In this document: piece after piece, positions 1-61,401 of the stretch | Layout: each line of letters begins with the position of its first letter | Numbering within the stretch: the first letter of the stretch is position 1 | Assembly (NCBI GenBank): GCA_001938485.1 | Contig: MQRK01190407.1 | Span: 1 to 61,401 of the forward strand | DNA length: 61,401 bases | Direction of reading: 5' to 3' | Origin: Girardia tigrina | Lineage: Eukaryota | The notes under the pieces: model-generated | Told to the model about the DNA's origin: nothing | Databases searched by the model: none | Seen by the model: only the letters and a program-made list of their open reading frames with translations | Made by a program: the position numbers and the translations under genes

Positions 1-2
1 TA

Positions 3-206
3 GCAAATCAAATCGGATTCCAAGATTATATGAGAGTGTTGCGGGAACAAATCAATAAAATTTCTGAAATGCGAAGGATCCAATCAAGAGAACATCAAGT
101 CTCTACAGTAATGATGCGAGAGAAAAGCCTTGACTGGTTCGACGATAAACGACATATTTTGCCAGATGGAATAAGCACATTACCTCATGGATATTATCTT
201 TTGTGA
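3..206 (+). CDS. C-terminal end of protein-primed DNA polymerase B (pPolB) of a Polinton/Maverick (5' part lies before the window)
   Basis: Manual translation from base 3: ANQIGFQDYMRVLREQINKISEMRRIQSREHQVSTVMMREKSLDWFDDKRHILPDGISTLPHGYYLL*. It matches the Polinton pPolB C-terminal signature (I.F.DY...L...M..I.S..H...T....K.L..FDDKR.IL.DG..TL..G). Not in the ORF track. Confidence 0.85.
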   Translation, partial: ANQIGFQDYMRVLREQINKISEMRRIQSREHQVSTVMMREKSLDWFDDKRHILPDGISTLPHGYYLL

Positions 207-397
207 ATGATATACTTGTAAATATTGTACATATGTTAANNNNNNNNNNNNNNNNNNNNNNNNNNNNNNNNNNNNNNNNNNNNNNNNNNNNNNNNNNNNN
301 NNNNNNNNNNNNNNNNNNNNNNNNNNNNNNNNNNNNNNNNNNNNNNNNNNNNNNNNNNNNNNNNNNNNNNNNNNNNNNNNNNNNNNNNNNNNNNNAA

Positions 398-662
398 AAT
401 AATAACATTACACTGCTCATTACAAGTTATATAAAAATAACATATATACAATAATAACATTACACTACTCAATACAAGTTATATAAAAATAACATATATA
501 CAATAATAACATTAAACTACTCAATACAAGTTATATAAAAATAACATATATACAATAATTACATTACACTGTTTAATAAACGTTATATAAAAATTACACT
601 GTTTAATAAACACTATATGAAAATAACATTACATTGTTTAATAAATGCTATATATAAATTAC
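398..662. repeat. 52-bp tandem repeat (AATAATAACATTACACTRCTCAWTACAAGTTATATAAAAATAACATATATAC), decaying to shorter units
   Basis: Units start at 398, 450, 502 and 554. Flanked by N gaps. Confidence 0.9.
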
Positions 663-1896
663 NNNNNNNNNNNNNNNNNNNNNNNNNNNNNNNNNNNNNN
701 NNNNNNNNNNNNNNNNNNNNNNNNNNNNNNNNNNNNNNNNNNNNNNNNNNNNNNNNNNNNNNNNNNNNNNNNNNNNNNNNNNNNNNNNNNNNNNNNNNNN
801 NNNNNNNNNNNNNNNNNNNNNNNNNNNNNNNNNNNNNNNNNNNNNNACTTGTGTACATTAGGAGATTCATGAGGTATTGTTTGATGGTAAACAACATACA
901 TATATCATATGGGTTTCAGATATATACGAAAAAATAGATTTTTGAGCACTTTCTTGAGAATTTCAGAAATTTTCGAAAAAATCAATTTATCAGCACTTTT
1001 ATGAAAATGTTGATGTGGAATCTGAATGTACGTATGTGGTTTCCTATTCAAGTGTATGATCACTTTTTTGATATTCTGCTTCCTTGTACCTTTAAAATCA
1101 ATGTGCAAATTGTGCAAATTTGCACATTATACTAATTATAGAGAAAAGTAATCAATATATGAAAATTCTAATGGCACATTAAAATAGAGAATCAAAATGT
1201 GCATCAAACACATGATATCGATTTATGACACTAGCACTTTTAAAAAATTTAATGTATTGATTTTTGCACTTTTGCATATGTGCAACTGGAAAAGCACTGT
1301 GCTAGCACATTAAAAATGTGCGGCACAATGTGCACTATCGATTGGCACTTTAAAAGTATCGATTAGCACATTCGGGCACTGTGCAGTGATCGATTTGTAT
1401 AAAATTTCAAAAAATCGATATCATTGGAAATCGATAATTTCATATTTTTCGGATTCAGCACATCAACTTGTCNNNNNNNNNNNNNNNNNNNNNNNNNNNN
1501 NNNNNNNNNNNNNNNNNNNNNNNNNNNNNNNNNNNNNNNNNNNNNNNNNNNNNNNNNNNNNNNNNNNNNNNNNNNNNNNNNNNNNNNNNNNNNNNNNNNN
1601 NNNNNNNNNNNNNNNNNNNNNNNNNNNNNNNNNNNNNNNNNNNNNNNNNNNNNNNNNNNNNNNNNNNNNNNNNNNNNNNNNNNNNNNNNNNNNNNNNNNN
1701 NNNNNNNNNNNNNNNNNNNNNNNNNNNNNNNNNNNNNNNNNNNNNNNNNNNNNNNNNNNNNNNNNNNNNNNNNNNNNNNNNNNNNNNNNNNNNNNNNNNN
1801 NNNNNNNNNNNNNNNNNNNNNNNNNNNNNNNNNNNNNNNNNNNNNNNNNNNNNNNNNNNNNNNNNNNNNNNNNNNNNNNNNNNNNNNNNNNNNNNN

Positions 1897-2070
1897 GTTG
1901 CCATGGTAACCGCGACCGTTGCTGCCTAGGCTAAGGTGATCGCGACCGTTGCCATGGTAACCGCGACCGTTGCTAGGGTGATCGCGACCGTTGCCATGGT
2001 AACCGCGACCGTTGCCATGGCAACCCCGCATGGTAACTGGTTACGTAACCATGGCAACCACGGTAACTAG
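1897..2070. repeat. 21-bp tandem repeat GTTGCCATGGTAACCGCGACC built from RFX X-box motifs
   Basis: Units at 1897, 1948, 1969 (variant), 1990 and 2011 (perfect palindrome GTTGCCATGGCAAC), plus GTAACCATGGCAAC at 2045. Confidence 0.9.
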
Positions 2071-2126
2071 TAACGACCCCCCCCCGGGGGGAGGGTCTGC
2101 CGGCGAAGGAACATTTTTCCCCTACT

Positions 2127-4363
2127 CATTTTCATATTTATTTTGTAATTTTTGTGATGCTACAAGTAGGCTCTTCTCTTCCATATCATTCAAATTCCAT
2201 AGAACTTCAAATAATTTGCATATAGAAGAAACAGTTTTAAATCTTTCCTTAAGTCCATTTAATATTGCGTCAATAATCTCGTTAAATATGTTGTAAAAAT
2301 ATGTTTCTGCAGATACTTGATCTTTTATTCGGCGATTTTTCGCAAATTCTGCAATGATTTCATTATTTGCTTCAATTTTCTTTGACTCCGAAAGAAGTAA
2401 ATTCCATCCATTTTTAATTTTTGTTTGTCAATATTATTTCTTTCTGTTGTCAGTGTTGCTTTCTGGGTTCAGAGAATTAGATTTGTTTCATGTAATAAGA
2501 CAAGAACTTTCATCCACATTGTAAACATCAAAACACATTCAAATGATGTAAGATATTTTTTAAAGAATTCAATCTGAGTCTGAGCTTCAGCTGAAAAACT
2601 ACGTACCTCAAATCCATTCACAGCTGATAAGGATTCTAATTGAAGGGTAACTAGTTTAACTGCATCTATTCTTGAAGACAATCTGGTTTTTGAAATGTTG
2701 TGTAAAGAAATTCCATGCATATGGTTTTTGGACTGCTATCTTTTGGGACTGCTACTAAAAAAGTTATATAAATGCTGAATAGTTCCGAAGTATGTTATTG
2801 CTTCTTTACAAGATTCTGCTGCGTTAAGTCGAATAAGATTTAAAATTGTAAATCCAGTGCACTAATTACATCCTCTTCCATTGTGGTTACACTCTCAACT
2901 GTAATTTCATCCAGCTCCTCTATTTCGCTAACTGTATCCCTTACTGCACTTTCAACAGTGAAATTTTCTTTATTACATATTGAAGATCCTTCTGCTTGAT
3001 TTGGGGAATCTTTATTGAAAAACTATGAAATTGGTTTTAATTTTTTAATAGCATCATACATAAGTTTTTTCTTTTGCATTTTACTGGCTCCACTTTCAAA
3101 AGTCCTCTTTATCTTTTAATCACCGACCTTGTTTAATTTTTTGTAATTATTATCCATAAAATCAAAGATTAATTAAAATAAATAACCTTTTATTTTTGGT
3201 AATTTTGAATTAATTTTCACTACCACTAAAGGCTGAATTGATGCAAAATTTGGTTAGGCAATAAAGATTTCCAAACTAAGACTTCTATTTATAATCGCAT
3301 TTGAATAAATAAAAAAATTGAACTTTTATTCCTATTTAGAACAACTCACAATATCGATTCAAAATTTCACAAAAAAAGTTAAATCAATTCATGCAGTTCA
3401 ACAACTGATATTTTTCAAACAATTTATACAAATATGTTTTTTCACAATTAAGTTTAATTTTCCAAACAAATCAGTCATTCAAATTAATCAATGTTTTTAT
3501 TTTAATTTTCAACACCGAAACATTTCGGTTCATATTAAAATGGTTAGTTCCATTTTAAATATTATTATATTATTATATATTAAATATTATTATATATTAA
3601 ATATTATTATATATTAAATATTATTATATATTAAATATTATTATATTTAAAATGGAACTAACCATTTTAATATGAACCGAAATGTTTCGGTGTTGAAAAT
3701 TAAAATAGAAACATTGATTAATTTGAATGACTAATTTGTTTGGAAAATTAAACTTAATTGTGAAAAAACATATTTGTATAAATTGTTTGAAAAATAGCAG
3801 TTGTTGGACTTTAAAAATTGGACTTTAAATTAATTTTAAGTATTTTTTATAATATAGGGTTTTCATTTTCAATTGAGACTTTTTAATTTACATTGAGAAT
3901 TTTTCATTTTAAAATCAGATTTTTATTTTGATTTGAGTTTTTCAATTTTATTATCGGTGTTTGATATAGATTGGAGATTTTCGATTTTGATTTTGATTTT
4001 TTATTAAGATTTAAAAATTTTGATTTAAATTCGGATTTTTTTGTAAAATTTTGGCTGATCGCGGATTAAATATATGTAAAAACTTTTTTATATGTAAAAA
4101 ATTGGAATCCTCTAACAACTCAAATTTTTCAATAATATTTTGAAATTATAACGTTTTTTTAAGTTCAGTTATTTTTTGTACTTCAACCATTAATAATAAC
4201 GTTTAAAACACTATTTGAATTCATAACCTACAAAAATGTTTTTGGAGTGAAAAAGTTGTGAAGATTTTACACCAAAGTTTTATATAAACTTTTCAATGGT
4301 GTTTATATCTATATTTTGGAGGCCCATGCCAAATGGCCCATTTTCCCCCTTTTACTAGCCCTG
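2127..4363 (-). mobile_element. Degenerate hAT transposon (ZMYM1-like transposase pseudogene ~2127-3157), truncated by the Maverick insertion
   Basis: Minus-strand peptides KRTFESGASKMQKKK, LHNISKTRLSSRIDAVK...KYLTSFECVLMFTMWMKVL and NIFNEIIDAILNGLKERFKTV are typical of ZMYM1-type hAT transposases. A hAT-like terminus CAGGGCTAGTAAAAGGGGG reads inward from 4363. Confidence 0.7.
3395..3810. repeat. Long near-perfect inverted repeat (~165-bp arms) with a 17-bp AT tandem repeat in the loop
   Basis: 3395-~3560 is the reverse complement of ~3645-3810 with few mismatches. The loop is (ATTATTATATATTAAAT)n. Confidence 0.9.
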
Positions 4364-4800
4364 TCAACATGTATATACGAAATAATTGTGTAAATATAAA
4401 TTCTTTTAAAACCTCTAAACAAGTTTTACAAAATATAAATGTATTACAGGTTAATCAAAGCTATTTGAAAACTAAAACTTTAACGAGGTTTTAAATTATT
4501 TATGGTACACATGTTTATGTAAATATCTTTAAGATAATACCAAAATTAACAATATCGAAACTTAGCTTTCAATTTAAAGTACGTCCGACTTATGAGGATT
4601 TAAAATTAATAAAGGAATTTTTTATTCATTTACAATTCAAAGTGCAAAGATGATCTAAAAGTCAGTGTGAAAAATAAATCAAATATATTCTTTATCCTTT
4701 CCTAAACATTTTTTAAAAAATATGTAAATAACAATGTCAATTGGAATTTGATTTGGAATATTTTAATGATTATTTATTTAAATTTATTTGACCTTTTTTA

Positions 4801-5340
4801 TCAAATTAAATTTTTAACTAAAGTTTTTACTTTGCAGCTATTAAGAACATTTAGACAAGTCTCGTTTGAATTTTTACTACAATCGCATTTAGAGTCATTA
4901 TGACTCTCAGAAAGTCCTTCATTATTTGTCATCCTTCTAATTGGTTTTCTTATTTCTATCTTTAATCATGATTATTCGAACAATTTTTAAGTCATTTTTT
5001 AAAATATTAAACTTCTAAATAATATTAATTAAAAATAATAATTTTTACCACTTCTCAATAAATCTCAAAATAATAAAAATGTTATCAAATTATTAAAAAT
5101 CTATTTAATTTAAATTTTACTAAAAATATTAAACTTAATTTTAATTGTTAAATTAAAAAAAATATGAACTTATAAAAGGATTATTTTAATTATGTTCGAA
5201 TAGTCAATCACTTTAAATTTAAATAAAAAATACCAATTTCCATCTGGGTGGGAGAATCACCATTCTAAGTTCAACATACTTAAATCAACATGCAGCATCA
5301 CTACATTTACACATTCAAACAATTTAAAATATTCCTCACA
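4801..5340 (-). repeat. TGTGAGG-family element copy A (type A), with short ORF 4932->4801 MTNNEGLSESHNDSKCDCSKNSNETCLNVLNSCKVKTLVKNLI*
   Basis: Highly similar over ~500 bp to 41620-42120. Its head is similar to 61135-61260. Confidence 0.8.
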
Positions 5341-5689
5341 GTAGCTATTTTATTATATAAATCCTCATTTATAAAACCTGTATGTAAATTTAAAGCATAG
5401 AAAGTTAAAGAATATTAATAATAAACTTGTTATTAACTAAAATAATAATATAAAACAGATATTTTATAAATTTAATTAAATTAAAATAAAAAATTAATAA
5501 AAATACTTTCCGTAATTAATAAAGTCTTGTTTTTAATTTGTTTAATGAATTATTAAATAGAATCTATAGCATCTTTAATTGAACTGGCTTTTTTGGTCCT
5601 TTTTAACAACAGTTTGTTGGAGTCATTTAACATCAATTATTTTCCGAAATGAAGATGTACGAAACCACTTAAGTTTAAAAGATCTTTAT

Positions 5690-6245
5690 TTAATCAATTT
5701 AATGAAGGAAAAACTATACAGTTAACATTAAATATTTACCATATCATTTAAAACCATAAACTTATGCTTCGTTCTCATACAAATATAATATATAATTTAA
5801 ATATAATTGTAAATTTTGTTTGCATTAATCTTTTTCTATGTCTTACGTCTTCATAAATAACGTTTGTATATATTAGCTTAAGATTAATAAATGACATAAG
5901 AATGAATTCTGGGGCCATCGAGAACTTTGAAAATTATATTTTGACATAGATAATGCTATAAAAATTGAAAATATTTTCGGCAATAAATCTCCAACACCAT
6001 TAGGATTGTGTTAAGATCTATTCATAGGTAATGGGTGTAACTCCACATACATTTGAGAGACTTTACGTCATTCCTGTAAGAGAATCCAGGAACACTGTCC
6101 TAATAACGGTAGAAGTAACATTTTTGGACATAGAAGACATCATAAAGTAGACACTTTAAAATTCTGTGCAGTCAATTTAAGAATTAAGAATTAAATGAAC
6201 GTTCAAACTGCATTATCTACAACTTTGGAGTTTTTAAATGATTTA
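5690..6245 (+). mobile_element. Penelope-like element fragments (GIY-YIG endonuclease C-terminal part)
   Basis: GCNSTYI*ETLRH...RIQEH motif at ~6030-6090. The 3' end AACGTTCAAACTGCA.T.TCTACAACTTTG is shared with 15699-15730. Confidence 0.55.
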
Positions 6246-6406
6246 CTGATGACATATTGATTACACAATCACTAACTGAACTATAAACGTAATTTTTGGT
6301 TGAAAAAATTTTTTGCTGACGATGGCGGTTAATAAACTTAATTGGCTTCAAAAATTTTTTTGATAAATTGCCAATAGTTTTTAAAAATTTAAAGTTTATT
6401 CATAAA

Positions 6407-6890
6407 TGTGAGGAATATTTGGAATGTTGTTGTTTTCTGTATTGTTTAAATGTTGTGTGTTGATTTGGGATTGTGTCTCTCATAATCAGATGGATGATTA
6501 ATATTTTTTTTATAATCTGAAACTAATTTATTCAAATTTATACTTAATATTCAATTTTTTAATTTATTATTATTGTAAATTTTAAATAGTTTTATTAATT
6601 TTATTTTTGTAAATTTTTAAATAATTAAATCAAATTAATGTTTTGAAATGATAATAAAAATAATTTTATTTTAACAAATAAGATTGAAAATAAATATTTT
6701 AAATAAAATAATTTGTTTCAAGTAAGTTTAAATTTTGGATGAGAAGTATTAAACATTCCTTGATGAATTTGAGCGAAGGCACTATTACGGATTGTCATAA
6801 AATATTTATGACAAAGATGATCCAAATTGTAATTACAATGGTTTGAAGATAATATGGATGCATACTTTGATGAATGTCATAAATATTTGA
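6407..6890 (+). repeat. TGTGAGG-family element copy B (type B), with a frameshifted short ORF from 6763 (MNLSEGTITDCHK/DDPNCNYN...)
   Basis: Homologous to 42227-43254 and 49372-49781. Confidence 0.75.
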
Positions 6891-9800
6891 CTTTGGTTCT
6901 AAAAATCTCATACTTGACGACCTAATATTATGTTATTAAAAATTTTTTCCGATATTTTGCTAAAATAATTCACAAATTCAACAATAAAATTACAAGTTTA
7001 AAACTAAAAAATGTTATACGTATTTTGTATGGTAATATGATAATCTATGAAGCATGATAAATATTTTACTTCTTAATTGATTTTATTTCTTACTGTCGTG
7101 ATTAAAACAGAAAAAAAGTGTTCCAATTTTGTTAGAAGACAAAGATTCTGCACTAAAATATACTTAATAAACTAAACTACAAGCACACAAATATCGGTTG
7201 TACACCGAATTAAGGGGAGAGTCAAAGGTTAACTCTGTTCTCGACCCCGTTATAGTTATATAATACAAATTTAGAAATATTCTAAATTTGTTAATTATGT
7301 AATATCTTATTAAATTAAATTTAATTTTGTAATATCTCACAATTTTGATTAAAATAATATTATTACTATTTTCTTTTTTCACGAAAATACTAATGTTAAA
7401 TTAAAAAATAATGTGTACATAGTTTCACATCATGAATTCAAGGTCAAAGTCGTTAGCTGTAGTAATGTTTAACGATTGTTATGACCAAATAACCATCATA
7501 ATACAATTCCTGATTCTCCAAGTATAAATAAATGTTTAAAATAATATATATAAATATTATGCATATATTAAGAGAAAATTTGATAAAAAATTGATCCAAT
7601 TTTTTATTGTCGATTATAAATGTATAGTAATTAACCCTCATTAAAACATCTTCTTTTTACCATTTCGAAAATAAATATATATATTTATTTAAAATATACA
7701 TTGAAATAAATAGGAATATATTTTTTATTTTGATTTTTAGTTGTGTAACATTATCTAAATTAAATTCGTTTCTTCGATGGTAAAATACATCAAGGGAATT
7801 GTGAACAAATACTTCGTTACAAAAGAGAAATAAGACTAATTAATAAATAAAATGAACTCTATCCCTGAAAAACTGTTCAAAACTCCAAAACGATTCTAGC
7901 GATGGTTTTTTTTGTTGTATAAATATATTAATGGACAAACTTTCGTTCAATGCCTTATAAAACAATCTATTTTCGTAAGCCCAAAAAACGTCAAGAAGCT
8001 CACATTACAAATGAGATTATGTAGGCTATTTCTTTTTAAAATCAACATTCTCTTCGAAAACGTGCTTCAAACAAGAACTGAAAGAAGAAATTGTTAAACT
8101 AAAAATAACAGAGGAGAAATAAAACTTTATTTATGAAACGAAATAAGAATTAAAATAATTAAGAAGAAAAGTTTATAATTTTTATAATTGATATTTTTTA
8201 ACGAAAAAAAACTATAAAAAAAGAAAGAATAAATTTTCAAAATTTTCCAAAATAAATCAGAAGTAATTTCCGAAATATAAAATGTTTACAGTTTGATAAC
8301 CAAACATTTTGGCAAGCATTTAGAGAATTTAATTAAATATTTATTTATATATCTTGTAATTTTAAGAAAATTTCAGTTATTTATATTATTTTATTACCAA
8401 AGACATGTATTCAAATAATTTTAATACTTAATTTTTTATTTTAATTTCAATTTTTATCACTAATTAAAATTTAATTCAAATAACGATTCAAAAAACTGAC
8501 AAATTTACTAGAATATTTTGATTTCTATAATGATCAAATTTTTAAAGGAACCTTTAAAGAAAACATCAACAGTTAATAAGTCATTCCGCAACTTTTGGAA
8601 ATAAACAGAAATGTAAAATATTGAAGTATTAAAATTAAAAATATTTATAACATATAAATATAATAATGAATATTATATGTATATATATATGTGAGTGCGA
8701 TTATGTAATAATCATAATCTAAAGTGTAACATCTTCTTTTAGGCTTGTTTCTATTTCAATAAAAATAAATTCTTTTTTAATTAAAGAAATAAAATAAATC
8801 AAATTTAAATTAAATAAAAATTTTAAACAACCTTTAAAATGTACTTACCAAAAATTTAATTTCGATGGAAAATTAACTGAAATGATGAGCGGATAGAGAT
8901 ATATGATAAATGAAAACAAATAAAAACCTTAGTAACTATTCACACTCAGTTTTATTGGATGGATTTATTTTTTCGTTTTATATTTTTTGTTCTTTATTAA
9001 TTATTTTATTATCATTATTTAAACCTATAATCCCTGTCAGATATAATGAAATTAATATGTTGTGTGAAATTCCAATATTATTTTTCAAAGGAATTAGAAT
9101 ATGAGAACACATTAATTATCTTATAATTAAAAATAATAATAAATTAATATGAACATTGAAAATTTAATTTCTTTCTTTTAAATTAAAATTCTCTTCCTGT
9201 GTTTTTCAAGTCTTTTTATAGATTTTTTTGGAATATTTTTTATTAAATATTATAGATAAAATATAATTAGAAAATGTAACCGCTTTATTATATTTTTATT
9301 GTAATTAATTTTATTATTTTTATTAATTTTTCGTAAAGATCGAAATGAAGAGATTTATTTAATTAAATGTTTGAGGTGTTTGAAGAAATAATGAAGTGAT
9401 GATTTTCATTTTGTTGATTTAATTATTTTATATTATTAAAAATTAAACGATTAAAAATTAAATTTTATATTATTAAAAATTTAACGATTGAAATATGTAA
9501 TTAAATATTTGTAAAAATATTACAAATTTATTTTATTTTCGAAGTGCATTCAAAATCAAAACCGTTTAATCTTAAAGAATTTATTTTTTAGATATGATAA
9601 ATATACGAAGGTCTTATTCAGAGATGAATTGAGAAGAAGGAAAATTTTCAGAAATAACAGATTCACGGCAATATTCAAAAAGGAATTTTAAATATCTCCA
9701 GTATTGAAATAAATGACAAAAACTATGATGTATTTATTTTCAATACTATTTTAATTAATAAAAAAGGTTAAGTTGCAACTCTTTCTGTTAAGCTATGTTA

Positions 9801-9989
9801 AATTTAACTATATCAAAAAAATGCTTAACAATGTAGTGTTTTAAAAATTTAGATAAATTTTTTCTGATACTTATAAGATTATAATGCTTGGTTCCTATAA
9901 ATAATTATAATAGTTTTATCACCGTATTCTATAAAGACTGTTTAACGCCTGCACATATTTTAAATATATTTTTAAGTATAGTATTTTGT

Positions 9990-10340
9990 AGTCGAATGCG
10001 CAAAGCATTTCGACAAGTATACCATATGAAGTGCTAGTTGCCGGATCGAGCTAAAGCAATCCGGACTTCTTAACCATGAGGGAAACAGTTGGCCGAGGAG
10101 GTCACCAAAACGTTTCGCGGGGGCTCCTGAACCGGTTCGACCCAGTGTCCACCGGTATGCCTGCATTCGAGTGTCAAAGTTTGGCTCCGTGCGTTGTCGT
10201 TATTCACTTGACAATTGGTCCGATCTCGTAGGACGGCTGATTCGGTCGGTCTGTCGGTTTGCAACCCAATGGCCCAACCGGTACGTTCGAGTGAATTGTT
10301 TGTTTGGCGCTCACACAAGTGAGACGCAAGTAGATTTGGT
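9990..10340. mobile_element. GC-rich fragment, probably a retroelement remnant
   Basis: Abrupt high-GC island abutting and truncating the piggyBac fragment. No diagnostic motif recognised. Confidence 0.3.
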
Positions 10341-10364
10341 TTTTTTTATTTTGGTGGATTAACA

Positions 10365-10710
10365 GGAGAACCACACCATATTTAATAATTTCCGAAGGAA
10401 TGTAAATTTTGAAATTAAATCGTCCAAGCCATGGTATCATTCCTTCATTGATTATAACGTTTTTTCAAGATTAAAGCTTTCTCAAAACATTTTACAAAAG
10501 TAATCTTTTTTTATGTTGCATCTTGAAGAATAGATCAGCATTCTTCGGATTACTACTGTTTTCAGAAGAATGTAGGTATGGTAAGATTTGCTTTTATCCC
10601 CAAATAGTCATAGTTATTCGAAATGCTGGAGTTTCCAGAAACGGATTTATCGACCAATAATCGTCCATTCTAATCTTTTTACTGTTGGGTTTGATATCAC
10701 TAATGGAATT
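10365..10710 (-). pseudogene. piggyBac (PGBD) transposase fragment
   Basis: DDYWSINPFLETPAF...LPYLH...INEGMIPWLGRFNFKIYIPSEIIKYG matches the piggyBac DYWS...TP.F...LHF...IDE.M.P..GR..FK.Y.P.KP.KYG pattern. Contains stops and frameshifts. Confidence 0.85.
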
Positions 10711-11684
10711 CATAAAACTAAAATTTATTAATATAATAACGTCCAATTTTTTAAACAAATTTTATGAGGAACCTGTGTACTTTTGCTCAATTCAATTATA
10801 AAAAATATAAACACAGATATTTAATTTTATAGTTTAAAATAAATTTTAAAATCAACTTTAATAAAATTTTCATCTTTTAATAATGTTATTACAAAAAACT
10901 TTTTAAAACATTGGTTTTACTTTACATTGTAATAAAAGTCTTTGGGTTCGGAATTTAAATATCTATTTAATTCTTAATATTTATTACTCCATTTAAAGTT
11001 ATTTTACCAAAACTTAAAAAAGATTTACATTTATATTTAATTGAAATTATTTATTTTTTACTTATTTTATTCCATTGTAAAAACATTTTAATTAAATTAA
11101 CAAAAGATTTATATTACTTTAAAATTATTTTAACAGTTTTATTTTATTTGTAAAATATTTTATTTTATGTTGAGATTTGCTATTTCATTTTGAATTATTT
11201 AAACCTTATTTTAAAGTCCTACAATTTTCAATATATTTTTTTAAATATTTTAAAATTTTCATCGTTTTTTTCAAAAATTTAACATTCACTATTCATACAA
11301 GAATCTCCAAAGCAAACAACTTTTTAAGTTCACCTGCAGTAAAGTCGAAAAATTTAGCAATTTTGTTTCTTGCTTCCTTGTGTTGAAATTTTCTTCATCG
11401 AATCTATTTGTTTCAATAAAGAATAATGTTAATTACAGAAAGAAAATTTCTAACCATCATACATACAAAATACATATACAATACATAAATACATACACGA
11501 AAATACACCTCTTACATACCTCATAAAAACTTGATTTGCCAGCATTTAAGAGTGGAATCTAGACTTCAAGAGTAATAAATTTAAATTTAAAAAATGATGC
11601 AAGAATACAATTTATCAGCCGTTAGAAGTGCTGATGAGACTGAAATAAGGTATTTTATTGTTAGTTATATTTTATTAAATAATT

Positions 11685-14600
11685 TGTAGTGGAAATGTCT
11701 AAAAGTTGTTTAAATAATCAGAATTCGGTAAATTGTTGGGAAATCTTGTGATATAAATAAATTCTTATTTTCGATATTCTCGTTCACAAGCTATCGTGGC
11801 TTTGTGATGAAGACTCTGAAAATCGTGCCGGCGTATGATTGTATTCTTTTGGACGGATTGAACATCAGGCAGCGGTGAGCAGAGCGAAGCAACTGGCACG
11901 CACGCGGATTGACGATTCTGATTTTATAGCCGAGTTTGACGGCCGCTCATGGACGGAATTATGGAAGTGGAAGATTGGTGAGGAGCCACCTTAGTCACTT
12001 GTGAGAGTGGCCGCATATGCGTCAGCCAAGCAGTAGGAAGAAGAGGTGAGTCAGGAGTTGTCCAAATAGAAAAAAAATGGATGGCTCATCAGTTTTATGG
12101 CAAAGCAAAGGCGATTTTGCCTCTGATAGCGGTGGCTCAGACGGCCAAGGGAAGGTGCAACCGGTGCTAGACTACAAAGCTTTAAACGAGTTCATGTCCA
12201 GCCCCACCGCAGAAAACCTGGTGTGCGCTGAAAAGCTGCGCAGATAGCGGAAGATTGCTTGAGATAATTGATTTTAGGCGGGCATATCTCCAAATCAAGG
12301 TGCACTCGAGAATGTGGCCCTATCAAGTGATCCACTACTAGGGGAAGACGTGGTGCCTGAAGCGACTGGATTGAACACGGAACCAAAAATTACGAGGCTC
12401 ATCATGGACAACGTGCTCAGGTCTGATCCACAAATTGCGGAAGCTGCAGATGCTTACTATAATGATATTATAATTAACAGCAGTAAAGTATCAGCGGAGC
12501 GTGAAAAAAAAACCGCCGGTAAAAATTAATGAAGATAGAGTGCTTGGACTCGGAGTGCGGTAGACTGACGGCATCGAGACGGCAATATACCGGATTTACC
12601 AAACCGTTTAACGCGACGGAAGTTATTTTCATGGGTCGGTCAGCTCGTAGGCCATTTCTCGGTCGGCGGTTTGCTGAGGCCAGCATGCAGTTTTATTAAA
12701 AGGCTGGCCTGCAGAGGCGGGTGGGACGATACAGTAGAACCACGTGTAGTGGATATGGCGCAGAAATTGGCGGAACGGCTAGAGAGCGAAGACCCGGTGA
12801 ACGGCAAGTAAGAAATTCTTCTTCTTTCTTTTTGACCTTAGCCGTTGGGTCGCTGGTGCACCAAATAATAAACAAGCCTTAGCCACATTTCTCTATTCGT
12901 AGCTTCTTCTCATACGTGGCTTCTTTCCATACTCAATCCACTCCATTCTTTTAAATGGTTTCTTTGGTCTTCCTCTTGGTCTTTTTCCTTCCACTTTTCC
13001 TTCAGTCATAAGTGGGAAATACCTGACCGAAAATACGGTCGAGTGTAGTGTAATGCAAGTTCGATCGCAACCGGTATCTCTGTAGAGATAGGAAGAGCGG
13101 TAGACGAGGATACTTCGTAGCTTTGCAAGGAGGATGACGCCGCTCACATCAATCTGGCATAACTTAAAGCGGCTAAGGAGGCAATAAAGGAAGCAGTCGC
13201 GTAGGGATTAAAAACATGGATATTATGAGAGACTCCGCCACTGTGTTCCGGTGGTTGACAAACACTACGAGAGTCAATGGACCTGTCAGATCCAGTGGAA
13301 TGAGCAAGCTGCTCATAAAGCGACACATCTGCACAATCAAGCAGACTATCGAAGAGGAGCAGCTTCGTGTGGAGTGGAAATTTGTCAGTTCAGCAGAGAG
13401 CCGAGCAAATCGCCTCACTCGCGTGCCTAGTGACTGGCTAATAGCAGTAAAGGATCAACCGAATGTAGCGGCAGTAACGATGGAGGGAGAGCGGCAGCCG
13501 ATAGATCGTCTGCAGGCGCTTCATGCTATCCACCATTTCGGGGTGAAGTGGATGATATTCTTGGCGAGAAAATTGTGGGGTCCAGGGCAAATAACTGAGA
13601 AGCAAGTGCAGATGGTGGTGAAAGGATGTTTTGAGTGCGCATCAATCGACCAGTCACCGGTAAAGTGAGAGAAAGGCAAGCTTGGCGTCAAAGAAACATG
13701 GAAGTGGCTCGCGATATGTGACACACACATCTAAGGGAAAGTACATGACACTGGTAGATTGCGGACCGGGGTGGTTCGCGGTTTGGAGAAGGATTGCTTC
13801 AGAATGCGATGAAGATTTATGTACCACTCTGAAAGCGGTGTTCAATGAATTCGGTCAACCACAGGAGTTTCTACAGGAAAATTTTACGACACATCGTGGA
13901 GCAGTAATCCGACAATTGTCTTAGGCAATGGGTGTCAAAATGCGGTTTCAGTGCGCGAATCGACCTCGTAAAAACGGTATCGTTGAACGCTGCCATCAAA
14001 CCAAGAAGCGCATGGCGGCACAAAGTTGGAAGCCAGTTCACAATATGGTTGCGTGGTACAACGCCACTCTAAATTCGACGGGCGTGATTCTGGCGTCCAC
14101 AGTGTTAGCACAACGGCAGCGACTGCCGCTACCGGTCTATTTTGCAGATCGGCTTCCAAAGTACACTGGCGTTTTACAGACGAAGAGTTTACAAGTTGGA
14201 GACGTCGTGTTCGTGAAACCGATAAACGCTAAGTACACGATTAAGTGGAGACGAGCAGTCGTGAGCGGATTCCGCCTACCCCATGAAGTCAAGATTGACG
14301 GGGTCCCCTTCCACGTGTCACACATAAGGCGCGTGCCAGACGGCGGGTCAAAAATGCCGGCAGAGGGACTATCGAGTTCGCGAGCGGTCTCCAGATTTAC
14401 GAATGCAGGCGACTGCAGTGAGAGCTCAGACGAGGAAGACGAGCAGACATTGAATAGTATAACGGATGAAGTAAAAAACTGTCAGACTCAATCCGAAGAG
14501 GTGGGGCAACCGAGTCCGAATCGAGCGTCCGTTCGGCCGACGCGATTCGCAAATTATGTGTGCACTGGAGGGACATAACCAGATCCGAGCGTGACTTTCC

Positions 14601-14750
14601 AGTGCACAGAGGGCATATGCGTTTGTGCCTTGAAGGCAAGGGAGAGTGTAGTACAGATGTTGAAAAGTTGTTTAAATAATCAGAATTCGGTAAACGGTTT
14701 GAAAATCTTGTGATATAAATAAATTCTTATTTTCGATATTCTCGTTCACA
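11685..14750 (+). mobile_element. Ty3/Gypsy LTR retrotransposon, internally deleted and degenerate (RT, RNase H, integrase)
   Basis: 104-bp LTRs at 11685-11788 and 14647-14750 (TGTAGT...TTCACA). 5-bp TSD TAATT on both sides. Purine tract GAAGGCAAGGGAGAG before the 3' LTR. RT-like DAYYNDIIIN, integrase HHFGV...C..C, LVDCGPG and NGIVERCH motifs are present, broken by stops. Confidence 0.95.
12817..13009 (-). mobile_element. 5'-truncated RTE-clade LINE 3' end inserted in the Gypsy pol
   Basis: MTEGKVEGKRPRGRPKK (RTE C-terminal motif), a GAA-type tail, and an imperfect 11-bp TSD AAGTAAGAAAT (12806-12816) / AAGTGGGAAAT (13010-13020). Confidence 0.8.
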
Positions 14751-14829
14751 TAATTATTGCAGTATGTCTGAAGACAGCTTAAAAACGAAACCATGAACAT
14801 AAAAAACTTGAAATTCGTAAATTTTATTT

Positions 14830-16390
14830 TCAATTTCAAATTTTAATAAAAAAATAATTGCAGAATTAGTAAAATAGACAAAGAAAGACTCATCAGCGCT
14901 TACATTAAGTCAGAGAACTATCTGACTCGGGCAAGGCAACTCGATATATCCCAATCATCTGCCAAGAACATTGTCTATAAATATCAACAATGCGATCTAA
15001 TATCAATCGTAAAATATGGAGGCCACAAAAAATCCATTATTACCGACGAAATCGGCGAGACGATTATTACGTATCGAATTTGGGAGAGATAAAACGGTAT
15101 ATTGAGAAAAAACAACGAGATCAATACATCAGAATCAACAATTTTCAGTTTCCTCACCGGTAAATTAATTACCGCCAAGAAGATCAGAAGAAAGAAATTA
15201 AGATCGAATTGAGAATCTTCAATTTTAATACACCAACCAATTTATAAGGGAATGTTGACGAATGAGTCAGTGTTTACATTTTATTTTATTGATAAAATCA
15301 GATTCAATCTGTGAACCAGTCATTAATTCGTTTATTCATAAAAAAAGTATTCCGATTTATATCGATGTAAGTCTCAGTATTATTTTCGGATGAGAATTTA
15401 GATATTTTCGAAACTTTTTTTATAACAACAATATAAACATTATTCAAACAAGTTTTCATAATTTATATTTTAATAAATAATATTTATATTGAAATTTGTA
15501 ATTTTTATTGCACAAACCAATAAAATTAAAATAATTATAAATAATCATATGCAGATTTATTATTTTCGAAATTTTGTTATTTATTTAATTTTATAATTTT
15601 TTTGTCTTATAAAAATGAACTATTTTAATTATAAAAAAAATTATTGGGAGAGAGTGACATGTAAAGCGTTATATATTAGATCTTTGGATCCTAAAATTAA
15701 CGTTCAAACTGCACTCTCTACAACTTTGTTGAGTATTTTAATTATAGTTTATATATTAACTTTGTATTTAATTTTGTATTTTTTTAATATTTATTATGAT
15801 ATTTATTTTTCTTTCATCGTATTTACTTTTAAAGTTTAATAAATTCGGTTAAAATCGCTTTCGGATCTTATATTAAATTCGTATTAAATCTATTTTATTT
15901 AGTAATTTGATTATTTTAAATTTCATTCGTTTTTTTTAATTTATTCAATTACAAGTTTTATTATTTCAAATTTTATCTAAAACATTTTTAAATATTATTC
16001 ATATTGAAACTTTATACCGCATTTTAAAATAAATTTCTATTTTTTACTTTTATAATTAAATATTAATTTTAAATGTTTTTTATCTTTAATTCAAAAATTC
16101 AAGAGACATCAAAAATCCTTATAATAAGCATTCCCTCAAACAGGGGTAAAACTATGTTGTTCATTATGGCAATATGCAGGAAAGGTCCCCTGCTATTCAA
16201 ATTAAGCAGTGACAGGAATCATGCAGAATATCAATTTTTTATAAACGATTTATCCAGTTTTTTGACAGGGACACCGCATTATTTAATCCAGGTCAATATT
16301 TCCTCCAATCATGAAATCGTAAACTTACTCTAATATTCTTCAATCATCAATCCAATTGAGGTGTTTTTCGCAAAATTGAAACGGATATTC
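14830..16390 (+). mobile_element. Fragmented IS630/Tc1-like transposase (14830-15330 and 16100-16390), interrupted by AT-rich and Penelope-derived sequence
   Basis: HTH-like ARQLDISQSSAKNIVYKY, GGHKKSII, IPSNRGKT and YSSIINPIEVFFAKLK. Same clade as 45556-47036. Confidence 0.65.
15615..15745 (+). mobile_element. Penelope-like element 3' fragment (GIY-YIG C-terminus)
   Basis: NYWERVTCKALYIRSLDPKINVQ resembles the PLE endonuclease tail (R...EAL.I....P.IN.Q). Confidence 0.55.
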
Positions 16391-16769
16391 AGTACAGCAA
16401 TAACACACCATCCAGGCCTTCTGACACTAAATCATCACCAAAGACTTGCCGTTTTGCACGAGAAAATCGAGGCTGTGGCAGTAAATGAAAACAATTGATA
16501 TCTGACGAATTACTGTTGTCATTTGAAGAAATTCTTTTTTGACTGTCTTGTGAAGAACAATATTCATGGCGATTGATTGCAGAAACATATTTATTAACAG
16601 TACATTTATTATAAGAAATTAAATTATACAAAATCTTACCTTTTTAAATTTATAAAATCAAAATACTTGAAATATTCATGAAATTCCAAATACGCCCCTT
16701 TCACTTAAATGCTGGCAAACTACTGTCAACCACATGACACAGCAACTTCAAAAATTATATTACTCCACA

Positions 16770-16867
16770 CTTAGAGGGGAGGGAATTCAGAATTTTGTTA
16801 CGATTTGTTAAAGGGGATGGGTGTCTAATAGGTACTTTTGTGTTGTGTATTATGCGAAGCAGCCTTT
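16770..16867 (-). mobile_element. MITE terminus (Harbinger-like), related to 60692-60770
   Basis: Reverse complement AAGGCTGCTTCGCATAATACACAAC...GACACCCATCCCC resembles AAGGGATCGTTCGCTTAATACGTAAC...GACCCCCCTCC at 60692. Confidence 0.4.
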
Positions 16868-17305
16868 ATCAAAATAAAGACTATTTATATATTACTTTCT
16901 AAGGCGAAGGATGTCATAATAAAATAACTTCATTTCTTTAAATTTGTATTCTTTTAATCAAACATTCAAAATTTCTGAATTTAATCATCTTTAAACGAAT
17001 AAAATGCATTAAAATTCATAAAACCCGAAACAAAATAACTGAAGTTAAAATTAATTTCAAGTTCATCACATAAAAGTAATATGATATTTATATTGATAAA
17101 ATAAAAGCGATTTTTCAAATAGAAAATCGAAAGTTTTTACCAAATAATATTAATTCATTTAAAATTTAGTTCTAAAATGTTAATCAAATAAAAAAATCAC
17201 ATTTTTCATTTGTTTTAATTTATCAATTTGATAATTACGATATTTAACAACAATTTGAATTTGATGAATATCATTTTCGTAACTATAATTTGAATTAATC
17301 AAACA

Positions 17306-17367
17306 ATGGATAAAGTGGGCCGGTTACATTTAACAGACCAGGGCATCGACAATATGACTGATCTGGT
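17306..17367 (+). CDS. Myosin exon 1 ([21 protein letters not shown])
   Basis: ATG, myosin G.D.M..L motif, and a GTGAGT donor whose phase matches exon 2. Confidence 0.75.
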
Positions 17368-19622
17368 GTGAGTAGTACAAATACTAAAATTTTATTTATT
17401 GATTTTATTTTTCAACAAAAAACCAATTTTTATTAAAATAAATATTTCAAATTCATAATTTAAATTTATTAAAATGAAAAAAATTGTTTATCAATAATCA
17501 ATGGACAAATTTCTCTTGACAAATTTTCCACCTGAATGAACTCATTTCTCAAAAAAATAGACTTAATCAATTATTAATGTCGTCGTTTATTCGTCACTTT
17601 TGAAAAGATAATTATTATTGTGCCAACTTAAATATTGCGATATTTCTAGATTAAAATAGATTATTAATTCGTTAACGTTTGCAAAAAAATAACAAATTGC
17701 GAAAGAAATGGTAGTTTTACTGGGCAAGTTTAAAAAGATACGCATTATAATAATTAAATCATTAATCAGAGCTTTTTAATAAATTGATTATTGAATATAT
17801 TTTGGAATTTCGTTTTACTTCAGCAGCAATTATGAATATACGTTTCTTAGCTTTATAAAATGTTAGTTTAAAGGAAATGTTTTTTTATTTATTTTAATAA
17901 TTCAATATACATACGGATAATAATACGGAAAAAATTAAATAAAGATTTTAAGATTTGAAACAGCTTTACTTTGTCCATTTTGAATGCTTATCAATGGTTT
18001 GAAGTATCTAATAAATAATTATTCACAGAACTGCCGCTCATAATTTAAATCAATGCTCTTCTGTTAAACAGAAAATTCATCCTTTGAAATAGAAGATTTA
18101 ATTTTTACAATATAACCATTGCTAAAGAGCCTTACTTGATTGCCTTGAATGTGAAAGTTAAATAAACCGGGTTTTGAGATTTACGAGTTTTTAAACCCGT
18201 GACAATCAAATTTATAAACCAGATTAGCTTGCAATCCACAAATTGTTTTCGATTTATTTGAGAGTAAGCTTTGAACTTTTGATGTCTTTGAAATCACTTT
18301 GAATCAACATATATTTTTACAAATCCTCTTCTTGAATGTTTTAAATTCTCAGACTGTTTATTTATGCTCTTAAATGTTTTCTAAGTCTAACCAGTATTTG
18401 TGTATATAATTTATCTGATGTTATCTTAATGTTGTGATCAATTTGTATGTTTAAGTACATGTTTTCTTTGAAGTGCCATCTAATAATATTTAAACCATGA
18501 TCAGCGATTTGAAAGTCTGAATGAAAAATTCTAAACTCCTTAATAATATTCTATATTTTAACTCACAAAGGTTCTGTGGTATCTTTCTGTAAAATTCAGT
18601 TCGATATTTTCCATTCATTCTAGTGACAAGAATGTCAAGAAAAAGGAAGTTTATTATTTATTTCTGAATCTGAATTGAATTAAATATTAGGATGAAGACT
18701 ATTCAAGAATTTTAAGAATACGTATATCACGGATTGATAAAAATTGATGCCAAATTTTTGTTTTAATTTTTATTTTATTCTTATTATTTTTTAAGCTTTA
18801 AATTCTTTTTAAAAAATATTTTACTATTTCTTTTTAGCACTATTTTATATTGTTCTTTTTTGTCCTTTGTTACATTTTCGAGTCCCTAATAAAGTTCTAG
18901 TTTATATTACAAATAATAACTGACATTCTTTAGAATTCTCTGAATTTTTTTTATTAAAAGTAAAATTTATACATTAAGTGACATGTTTTACAATTTGGAA
19001 ATAAAAGTTTTGTGGTTCCAATTTAAATTATAGTTTTGCTAATACAAAGTAAATTAAGCTCAAAGACTATGCATAGTGAAAGATAAAACAAAGTGAGTAT
19101 CCACCATAAAGGTAATAACAATATGTTACAACAAATATTTTGGTAAAAATGTTTATATAATTTTTAACGGATATCGCCAATTAGTATCACCAACCCATAG
19201 AAATTTATTTACTAAAAGAAGTGCATTGGTTAATTATTTTAAAATAAACAAGTAAATCAAAATTTTTTTTATATCCATTCTTTATGCAAGCAGAACTCTA
19301 CTTGACAAACAGATTTTTTGTTATCTTTTGTAGAAGGGAAAATTTCATAAAGAAATTTTTATACATCCATTATGCAAATAAATTACACAATGAATTGATT
19401 ATGAAGCATAGAAGGAAAAAGACAAAAACTTCTATTTAAAACAGTTTTAACATTTGTGGATAATCGTAAAAAGTATTTTTTTTGACTTCCTACATTGATA
19501 AATTATTAACAGTATCATTTATTGTCAGCAAAAATGAGTAAGTGTGCAAAGTTTGGAGGAAACTGATTCAGTAACAAACCATCAAAAATAGGTTTCTAAA
19601 TTCCATTGATACACACACACGC

Positions 19623-19653
<31 letters not shown>

Positions 19654-22600
19654 ATCTAAATTAATAGAAAGAATGGAAAGTAATAACTAATTATAATATG
19701 CAACATTGTTATAATTAAAATTCATAAATTTAACTTCATTCATAAATTTAATTATCTCAAAAAACATTTCTCATTATCGATGTATTATAAAAATTCAATA
19801 AAGTTTATTATTTTTATTGGTTGAAGATCATTATAGGCAATTAATAATAATTAATTAGATTCAATTTTTAAACATATATTACATATACATATCGTTGTAC
19901 TTATAATATATTTATATTAATTGATTCATTGATATATATGAAATATATAAACTAGTCAAAATTAAAATTTGTATAATCATCGAGAAGCAATATTCTTTTG
20001 GTTATCATTTCAACCTCAGAATACTGATCGAAATGCGTTTTCTCTACATCAATATGTTCATATGCATAGTCAATAAAAATAAAATAGGTTATATTCGCTG
20101 CAATTTCTAAATTGTTCTGGAGACTCTCCGTTGTTAGCAGAATCATAATGTTTGTGGTACTGGGCTAATTTGTATTGATAAATAGTTATTCATTGATGAC
20201 TTATGTTTTAAAATTGTTATATCTATGTATATATATAAAATGTAAAATAATAGAAAGAATGGAAAGTAATGACTAAATTATAATATCCAATATTGTTATT
20301 AATAGTATTGTGTGAATTGTAAAAAAACCGTCAGCAAATAATTCTTTCAAGAAATTCAAGATTCAAAATAATTGTTCGATACAGTCCCAGGTTGTCCTAA
20401 AAACTGACCAATCAAAGCAGTCAAAGCACTGGATTTGCTGCCGTTCACGCTGGGCCCATTTAAAATTGGGTATTCATTTTAAAATCGTTTTTTATTTTAA
20501 ATTATTTCAAAATCTTTTTTTATTAAATTAATTATTCTTTTTTAACATTATCTTTATGTATACATAAATAAATGTATATATACAGTCGTGGGCATAATTC
20601 ACCGGCCACCCTTGCATTTTAAAGAAAATTAATATCTACGTGCGTGTGTGGATGTAAGTGCATGTAAATAATGTTCTTAACCAACATCCAATAAGAATAC
20701 AGCTTTAGGAGTATACCCACTATGTTATTATGATATATAAAAGTATTTGTGTCAAGTATTTGTGACTATTCCGACATGACTAGCAACCAACTTTTACCCA
20801 CTCTGTAGGTACTAATCGTCGATTTACAGGACACTGGATTCTCGAACCGTGCAATTGCCCTGCGAATCAATATTAGCAGCGCTGCAGTAGCCGACACTCT
20901 CCGTCTTCATCAAGCCACCGGCGCCTTTGCGTATACGAAAAGCAGTGGAAGGCCGCGTATCATAAGCAAAGTGACAGATCGAGCCATTTTGAGATCCTGC
21001 AAGATCAATCAATTTGCTTGTTCCCGTGCAATACAAGCTGATCTTTCAGCTAACATTGATAAATTACCTAGCGCACGAACCATTCGTCGACGTCTGGTTG
21101 AAGGAGGCTTTCGATCGTACAAGTCTGTCAAGAGACCGCGTATATCGTCGAAGAATATTCGTGATAGGCTCGCGTTTGCAAAAGCTTACCAATATTGGAC
21201 AGTGGATCAATGGCGTTCGGTTATTTTCAGTGATTAAACCACAATCTGTCAGCAAGGAACATAGATCCACACGGTGCGCCGGCCGCCTGGTCACCGCTTT
21301 AGACTACAGTACAGAGGGCGCCTAAAGTTATGATTTGGGGCGCAATTGCTGCCAGAGGTCGCTGCTGTCTTTGGTTTTGTCCCAAGGGAACTACTATCGT
21401 TTCACTTGTGTACAATGGCATTCTTCGAGATAAGGTCCAACGCTTCTTTCAAATGCGTCAGTGCAATTCTTTCCAACATTACGGGGCTCCATGCCATCAA
21501 TCGCGACTAAACAAAGCCTGGTTGGAAACAAACGAGATCAACGTTCTGGGTCCATGGCCTGGCAACTCACCTGATTTATCGTCGATTGAAAATAGTTGGA
21601 GAATAGTGAAAGAAAAGGTTTGTAAGCATGACCCCTCATCATATGATGACCTACTTGACGTGATTAAACGTGTTTGGGTACAGGAAGTCAGACTCGAATT
21701 CACTGAAAATCTAATCACGTCAATGCTACGCCGATTGGCAGGAGTGATTAATGCAAAAGGTGGCCATACAAAGTACTAAGGGAAGAGTGTTTGAACTGTG
21801 CATCCATATCTGTATTCTTCTTATAATTTGTATGTACTGAATATATCCTTAATACTTCGTTACAATATCAGTTAGTCGAAAATCTCAGTATTTTTACGGG
21901 TGGCTGGTAAATTGTGGCCACTTTCATTTTGATGTAAGTTCCATTTTTAATGAATTTTATGATTTTTAAGTTCAAATTTATTGTTCGCAAACCTAAGTCG
22001 CTTATGTTTTTAAATTAAATAATGGTAATATAATTGCTGCGTTNNNNNNNNNNNNNNNNNNNNNNNNNNNNNNNNNNNNNNNNNNNNNNNNNNCCTAAGT
22101 CGCTTATGTTTTTAAATTAAATAATGGTAATATAATTGCTGCGTTATATATATATATATAACGCAGCAATTATATTACCATTATTTAATTTAAAAACATA
22201 AGCGACTTAGGTTTGCGAACAATAAATTTGAACTTAAAAATCATAAAATTCATTAAAAATGGAACTTACATCAAAATGCTGAAGCTTTTTAGAGGAAAGA
22301 ATTCAAACTTGAAATTCCGAAACTTCTTATCCCCATTGATCCCTCTCTATTGTCATCGGTCTTCTACTGGGTCCATCGTATCCTTTTCGAAGAAAATGAT
22401 TTGATGTTAATACATTCTCTTCTTAATATCTAAATCCAAAATCAATAACGAGCTTTCATTCAAAAAGTTTCTATTTTTGTCATAATCGTTATTAATTAAT
22501 TAATGTCATAAATCTTACATGAGTCAAACATTTTAAAATATCGTTAAATAATAGCACAAACATATGGAGTATGTAATATAAAAATGAAATGGTGGAATAT

Positions 22601-25600
22601 GAAAACATCAAAACAACTTTTTATGCCACAAAAGAATTATCTCCGTTGATTATATTCGGAATTAAATTTATTAAAACTCTTGGTTTTGAACTCAGATGTC
22701 AAGTAAATAAGTTAAATGCAAAAAATAGATCATTAAATCTTTTATATATATCGAAGAATGCACTATTGACCCAATCAATGTAAATAAACAAAAGCGGATA
22801 GATGGCGTAATGCTAAAGAAAAATTGAACCTTCGTGATGTTACTAGTTTATAACATTTATATTTAATATTTATAATTTATATTTTCATAAATATGAAATG
22901 GAATATCGGTAAAACATCCTGATCAAGTATGCAATTAAAGCAATCAGAAATTCAAGCCTACAGAAGCCCTTGAGTCGGACCACCACATCGAAGATGTTAT
23001 CATGAATTTAGAAAAAAATCGAATCATAGAGACATGTTTATCAACATGTGTATGGATGAAAGAGAAAAATTAAATTTGTTTGTGTTACCAAGGCCAAATA
23101 TTGATGAAATGCTGGATTTATTAAACAGCCTGAAGTGGTTTAGTTTGATAGACTTAGAAAAAGCTTACTATTAAGAGAAATTAGAAAGCTTTTCGAAATT
23201 AAAAACTGCAATTCTCAACAAAGACGGACAGTACTGCTTTAAAAATGCAATTAGGCATATTGCCTGCACCTTCAACTTTCAAACAATTGATGAATGATGT
23301 TCTTAAATACATGTTACGGACAGAAGCATAAGCATAATTGGACGATATTCTGGTATTGTCCAAATCTGAAATGTAACATTTAAATAGATTGAAAAAGTTG
23401 TTCTTAAAAATACAAAAAGCAGGGTTGCGCATTAATCTAGAGAATATAAACTGTTTCAGAATATGTTGCGTTTCCTTAGTTGTGTGGTGAATAGGGATGG
23501 TATAAAAGCAGATCTGGAAAAAATCAAAACCATTTTGGAATTTCAACAACTAAAATGCGTTAAAAAGTGATACAGATTTCTATGTTTATGCAACTTTTAT
23601 CGAAAATTTATTTCAAATTATTCTAAATTAGCAAAACTTACTAGACTTATTATGTTTATAGGCATTTTGAAAATTATAAAAACATTAATTTTCAAACATT
23701 TGTTAAACAATAATTTAGATTTTTCTACATCTTAAATAAAGATTTAATATTTTTCATCTATACAGAATTATTCAAGCTTGGACAAATGGTTTCGATTTTC
23801 TAATAGATTAATTTAGAATTGTACACAATATAATGCTAAGATTCCAAATAAAGAGAGAACATCATTAAAAAGAATTTTTAGAAGTATATTGAGAAAGTTC
23901 TACAAATTAACTCCGAAGTTAATTGAGATAATTTTGTCTAACGAAAATCAATTATCCGTCTTAAATAATAATGTACCGCGAAAGAAGATTCTGAATTCTT
24001 TGCTGATAATCTATCATTATTTTTCAAATAGTAATTGGTTGTGGTTGATTTGGAATCTCTTATAACTTATTAACAGTTAAAAATATTTACCGTGGTTATT
24101 TACATAAATTAACCAAAAGGTATAAAAAAAATTTTTTATCAAATTTTATCTATTTTTAGATTTTATTAGAAAAGAATCTGAGTCACCGCTTAATTTCACA
24201 ATTGTACATAAATTTAGGACATCTATACTTTTAATGAATTTTTATGTTTGAGTTTGTTAATTTTAATTTTCCAATTATGTGGTCGACCCAAAAAACTTAA
24301 GCATTTAAAGGTTGTTTTCTGAATTTTAAAATACAAATGCTTATCTTAATGTCTCGAAAATATTGCTTTTAATTAGTTCATATTACTATATTTTCTCAAT
24401 AATTCATACTTGAGCTCATACTATTGAATATTATCATATTATACGATTTATTAAAAGCAAATAAAAAATATATACATTGTAACGAAATGATTATTGGTCC
24501 AATAATGATAAGTAAATTTATTACGCAGTAACAGTTGATATTATTCGTTTCACAAAATTACATTTCCATTTAGACCATAAAAATAAATTTTTATTTTTGA
24601 TATTGATCAACTCTAATGTAGCGCGTTGTTTCAGTTGATCCACTCCTTATTAGAGTGACTATTCAGACTGTAATAGATCATACAACACTTCTGAACACAA
24701 TGCTAGTAGTTTTGTGAATGATCACAATTTATTGATCTGTTAGTAAAATTTGACGTCTAAAGTGATTTTGATGAAAAGAAACATTGTTGATAAATGACAA
24801 AAATATTTACCAAATTTTTATAGATGAGATGTTTTGAATAAAAAAGTTGTGACAATAAATAATTTTTGATTATTTTAAACGAAAATTTAGATTTAATATT
24901 TCTATTATTTTCAAATTATTTCACATTATTATATTAATCATTATAATGACATAAATTTAATTATTACATTTTAATCCATTAATTATTGTAAAATAAATTA
25001 TATATTTTGAGTGTTTAATGAATATCGAAAACGAAAATCATAAAATAATTAAATAGAACAAATTATAAATAAATAATACAAATTAAATTATATATTTCAA
25101 ATTTTTAATCAACTATATGAAAAATCTGAAATATGATGATATGAACAGAGATTGATACTACTTTTTTGTTTTGTTGAACAAGAGCAGTAGATAAAGAATG
25201 AAGTGTAGATGTACAATCTCTGTATTTCTTACCTATCAATCTGAAACCTCTAAAATTTCTGTGTTAGTTCTATTCTTCATTGAACAAAAACATTCACTAT
25301 AAAAGTATGTTGTTTTGACTTGAACCTTTCTAAAATCTCCATTTTGTTTCGAGTAATATTAGTATATTTTGATTCGTTAAATAGTTCGCTCTTAGTTTAT
25401 ATTTATAATATATTAATAATATTATTTATATATTATTCGACAGCAACACAATAATATTTGTGTTGATCTTTTTCAACCGTAATTTTTTTGTAATAACTGT
25501 TTGTCTAAAAAGACCGCTATGTTTACTTTGTGTTAAGTGATTTTCTAAATTTCTTTATGAATAGATTGTAAATATATATTTATAGTATATTTTATATTAT

Positions 25601-28600
25601 ATATTAAGGAATATCTCTGTAATTCTAAGGTATTGCATAATTATACATTGTGATAAAAACCTCTGAATATTCTTTTATTGTATCGTAATACACAATAACG
25701 CTTTCACACAATCACACAATACTCATCACGAAATGTCTAAGACGAAATGTTCTGCAATATATTTGGCATATTTTATCATTGTCAAATAATGATAGTGTAA
25801 GACCATTATAAGATAACATTAAACAACTGTTATAGAAAAACTAATTTCAAATCAATGTCAATAATTCAGATTCAATATATACAATAAAGTAAAAGAAGAG
25901 TTGTAAACAGTACACCGACACTTCATAACTTTGCTTAAAATTAATTGAAATGTGATTTTAACAAAGCTTACATAGAAATTAAAAACATTAATATTCTTAT
26001 AAAATTTATTATTTCATATCAAATTGATTAGAATATTTTTCAGGGAGTTGTCAGATCAGTCTCTGTTGTCGAATCTTCAGATACGATATAGTCAGAAATT
26101 AATATATGTTATTATTCTTCTTTGACTTTTTCCAATTATGTTGTATTATTTTTAGACGTACATTGGGAGTATTCTCATAAGTATCAATCCATACACAGAA
26201 CTTGGGATTTATGAAACGAAAAATATTCAGTCCTACCAGAACAAGTCAATGCAGGATATGCCACCGTAAGTTTACCTACAATTATACAATGATACATCTT
26301 TATACGTTCATATGTAAAAATATGACTTTTAGCTAACGAATTAAGGGAAAAGGAATAATCCATTCCCACAAAAATAAATCGTCTTATTATTGACAAACAA
26401 GACTTGTGCAAAGCGTATCTATTCTGAGGAACCACTGTACTAAATAATTAAATTTCGTTTTACAAAAATATAATCTCGGTTATTATCAATAGACTTCAGT
26501 TTTACAATTAAACTAAATAATTACAAAGTTTTAATGTAAAATTTGAAAGAAATTAAAATATTATTTATGAAACCAATTTGAAAAATGTCTATTCGAGATT
26601 TGTAAATTAAATTTTCTTGCCTCATATTTTTTCATCCAAAATCACATATTCTTTCAGACATGTGTTACTGAAAAAATATTTTTTTATTATTTATTTATTT
26701 ATTACTTTTATTTTTTAAAAGTAAAATACATTTAGAAGTTTTGAAATTTAGCAAATTTATCATTTTTGACATGATCAAAAACATTTTGACGGAAACTAAC
26801 TAGCAAAGAAGCAAAGCAATATTAAATAAAAGAAATAGTAATCCAGTTAGGAAAACATGAAAGAAGCTCAGTGAAGCAGAAATTAGCCGATTTGACCGAA
26901 CATTGTTGCCAGTTAAGGAAAATAAATTAATTAAATAATTAAGTAAAAGTAAATTAAATTAAAATAATTAAATAAATTAAAATAATTAACTAAATCCTTT
27001 TAATTAAATAAAAAAAGTAATTAAATAAATCAATTAAATTAAAGAAAAATAATTTAAAAAGTTCAAATAAAATTAATAATTGAACGATTTAATCTATTTT
27101 CAGTAGTTTCGTTTGTCTTTTCTTTTTACTGATGTTAGTTTGTCAATTCAATCTTATATTCATAATCTGCGTCAGTACTCATTAATAAATTAATCAAGGA
27201 AAATGTAAATTGTGAAATTTGAATGAATTGTGAGCCTCCTTTTGTTTTTATCATTGTTAAAATCGGTCGTGATTTCAAATCAATTTGAACGACCAATTGG
27301 GTAAGTTGTTGTGTGAATGTCTGGATTGCATGTATGAAGATGTGATTATGTAATTGCTTTGTTGATTTGTTGCAATAGGTGAATGCATGTTAATGAGTGA
27401 ATTTTTGTCTCAATTTAAAAATTTTTAAAACCTGAGAATTTAAAAAGGTTTTGGGTAAAGTGTAAAATAATAAAAGTTGTCGGTTTTCAAAAAAAAGTGT
27501 TTTTCAACAAATAAAAAAATCTTGTGAATTCGTCTTATCTATTGTGATTCTAGCTGTAAATTATACAAAAAAATGGATAAAAAACCAGTTTATTTATGTA
27601 AAAACTTTAAAGAACTTCAGAAAAAGTCTGAAATCTCAAAATATGTTACTAACAGTATCATGAAGACATGTGAAACATTGTCGAAAGTCTATGAGCAATA
27701 TGAAAAATCTCTTCTCGAAAAAGATGAGGAAATAGCGTACATCTATGTCATGAGATTCCTGACGATGGTTTGTGAAGTTAAAAAGTCATTTAAAAGCGAT
27801 ACAAAATACATTAACGTGATGTTCAATTCCGAGAAAGTCAATCAGGCATTTGAGAAAGCAGAAAAGTTAAAAGAGAGTTTACAAGCGCGATATGAGCTCG
27901 ATAAACAAAGAGAAATGGAAATAAAAAAGGAACCAGTGAAAGACTTCAGTAATGTCGTGAAGGAATTCGTTAGCGTGGAAGAATTCTACAAATGTATCAA
28001 ACAGAATGAGAATGTATTGATTATTGATTCGCGACCGGAATCAGAATTTGCTGCGTGTCACATTTCTCACACACGAGTTTTTAATATCCCCGCTGATTCT
28101 CTGAGTGCTTTAGATAATAAATCGACGAACACTTCTTCTCTTCCCAAAATAACACGGAGACACGGCTTCCTGTCCACTCAGATTAGTATAAAGTATAAAT
28201 AATCGTATTTTTGACAAATATTACAACCATGAGAACTTTTTAGAAGCATTTATTAAATATCTGATATATTAGTCATATCGTGACCTAGATGGTAAAGTTT
28301 GCGAAGATTAGTTTATGTGGTATCCTTTTTTTAACTTTAAAACAGCCCAATTTGTTGACCAAAGCCAAAAAATGACTCCTTTTCCAAATGTGTTGAATTG
28401 AAAAATAATTCTAATTACAATTCTGAATTCGAATTAAAAGTAAAAAAGTAAATTATTAGGTTGTTAAAGCTTGTGTTTTTTATGCGTGAAATGAAAAAGT
28501 ATATAAAATTAAATTTTTTAAAAACTCTTTCAAAAATAATATCATCAGAATATATTTGGAATTCTGATCATTTTGCAACACTGTTTGTGATGATGATGAT

Positions 28601-31600
28601 AAATTTTCTCGGAAAAACAAAGTGCCTTTCTGTCCATATGTGAAAGACTGGGTACTTGATAATTCTTCAAATGAAAACTTTGATCGGCAAGTCGACAGTG
28701 AACCCGAAAGATGAACCGGGTCTTTTCGAGAAAGTGAAACTGTTCTCAGTGTCATAATTTATGGTTATAAATTCAAAAACCTTCCAGCATCAGCATCAAT
28801 TATCACTAAAAATAAATTAAATCCTTAGCAAACTGTTACCAAATTTGTACCACTAGATTCTGAAAATAAAATTAATTTGATAGTTTTCCTACATTAATAA
28901 TATATTAATATTAATAATATATTAATTTGAAAGAAAAATAAAAGGCGAACTTAAAATGAAATATATAGTTTACTTTGGAGCAATTAAGCTGATAAACAAT
29001 ATCGACACAATAGTCTTCATTCTTGTTTTGTAACATAATTATGCATCTTTACTTGCTTTACTTTTAGATCCTTAATCACAAATAATTTAGATATTATTTT
29101 AATCTGAAAACCTTAAATTATCATAACAGTATAATTGTTCTTAAAATACTATTTTTAATATCTAATAATACTTTTCTTTTTCGAAAAGTCAAGGCTTCTT
29201 CACTTCTCAACACTGTTCCGGTTGTTGAAATATGTTTAAGATAGTTGAAATTAAGTGACCGTGAAAATATAATATTTTAAATTGTAACCTTACTACTTCA
29301 TTACTTCTGAATGTATCTATATAAGTGGCGTGATCAGCTTTTATTTTAATTTTTATCATATTATTTTATAAATTTAATTTTATTTTCTTTGTGATCTTTA
29401 TGTTATTTTTGTTTTATAGAAAATTTGTAAAAATTTTCTAATATAATCATATTAATATTTAAATTTAATGGTTTTTGCATTTTATAAAATCTTTCTTACT
29501 TTATTACTTTCTGAAAGGCATATTTCGACTGTTATCATTATTTCATTGTTTGAAATTCTTTTGGTTGAGAAGCTAAATTTTAATATTTATCGTGATTCTA
29601 ACTGGAAAATCTAGTTCTATGGACTGTGAACATTATGCATGTGTGGTTCAGTCTCTATAATTTGTCATTCTCAAAAACCGATGGGTGAACAAGAAAATTG
29701 TTCAAGTCATACATCATTCGAAAATGTGTAAAATAACTCCAAGGAAATTATTTTACTCTAGGAAGTAAAAGTTGTAACAAGGTTTTCTACTAACGGATAA
29801 CATCAAATAGTAGGTGGACATGAAATAGTAGGTGTAATGAAGTTTTCAAAAAATTTTCCACCTACTATTAAAATAGTAGGTGGAATCAAATAGTAGGTGT
29901 ATNNNNNNNNNNNNNNNNNNNNNNNNNNNNNNNNNNNNNNNNNNNNNNNNNNNNNNNNNNNNNNNNNNNNNNNNNNNNNNNNNNNNNNNNNNNNNNNNNN
30001 NNNNNNNNNNNNNNNNNNNNNNNNNNNNNNNNNNNNNNNNNNNNNNNNNNNNNNNNNNNNNNNNNNNNNNNNNNNNNNNNNNNNNNNNNNNNNNNNNNNN
30101 NNNNNNNNNNNNNNNNTCAAAACAAAAGCACCAAATAGTAGGTGTAAACCAATATTGGGCGCCTTTTCAATTTTTTTTCCACCTACTATTAAAATAGTAG
30201 GTGTCCTACTATTTCATGTTATCCGTTAGTTATTTCACTAATAAAACTCTCCTGGAATAACAATCAAAAACTGGAATAATAGGGATATTGTTAAATGTTA
30301 ATGTGAAAAGTCTTTGATAATGTACTCAAATAAACACAAGTGAGTTATGAGCTTTTTAAAAATGTATCATTTTTGAGCCGGCTTAGTTGTGTAATCTTCA
30401 ATTTCTAAAAGAATAAAAGTGATCATTACAAGTCTATTATATGAATTACTATAGTATTATGTACAGCCTTGTAGCATGGTGCATTGTCCTGCTGAAAGAT
30501 TCCTGCACCTGCACCAAACCACTCATTCATCTGGGAGATAAGTTGTTCTTGTAGAGTAACAAGATATTTAACTGAATTCATTGTGTCGGTCACTGGTAAA
30601 ATGGGCCCAGTCCCATGATGAGAAAAGCACACCCAAAACATTACCTTTATGAGGTATGGCCGATGTTGTACAGTATGTCTGCTCTGCAGACGTTCCCCAC
30701 ACCCACGTCGCACAAACAAGGAACGGGGAGATGTTAGATCTATGCAGCTTTCATCTGAGAAGGCTACCTAAAATTAAATACAAATCAATACAACCATTTA
30801 ATTTTTTATTATCAATTATCTGAAACTAAAATATAATGTAATAATTACCTTTTTCTAATCATTTACAGTTCAGTAGCGATGTTTCATTGCCCATTTCAGA
30901 CGCACGCGCATCTGAGGTGTCCATGAAGGTGATTTAACTGGCCTGTGTGAGACTCTTCCAGAGCGACGAAGGGATCGCTTAACAGTAAAGAAGGTCACAG
31001 AAGTTGCTTCGCCACGAACAGACTTCTGAATGTTTGCAGCAGTAGCTTTTGGGTTTGAGAGAAATGCACGAGCTATTAAACGATCAGTTCTGTGAGATAG
31101 CATTCGTTTTCTTCCACATATTCCTTTTATAGTGACTCCAATTCCCTCTGTCTGTTTTTACCGTGAAAGTATGCGTGATACGGTACTTTGATTCACATGT
31201 AATTGATCAGCAATTGACATTTGAGTAAGACCGTCTTTGAATTTCTCAATCAGAAGTTGGCGGATACAAATTGGTGTGTCCATTTTAATCTAGTGTTCAA
31301 TAAAAGTGATTATGCAATTAATTTAAATGATCACCAAAGCAAATAATATTAAAACCATTGTATAAAATAAAACAAATCACATTCAGACATGTATAATTTA
31401 TGCATAAATAATTTCTTCTTATATTAATTTAATCATATATTGAGTTATATCCAAGTATACAAAGACACATTTCAAAAACAGGGAAATTTGATTTACATAA
31501 CAATTATGTAATTAATATGAAGTAGTAGTACTTTGTTAAAAAACGTTTAAGTGTTTTGCAACATGGATAAATTTAAAATGTAGATGGAAACGAGTGAATA

Positions 31601-34196
31601 CTTTTTAATGTTAAATTGTGTTAAATTTAATGATCAAAATATCTGTCAGTTTTATCAATATAATATAATAAATAACACAATTATTAATTTTTATTACAAA
31701 CTAATTCAAACAAATATTCTACTTTCTTTACTAATTTAAAAATCAATTCGCTAATCTTTATTTTTAAAATAATCTTTAATTTTTATATTTTTATATTTTT
31801 AAAACTGAAAATTAAAAATTCATCTAATCAGATTTAATCATTTTTATTCTCAAAAAATATTTAGTTTTAAACTATTAAAAACATTTAATGCCTAAATCAT
31901 AAAAACATTATACAGTATAAACTCTAAACTTGGCTAAAAGTGTGGAACAAAAAACAGAGTTGTTAACATCTCAATTTTCATTTTCTCCTATTTCATATTC
32001 CAATAATGTATCATTTTCACTATAAGTAATCATAAAAAAATCATCTTGAATATCTGCCTTAAAATCTTAGAATTTTATGCCAAAAACAGAATTTGGCCAA
32101 ATTTAGAGGTTCTACATTCTAAAGCATAAAAAAATATTTATAAACTCAAAAATTCTTATCTTTTTAAACATGATTATTTCTTTTAATTTTACTAAGAAAT
32201 TTAATTTAAAATTCTTATCTTAAATTTACAGTTTAAAAAGTGTACTTTTTAAATTATTTAAATTTTAATAAACGAACGTAACTTTAACTAACCCATCATC
32301 ATATCAATAAAAAAATTGTTGAATCATAGCTTTTTGAAGTGTTTTTTAAAGGAAATTTTATAGATTTTAAAATATATTTGAACAGTAAATTTCAATAAAT
32401 TCACTTGATTTGTTGAGGGTATTATGGCTGACATGTACATGAGTCACAGGGTTCTTTTTTTATGAAAACATCACTAGATATACCTTCAATTTCCATCTTG
32501 AACAATAGTAAATAAAAAGTTTACATATTTATTAAAAATTATTTTTAAAAAACACATGACTGATAATTTAAGTTTATGGGAAAAATTATTTTTTCTAACT
32601 TAGGATAAAATTTTTATTTTAGAGCATCGAAACAGGTCTTATCCAAAGAGATATAGTAGGAAGAAAGGTTAATTTTATGATGGAAAGCAAATAAGTGATA
32701 AAATTTGATCAATTACAAAATAGTTTTAAATATATTCTAAACGTTCTTATTTTCTGCTACAATTAAATAAAGTTTAATACAATTTTAAACCAATTTGATT
32801 GTTCTTTATTGTTGATAATCATAATAAATGATTACTAATTAAATAATATTAACAAAAATGAAACCTACTAACTAACTTTTACTAACTTTTATAACTTAAA
32901 ATGATTCTGGAAATTGTTGATATTAGTCATCTTGTAGTTTGATTATTATTTATTATTGTGAATTTTGATTGTAAATTTTGAAAAAAATCTAAATATCACA
33001 TAGCCAACACAATTAGATTATCTCCAACAATGACAAAAATCAATATTATAAAACATATTTTACATATTTTTACATTTAAATTACTTAAACAAAGTTAACC
33101 TAACTATTTTTTCATTAATGTTATTTCTATGTAATAAAAATTATTTAGCCTTCTTATGATCAACACGATACTAAGATGATCATTACTTTGTAACTGTGAG
33201 AAGTGGTTGCAACCTCAATATCAGGATTCATTTTTTTTAAACACCAAAATTTATTTATATAACAATTCACATCTTTAAAACAAATTTTCCTGTTAATTTA
33301 ATTATCTCGACCCAAATTAATCTATTAAATTCTTTTCTATTTAATTTTTAAAATCCTGNNNNNNNNNNNNNNNNNNNNNNNNNNNNNNNNNNNNNNNNNN
33401 NNNNNNNNNNNNNNNNNNNNNNNNNNNNNNNNNNNNNNNNNNNNNNNNNNNNNNNNNNNNNNNNNNNNNNNNNNNNNNNNNNNNNNTAATTTTAAGATAT
33501 TTAATATTATTTAGATACATTAAAGATATTTTTTATTTTTAAATAAATATTTTACTTTTTTATGATTTTCTTTTATTATATCATTTTTAATTTTTTTAAA
33601 ATATTAAAAATACGTTAAAAATATTTTATTTTTAAAACGTTTTTGATTTTTAATAGTTGTTTTATTATATCATTTTTAATTTTAAAATATTGAATAAGCC
33701 TATTAACATAAAAATATTTTACCCTTTAAATTAAAAAATAATAAATTATTCAGGCGAGATAAAAATTTAAATTAACCCCTCATAGTAACGATCATTTGAA
33801 TAACTCTACAATTTTTGTTGACACCTTTCCTTATCTCAAAAATTATTTTTCATAAAATTTCACATTGTACATTTGGAAAAAAGCATAAAGTTCATATTCG
33901 AAATTATGCTCAAATAAAATATTTTTAAAATGATAAAGTGACTGTATTCGAGCTTTCAATTACTTTTTTTCTAATTTTTAATCTTTATTAATAAATAATA
34001 AATTTATTGAACAACAATTTTTTTCTCCATTACAATATGATTCTTTTCATAATTGAGAAACTGATTTGAATAATTTTTAATTTAGAACTTTCCTTTAAGA
34101 GACACTAAGAGAATTTCTTTCTGTAAATGTTATAATTATATATGAGACACTTCGACATTAATATATAGTATATGCTGCTAAAGGTCCGCAGCATAT

Positions 34197-34231
<35 letters not shown>

Positions 34232-37200
34232 GATATCCGTATTGAAAACAGATATAAGGAGGTAACAATAAAAAATCAACATATTTTCCAAAAAAAATTA
34301 TGAAAATTATTTTAGCGGGATACCGAAAATGTCAAGTGTTGGCACTACATTATGCGACACAAAGTAGATTCTAAGCTCAACACCAAGCAAGAGTCGAAGA
34401 TGAATAAAGAGTGGGAACTTTTATTTTTTTAAAGACAGTACTTGAGTTCCTCAAAAAATATTTGTTTGAAAAATCTATTATGTGATAGAAATAAATTTTT
34501 GTGTCATGATTTTAAATTTTGAATCCGAACCCAATAACTTTAAATTAGAATTCTTTTGAGTTCTACGATAAATGTTTAATATTTATCTATCTGTAACATT
34601 TCATCAAGCAAAACGATTAATACAAATGTAAATAAAACAGATTTCTTTAATAATCCGGGCCTAGAAAAAAAAGCGTTTTCCAACCATAAACTGAAAACTT
34701 GTAACATTTAACATCGATTTATTCATGCATTTTGTCGAGGAAGCTTGTTCACTAATAATTAAAGTGCCTTTCCCAAAATTATTCTGTACTTTAAACTAAA
34801 ACATTTCCCAAATAAATATAGTGTAAAGTATTCAAATTCTTCTTCTTTCTTTAGACATTTATTCGGAATCGGAGAAATTAACTACTCAAAAGCTATGATG
34901 GAAAATGAAAACCAAGTAATCGTTATCAGGTTATTTTTTAAAGTGTCATTAAAACAATTAAAATTAATTGTTTTTTATAATAAGTGGAGAATCTGGAGCT
35001 GGAAAGACTGAAAGCTTTAAGAGGCTGTTGAAATATTTTGCTTACGTTTCTGGGGGATTCAAAGAATCTAAACACAGTTCTGAAATGTCAAATGATATTG
35101 CAACAAAAATATTAGACAGTACTCCGTTACTGGAAAGTTTTGGAAATGCTCAAACAATACGCAATGATAATTCCTCAAGATTTGGAAAATATGTTGAAAT
35201 ATTCTTTGAAAAGTAAATAATAAATTAAAGACAGATTTATTCGTTTAAAATATTAATGTTATAGTTTAAAAGATTCATAGAAAATTCTAGATTATTAAAA
35301 ATAACTGATAAATATATTAGTCAAAGAAATCCAAATACTTAAGTCTACTCCCCGTTTTTGGCGTATACTAGAGTAAACACTGTTCAATAAAAATATAGGA
35401 TGAAAATTCTCTTATTGAATCCACTTGAACATTATTAATCCAATAGTATATTTATTATAAAAAGGAATCTCCCGTTTAATATTTTATATTTAATATACAA
35501 AATAATAACCTTCTTAAATAGCCTATATGTTTCTGAATCTTTTCTCATGTCAATAATCAATTACGCATCACCTATTAAGCGATGAAGATGGAAGGGATTG
35601 TATAACTAAAATTTATTTTTTAAGTATCTTACCATATTTTGGATTTTAATTAGCAGTTCCAAACCCAGCACATATTTTCAAACTCGAGATTTCGGTATTA
35701 CATTTTTCCATATCACCAGATCTCGAATTAAGAACACGGCAATATTCATATTGTGTACTTCAATATACTTCCATTTTTGAAATTGTTATACAATATAGTT
35801 CAGTTAAAAAACTGTGAAACAAGTTAATTAACATGCATGATAATTTGGTTTATGAACTCGCTTTGACAAATGTTAAATAAATAAAAATATAAAAAATAAA
35901 TTTTAACTGAACTATATTGTATAGCAATATAATAAAGTAACAGAATATAATAATTCAGGTTACAATTTAATTTTTTCAATCGATCTCGAGAGAGATTCTT
36001 GGGATGAGAATTGGTTATTGGGTTTTTTGGAATTTTTGTTGTTGATATTGAGGAACAGCCGATGGTAACGAGTGATGATGAGATTCGATAAATTGAGGTC
36101 AGAAATTGCTGTTGTTGAATTGTTCATATCACAAGAAAAGTATTAAAATCCACTGTTGACACTTTTGTAATTCCATGGTAAACATCCTTTGGAAACCGAA
36201 ATAAATGGACAAATTGATAAACCAACACAAGTAAATCTGAATGAAATATTTCCAACTAGCATAAATTAATTATTCATTAATAAAAATGGATGTGGAGATT
36301 CGACATTTCATTAAAATTTTTTTGGGGCACCACCCAACTCGTCCAACGACTACATCTACGCGGACAAAGAACTGGGTGGATTGGGACTGATCTCTGCTCG
36401 AGATGAATACTCAATTCAATCTATTATCCAAAAAACTTGCGAAGAATGTGTGCTGTCTCCAATCTTTTATCTTATAAAAGCCCAAGTCACTCACTGCCTC
36501 ACTGCCTCACTAACGCTCATATTATCTACTTACAATTGTAAGTAGATATTTATATTAATAATAATTCATATGGAAAATTATTATTAGCAGAATTATTCAT
36601 GATAATTTTCCATATGAATTATTATTAATATAATTATCTACTTACAATTGTAAGTAGATAATTAAATTAATAATAATTCATATGGAAAATTATCATGAAT
36701 AATTCTGCTAATAATAATTTTATATTTTTATATTTTATTCATTATATTTTTCGGTAGGATTTTCAACAATGGCAACTTCTCAAAAGGGTAATTTACTGAA
36801 TAATGAACGAGTATTTACCAAAAATATAGTTTATAAAGAAATTTTATAAAGACACTTATTTCTAATGATTAAATGTGGAAAACAAATGAATTTTAAAAAA
36901 AAAATGTCTTGAAAATTTATTTGAAATTTTAACTCTATATAATTATATCCGTCATACATGACGGGTTATTTACTAGTGTCAAATATTGCTCAACGACTTG
37001 CATCAAGCACAGCACTGGCCAATGGAATCCCCTACAAGGAGAGGAAAATTGATGCAATGTAGAGAATTGTATCTCAATGAATGACTGTAGTTCGAGATAT
37101 CTGATCGCTGTCGTTGGACTGCATATCTATCTTGTTTTACAATAAACTGTGTATTTTTTTGTCGAAAATGATTTTAGCAATATTTTTTTCTTCGAATTAA

Positions 37201-37645
37201 CCGAGGATATAATGCTGCTCGAACATTCAGTAAGATCACTAGATTCGAAAATTAATACACAAGCCTCGACCTGAACTTCAGTTTAATATACTATCAAAAC
37301 GAGTTTCATAACATTATGTATTGTGTTGTCATTTCTTTGATTCATAAAATTCAATACTAAAGTAAATTATTTTTGAAAATTTACTGTTAGTTCCCCAAAA
37401 ATTAGGGACTCTAAAATTTGTAGAAATTGTGTTTAGAATTTTTTTAAATTTAATTAATAATCATTCTTTTGAAGTTTCATATTGTTACATTTATAATTTT
37501 AGTAACGCTTAAAACTTCATATTTTAAAATAATTTAAGTTGAGCCTCAAAAGGAATTATTGAATATAATTATAATGGATATAAAAGTTTTTAAATACATA
37601 TAGAATTACATATTTAAAATTAATTTTTTATAAAACTAAATTGTA

Positions 37646-37695
<50 letters not shown>

Positions 37696-39505
37696 GTGTG
37701 TATTAGGATGTCCCATAACTTTCTTCCAATTTTTGAAGCGAAATAAATGTACGATATTTGCTGTTTCAGGTTGATTTATTATGTTTTACATAAACCGTTT
37801 TGTTCTCCAACCTTCCTCCCTCTCTCAAGAACTCTCATTATGGAATCTTTCCAAAACTCTTAAGGTTTACTTTCAAAATATTCATGTAGGTGCGTTTTTA
37901 TTTCACTTATATATTTGAAAGATTTACCACGGAGAGAAATTTTTAAAGAGAGTAACAAGTAATAATCGGATGGAACAAAGTCTGTGGAGTACGGAGGATG
38001 AGATAAAGTGTCCCAATCAAACTGGATTTATGTTATACGAAACTTCGTCAGTTCGCCAATCCTGACCGTTTTTCTTCTATGGGAGCCTTCAGTTGATCCA
38101 TTTAATTGCAATATTTGTCTGTATCACCTTACGGAAGGAGCTCGTAGTACAATACACCATTCCAATCCCACCAAATGCACAGAAGAGCCTTCTTCGGATA
38201 AAACCAAGGCTTTGCAACAGATGAAGGTCTATTTTCTTGATACCTAGTGCATCTAGAGGCATCCACTACCTCATTCACACTTATCGCAGATTTTCAGAGA
38301 GCACAGTTTTGTCGATGTCCGTAATAGCCATTGCTGGATGGCCCCTGCAGTCGTTATTTTTTAACAAAAAATTGACAGCTCTAAATTTCTTAAACCGATT
38401 TCGGACGGTCCTAATAGTCGTCTCGTCACTCCCGTAAACGGTGAAAATATCGTCTGCAGTGTCCTTTGCACTATTGCCTGTTTTAAAACAATCAAGTATA
38501 ACATGATGCAAATGCTTCTTTTGGCTCTCCATATTGGACGGTGTAGAAAACAAATTTAAAAAGACTTCTTACCAACGAAACGGGCCCTAAAAGGGCTCTG
38601 GGAAGACTGAAACTGATGCCTTAAATGGCTAAGAGATAAGCCTGTATTTTATATAAACATAGCCAGTTAGAGTCACATGTAGCGTGGTATAGTAGAAATG
38701 TATGGGACAACCTAATATATACAAATATAATATAATATTGATTTCATATATTCTAGGTTCTTTAATATTATAGTTTTCACAGTAATTATAATTTTTAATC
38801 GCAGTTATATTGTACATAAAAATCCTGGGATGTTGTCTGATAAGTATATGAATAATCTTTCGATGTATTATTTCAAATTACTTTACAATATCTTTTAATT
38901 ATTATTTATTTGCTTTAGTGGAAATATTTGCGGCTCAAAAATCACAAATTACTTACTTGAAAAATCTAGAATTGTTAATATTGTAAAGATATTATTAAGT
39001 TTTTAATAAAATAATTGTCTTTGATTTACTAGAATCCATTAGAACGAGGCTATCATATATTTTATGAAGTATTACAAGGTTTTGATTCCTACAGTAAAAG
39101 TCAATACTATTTTAAAAATATCCAAGATTACGATTATTTAAATCAGGTTTTATTGTTTCTAGTCTTTCATTTGTTAATTATTTTTCCCTTAGTCCAAGAA
39201 CTTTTTTATCAAAGATAGAAATGATGCAAATAATCTAACAGAATTTATGAACCAGTGGTCTTCTTTAGGATTATCAGCAGAGGAAATGGATGTTACAATG
39301 CGAATATTAAGTGGAGTTTTACATTTGGGCAATGTTAAGTTTATGGAAGAACAAGTAAATATTTATTTATTAATAAAAACCAAATTTTTTATCTAAATTT
39401 TAGGAGATAAGCTATCTAGCAGAAACAGAAAATATTGGTATTGTTGCCAAAGTTTTGAAGGTTGATCAAGATTCATTGAAACATTGTTTAACGATGAAAA
39501 CAACC
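17306..39505 (+). CDS. Unconventional myosin heavy chain, N-terminal part of the motor domain (class XV/XXII-like). Exons 17306-17367, 26044-26107, 26156-26265, 34855-34929, 34985-35212, 38919-38982, 39033-39146, 39193-39354, 39404-39505; gene continues 3'
   Basis: All introns are GT..AG with consistent phases. Spliced product: [55 protein letters not shown]...PPHLFGIG...[14 protein letters not shown] (P-loop)...[25 protein letters not shown] (switch I)...YLLEKSRIV...ERGYHIFYE...LHLGNVKF...CLTMKTT. Class is inferred from the PLLESFGNA / EIFF pattern and the lack of an N-terminal SH3-like extension. Confidence 0.92.
17955..18730 (-). mobile_element. Degenerate Penelope-like element (RT C-terminal part plus GIY-YIG)
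   Basis: [31 protein letters not shown]...FYRK is the PLE RT thumb motif. YKFDCHG lies downstream. Confidence 0.75.
20583..21921 (+). mobile_element. Tc1 transposon with pseudogenised transposase (~20776-21779)
   Basis: TA followed by TIR CAGTCGTGGGCATAATTCACCGGCCACCC; the right TIR GGGTGGCTGGTAAATTGTGGCCAC is truncated. Motifs [35 protein letters not shown]. Confidence 0.92.
21925..22278. repeat. Perfect foldback (~120-bp arms) centred on (TA)n; the internal N gap has duplicated overlap sequence
   Basis: 21925-22043 is the exact reverse complement of ~22160-22278. Confidence 0.85.
22560..23640 (+). mobile_element. Degenerate Ty3/Gypsy pol fragment (protease end and RT)
   Basis: [51 protein letters not shown] and LCNFYRKFI. 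Confidence 0.85.
26044..26265 (+). CDS. Myosin exons 2-3 (48-bp intron 26108-26155)
   Basis: NLQIRY...IY|[13 protein letters not shown]...DMPP. Confidence 0.92.
27573..28202 (+). CDS. Intronless USP8 N-terminal-like ORF (MIT/USP8 dimerisation domain plus partial rhodanese domain, no catalytic domain), nested in myosin intron 3; possibly a retrocopy
   Basis: 209-aa intact ORF. K.+YL.....[27 protein letters not shown] and rhodanese-like [17 protein letters not shown]...NIP match USP8/UBPY N-termini. Confidence 0.8.
   Translation: MDKKPVYLCKNFKELQKKSEISKYVTNSIMKTCETLSKVYEQYEKSLLEKDEEIAYIYVMRFLTMVCEVKKSFKSDTKYINVMFNSEKVNQAFEKAEKLKESLQARYELDKQREMEIKKEPVKDFSNVVKEFVSVEEFYKCIKQNENVLIIDSRPESEFAACHISHTRVFNIPADSLSALDNKSTNTSSLPKITRRHGFLSTQISIKYK
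28330..28880 (-). pseudogene. Degenerate transposase-like fragment (possibly hAT N-terminal region)
   Basis: Coding-like composition with a broken ORF. Only a weak motif resemblance. Confidence 0.25.
29793..30226. mobile_element. MITE with TIR ACGGATAACATSAAATAGTAGG, flanking TA, and internal AAATAGTAGGTG repeats
   Basis: The termini are inverted and TA lies on both sides. About 9 copies of the 12-bp motif occur in both orientations around an N gap. Confidence 0.8.
30440..31283 (-). pseudogene. Tc1 transposase pseudogene containing an 81-bp spliceosomal intron (30768-30848)
   Basis: MDTPICIRQ...[34 protein letters not shown] and [16 protein letters not shown]...TTTTAG intron joins KK|VAFSDES in frame. 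Confidence 0.85.
34855..35212 (+). CDS. Myosin exons 4-5 (55-bp intron 34930-34984), P-loop and switch I
   Basis: [10 protein letters not shown] and NDNSSRFGK. Confidence 0.95.
35990..37080 (+). mobile_element. Degenerate R2/NeSL-like non-LTR retrotransposon fragment (post-RT region), split by a Helitron
   Basis: [32 protein letters not shown] matches the Y...+.GGLG+ motif of RLE-type non-LTR elements. The frame resumes after 36976. Confidence 0.6.
36463..36976 (+). mobile_element. Non-autonomous Helitron
   Basis: Inserted between A and T with no TSD. 5' TC terminus followed by TATAAAAG and CACT-type repeats. 3' hairpin CCGTCA-TACA-TGACGG (36949-36964), then CTAG (36973-36976). Confidence 0.85.
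37703..38715 (-). mobile_element. mariner transposon, internally deleted/degenerate
   Basis: TA TSDs and TIR TTAGGWTGTCCCATA. Transposase [13 protein letters not shown]...VYG...FKKFR and [15 protein letters not shown] (DD34D). Confidence 0.92.
38919..39505 (+). CDS. Myosin exons 6-9 (46-50-bp introns)
   Basis: [17 protein letters not shown] and LHLGNVKF. Confidence 0.93.
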
Positions 39506-41575
39506 GTTAGTGAATAATTATTTAATTTAAGAAAAAAACACAAAATAAACAAATTAATTTTATATAGAAATTTGTGTGTTTCAAAATAATTTTTAAATAT
39601 CAGTTCTGTTTGTATAAACTTGACATTAAAAAACTAGGGTATCGTATTTTTCTTCTTGAATCATTCGTTAATCACTTTTTGAATAATTTTAAATAATAAA
39701 AAACAAATATTTTATAATTCTCTTTTTCTGACTAAATCTTGTGTTATTCCTCTTTTATACATTAAAATTTGAGAAAATATTGTCAAAAATTAAGATTTGT
39801 CTTTCAACTATGATTGTTGGAAGATCTTTTATTTATTTACAAGTCCAAGTTAGTCATTATAAGGTTAAATTCTTAGAAAATGTGTACTATCGGTTTTTAA
39901 TTTTAGTAATTCAATGGATTCTAGTATATAAAACAGTATATTTTTATATATTTTATTTATTAATTCATTAAAATGTTTTTCTTTTTCCAAATTTTATTTC
40001 ATGTCATGTCAATTTGTAAAATAAAAGTATAACTTAATTATTGTACACATAAAACTTTACATACTTGTTATTTGAAACTTTAAAAAATTATTTTGTACTT
40101 TTTCGAAAACTTTCATGTCTTCTCTTTAAACCCAACTTACTACTTACTTTTTTAACCCAAATTACTCATGTTAGGAACTTTTCGTGAACTTTAAATTTTC
40201 GAATATTTAAAATATAAAATCATTTATAATTACAATAAATTCAAATAATTTATTTACAAAAGTTATAAGAAAAATAATATAAAAATGGAAATTATAATTG
40301 AAAAGAATTTTTACAGTTAATATTAAAATCAAAAGTGAAAATAAATATTTTAGAAAAACGATTTTTAACATCGAAATTTAAATCGGAAATCATTTTTATA
40401 ATTAATGTTTAAAATAAAGCAATGAAAATAAATATTTTTGGAAATCAATTTAACATTGAAATTAAAAGCGAAAATGATTTCTATAATTTATGTTTAAAAT
40501 CGTATTTCTGAATTACAAAAATTGTAAATAAATTTTTAATTTATTATGCAAAACTTTTCAAAATAAAATCAATGTTACATCATTAATTATTATATTGATG
40601 TTTATATTTAGAATTTTAAAAATCTGGTTAATGTAAATTGAAAATATTGTTCCTCATAAATTTGTTTGTAAAATGTAATGTGTTAGAAAACAATTTTTAG
40701 TATCATTAATTTTGATCTTAATCACGAATCCAATAACTCCAAAGACAAATTGAATTCCAGAATTTTCTTTATGTACTTTATGTTCATTGATTTTTACGTA
40801 GGTATTTTCTTTCATTTAGCTCAATAAAATCTATTATCACTATCACGAAAATGATATAAACGTAACGTTGCCCTTCTATTTATTTATTAAATTTCCTTTA
40901 ATAAATGATATAAATGAATGTTTTAGTAACAGCCCTATCAAGCGCATCACCTTTATTAGGGATCCGGTAAGATGCATTCGAATATTACTTATTATAGTAA
41001 TTATCTTATTACTATAATTAAATAAAAACAAAAAAATAAAAAAGTAATAGGATTTAATTGTAAAAAAGAAAATAATTCAATTAAGACAAATTATCAATAA
41101 ACTTTATATCACGCACAACAAAAAAAATAGCCTCATCAAAAATAATAATAATAATAGACAGTCAGGATCACAAGCAGTCTAACTACTAATTATAAACAGT
41201 CAGCAATACTTAATAGCCAATTTCATAATTTTTTTATTGCTAAGTTATAATTTTTTATAATTCTGAATTTAATATTTATGGCTTCATGACAATATTGATT
41301 TATTTATTTGACATTTGAAATTTGAAATTGGATAATTTCAAATATTAATAATTATATTACTTATTATATAATTATTGGAAGGTGAAATTTTTTCTTGTTT
41401 CTTTCTTTGTTTTTTTTCCTTTCACTGTATAAAAATCACTCTTTTGGTACCTTCAGTTACTCTTCCCCCACATAAATAAATAAAATAAAAATAAAATCAC
41501 AAACACGCAATAAAGAAAAATGATTAAACAAATATGTACATCTACTGTAAAACGAATAGGTATATGATAATACAT

Positions 41576-42120
41576 TCACGGACATAAATGTATTACACTT
41601 TTCTTGAGATGTTCACTTTTAAGAACATTTAAACAAGTCCCGTTTGAATTTTTATTGCAATCCCATTTAAGGTCATTATGACTCTCAGAAAGTCTTTCAT
41701 CGTTTGTCATCCTTCTAATTGGTTTTCTTATTTCTGTTTTTAATCATGATTATTCGAACAATTTTTCTAAGTTATTTTTTTAAAATATTTAACCTCTAAA
41801 AAATATTAATTAAAAAGTAATAATTTTTACAATTTCTCAATAAATCCCAAAATAATAAATGTCATCAAATTACAAAAAAATGCATTTAATTTAAATTTTA
41901 CTAAAAATTATTAAACTCAATTTTAATTGTGAAATTAAAAATATAAACTTATCAAATGACTATTTTAATTATGTTCGAATAGTCAATCACTTTAAATTTA
42001 AATAAAAAAAATACCAATTTCCATCTGGGTGGGGAATCACCATTCTAAATTCAACATACTTAAATCAACATACAGCATCCATACATTTACACATTGAAAC
42101 AATTTAAAATATTCCCCACA
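41576..42120 (-). repeat. TGTGAGG-family element copy C (type A), with short ORF 41710->41576 MTNDERLSESHNDLKWDCNKNSNGTCLNVLKSEHLKKSVIHLCP*
   Basis: Close paralogue of 4840-5340. Confidence 0.8.
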
Positions 42121-42226
42121 TTCACGAAATTGAATTTTATTTTGTGTAAACTGACGAAATTGTCCTCGTGTTTTTGAATTGAAAATAAGCCTTGTTTTTA
42201 TCTGCAAATGATTTATATATTGTGTC

Positions 42227-43320
42227 TGTGAGGAATATGGGATGTATAATAGTTTTTTGTAGTGTTTGCATGTTTAAATGTTATGTGTTGATTTTGGATT
42301 GAGCCTCTCCTAATCAGATGGATGATCGATATTTTAATTCTTATAATCTGAAACTAATTTATTTAAATTTAGATTTAATATTCAAATTTTTAATATTGCA
42401 ACTTTTAAATAATTTTATTGATTTTATTTTTGTAAATTTTTAAATAATTAAAATCAAATTAATGTTTAAATAATAAATAAAAAAGTTTTAAAAACCACGT
42501 TTTCATATGGACTAAAAAGAGGAAAATAATTTTTTTCTAGACATGTGAGAAATTTTATACCTAACCAAAAACGTGGGGTGGATTTCNNNNNNNNNNNNNN
42601 NNNNNNNNNNNNNNNNNNNNNNNNNNNNNNNNNNNNNNNNNNNNNNNNNNNNNNNNNNNNNNNNNNNNNNNNNNNNNNNNNNNNNNNNNNNNNNNNNNNN
42701 NNNNNNNNNNNNNNNNNNNNNNNNNNNNNNNNNNNNNNNNNNNNNNNNNNNNNNNNNNNNNNNNNNNNNNNNNNNNNNNNNNNNNNNNNNNNNNNNNNNN
42801 NNNNNNNNNNNNNNNNNNNNNNNNNNNNNNNNNNNTGAGATGCAGAGATGCTAAAATCTCAAAATGTCAGGCAGAAGAAGCCTACATAAAAAATTTCAGA
42901 ACGATCGAATGAGTGGAAGTGGTCTAAAAAAGCGTGTGAAAAGTGAAACATCACTAACAAACAGAAAGACAGACAGAACCCAAAGCAAGTTAAGTAAAAC
43001 GTGGTAAAATGACTATAGAAATATTTTATTTAAGCCAATAAAATTTAAATTAAATATTTTTTAATAAAATAATTTTCTCAAGTATAGTTCAGATTATGAG
43101 AGATATTGAAAATTGAGTGATGGATTATATTGAAAGCAATACTATTGATCATCATAAAGATGATAAGAAATGTGAATGTAATAAATGTTCTGTCAAATGT
43201 GTGAGTTCTCTTAACAGTGTCGTAGACTCTTGTAGTACATATAGAAAAAGCTAAGCGCAATCAAATTCAAATTATTTAATACCTCACAAAATTCGTTTGT
43301 TTCTGAGTTGTAAGTTATAA
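42227..43320 (+). repeat. TGTGAGG-family element copy D (type B), with short ORF 43120-43254 MDYIESNTIDHHKDDKKCECNKCSVKCVSSLNSVVDSCSTYRKS*
   Basis: Collinear with copy B once the 42490-43009 insertion is removed. Confidence 0.78.
42490..43009. mobile_element. Helentron-associated (HINE/DINE-1-like) non-autonomous element
   Basis: Subterminal inverted repeats ACCACGTTTT / AAAACGTGGT, an extra internal AAAACGTGGG and an ACAG microsatellite, inserted in an A/T run. Confidence 0.55.
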
Positions 43321-43348
43321 CATGGCTTTTAATAATACATTATTTTTA

Positions 43349-43558
43349 CAGGGTGGCCCAATGGGTACGCAGCCTCTAATTTGTGCATATTCTAAACCTA
43401 CTCGTCAAGACGAGTATTTTGATATATAACATGTGAGGTGTAAAAATTCCAGAACTTGACCTTTTGACTCACATGTTATATATCAAAATACTCGTCTTGA
43501 CGAGTAGGTTTAGAATATGCAAAAATTAGAGGCTGCGTACTCTCATTGGGCCACCTTG
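43349..43558. mobile_element. Tc1/mariner-type MITE (near-complete hairpin)
   Basis: TA TSD, TIR CAGGGTGGCCCAATG and ~90-bp inverted arms. Confidence 0.9.
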
Positions 43559-45555
43559 TATTATGGTTGATATGTTATTTTGTAAATGTATTTGTGTTAT
43601 CACTTTATTCTTACATTTTTGTGTGGGTAAGTTCAGCTAGTTAATTGATATAAGTCTGCTGGTATTTTAGTCGTATCGTTATATTTACAAATGTTTAATT
43701 TTTCTTTATTTTATAATGTTAATCAATAAGACATGCAAAAGTGCTTTTACAACATCTACAAATACTACTAGTTTAAATACAATCAGGTATAAGAACTGAA
43801 TGTTTGTACAAATAATGCTTGTGATGTTTAAAAGTCTCCAGAATTTCTCTTTTCCATTGTATATCCTCATTTGATAAACAATATCATTTTTCCATATGCA
43901 TGCTATTATTATAAAAACATTTTTTATCGAAAAGCTAGACCTAAGAAATGTATTCAGAATCAATTTTCATATTTTTAGTGGGAATTTTTATCACTTCCGT
44001 TCTTTATTCATCTGAGTTTGACATAAATTTGTTTTTTGTCATCCTCTTCAGATAGCAAAGCAGGAAAGCATAACTCTGAGTAAAACCCAGACTTGTGTAA
44101 AAATGTAAAAACTACGGATTTTACTAAAACAAAATTAAAAAGTCAGCGGAATATTTGTGGACGAGGAAGTGATCACTCACAGTTGATTATTTGTGTTGTA
44201 ACATTACAAATTAAGATTTAAAATATTGTTAAAATAGTTAATCAAATTAAAAATAAAATAAAAAGAAGATAGTCAATGTTTCTCAATTTCCTCTTCTCTT
44301 TCTTATCTTTTTCTTTAATAAATTTTCAAACTTTCACTAATAATTTTCAATGATTACTTTTACCTATTGGTTGCTTATTAAATTAAACAATTTTTTAAAA
44401 AATTCTTTTAAATTACTTTACAAAACGATATCCGATTATTTATTAATTATTTGGTACATTATTATATGCAGCATTACTCTTTAGATGAATGAATATAATG
44501 TAGCATAATGTGTTACCAGTTACTTAAAAGCATCATTTTAAAGCTTCATTTCATGGTTCATTCGAGATTATCCACTGTAAAAACTTTTCTACAGAATGTT
44601 ACATTGCGCTCTATTATTTTATGAATTAAACATTTTATTGATTATTGAACATTGAATGCGTAACGTAAAATTTCTAAAACTAAACAATTTGTTACTATCT
44701 AACTGAATTATTTTTTCTATTGGTTTTATAAAGTATTTTTTGTTAAAACTGTTAAAATAGGTTTGAGTTTTTAAAGAATATTTTATTTAGCTAAAAATAT
44801 ATATACAATATTTTTCAGAAATTAGCGTTACCGCTAAGTATCACAATTTTGAAATATTTTAAATTTCTCGCCGAACATAAATATTTTTGGCTGAAAGATA
44901 ATATTTTTGAACTCTACAATATAATATGTAAATAATCAACAAAAGAAACACAAATGCCTTCAAGACAATCAACGGTTGATAGGTTTTGTGAGGATTTTGA
45001 AAAACAAGTATAAAATTTTGAATTTAAAATCTAACAAAGAATTTTCCAAAACATTTAAAACTATATCATAAATTAAAATATTTTACGATTAGAATAATAT
45101 CAGTTAATATACATTTTTATAATAAAAATGGAAACTTATTAAAAAAATAATTTAAATTAAAGATGGTAATAAATTTGGATATAAAGACTTTTTAAATTAA
45201 AATACAAATTTAATAAAGTTTAGAATAAATTTTTTTAATAGAATTTGAAATAAAATATTTTTTATTACAAATTTAAAAATGTAGGACCTTAATAATGGTT
45301 GAAATAAAAAAAGGTTTTAATAAAACTTGAGATAAAATAATTTGATTACAAATTTAAAATGAAAAACTTTAAGGTTGAAATAAAAAACTTTTAATAGAAT
45401 TTGAAGTAAAAAATATTTTTGTAATTAATTTAAAATAAAATTAAAAAATTCAGGGAATCAAATGTGAATATATTGAATGAAGTCGGAAAGTTCTCTTTCA
45501 ACTTTTTCACCGGATAATTCGTCATCAATTTACAAGACGGTTTTGAATCTTTATA

Positions 45556-47036
45556 TACCATTTTTCGTTCAATTTGAACATTTTGTTTTTCAAATTGAAC
45601 ATTTTACCAATGAATCGCAACATTTTATTATACAAATTGAACATGTATAAAATAAAAAAACAAGATATGATAATAGTTTATTAATATATTAACAACTCGT
45701 AATAACAACTTGTTTAATGATGAAAATATGGCAATTCAGCTGCGTAGTTTATAATATTTCAAAAAATTGTTCTTAAAATATTCCGCGCTATCTGATGCCG
45801 TGATATTATTCGTTTCAGATAACGTCAGTTCAGACAACAATAATCCATTAGTTCCAAATCTTAATTTTGATCTTACACCATTCTTAATTTTGAAAAAGCA
45901 TTTTCAATAGGGTTAAGCATATAAGAAGAATAAGGTGAAAGGAATTTAAATTCAAAATAAAATTCTGAAGTTATTCTTTCAATTTCTTTTTTTTATGTAA
46001 TCTGGCGTTACCTATTATTAAACAAGCTTTTTGCATATAAAGAACATTTCTCAAAAAGCAACATAGGGTAGTAATATAATTAGTAAAAATATTAGCATTG
46101 ACGGTAGAGTTTTTTTTCCGTTGACTGTCATACTTGTAATTAAAGAAATCGATCTACCTCTTACTCTTGGTGTTGATACTATAGCACGAGTTCCTTGCTT
46201 CGATCTCGCATGAGATCTTTTTAAATGTAAATTAAAAAATGATTCATCGATAAATATCGCCCCTGAAAAATCATTGTTGAAATGGTTGTTAAACCACAGC
46301 GCATATTCCTTTCTCAAAATGATTTTTTCGACCGAATTAAACTCTATCCAGCCCTCTATGGAAAAGTTTCATAGTTATTTTTAGCTCTTCTAGGCAGTTA
46401 TTAATGCTAGAAATTGATATCGAAATTTTCGAATCGGCTGCTTGCTCAAGCTTTTCTTTAATTTAAACTATGGGTTAAATGTAACGATCTCCTCAATTTT
46501 GTTTATATTATGCGCTGTGAGAACTGCTCTTATTGAACCACCTTTTGCTTTGAGGTTAACAATATTGTGCTTGTTATATTTATTGACTATTACTCTTGCT
46601 GAATTATAGTTAATTTGAAGCTGAATTATAGTTAATTTATAGTTACTCTGAAGCTTCTAATATACTCTGTTCTTGTTCACAGACGAGTCTAATTAAGCTT
46701 TGGCGTTTTTCATTGGATATTTTAGCATATTAAACTCTTGTTGGGGTTTGATTTGCAGGATTAACTGTCAAGGCAGTATTGTTCGAATTATATGAATCCA
46801 TTTTGATTTTTGAAAAAAGCGTGAAATTGCGTTAAATAAATTTAAACAAATTAATTTCTTTTTTATATTTCTATATTTAATATTAACCCTAACTTATTTA
46901 TTAGGTTAGTTATTAGTTAAAATTTTTGATTTAAAATTTTGAACAAAATGTTGCGATTCATTGATAAAATATTCAATTTGAAAAATAAAATGTTGCGATT
47001 CATTGATAAAATGTTCAATTTGACCGGAAAATGGTA
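45556..47036 (-). mobile_element. IS630/Tc1-like DNA transposon with degenerate transposase
   Basis: TIR TACCATTTT.CG.TCAA.TTGAACATTTT with subterminal repeats, in a TATA context. Motifs INYNSARVIV...KGG, IFIDESFFNLHLKR...RGRSISLI and LSPYSSYMLNPIE. Confidence 0.88.
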
Positions 47037-47271
47037 TATAACCACTTTCTTAATTTCTTTGATATGGGTTCTTCTGTCTCGAGTAAAAATTGCAGTATTG
47101 AATCATTGATTGTGATACTGCAAAAAAATTAAATAAAAAATGATCATGTTGCCAAAATAACAAAATATAAAATTAAATAAACGTCTTTTGACGTGATCAT
47201 TTCTGATTGAACTGTTTTCCTTGTGTGGCTTGTGTTAATTTTAATCGAATCGATCGATCGAATGTTTAACG

Positions 47272-48019
47272 CAGTGTTTCCCAACCTTCTTCAGTGGCGG
47301 CACCCCAATATGCAATTTTAAAATTACGCGACACCCACCCACTCACACCCCCAAAAAAGGGTGATTGTTTTTATTAGAAAGGAACATATTAATCACATAC
47401 CATATTTTTATTGCAAAATACATACATATATATATTTATAAATCTTTTTGACTTCAAATTTTTTAAAAGTAATTACATAAAAAATTGTATTGAAATTTAT
47501 TAGAGTTATAAAGAGGCCAACCGAAAAAGTTGCAGAAATTGCAACTTTTTGCCACCCGGTTACCCTAGTTATAAAGGTTTATTGTATTTGTAAACCTTTG
47601 GATATCAGTGAAGTGAAAATTGTAAATGAAAATTTGTTTGAAATGTCATCAATAAGTATTTCTATTATTGTTTTTAAAAAAAACTTTTATTATGGATGTC
47701 GACATAAGCATAACTAACAGTCGCTGTTGTGATATACACTATGCTTCTACTATTCCAATGCACTGGACATTCTTACGACATACGAATATCAGGGATTTAC
47801 TGAGTGTTATTATTTAGCAATGAATTGAAAGTAAAAGTAATTTAAATATTTCTTCTATTATTTATAGATATTTTTTGTACAATTTCATTTTTTCATTTAT
47901 TTATATATTATATATTATAATATTATTGTCTAATACATATTTTATTATTTTATAATTTCGTACATCTCACGAGCTCGCGGCACCCAAAAGTGCTGCGGCA
48001 CCCAGGTTGGTAATCACTG
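47272..48019. mobile_element. Non-autonomous hAT (Charlie/Buster-type) element
   Basis: TIR CAGTGTTTCCCAACC / GGTTGGTAATCACTG, 8-bp TSD GTTTAACG / GTTTAATG, and GCGGCACCC subterminal repeats. Confidence 0.88.
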
Positions 48020-48224
48020 GTTTAATGTATAGATTTTGTTTTTGTTTTATCAAGTCAATGGGGAAAAGATTATGTCGCAGGACTTTGAAAATAAATTTTT
48101 CGGTACGTATTTTTGTTTGATTTTCAACTGTCTGTAGAGTTCTCGAATTCTTGTTTCCAAAATGGCAGATTAATTTAGAGTTAAAAATAAACAAGTTCCA
48201 GTTGTTTATTTTTCGCCCTTTAAA

Positions 48225-49030
48225 GATGTTGAAATTAAACTAGTTCAATTCACAGTTGAGAAGGACTCATTCCAAATTCATCATTTTCCTCCACTCACAA
48301 CTCAATCCACTTTCTGGTTACAAGACTACCATATCACGTCTCAACGAATCTTGCAGATTTCGAGCAACTGGTTACGGAGCGATCGCCAACGGACTCTCAT
48401 TGACAAAATCCAGTCCATTTTATCGAATTACTCAATCAATGAAGGAATGTTGTGTAATCGACTTCAGTTTATCGAGAATAAAATGTCTTCCTGTCATGTT
48501 AAGGAGGTGACTGGTGCTGCGGACGGCGATTTGACGATTGATATTGATTATCTTATTAGGAAGAATGAGGAGAAAGGAGAAAAAAGGAGACGATGATGTG
48601 TTTCAGATATTGAAGGATTACGACAAGCTAAACTGCTACAGAGTTTTTGATGAATCGTTTATTGAATGTAGAGTTTGTTTTGCGTAGAAGCTGAGATTGG
48701 ATTGTGTGGAGTTGGAAAAATGCGGACATCTGGTGGGTTTGAGATGCGTGATGAAGTCCGTTAAGAGGAGACCATAAAGTTGGGTAATCAAGTTAAAGTG
48801 TTCGGTTTCCAACGAGGCGACGGATTACAAAGAATTTAAACTCGTTCTCAGGAATGATGAATTTGAGAGATTGAACCAATTATTGTTGAATCAGTGTTTA
48901 AAGCGAGCAACTAAAATTAGTGATTGTCCAAGTTTCGGTATTTACCGAAGAACAGCATGGTTTCTATGCCCAGGGCGACTTTTTTGTTTTGAATGCCGAA
49001 TGACTTATCACTGACCGGAAAAATGGGAAA
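48225..49030 (+). pseudogene. Intronless RBR E3 ligase (RNF14/ARA54-like) pseudogene
   Basis: RWD-like end (LQISSNWL), RING1-like IECRVCF...DCVELEKCGH...RC, linker EFERLNQLLLNQCL and IBR start DCP. Many stops and frameshifts. Confidence 0.65.
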
Positions 49031-49371
49031 TTCGTTTTTGTTCCTCCCCACAATCCGAATTCCGCCTCCCAACACCAGCGTGCCGCAGCTACAAAACCAC
49101 TGCGCCCGCTCTTGCACCAACAGATCAAGTGTCACCACTAAAATATAACTAGTTAAAAGAAACTAGAAAAACTAGAAGTAAGAATTTTCTACAGACTCAA
49201 AAGAAACAAGGAGCCTGTCATACTTTACACAGATAGGAAAGAATGTTCGAGAATCAGAACATTTTAATGATTCAAACTTTTCCGGTAAATTGACCTATTC
49301 GATCATAATTATTTTCACAACTGTTATAATTTTATTATCGATTTTTTGAGATGATTGTCAATAATCATTTC

Positions 49372-49815
49372 CGTGAGGAATATTTGGAACGTTTGATATT
49401 GATTTGGCAGATAAATATTTTAATTATTTTATGAAATTAATTTATTCTAATTTATTTTTAATTTATTATAATTGTAAATTTAAAAATGATTTTACTAATT
49501 TTATTTTTAAATTTGTAAATTACTAAATTAAATTAATATTTTAAAATGATTAACAGTTATTTTAATTTAACCAATTAAATTTGTAGTAAATATTTAAATA
49601 TAATATGTAGTTCAGATTTTGAGATAATAAACTTTGTAATAAACTAAGTAATAAACTTTGATCGATGAATATGAGCAAAAGCAATACGACGGATTGCCAG
49701 AAAGATGATCCTAATTGTAATTGTAATAAATGTAGTAACAAATGTGTTAGTTCTCTTAACAATTTCAAAGAAAAAATGTAGATCATTCAACAACTTAATC
49801 AAATTTCATGTGATT
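49372..49815 (+). repeat. TGTGAGG-family element copy E (type B, head internally deleted), with short ORF 49665-49781 MNMSKSNTTDCQKDDPNCNCNKCSNKCVSSLNNFKEKM*
   Basis: The ORF and its flanks align with copies B and D. Confidence 0.72.
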
Positions 49816-49818
49816 TAA

Positions 49819-50962
49819 CGGGATGCGGAATTAATTCCGCGTTTGAATTAATTTAGCATCGGAATTAATTTTGGGTGAAAGAATTAATTATGCGAAAAAA
49901 TTAATTGTAAATCGAAATTAAATCTCAATGCTATAAAATATAAAATTAAAAATTTTCCGGAACCAAAAATAGGTAAATTGGAATTAATTTCGCATTTTTA
50001 TTTAATGGTTATTCTTAGGAAGAGGAAAAATCCAAGGTTTGAGTTTTTGGAAATTGGATGTAATACATTTCAGCTTAGTCGCGCTTTTAAATTATGATTG
50101 TGAGGAATGTTTTGAATTATGTGTTGATATTGTGAATGTTTTATGTTGATTCGAAATGTGCCTCTCATACATAGATGGATTATTGGTATTTTCTTTGATT
50201 CCTACTAATTAAAAATAATTTAATTTAATTTTAAAGTAAAAAGATTTAAAATAATATTTGAATGTATTATTTATTTTTTAATGTAATTTAAAATTTTAAT
50301 ATATTAATTTAATATGTTCTTTTTTAAAAAAAATTTAGATTTAATTTATTAATATATTAATTTAATATGCTCTTTTTAAAAATGTTTGGATTTAATTTTA
50401 ACCAATTAGATTCTTTACAATTAATAATATTTATTAACAGATTTTCATTTATTGAAAATAATTAGTATGAACTCAGAAATATGTCGATCAATAAAAATGT
50501 CACATACTGAATGCCCTTGTGATATTACTAAATGTTGTAAAACTCATATTGATATTGTTAATAATGATTATTTTAGGGAAGAGAAATTTAGGTATGAATT
50601 TTGTGAATTGAATGTAATACATTTGATGATAGGGTTTAGATTAGGGTTAAGGTTATGATTAGGATTAGAATTAGGTTAGGTGTTACGGTTAGAGTTATGG
50701 TTTAAGTTTAGGTTATAGATTTTATTGAGTTATCAGAAAATTTTAATAATGAAATCATTAAATTGTCGCAATTTACTTATTCTGGGTTCCGGAAATTTTT
50801 TAATTTTATATTTTATAGCGTTGGGATTTAATTTCGAGTTGGAATTAATTTCGTAAAATTAATTAATTACAATGCGAAATTAATGTTAACGCTGAATTAA
50901 TTCTAACGCGTAATTAATTCAGAGAGAAATTAATTCCAACGCGTAATAAATGCTGCCACCCG
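49819..50962. mobile_element. Foldback/MITE with ~170-bp inverted arms (GAATTAATT repeats) and an internal degenerate TTAGGG tract; hosts family copy F
   Basis: 49860-49980 is inverted relative to 50770-50900. CGGG/CCCG ends. TTAGGG-like repeats at 50631-50715. Confidence 0.7.
50099..50630 (+). repeat. TGTGAGG-family element copy F (divergent), with ORF from 50467 MNSEICRSIKMSHTECPCDITKCCKTHIDIVNN...
   Basis: Same head boxes (TGTGAGGAATGTT, TGTTGA, CCTCTCATACATAGATGG, ATTGGTATTTT) and a similar spacing to the ATG. Confidence 0.7.
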
Positions 50963-53299
50963 ATTGAACTCGAATTTCGCATTTATTTAATTATTTTTTG
51001 AGACTAAAGTTATTTTTGTTTATTGATTTTTTTGTTCGACACTCATCATACACCAATAAAATAATAATTGAATCAAAGAATTGAAAAATTTTTGTTGTAA
51101 AAATATTATTAATTATGAAAGTAAAGAAACAAACATTGAACCGTACAAATTTGTTTTGTTGAAATAAAAAATATTACTTTCGTTGACCTTGAAAACAAAT
51201 TGTGTGACATTTTTTTAAAAAAAGATTTGAATTGTGATAAATTTGAATACGTTATTAGTTGATATAATGTTGAAAAAGAATTTTGTAATTATGGAATTAA
51301 TGAATGATTTTTTTATGATAAAAATTGAGTGTAATTACAATAATTAATTTTTATTGTTAAAGTTTTTGGTATAGTGATCTAGCAAAATTTGTTTGAATAA
51401 AATTGAAATGTGAAGACGTGATTTTTTTATTGTTAGACAATTTAGAACTGAAATCAATCCAATCCTATTTTTGAATCGTTTTTATCTGCTGTAAGGAGTT
51501 CTCATAATAAATGAGAACGAATTATGAGAAAGTAATGCACTCATTTCTTGAACTTTTCGGGATCCAAATCTTATTCCAACAAGATTTATTTAATAATTCA
51601 AATTTTGCGCCTTTCGAATATCGGTTTTCAAGAGAATTTTTATAAGAATATTTGGAATACATAATTATACTATATATAAATGATAATATTAGGCATATTA
51701 ATATGCATTATTTATCTTTACATCTGCAAAAAAAACAAATATTTTTTGTAAAATTTTAACTAATATAAAATCCTGTTGAGTATTATTGTTATTGAATTCA
51801 TTGACATGTATGGTGGTAACAAGCAGCAAACATTGAATTAAATGCTAAAAACTTATGACAGTATATGCCTCTATCTTACCTCAATTAAGAATTTGAATAA
51901 CCATTGACAACATGACCGTCAGTTAGTGCATGATGATGAGAAATTTTGTAGTAATTGAGGAATTTCCTATAAATAAATGATTGCTAATTGTGAAACAAGA
52001 ACGCAGAATAACTATGAAAGGTATGAATAGGAAAATAACTCACAGGGATGAAATGTGAGTATCGTAGATGCGCTTGTCATCCTAAATTAATTTGTTGTAA
52101 GAAAGTTGTCATCCAGGCTTGTTCCTTATTTTATTTTTTCTAAGATGTGTGACCACTAGATATAAACCCAATAAATCTTCATTAAAATAGTTGGTAATTC
52201 CTCAAAAATATCGTTAATGTTGATGAAATCTTTTTATTCCTGTTTGGTTCTAAGACAAATAGTGAGTCCAGTTAACGGAAAGTCCTGAGAGAGATGAGTT
52301 ATGATTAGATGAAATCTTGAAAATGTCATCGAAAATCATCGATGTTATTAATTTTAAGAGATCGAATTGACAATGTTTATGGTTTTCCCTGGAAAAGCAT
52401 GTGAATTAATTTATTAGTTAAGTTATTGGAGTAAACATTTTCGAGGAAAATTCTTCTAAAATACTCCATATTTGAAGCAAGACGTGGAATCTTTCTTTAA
52501 AGCTGACTTTGAAATTCGTATCGGTGGAGGAAGTATGCAAATCAAAGTGTGTCTTATATTACAAATTAAATCATAGAAACCATTGTTGTTATAAAATAAA
52601 TATGCTGTTCTTGTTTGCATAAATTTTTGCCAAGTATATATTTTATTTTGACTTTCATAAACGTTTTAATTTTAAATTAATTGATATTTTTAATATTCAG
52701 TATTTTATCTCACTATAAGAAATGTATTACATCGAATTGAGGACGAATTCCCATATTTTTGTGCACTTATTATCTTTTATTGAATATTTGTTTATAAATG
52801 GATTTCTGAGTTAAATCTTCTCCACCTATCATTTTAAATGTCGTTACTTCTTCAGTATCCTTTACTCCTAATAATCCGAAACATTCACTTTCTTTTAGAG
52901 AGCTCAATTTCTTTTTTCATTTGACAAAGTTTCTTCAGAAGCTTTCCTTCAACGTCGAAGTTTCATATTTAAAGATGGTTTGTACATTTCAAATTAATCA
53001 CTTTTAATACATCATAAATATTCTCATGTTTTTATTATCATTCTCTCAGCACAAATATCACTGTCTTCTTCAAACATTTATTGCATTTTAATTTCAAATT
53101 CTTTAATTTCACCCAACAAACACAATTAACTAAACCTCTCAGTAGTACGTATAAGTATAGCCAAAGAATGTTTAAAAACAATATTTTTCGTTTTTCATAT
53201 TACGACGACGATTTCGATAAAAAATTTTAAATAAAAATATTTTCCATAATGTGAGAAAATTTTTATAATGTGTAGAGCAAAAAGAAAAGTAAAGAGGTT

Positions 53300-54260
53300 T
53301 CGTTGTACATATCGTAATGCAACGAATTTATTCGAAACATGTTCGCAGTAAATAGAATCGGTCGTCAGTAACAGCTGAATCTGGTCGTGCATCGGTTTCA
53401 ACGGACAAAACAGGAATCCATACTCATAGAAGAAATCGAGATACATGCAAGAGTAAAACACCATTAGGGACATTCAAATTTCCAGGGATCTAATTTTTCT
53501 TCCATCACCGACAGAATTCCATTTACGATGATTAGCGCAAAAAGCTTACCAGTAACTACTAAGAGAAAGATACCCCTATAGTTGTTCGGATAGGATCTTG
53601 AACCTTTTTCTTTGAATAGTGTCACCACTTTAAGACTCTTCCAAGCCTGTGGAAATTCATGAACACCTTTCCATATTAGTTCAAAATCAAGCTTCAGTTT
53701 GTCAGCGAGTGATTGCCCACCCAACTTCAGAACTTCAGCAATTACTCGATTTGATCCTGGTGTCTTCCCATTAATCAGCTACAATACAGCAAGCTTTATT
53801 TCAGCCTCGTCAGGAGAATCAACTATAACACGGCATTCTCCAGAGTATCGACTCATATCTACCCACTCGACGAGCGGGAGAGCTTTGAAAAGCCTTTGAT
53901 AGGGACCAGCCATGAGTTCATTGGACACAGAAAATACCGGTGTAAACAGCGTGTGTACCTTTATATCCTGATTCCTTAGGATACGCAGTTCAAGATAGTC
54001 CGTACTATTTTACTTGAAATTATCGGCGTTTAAGTAGTCTTCAATTGCATTCCTGAGATCAATCACCTTTTCTCGCTTCCATTTCCTAATGAAATTTCTT
54101 ACCTTGTTCCGCACTGCTCTCAGTGTTGGAGATTATCAGGGAAGGGTGCTATGTCAATTTCAGCCTTTTATGAATTTTTTCATTGATGAGCTGACATAGT
54201 TCAGTTTTATGTTAATGTAACCAATTTCCTGTCAGAGGCTGTCATTTTATCTTCTGGGAA
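53300..54260 (-). mobile_element. Degenerate RTE-like non-LTR retrotransposon RT fragment
   Basis: GKTPGSNRVIAEVLKLGG...IW...PQAWK...VTLFKEKGSRSYPNNYRGIFLLVVTGKLFA. Confidence 0.85.
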
Positions 54261-55166
54261 CTGTCCAGTAATTTAGTAATTACCTTCTCGGTATTATTCT
54301 ATCAGGAGTCAGTATGAACATTGATGCGTTGAAGTTGGGCCGAATAATATTCTCGGTCCTTGATAAAAATGTCTTTCTGAACGTTATAGGTAGTCCAATT
54401 TTAGGTTTTCATGCCATAAATGCTGTTTTATATATTTCAGATACAAAACTACACAATCGTGATCAGAGCCGCAGTCATAAAGATATTTACATATGTTTAG
54501 AATAATGACTGTTAAGTTGATAACATTAGTTATTTTCAGCTTTAACAAATTTTTTACAGCCACAATTACTGCATATATCATACATTGTATATCGACAAGC
54601 AATCATTCCCAATGCTAAATAAAATGTTTGCGTGATTCGTGCAAGTGATATTCTAAACAATGAGAATATTTTTTGTTCCTAAAACTTTTATCATATTAGT
54701 TTCTTTTCCTGTTCATTTCCATATTGAACATACAAGTATTAAAAACACAACACAGCCAATATTATTCAAATGACTAGAGTAACAAAGTTGACATTTGATA
54801 ATATCGAGCTTAAATTAATTTTTAATTATATTATATAAAAAATAATCAAAAATAATAAACAATTTTTTCAATATTGAATTAAAATATTATATAACATTAT
54901 CAATGCAAATATTGGTCAGTAACATTTATATTTTATTTTTTACAATAAAAATGTCAGAGGAAAACATAATTTGTATATGTTCATTATGAAAGAAATGATA
55001 TTGCGTCTTTTGTAATATTAAAAAAAAATTTATTATTTGAAATACTATTTTTTTTAAATTTAATAAAAATAATTGAATATTATATTGTAATTAAAATTTT
55101 AAAGGTTACCAGTAGTATATTAAAAGATGATAAATAATAAACATATATACTATAAACCAGAGATAT

Positions 55167-56625
55167 AAGGCCATAATTCAGGTCCTTTTTTTAATATATT
55201 GACTGGGGGGCCGGAGCCCCCACCCAGTTCAAGACAAAAGTGATAGATTGGGGAGGGCAATTTTTTTAAAAATCCATTTTTAAAACTACCTTTCTATTTT
55301 TTGTGATCATAATCTGATGCTTTTGCAACAACAGAAGACTTAAACTTCGTTGTTCTAGCAAAAGACTGAACCATAAATACAAACACTGGCCCCTTCGCAA
55401 CAGAAGAATCCATTATCAGCACTTCTCACAATACTGTGGAATGGTACAAGCACATGAAAAGTGAATGTAAAATGGTAAGTAAAAAATAGTAGGGACTGCT
55501 TGGAAGTATTTATGTTTGCACCTGTTGAAAGAAAGCGTAAAATACGTTATGTAAAATGTAGAGCGTGTGAAAATTTTGTGAATGTAGCTTACTCCGGTTG
55601 CTCTCAGTTGTACTGTTTACTTGGCTTATGGCTTCCGTGCAGATGTAACTGTAAAAGTGAAGGCTGTCACAAATAACCTTGACTCAATCTTCCAAAAGGC
55701 AGCAGTGCGACATGTAGATTGAGAATTGCAGTGGAAAATTCATTCCTCTCATCAAGATTGACTGAAATGTTAGCAAAAGTACTGTGTGGGCCTTGTGGAG
55801 TTTCTTATCTTACTCGCCGTGGACGTTTATAATGACAGTCTGATAGCAACTCTTTCTGCCAACAGCTTACCTCATGGTATTTAACTCAGGTACACAAGTA
55901 CAAAATTATTAATGTCTTCTCGAAAATGAAGTTATATCGGGACGGGTTGTTGTATGTAACCGCGTCCGCAATACTATTGACTTGATCAAGTTTGACGCGT
56001 TTGTTAGCGACCGGATGACCGGCACCTAAATCGTACAACCAATTACACGATAAAAGTTAATGTTTAACCTGATTCATCTCAGATGTAATTTTAATCGACG
56101 TAACGGTCGATTTATTGGATCGCTCCATCTTGACAGTCTTTTGTATGTGGTATTTAATGAGAACGAGAATTTTCGATAAACGTTTATTTATAAACAATGA
56201 AGTATCAAATTAAACAATGAAGTATCACTTAACAGTCTCATAGTTGATATTTTGAAAATATTTCGTGATTTGCAAAGACAGCTACAATGTGACTACCTGA
56301 TTCTGCCAGAGATATTAAGCAATAGAGATTCGGCACTACAGCCGTAGGAAACAGAGACTCATTTTAAGAGCTGTTAATACGAATATGCCAACTACAAGAA
56401 ATCAGGATGCAGTGAGCCTCGAAATTGTATAAACACAACAGAATTATCTTGGAGAGCTGTTTGATGTGGAACAAGAAGTAGTCCAAGACATATTAACTCT
56501 TTTGCAAACAGCAGAACTCAAAACATTTCATTAATGCAGGATTCAAAATAACATGATATTTGTTTTCAGAAAAAAATCCAGCACTTTGTTGATGACTGTG
56601 CTGAGCAATGACCAATAAAAGCTTT
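55167..56625 (+). mobile_element. Degenerate hAT transposon (KIAA1586-like transposase), probably with a small insertion at ~55935-56215
   Basis: GC-rich hAT-like left end (GGGGGCCGGAGCCCCC). Peptides CRACENFV and LAVDVYNDSLIATLSANSLP. Confidence 0.55.
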
Positions 56626-57329
56626 ACCCTAATGAAATAATGGATTTTTAAATAATTGATTTAAAAGTAATATATAAAGACAATGATAATTATGCTTGTA
56701 CTAATTTTAAAAGTTATTCTAATAATAAAAATTTGAATATTGTAAATTATTTTTTGTATTTATATTGTATTTAAAATAATTGTAGGTAAAAATGCTTTTA
56801 AACTGAAATATTGATAATAAATAAAAACGTTAAAATCTTTATTAATTAAAAAACTTTTCCCAAATAAAAGAAAATAACATTAAACTAATTCTAAAATAAT
56901 AAAAAATCATTTCGGTTAATTTAGTAAAAATATGACTACAAAATGATTGATTATGACTACAAAAATTGGTTTTAATTTAAATTAAATTGCATAAAATAGT
57001 GGTATGTAAATTTTCAAAAATAAATAGAATAAACAATTTCAATTTTAAAATAACTTATCAGTATTTATAATTTCATATTTTTATATAACAATCTGGTCAA
57101 AAAGAAAACGAAGAAAAGTTCCTCAACAAACAATTGTTATTAAAAAATTGTTAACTAAAAATTGTTTGAATAATTGTTAATTGTATTATAAATAAAATTC
57201 TGGTGTTAATGAGTCTTAATCTCGATCAAGAACCCAATATTTATATTTGTAAACCTTGAATGTTTCAACTATTTTTAAAAAAGTCGAATTTGGCCTGAAA
57301 TCCTATAACTGGCAAAGTAAATTGCTTGC

Positions 57330-59870
57330 TGATGAGGACGGACCTCACCCACGACAGCGCGTCGCCATGGCATTGTACACCTCGGGTTCGCCGGTTTCAC
57401 AAACACTGCATCGGCCGCTCGGAACTCCGAATTGTTCTTGACCTCGCTTTTGGTATTCGGCTCGCAAAATCCCTCGGTAGTAGTAATTGCCTCTGTTGCG
57501 CGAAAACTGTGGACGCTGGAATTATGTCAGATGAATTTGGCATCGCGTTGTACAACACGATTATATCCTTGATTGATTCCCCGCTTCTTGCTGGCATGTG
57601 CTTAATCGTTCGATGATAACGATCGACGATCCAATTTCCACTCGGCCGATTTGCGCATCGGAACATGATCTCGACGCCCACTCAGGTCAGCAATTCTCGG
57701 ATCGCTATTCTAGATTGGTTGCGAAATTGACCATCAGGAGTTCTCGCGGCGGCCCGAATTCAGCAAATACTACCCTGAAAGCGGCACACAGCTCTCATCG
57801 CTTTCGGATCTAATTTTTCGAGGCAATGAGAATCGTCCTGGCCCGCAGTCCACCAACGTCATAAACTTCCCCTTGGTGGTGTGCGTTATTACGGAAAGGA
57901 GTTAATGAATCAAAGATCCTCCCTAACTCGCCTACGCAATCACGTAATATAATACAATGAAAATAAAAATTATATAAATTAGTGAAATTATAATTATATA
58001 ACAATTAAAAAGAAGTGGGTAAGAGTCAACAAGATAGCTAGTAAATCACAGGACAGAATCACAAGAAATAGGGAGAAAATATCACTGGGATTTAACGTAA
58101 AAAGAAATGATAGTTACTTTTTAGTCACGATCAAACTCAGATTGGTTTCGATAAGGTATAGGGGAGAGTATCGGAAAAATATCGATGATAAATAGTTGTT
58201 CCCGCCCTGTTTTCGCTCGGGGATTGATTGGATTGGGGAACTTTGTATCCTTTGTTCGGTGGGGAAAATTTGATCTGATTCGATTTAGAGTCTCGATCAA
58301 TCTCGAGGTGGTCTTGATAGAATACGGGAACAGTATCGAAATAGTATCGATAGTAAGTAGCGGTACCTGCTCTGTTTCTGTTCAGGGATTGATTGGATTG
58401 ATAAGCTCTGTTAATCTTGTTCGGTGGGGGAAAATTTGACCTGATTCGATTGTTTCCGTATTCACGAATGGTCCAAGTGAATTAATTAATTCACTGACAG
58501 TTAATCGGAAACGGATGATTTTTTGTTTCGTTACCACGATTGTAACGTTCGACAACAATTGCTTTTCTTTTAGTAACCAAAGTTAATTATTTATTTTCGT
58601 CTAATTTAGATCAATTATTATTGATCTTTTTATTTGCATTAATTTTGTATTGCCATAGGCAATATTCTTCTTCGCATAATATTAAAGAAAATAATAATAT
58701 TTAAAAAAATGAATATTATGTGAAGCTGTTGAAATAAAAAGTAAAAAAAAATAACAAACACACTGAAAGCAGGAAAATCATAAAAAAATAAAAAAATGTC
58801 ACAAAAATAAGCGACATACACACAAAAATACAAACGGGAAATAATGCGTCGGTAAAAAAAATAAAACCCGCAACATGCGTTACATACATTGAGAGTCTGT
58901 GCTATGCATTGCATTTCTCCCATTTCATTGCTGTGGGATCAATTGACGCACACTGAGAACACTTGTTTACGACCGCTCGGATTTGACTCTCGGATACACG
59001 GCCAGGGCCCCATAGTCTTCTCGCCAGGATTTTCATTCTTTTCAATTCGAAATTGTGAACCTTGTGGAGTGTTTCTAGACTATCTGCTGTCCCATGCTCT
59101 ACTTCAATTCCAACGGCCACCACTTTGAATGTTCCTTTTGCTGGCGACAACTAGTCATTCAGTACTCTCGTGAGGTCATCTGCTTTATTCTCTGCTGAAC
59201 TCATTAACTTCCATGTTACATTCAGTCATTCTTCTTCAGTTATTTGGCTGATGATACTTATCCATCGTTTCACCAACAGCACGCTCATTCCCTTGGATTT
59301 GACTGGTCCGTTGCCCATCAACGCATTTGCAATCCATCTGAAAACTATGGCAAAGCCCGTCATGATCTCGAACTCGTCCAGGCCTCATGCCACCGCCGCT
59401 TCAACTGCTTCGATCGCTGCCTCCAGTTACTCCAAGTTTATGTGCGCTGCGTAGTCCTATTTGCGCAGTCAAGTTGAATCCTTGACAACTTCTCTCCTAA
59501 TCCCTACAGAAATTCCAGTTGCAAGAGAACTCGAATCGTACCACATACGTTCGCGTCTGCATTTCGGAACGTCCCATCTCTTGGTCACAGAGTCCTCGCT
59601 CTTCAGTCGTTTCTCTAGCTTTTTTTGCGATTTCCGCCACATGCAAATCTAGAGGCTCATTCCATCCACCACCATTGACTGCTCCCTTGAGGAAAATACA
59701 TTTTCGCCTTAACCAGCTGCCAACTGGGAAATGTCCCAATAGTTGACCAACTCAGGAGAAAAGTTTGCACCGCGTCAACTGATCTGGTAGTTATGGGATT
59801 TTGCCGTCTGTGAAACACCACAGTTCTCCTTTGGATTCACACACAGCGAGTCCGAGTACCCTTCCGTCGT
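57330..59870 (-). mobile_element. Degenerate Gypsy pol (RNase H and integrase), same family as 11685-14750
   Basis: LARRLWGPG...CSQCASIDP, KGKFMTLVDCGPG and FRCANRPSGN.IV.R.HRTIK mirror the 13.5-14.1 kb peptides. Confidence 0.88.
57887..58875. mobile_element. Probable solo LTR (989 bp) nested in the Gypsy integrase
   Basis: 5-bp TSD TGCGT (57882-57886, 58876-58880). Termini TATTACGG...CCGCAACA. Internal direct repeats at ~58219-58285 and 58385-58452. Removing it restores YVTH-TTKGKFMTLVDCGPG. Confidence 0.8.
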
Positions 59871-60577
59871 TGATAAATAAAGATAATAAAATATATAAGA
59901 AAACAGTTTAACAATCGTTTACTGACAGAACCTTTCATTATGTATTTAAAGTCACTCTAAAATAACTCATAAATCCAAATGATCTTTTCAAATCATTTCT
60001 ATAAATATTTTGATTAACTTTATCGTAAGACTAATAAATAAAAAAATAACAAATAATTAAATCAGAGTAAAAATGATGTTGTAAAAGTAACGTTAACGGA
60101 ATAAAATAACAAATGTCACAACACTAAACTGAAATTATAAATTTAACTTTTTAGATGTTGTTGCAACACGAACAATGGTAACGGAGATATAGAATCTTGT
60201 TATCGTTGATTTTGGTAGCAAATACGTGGTTATCTTGTTTCTAAATCATATCTTTTGCTTCGATGATTTGTATTTTCAATTGGTGATAAATTGTTCGGGA
60301 TATATATCCAAATATTGGCGCTTGGTTGATACTAATTACTGTCCAAAAAAGACAAATTGGCAAAGTAAAGTAATTTCTTGGCAATTCAATTTTGCCATTG
60401 AATTTCTTTTATTTGAATTTTAAATTATAATTCTGAATAATAATTTTGATGCAGTAGGATGGAGAAATTCCGCCTGATTTTTATTTCCAGGCCGTCAATT
60501 TTCTCTTTCTTTCGTTTCTTTTCAAATTCCCAATTCATGTACAAAACAAACTGACAAACAATCAAGTGAAAATATTT

Positions 60578-60612
<35 letters not shown>

Positions 60613-60691
60613 CATTTACATACTTTAGTTAAAATAAAAATCAAAATATACAGTCTTGCCTTACAATGAATATAGGAAGAAAGCAAATACA

Positions 60692-60770
60692 GAAGGGATC
60701 GTTCGCTTAATACGTAACAAGAAAATAGCCTTTTTTGACCCCCCTCCACCATTACGTAACGTAACAAATA
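60692..60770 (+). mobile_element. MITE terminus (Harbinger-like)
   Basis: AAGGGATCGTTCGCTTAATACGTAAC...GACCCCCCTCC...CGTAAC pattern. Confidence 0.4.
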
Positions 60771-61134
60771 TTTTTTTCAAAGTTATATATAAATAAATCA
60801 CAACTCGATCAATTGTTTATAAAAGTTGATGATTTTTTCACAAACTTACAGTAAATTTTGTTGGCTATATTTAAAAATGTACTAGAAAAAATGTCAAACT
60901 ACCGAAATATTTTTAAAAAGCAAAACACTTTCAAAAATGAATTAAATTTATTTAAGATATACAAAATTTGCATTTTTTGTAGACATCATTTATTCATTTT
61001 CCCAAGGGTTTAAAGTCAAAAACTGGTATGGAACCCTCGGATGATTTATCGAAATTTATTGTTGAATTTACTATCACATCATCCATATCTATCCATTCGC
61101 ATGTCTCCAATCCTGGTGATTCTTCCGTAATGAC

Positions 61135-61401
61135 TGTGAGGAATATTTTAAATTTGGTATGTTGAAATTGGTTTGTTGAATTTTGTATGTTGAGTTTAGT
61201 ATTTGGAAATGTGTTTCTCCCACCCAGATGGAAAATTGATATTTTAGATGTTCACGATAAATAATTATTCGAGTATAATTTCTATAATTTATATTTTAAA
61301 GTACAACATAAGATATTTAAAAACATTAAAAAATATTAAATCTTTTCAAATCTTCATATTAAAATTTAAATAAAATAATTTTCAAATAAAATTAATATGT
61401 A
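61135..61401 (+). repeat. TGTGAGG-family element copy G (type A), runs off the window
   Basis: TGTGAGGAATATTTTAAATT, TGTTGA repeats, TTCTCCCACCCAGATGGAAA and TATTCGAGTATAATT are shared with copies A and C. Confidence 0.78.

Follow-up and report, generated by a model that had tools for sequence, protein, structure and literature searches.

The closest described counterparts of the locus analysed here are Polinton/Maverick terminal inverted repeats (TIRs). According to passages of PMC8097293, these measure 46–1,447 bp, the gene modules of most vertebrate Mavericks point inward, and virions are unobserved. The portion of its supplement that deals with end motifs gives these as 6 bp only; CCTACT occurs 41 times there, as the 3' end motif in 29 of the first 30 occurrences, from Mavericks of tuatara and axolotl, where AGTAGG is mostly its partner. 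In one planarian, Polintons acquire H3K4me3 as cells differentiate to neuronal and epidermal lineages, according to a section of PMC8532177 that leaves RFX unmentioned.

That terminal repeats of viruses and mobile elements can contain sites for host factors is already known, from AAV and from LTRs. Part of PMC5760533 describes RFX1 and RFX3 binding to the D sequence of the AAV ITR, with an effect on transgene expression, and RFX binding to the HBV and polyomavirus enhancers (EF-C/EP sites). RFX at a viral terminal repeat thus has a precedent; the first-pass annotation of this DNA had invoked RFX1/EF-C at DNA-virus enhancers. NF-Y, a proposed pioneer factor that binds the CCAAT box, cooperates with RFX5 (excerpts of PMC4889920), and NF-Y CCAAT sites are present in the LTR enhancers of ERV-9 and PERV (excerpts of PMC10968565). 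Full-text searching of openly accessible literature brought up no description of a Polinton TIR with an RFX or NF-Y array. The terms polinton, RFX and terminal inverted repeat co-occur in PMC11464507, with RFX only as a host gene in the matching passages; those of PMC11414722 report putative factor sites in repeats including a C. elegans Polinton TIR, RFX being unnamed, and those of PMC8502044 hold nothing on ITR motifs.

Here I describe a window, i.e. the whole stretch of 61,401 nucleotides that was analysed, in which a Polinton-type element appears to end in an array of RFX X-boxes. On balance I consider it probable, from the motifs and their arrangement, that the terminal repeat of this element holds, at positions 1897–2126, a lineage-specific minisatellite of RFX/NF-Y enhancer type. 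The features on which the argument draws are as follows.

3–206, plus strand: final 67 codons, with the stop codon, of a protein-primed DNA polymerase B (pPolB) of Polinton type, which is oriented toward the terminus.
398–662, no strand: AT-rich minisatellite with 52-bp and 30–35-bp units, downstream of the pPolB stop and between two gaps.
847–1472, no strand: non-coding segment with 22 GCAC (both strands) and six ATCGAT, and no long open frame in six frames.
1473–1896, no strand: assembly gap of 424 N that cuts the array and probably conceals more units.
1897–1910, plus strand: X-box GTTGCCATGGTAAC, 0 consensus mismatches.
1918–1940, plus strand: B-type unit with 9 extra bases, interrupting the 21-bp phase.
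1948–1961, plus strand: X-box GTTGCCATGGTAAC, from the consensus search.
1969–1982, minus strand: degenerate X-box with one strong half-site and 1 mismatch; the plus strand reads GTTGCTAGGGTGAT.
1990–2003, plus strand: X-box GTTGCCATGGTAAC, from the consensus search.
2011–2024, no strand: perfect palindromic X-box GTTGCCATGGCAAC, from the consensus search and PMC3414849.
2045–2058, plus strand: X-box variant GTAACCATGGCAAC, outside the 21-bp register and 68 bp from the end.
2063–2074, plus strand: short 12-bp X-box-like site without spacer, 1 mismatch.
2077–2091, no strand: C9G6 palindromic tract, which follows the array in the displayed loose ends of three of four sequencing runs.
2121–2126, plus strand: element end motif CCTACT (AGTAGG on the minus strand), at the junction 2126|2127.
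2127–3022, minus strand: broken hAT-family transposase, i.e. flank outside the element, its frame severed at the junction.

The element sequence ends with CCCCTACT at 2126, its last six letters being CCTACT; CCCCTACT/AGTAGGGG has a single match in the window, and the other end of the element lies outside it, and with it the second TIR and the partner copy of any 6-bp target-site duplication. In the flank, the hAT frame is 69% identical to P0011 (PF14291 and PF05699), and the alignment breaks off precisely where the junction lies, at residue 337 of 457. Contig pieces stop at 2126 in run X5 or begin at 2127 in run X1. The summed depth of X1 is 7.8e7 on the array, 1.4e6 at 2107–2127 and 1.2e4 just past the junction (a roughly 100-fold fall), while that of X5 goes from 370 to 51 across it. 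The end motif, the cut in the hAT gene and the drop in depth together establish that the terminus at 2126 is real, and with the pPolB C-terminus they sustain the Polinton-type terminus proposed in the first-pass annotation.

Two other readings of the surroundings were discarded: that the flank is itself Polinton DNA, given the hAT homology from 2127 onward, and that 847–1472 is the rest of the hAT gene, the array being a small insert, as no such frame is seen in the six-frame translation (judged by eye). Further into the flank, a minus-strand sequence at 4290–4363 of the window, starting CAGGGCTAG, resembles a hAT 5' end, and is probably the start of the hAT relic that the element interrupted.

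Assignment of the element to the Polintons comes from the pPolB fragment and the end motif. For the fragment, nine of 17 candidates gave matches, with five at 72–93% identity and two full-length matches with PF03175; identity to the C-terminus of one of them, P0008, is 50%. For one close relative of the fragment (P0003), no confirmed viral locus was found. The pPolB C-terminus lies 1.9 kb inward of the terminus with three N gaps between, and its continuity with the end at 2126 is inferred across these. Both distance and orientation fit the relatives: among the 24 related pPolB contigs of at least 12 kb that were tabulated (of 53 loci), the pPolB C-terminus is within 3.3 kb of a contig end in 11, and in one viral contig (L149) pPolB points outward at a 1.09-kb inverted repeat. 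The inward-pointing modules of most vertebrate Mavericks count against the outward assignment made here. No ORF for an integrase, ATPase, protease or capsid was identified in the window, and the element would extend to the left of position 1. The minisatellite at 398–662 is presumed from its position to lie inside the element. Segment 847–1472, in which neither the GCAC nor the ATCGAT count is reached in any of 1000 shuffles, may belong to the subterminal part of the element or have been inserted separately; it may also be a second, putative binding-site array.

The three N gaps and two unrelated repeat segments between pPolB and the end leave room for a reading that is not exclusive of the favoured one, in which most copies of the end are a very abundant non-autonomous derivative or free arrays, while the pPolB at 3–206 and the end at 2126 may be parts of different elements. 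The depth of X1 on the array, about 40–55 times that near the end (1.4–2.0e6), exceeds what a few intact elements would give, depth being no measure of copy number; it is also inflated by multi-mapping, 90,848 contigs fitting in two places, and by hidden units. I regard this reading as unlikely, as the end motif is of Maverick type and the distance and orientation of pPolB relative to the end match those in related elements.

The array itself is GC-rich and adjoins the 424-N gap. Against the X-box consensus GTNRCCN0-3RGYAAC there are 0 mismatches at 1897, 1948, 1990, 2011 and 2045 and 1 mismatch at 1969 and 2063, and the box at 1897 also has 0 mismatches to a second published pattern, GYTRYYN1-3RRHRAC. 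The first-pass annotation had named the motif the canonical RFX X-box, with which the consensus and the palindrome given in excerpts of PMC3414849 agree. It had also claimed a 21-bp array of two 14-mers, with more at 1897 and 2045. The 14-mers are confirmed at 1897, 1948, 1990 and 2011, with a variant at 2045; the 1969 unit, GTTGCTAGGGTGAT, is neither of the 14-mers that were quoted. Tandem Repeats Finder (TRF) reports a 21-bp period with 4.0 copies at 1941–2025 and a better 42-bp period (97%), so that two unit types alternate in the array.

A search of the whole window at up to 2 mismatches returned 10 strand-matches at five places, while 100 shuffles of the whole window averaged 0.32 matches and never gave more than 2. 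When the 230-bp segment alone was shuffled, a site within 1 mismatch arose in 0 of 2000 shuffles, versus 4 observed. At up to 1 mismatch, the 230 bp hold 9 site starts, some overlapping, versus 11 across the 58,630 bp beyond 2130.

Helical phasing, also claimed earlier, holds for the 21-bp spacing of four units (1948–1969–1990–2011), to which strict spacing is confined. It fails on either side in the window copy: the step from 1897 to 1948 measures 51 bp, owing to the 9 additional bases in the unit at 1918, and that from 2011 to 2045 measures 34 bp, which breaks the register. Elsewhere, at least 119 unrelated metagenome loci have a tandem X-box pattern; the 119 listed form 67 clusters with modal spacings of 15 to 44 bp, and 18 of the 63 scorable clusters are in phase versus 16.3 expected, i.e. 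there is no bias. With the phase broken in the window and unbiased in the control clusters, the case for helical phasing as a functional rule is weak.

A search for pPolB at the 119 tandem-X-box loci listed gave no match, and LINE, MULE and host genes are among the 51 of 125 long frames scanned at these loci. As a type of repeat, tandem X-boxes are hence common and do not mark Polintons. X-box minisatellites and satellites with periods near 18, 21, 30, 39, 41 and about 145–155 bp are widespread in metagenome contigs (examples are L020, L079, L090, L037, L112, L032 and L042, with others among L001–L119).

Conversely, the array is absent from all 53 other pPolB loci (19 viral, 34 in metagenome-assembled genomes, MAGs; 512,446 bp), in which no 230-bp segment has more than 2 sites or 3 half-sites, versus 14 half-sites in the window array. 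The array is thus not a general Polinton trait, as far as a weak control goes, since few of these contigs include ends (only two, L149 and L158, have inverted repeats at both contig ends). The proposal that tandem X-boxes generally mark Polinton ends was dropped, being contradicted by the pPolB-free tandem loci and by these 53. Searches with the array patterns in viral contigs and genome contigs gave no match, and a pattern joining the end to an X-box had two viral matches, one identical stretch inside an ORF of contigs with 57% GC, which were set aside as chance.

The inverted repeats of L149 (1.09 kb; 1–1086 and 15844–16929, on a pPolB-bearing viral contig) contain one two-mismatch box at 285 beside a CCAAT, such as chance could yield. 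The region near 274–360, with CCAAT boxes and one degenerate X-box, is like a host-type promoter, and among its motifs are what I take to be a GC-box-like one and CCGGAAGT. The 34 Polinton-type pPolB loci in prokaryotic MAGs (L167–L200) are probably mis-binned eukaryotic or viral contigs. X-boxes near an end also occur on an AT-rich, virus-like marine contig with an MT-A70 methyltransferase gene, where two perfect GTTGCCATGGCAAC boxes are 25 bp apart (L065:14–52 / L111:301–339), 37 bp from the contig end (L111:375); this end begins TAGGGGA like that of the present element and is possibly a Polinton-like virus end. At up to 2 mismatches, no box is present in the available DNA of the 26 viral relatives of this contig. 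A primase-helicase is encoded by one of these relatives, and a protein similar to double-jelly-roll capsids (a lead only) by another.

These controls bear most directly on the possibility that the array is a neutral or structural minisatellite, in which slippage within the terminal repeat multiplied a palindromic seed, the X-box match being incidental or of no use to the element. The recurrence of X-box tandems in 67 unrelated clusters (at least 119 loci) without phase bias, the lack of the array at the other 53 pPolB loci, and the presence of other minisatellites in the same region of the element are all in keeping with it. The single strand of the array also folds better than shuffles (z -3.76), though its centroid structure is weak (-9.4 kcal/mol). 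What this account leaves unexplained is the occurrence of separate, non-tandem sites at 2045 and 2063 and the company that the boxes keep in sister copies; I judge it improbable, while taking it seriously.

Part of the stretch is contained in 20 of 24 listed runs, and four of these were examined by contig placement, one per organism label. The array is covered in all four, so that the sister-copy test set beforehand came out in favour of the earlier annotation. In X1, 201,002 of 15,685,190 contigs (1.3%) fall on the stretch, which suggests very many variant copies in organism A, summed depth giving no copy number. Run X10 has the array and the hAT with almost no cover at 2044–2127, and X18 has the array and no hAT. 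Contig joints skip 36–133 bases, so the number of units varies among copies, and the C/G tract can come straight after the last box in three runs, X1, X5 and X10. The 7-base linker between boxes in X5 and X10 differs in sequence from that of the window. Variants inside boxes at 1976, 1980 and 2021 fall on tolerated positions (among the 40 of 103 rows listed), but may reflect one unit type aligned on another, and they carry little weight here. Metagenome runs sharing 10–38% of words with the stretch (biofilm, leaf litter, aquatic, wastewater) were rejected as evidence of habitat.

While the visible array of the window copy has no CCAAT box, CCAATCA is found in 11 of the 24 loose-end rows listed (there are 447 others), across all four runs. 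These rows are column summaries of many contigs, with an agreement of 0.53–1.0, no contig spanning the whole stretch. The form is mostly CCAATCAG, which I take to be a strong NF-Y site, a few bases past an X-box-like site and just before the next such site; in one X1 row, the box-to-box distance across the X-box/CCAAT unit is 31 bp. Loose ends upstream of the array show box-like and CCAAT units as well, and the gap at 1473–1896 probably hides additional ones. CCAATC lies within 60 bp of a box at only 3 of the 119 tandem-X-box loci listed, so that the pairing of X-box and CCAAT seems particular to this element. The CCAAT box is not palindromic, and a hairpin bias cannot therefore account for it; its presence beside the boxes in all four runs is a point that a neutral minisatellite does not explain. 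Judged by their motifs, the CCAAT boxes of the sister copies point to a general promoter/enhancer module, and the array looks like a borrowed host-type enhancer. The analysis turned up nothing that connects the element with germline or ciliated cells, the coupling that the first-pass annotation had suggested.

At the origin of adenovirus, replication is assisted by NFI and Oct-1, the host-factor sites lying at a fixed short distance from the terminal core. The first-pass annotation had placed the present array at an origin/TIR and suggested a possible coupling to replication; in an origin role of the adenovirus kind, host RFX, as an auxiliary factor, would help load a terminal-protein/pPolB complex at the end. 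The element does have a protein-primed polymerase, its sites are no more than 230 bp from the end, and the AAV D sequence bound by RFX1 and RFX3 is itself in an ITR, yet the effect reported for AAV, in the relevant part of PMC5760533, was on transgene expression. The nearest full box is 68 bp from the end, and copies differ both in the number of units and in how far the array is from the terminal C/G palindrome. With joints that skip 36–133 bases, and a last box that can directly precede the C/G tract in three runs, the geometry is not the fixed short distance of the adenovirus type, and I consider an origin role quite unlikely.

Arrays of subterminal sites are common in DNA transposons, and the repeats could instead be read by a protein of the element, be it an integrase or a winged-helix domain that recognizes an RFX-like palindrome. 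The neighbouring segment 847–1472 likewise has repeated short motifs. But the boxes match the host RFX consensus exactly and are paired with a second host-type motif, and no such element gene is visible in the window, which makes this the least credible of the readings, and a very unlikely one.

The preferred enhancer-type reading can be put as a model. A Polinton/Maverick family would have inserted into a hAT relic, with 1897–2126 as the outer part of its terminal inverted repeat. This repeat would hold a minisatellite of variable number, whose units are putative host transcription-factor sites. Here these are X-boxes spaced at 21 bp; in sister copies, with a spacing of about 31 bp, each X-box-like site has a CCAAT box (NF-Y-type) a few bases behind it. 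Host RFX dimers and NF-Y would bind the array and keep chromatin there open, much as an LTR or ITR enhancer does, and the array would drive element genes from the end that faces them, the number of sites being adjusted by slippage or unequal exchange. No gene start adjoins the array, and its position downstream of pPolB means that this end cannot serve that gene as promoter; its action would be that of an enhancer or would come from a mirror copy. A mirrored second end, the binding of RFX and NF-Y, and a transcriptional function are all inferred parts of this model.

With a terminal repeat built from the consensus sites of a named host factor, Polinton activation becomes directly testable, and the apparent abundance in one organism (1.3% of the contigs of a run) would mean a large reservoir of RFX sites in that genome. 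A wider reading of the same motifs, that a Polinton family turned its terminal repeats into dense RFX and NF-Y enhancer arrays and spread these to very many sites, is speculative and in my view rather unlikely. If true, activation of the element would be wired to RFX-high cells (ciliated or sperm-forming), and the arrays together would suffice in number for titrating host RFX or for seeding X-boxes into the host ciliary gene network. The X-box pair near a similar-looking end of the marine virus-like contig would then hint that RFX-reading termini arose more than once.

The remainder of the window is animal-like host DNA (28% GC) with USP8, myosin, Tc1-like, hAT and Gypsy-like sequences. A GC-rich, decayed Gypsy-like LTR element spans 11685–14750, with direct repeats of about 104 bp at 11685 and 14647 and a weak integrase match, and a second copy is near 57275–59751 on the minus strand. 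Pieces of host genes (USP8 N-terminal and rhodanese domains, a myosin head exon) are at 27528–28202 and 34968–35216, and long near-perfect inverted repeats, MITE-like or foldback, at 3385–3820, 21925–22278, 36574–36721 and 43365–43540. An Rfam search of 1–5000 gave no match.

How the locus relates to known systems can now be stated, each within the limits of the excerpts of the source named. It resembles the Polinton/Maverick TIRs of PMC8097293 in having pPolB near the end and the CCTACT 3' motif of tuatara and axolotl; it differs in its host-factor array, described for none of those, and in the outward pPolB, unlike most vertebrate elements. The ciliary X-box regulon of Drosophila Rfx (PMC3414849) shares the identical palindrome GTTGCCATGGCAAC and the consensus, but typically carries a lone site close to the start of a gene, frequently alongside a Fox motif, whereas the array here is non-genic. 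The LTRs of ERV-9 and PERV (PMC10968565) likewise place host-factor sites in the terminal repeat of a mobile element, but are retroviral LTRs rather than Polinton TIRs, and RFX is not the main factor there. The X-box/Y-box module of MHC class II, read by RFX5 and NF-Y (PMC4889920), has its likeness in the X-box-like site beside CCAAT of the sister copies; here, however, the arrangement is tandem, with few bases between sites, and seen in loose-end summaries only, while RFX5/CIITA belongs to a vertebrate immune context. Finally, the D sequence of the AAV2 ITR and the EF-C sites (PMC5760533) provide an RFX-type site within a viral terminal repeat or enhancer, as proposed here; in AAV2, a free virus of vertebrates, EMSA demonstrated one site in the ITR, in contrast to the tandem array of variable number, with putative sites assigned by sequence, in an integrated element.

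What the first reader, a model, noticed from the sequence alone, without database searches (positions are those of the whole stretch)
4801..61401. Unclassified dispersed family: sharp TGTGAGGAATATT end, conserved boxes and a downstream Cys-patterned micro-ORF (7 copies in 61 kb)
Seen: heads at 5340(-), 6407(+), 42120(-), 42227(+), 49372(+), 50099(+) and 61135(+). Homology starts abruptly at TGTGAGGAATATT, and upstream flanks are unrelated. Next come 1-3 TGTTGA motifs, a TCTC-N6-AGATGG box (absent from the deleted copy E) and an ATTRRTATTTT-like box. Sequence between boxes is much more divergent than the boxes, as expected for constrained protein-binding or promoter elements. After a nearly pure AT spacer, an ATG sits ~290-410 bp from the head (insertion in D removed) and opens a short ORF: KDDKKCECNKCSVKCVSSLNS (D), KDDPNCNCNKCSNKCVSSLNN (E), HNDSKCDCSKNSNETCLNVLNS (A), HTECPCDITKCCKTHIDIVNN (F). 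At least three subfamilies share this layout. Inference: a mobile promoter-plus-small-metal-binding-peptide cassette. It could be the TG-start of very long ORF-containing LTRs (giant Gypsy elements such as the planarian Burro families are an established precedent for very large LTR elements) or an undescribed element or micropeptide gene family. I found no TSD or second terminus.
Basis: partly seen in the sequence, partly recalled or inferred. Interest (0 to 1): 0.8.

Follow-up and report, generated by a model that had tools for sequence, protein, structure and literature searches.

The report
Solo LTRs carrying a Gag stub
These repeats are leftover end-pieces (solo long terminal repeats) of a retrotransposon, and the apparent small cysteine peptide is the first 31 or so codons of its capsid (Gag) gene, which starts inside the end-piece, as it does in yeast Ty1.

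Summary
All 7 heads are real, but the claim of no TSD and no second terminus is wrong. Five copies share a distal end matching TTAA(C/T/A)A. They are flanked by 5-bp target duplications: exact in C, D, E and F, 4/5 in A; chance is 0.003 per exact match. B has an exact duplication at a non-homologous end, and G runs off the window. They are solo LTRs of 390-500 bp.

The 'micro-ORF' starts 94-97 nt before the LTR end and has no stop inside the element. A profile of five stubs found a 379-aa protein whose first 31 residues match copy A at 27/31. It continues into a capsid-fold, two-zinc-knuckle Gag. All 7 related Gags carry such a leader before an invariant N-M-A-T, which fits LTR end plus a TGG primer-binding site. 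So gag begins inside the 5' LTR, as in Ty1, and solo-LTR formation cuts it.

The conserved N-K codons coincide with an AATAAA-type signal, and the Cys pattern is not conserved. No full-length DNA or Pol was seen, so Ty3/Gypsy is likely but untested. Host and Repbase/Dfam status are unknown.

The parts
4839..5340 (-). Solo LTR A, 502 bp, starts TGT, ends TTAATA; TSD GCTAC (5341-5345) / GCTGC (4834-4838), read on the element strand
4840..4932 (-). Gag N-terminal stub in A, 31 codons from ATG to the LTR end; 27/31 identical to residues 1-31 of Gag P0003
6407..6983 (+). Copy B. Its 5' 255 bp is about 90% identical to D over aligned columns. The stub begins near 6763 but is frameshifted by a 14-nt insertion relative to E, and the 3' part is not homologous to the other copies. 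The end is tentative (TCAACA plus exact ATAAA duplication).
41617..42120 (-). Solo LTR C, 504 bp, 90% identical to A, ends TTAAAA; exact TSD GTGAA
41618..41710 (-). Gag stub in C, 31 codons; 26/31 identical to P0003; Trp where A and P0003 have the conserved Cys
42227..43216 (+). Solo LTR D, 990 bp including a nested insertion of about 510 bp (42495-43004), ends TTAACA; exact TSD GTGTC
43120..43215 (+). Gag stub in D, 32 codons; 30/32 identical to residues 1-32 of Gag P0007; AATAAA 37 nt before the LTR end encodes its Asn-Lys
49372..49761 (+). Solo LTR E, 390 bp, internal deletion in the 5' boxes, starts CGT, ends TTAACA; exact TSD ATTTC
49665..49760 (+). Gag stub in E, 32 codons; 22/32 identical to P0007
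50099..50563 (+). Solo LTR F, 465 bp, third subfamily, ends TTAATA; exact TSD ATGAT; sits between the inverted arms of another repeat
50467..50562 (+). Gag stub in F, 32 codons, same frame and register; no close Gag found (best 10/32, P0006)
61135..61401 (+). Copy G, 5' 267 bp of an LTR cut by the window edge; solo or full-length cannot be told

Best explanation
The copies are solo LTRs of several related families of an LTR retrotransposon, most likely Ty3/Gypsy-type, read in the TGTGAGG-to-TTAACA direction. SHOWN: bounded units with TG..(C)A-type ends and 5-bp TSDs; an ATG 94-97 nt before the 3' end in a fixed frame; near identity of that frame to the N-terminus of full-length Gag proteins with a capsid fold and two CCHC knuckles. 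INFERRED: (1) Full elements integrated with a 5-bp staggered cut, and LTR-LTR recombination then removed the interior, leaving one LTR between matching TSDs. (2) In the full element the 5' ~110 bp is the U3 integrase-attachment end plus enhancer or promoter boxes, transcription starts upstream of the ATG, and gag is read through R/U5 into the interior. (3) The LTR's last A and a primer-binding site starting TGG form the invariant Asn-Met-Ala-Thr codons. (4) The AATAAA-type poly(A) signal 37-40 nt from the end is read as Asn-Lys, so the leader is under both nucleotide and reading-frame constraint. In a solo LTR the stub is a fossil with no stop of its own.
For: TSDs are exact at 4 of 5 homology-defined ends and 4/5 at the fifth, against background 0.003 and 0.034. 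The frame is open from ATG to the end in 5 of 6 complete copies, against 0.008-0.024 by chance for a fixed frame. A stub profile against 1.84 billion proteins gave 5 hits: one 379-aa Gag, three 38-42-aa stub-plus-unrelated-tail peptides, and one spurious cadherin repeat. 7 of 7 related Gags carry a 26-49-aa leader before an invariant N-M-A-T, and 6 of them were retrieved by whole-protein similarity rather than by the stub. tblastn of these Gags hits the window significantly only at the stubs of A, C, D and E. zf-CCHC is found in 7 of 7. Atlas neighbours at 0.93-0.96 are mostly zf-CCHC, Retrotrans_gag or Ty3_capsid clusters. Model residues 42-200 match retro-capsids in ranks 1-27 of 50 rows, e.g. 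PEG10 CA-CTD Z 10.0, rmsd 2.7, 84 aligned. Indels: 0 in the stub versus 9 in 402 upstream columns (A/C) and 5 in 98 (D/E). LTR motifs agree with PMC3601003, and the Ty1 precedent is in PMC3522557.
Against: No DNA of a full-length element was seen: the PBS, the LTR-gag junction and Pol are inferred from protein alone (searches found nothing). Termini depart from TG..CA in 4 of 6 complete copies (A and F end ATA, C ends AAA, E starts CG). B does not fit at its 3' end. pN/pS in the stubs is 0.71 (D/E) and 0.58 (A/C) on few sites, and keeping the frame open had null probabilities of 0.096 and 0.61, so window data alone do not prove coding selection. The upstream indels are mostly in AT runs. Foldseek gave no hit at E<=0.001 (best dArc1 6.9e-3), and the model's mean pLDDT is 55. 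Use of the upstream AUG is not shown; gene callers take the first ATG. In Drosophila 5-bp TSDs typify Pao rather than Gypsy (PMC3276498).
Confidence: 0.93

Rival explanations
1. The copies are solo LTRs, but Gag really starts at the second Met (the LTR/PBS junction). The upstream frame is an untranslated by-product of poly(A)-signal and attachment-site constraints.
For: Met32 is invariant in 7 of 7 Gags. The leader is the least conserved region (mean 33% identity versus 54% for capsid), has pLDDT 35-39, and its conserved residues coincide with AATAAA and TTAAC.
Against: An in-frame ATG and open frame survive in 7 of 7 Gags and 5 of 6 window copies despite 12-53% leader identity. Substitution-only simulation keeps this in 4-6% of runs at 35% divergence. 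Length differences between the N-K codons and the end are whole codons.
Confidence: 0.2
2. One reading: a mobile promoter-plus-metal-binding-micropeptide cassette, or a host micropeptide gene family.
For: Open frame, Cys-rich text and lack of indels in the stub. Three database entries are short stub peptides.
Against: There is no stop inside the element and the tails differ in every copy and database entry. The same residues head 370-397-aa Gags. Cys count is 2-5, C has Trp at the conserved Cys and B is frameshifted. No Pfam hit for 4 of 4 stubs tested. Best Atlas score is 0.82, within chance.
Confidence: 0.03
3. Non-autonomous DNA transposon (MITE-like, TG..CA ends) made by internal deletion.
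For: Fixed-length TSD and dispersed copies with two sharp ends.
Against: Only about 3 bp of perfect terminal inversion. The ORF runs through the terminus in register in three subfamilies, and it continues as capsid plus zinc knuckles, not as a transposase.
Confidence: 0.02
4. Solo LTRs with a Gag stub as in the best explanation, but from a Ty1/Copia or BEL/Pao element rather than Ty3/Gypsy.
For: 5-bp TSD is the Pao length in Drosophila. The top structural row is the Copia capsid (Z 11.0, rmsd 12.7, 156 aligned). The gag-in-LTR precedent is a Copia-group element.
Against: Gag is a separate ORF with its own end, and 5 of 7 have Q-G-N-E near the C-terminus, compatible with a G_GGA_AAC -1 shift site (PMC5009743; DNA not seen). 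Atlas neighbours carry Retrotrans_gag and Ty3_capsid. That BEL Gags have three knuckles and one long ORF is recalled, not tested.
Confidence: 0.25

Closest known systems
Solo LTRs of LTR retrotransposons (PMC5751070, abstract and passages; PMC3601003, passages)
   Same: Single LTR between matching TSDs; TG..AACA-type ends; AATAAA near the 3' end; several diverged subfamilies.
   Different: Each carries an ATG and 31-32 codons of gag. The 5' end TGTGAGG departs from the general TGTTRNR consensus.
[quoted passage not shown]
   Same: gag starts inside the 5' LTR, so the primer-binding site lies in coding sequence.
   Different: This Gag has two CCHC knuckles and an invariant second in-frame Met at the LTR/PBS junction, and its poly(A)-type hexamer is in the coding frame. 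The leader is about 95 nt; Ty1's is shorter from recall. The host here looks like an animal. It works like Ty1 in this respect but is not shown to be a Ty1/Copia member.
Ty3/Gypsy (Metaviridae) Gag: Arc, PEG10, PNMA and Ty3 capsids (PMC6525542 passages)
   Same: CA plus NC layout, two-lobe capsid fold, CCHC knuckles, possible -1 frameshift motif near the Gag end.
   Different: Cys-containing 26-49-aa leader encoded by the LTR; 5-bp rather than the 4-bp TSD typical of Drosophila Gypsy (PMC3276498).
Planarian Burro giant retroelements (PMC11410931 passage: >30 kb; PMC8532177 passages gave no LTR structure)
   Same: AT-rich, TE-dense host context.
   Different: LTRs here are 0.4-0.5 kb. Multi-kb Burro LTRs are recalled only, as the primary paper was not held. 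No sequence comparison was possible.

Membership tests
Solo LTR of an LTR retrotransposon | Fixed-length 4-6-bp TSD flanking a single repeat unit | tested here: met
   5-bp TSD exact in C, D, E, F and B (B's end tentative), 4/5 in A; 4, 6 and 7 bp fail in 6 of 6; background 0.003. G is not testable.
Solo LTR of an LTR retrotransposon | TG...CA termini with short imperfect inversion | tested here: met
   TGT start in 6 of 7. ACA end in B, D and E; one-base variants in A, F (ATA) and C (AAA). D and E ends match YNYAACA of PMC3601003.
Solo LTR of an LTR retrotransposon | Poly(A) signal near the 3' end | tested here: met
   AATAAA 37-40 nt from the end in C, D and E; AGTAAA in A; ACTAAA in F; ATTAAA at 49 nt in B. 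Function not tested.
Solo LTR of an LTR retrotransposon | Same sequence borders a retrotransposon internal domain elsewhere | tested here: met
   At protein level: stubs match residues 1-31/32 of Gags P0003 and P0007 and end exactly before M-A-T. Not seen at DNA level.
Solo LTR of an LTR retrotransposon | Paired LTRs with PBS and PPT in a full-length copy | tested here: inconclusive
   No PBS-like start after any of 6 ends in the window, as expected for solos. No DNA copy among prokaryotic genome contigs. PBS inferred from invariant N-M-A-T only.
Ty3/Gypsy (Metaviridae) | Gag with retro-capsid fold and CCHC nucleocapsid | tested here: met
   Shared with Copia and retroviruses, so not diagnostic.
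Ty3/Gypsy (Metaviridae) | Pol order PR-RT-RH-IN and RT phylogeny | not testable with these tools
   No linked Pol; the search of longer proteins gave 0 hits among 5832 candidates.
Ty1/Copia (Pseudoviridae) | Pol order PR-IN-RT-RH | not testable with these tools
   No Pol available.
BEL/Pao | 5-bp TSD | tested here: met
   PMC3276498. Not exclusive to this group.
BEL/Pao | Single gag-pol ORF with three Cys-His knuckles (recalled) | tested here: not met
   7 of 7 proteins end at 370-397 aa with two knuckles; only non-fused lengths were searched, and no fused form was found.
Metal-binding micropeptide gene family | Self-contained ORF with own stop and conserved Cys spacing | tested here: not met
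   No stop inside the element in 5 of 5; Cys count 2-5.
Burro giant Gypsy elements | Very long element and LTRs; sequence similarity to Burro | not testable with these tools
   No Burro sequence on hand; LTR length here is 390-504 bp in the clean copies.
Any Repbase/Dfam consensus | Sequence match to a described family | not testable with these tools
Rfam gave 0 matches and there is no tRNA gene in the window.

The most novel reading that the evidence does not exclude
An animal Ty3/Gypsy-type lineage makes two Gag forms from two conserved in-frame AUGs, one inside the LTR and one formed by the LTR/PBS junction where the primer tRNA anneals. Primer binding could then switch the RNA between translation and packaging. 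The LTR-encoded Cys-containing leader may act as a minimal matrix-like targeting tag. Its solo LTRs, about 5% of this window, would scatter promoter-plus-ATG-plus-31-codon starts that read into flanking DNA and could seed new genes.
Probability: 0.2. Interest if true: 0.55.

Novelty: new member of a known kind. Interest (0 to 1): 0.27.

Why it matters
Mostly ordinary: solo LTRs are common debris in large genomes. The point worth keeping is architectural. Across Gags only 38-67% identical to P0003, gag starts about 95 nt inside the LTR, so the poly(A)-type signal, the integrase-attachment end and the primer-binding site are all also coding sequence. Seven literature searches (listings and abstract starts, one hit read in passages) gave only Ty1 as a precedent, but they cover open-access text only. 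The practical lesson is that such solo LTRs generate false 'conserved micropeptide' calls; three such entries are already in a protein set.

Tried and rejected
Pfam on 4 stubs: no family. Atlas on residues 1-45 of P0007: best 0.82, chance level. PDB sequence search with P0003: only weak nucleocapsid-type hits, best E 0.038. Foldseek: no hit at E<=0.001. Gag alignment against prokaryotic genome contigs: 0 of 600 pattern matches confirmed. Head-plus-box DNA pattern in the same collection: 3 loci, all about 49% GC, with no Gag and at best a weak profile score (E 0.079), rejected as chance. Phage collection: no match. Longer Gag-Pol search: none. Host identification through the USP8-like ORF: 0 hits among 1374 candidates, so the host is undetermined. 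Tracing myosin exons past 39.5 kb: 0 of 58 short ORFs hit Pfam (58 peptides chosen from the 115 listed), so whether C-G are intronic is unknown. Pfam on 149 ORFs, nearly all chosen from the 204 listed: 3 hits, two myosin and one mariner. Reverse orientation (head as the U5 end, antisense ORF) was rejected because Gag continues on the TGTGAGG strand past the TTAACA end. P0004 (cadherin repeats, 16 profile positions) was dropped as spurious before counting. Left unchecked: accessions and names of P0001-P0005, the DNA around any Gag hit, the metagenome and viral contig collections, Repbase/Dfam, and the primary Burro paper. No supplements were read; element annotations in supplements could bear on novelty.
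Full report
OBSERVATION. The boxes are as described, except that E has no TGTTGA in its first 140 nt and C's box is one base short. DNA profiles of the two ends found only the copies they were built from (6 for the 5' profile, 5 for the 3' profile), so there are no further copies in the window. The window is about 28% GC. It holds spliced host exons (myosin head), a USP8-like ORF and many transposon remnants. It looks like a TE-rich animal genome, but the host was not identified.

SECOND END AND TSDs. Self-BLAST alignments stop at the same distal point in A/C and in D/E, and F aligns to that point. The five bases before each head recur straight after that point: GTGAA (C), GTGTC (D), ATTTC (E) and ATGAT (F) exactly, and GCTAC/GCTGC (A). 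Background rates are 0.003 and 0.034, and lengths of 4, 6 and 7 fail in 6 of 6. B has an exact ATAAA after TCAACA at 577 bp, but that end was chosen by the duplication itself and is not homologous to the others, so it is tentative. G is cut by the window edge. The units start TGT in 6 of 7 and end TTAACA or a one-base variant. An AATAAA-type hexamer lies 37-40 nt from the end in A, C, D, E and F. This is the LTR anatomy described in PMC3601003 (passages). One LTR between matching TSDs is the expected product of LTR-LTR recombination (solo-LTR formation: PMC5751070, abstract and passages; retention of the TSD is from general knowledge).

THE MICRO-ORF. In A, C, D, E and F one frame is open from an ATG 94-97 nt before the end right to the end, with no stop inside the element; chance for a fixed frame is 0.008-0.024. 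B is frameshifted. A profile of the five stubs, run against 1.84 billion proteins, gave 5 hits. Three are 38-42-aa peptides made of the stub plus unrelated tails, as solo or 3' LTRs would give. One is a spurious cadherin repeat, dropped. One is P0003, 379 aa, with the stub at residues 1-31. P0003 has six relatives at 38-67% identity. All seven begin with a 26-49-residue leader followed by an invariant N-M-A-T. Window stub A matches P0003 at 27/31, C at 26/31, D matches P0007 at 30/32 and E at 22/32; F has no close partner (best 10/32). Similarity to the window stops exactly at the LTR end, and no Gag body is in the window.

THE PROTEIN IS GAG. zf-CCHC is found in 7 of 7. Atlas neighbours at 0.93-0.96 are mostly zf-CCHC, Retrotrans_gag or Ty3_capsid clusters. 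In the model (mean pLDDT 55; residues 1-44 below 50), residues 42-200 align to retrotransposon and retroviral capsids in ranks 1-27 of the wide search: Copia capsid Z 11.0, rmsd 12.7, 156 aligned; PEG10 CA-CTD Z 10.0, rmsd 2.7, 84 aligned; dArc2 C-lobe Z 9.8, rmsd 2.3, 82 aligned. Foldseek ranks dArc first but only at E 6.9e-3. These Z values alone are middling for helical folds; the agreement of the list is the evidence.

HOW IT WORKS. Shown: termini, TSDs, and continuity of the stub with Gag. Inferred: the Met of N-M-A-T uses the LTR's last A and the TG of a primer-binding site beginning TGG, so the PBS abuts the LTR and lies in coding sequence. Transcription must start upstream of the ATG if the leader is translated. 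The first ~110 bp with its boxes is then the U3 attachment end and enhancer or promoter region; box function is untested. The Asn-Lys found in all 7 leaders coincides with AATAAA in C, D and E, so part of the apparent peptide conservation is the poly(A)-type signal and the attachment site read in frame. Cys count varies from 2 to 5, and a C-x-x-N-K type motif is found in 6 of 7 Gags and 4 of 5 stubs, which is not a conserved metal-binding pattern. Five of seven Gags have Q-G-N-E near the end, compatible with the shift-prone G_GGA_AAC heptamer (PMC5009743, passages). With a free-standing gag this points to Ty3/Gypsy; I put that at about 0.7.

IS THE LEADER TRANSLATED? For: it is open with an ATG in 7 of 7 Gags although leaders are only 12-53% identical, and substitution-only simulation preserves this in 4-6% of runs at 35% divergence. 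There are no indels in the stub, against 9 in 402 and 5 in 98 upstream columns. Against: pN/pS is 0.71 and 0.58 on few sites, pairwise nulls for staying open are 0.096 and 0.61, upstream indels sit largely in AT runs, related sequences are not independent, and the second Met is invariant. I put translation of the leader at about 0.8.

COMPARISON AND NOVELTY. A gag that begins in the 5' LTR is known from Ty1 (PMC3522557, figure-legend passage). Searches showed no Gypsy example in their listings, but they cover open-access text only and I read no supplements. In Drosophila 5-bp TSDs typify Pao and 4-bp TSDs Gypsy (PMC3276498, passages), which keeps the superfamily open. Burro elements exceed 30 kb (PMC11410931, passage); PMC8532177 (passages) gave no LTR detail, and the primary paper was not held. 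LTRs here are about 0.5 kb. PMC6525542 (passages) was used for the Gag layout and the virus-family classification. Whether the family is already in Repbase or Dfam is unchecked.

UNEXPLAINED. B's 3' 200 bp; the two head-to-head pairs (A/B and C/D) that combine the same two LTR types although their TSDs and flanks differ; and ATA ends in both A and F.

VERDICT. A real feature, explained: solo LTRs with an amputated Gag N-terminus. New member of a known kind with an uncommon, Ty1-like layout; interest 0.27.

Noticed in passing
window 11685-14750 (+); related fragments 57275-59751 (-): A second, unrelated LTR retrotransposon with 104-bp LTRs (91% identical), exact 5-bp TSD TAATT, a purine tract before the 3' LTR, a DUF7047 hit and fragmented pol-like frames.
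   Followed up: partly
window 5340/6407 and 42120/42227: Two head-to-head pairs, each of an A/C-type copy on the minus strand and a B/D-type copy on the plus strand, 1066 and 106 bp apart, with different TSDs and unrelated spacers. Coincidence or clustered insertion; unexplained.
   Followed up: partly
all seven insertion sites: The 5 bases upstream of the head start with a purine in 7 of 7 and with purine-T in 6 of 7 (GCTAC, ATAAA, GTGAA, GTGTC, ATTTC, ATGAT, ATGAC), hinting at target preference; not tested statistically.
   Followed up: no
window 42495-43004: Nested non-coding insertion in copy D with short inverted ends (CCACGTTTT / AAAACGTGG), an assembly gap and a GACA microsatellite near one end; recalls Helentron-associated elements (recalled lead only).
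   Followed up: partly
window 49828-50920: Element with inverted arms of about 150 bp (81% identical) and telomere-like GGTTAG-type repeats; solo LTR F is inserted inside it and E ends about 65 bp before it.
   Followed up: partly
window 27573-28202 (+): USP8-like ORF with USP8_dimer (E 3e-18) and only the start of a rhodanese domain; exon or truncated copy. No longer homologue was found.
   Followed up: partly
window 34968-35216 and 39033-39393 (+): Myosin-head exons separated by both ~46-nt and multi-kb introns, a mix that recalls flatworm genomes (recalled, untested).
   Followed up: partly
window 20809-21779 (+), 30426-31157 (-), 38132-38568 (-), 46051-46368 (-): Broken Tc1/mariner transposase remnants (Pfam hits for parts of each).
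   Followed up: no
window 21925-22278: Perfect 119-bp inverted repeat around a 50-N gap plus a 52-bp direct duplicate; foldback element or assembly artefact.
   Followed up: no
window 1897-2025: GC-rich 21-bp tandem repeat containing the palindrome GTTGCCATGGTAAC next to a gap.
   Followed up: no
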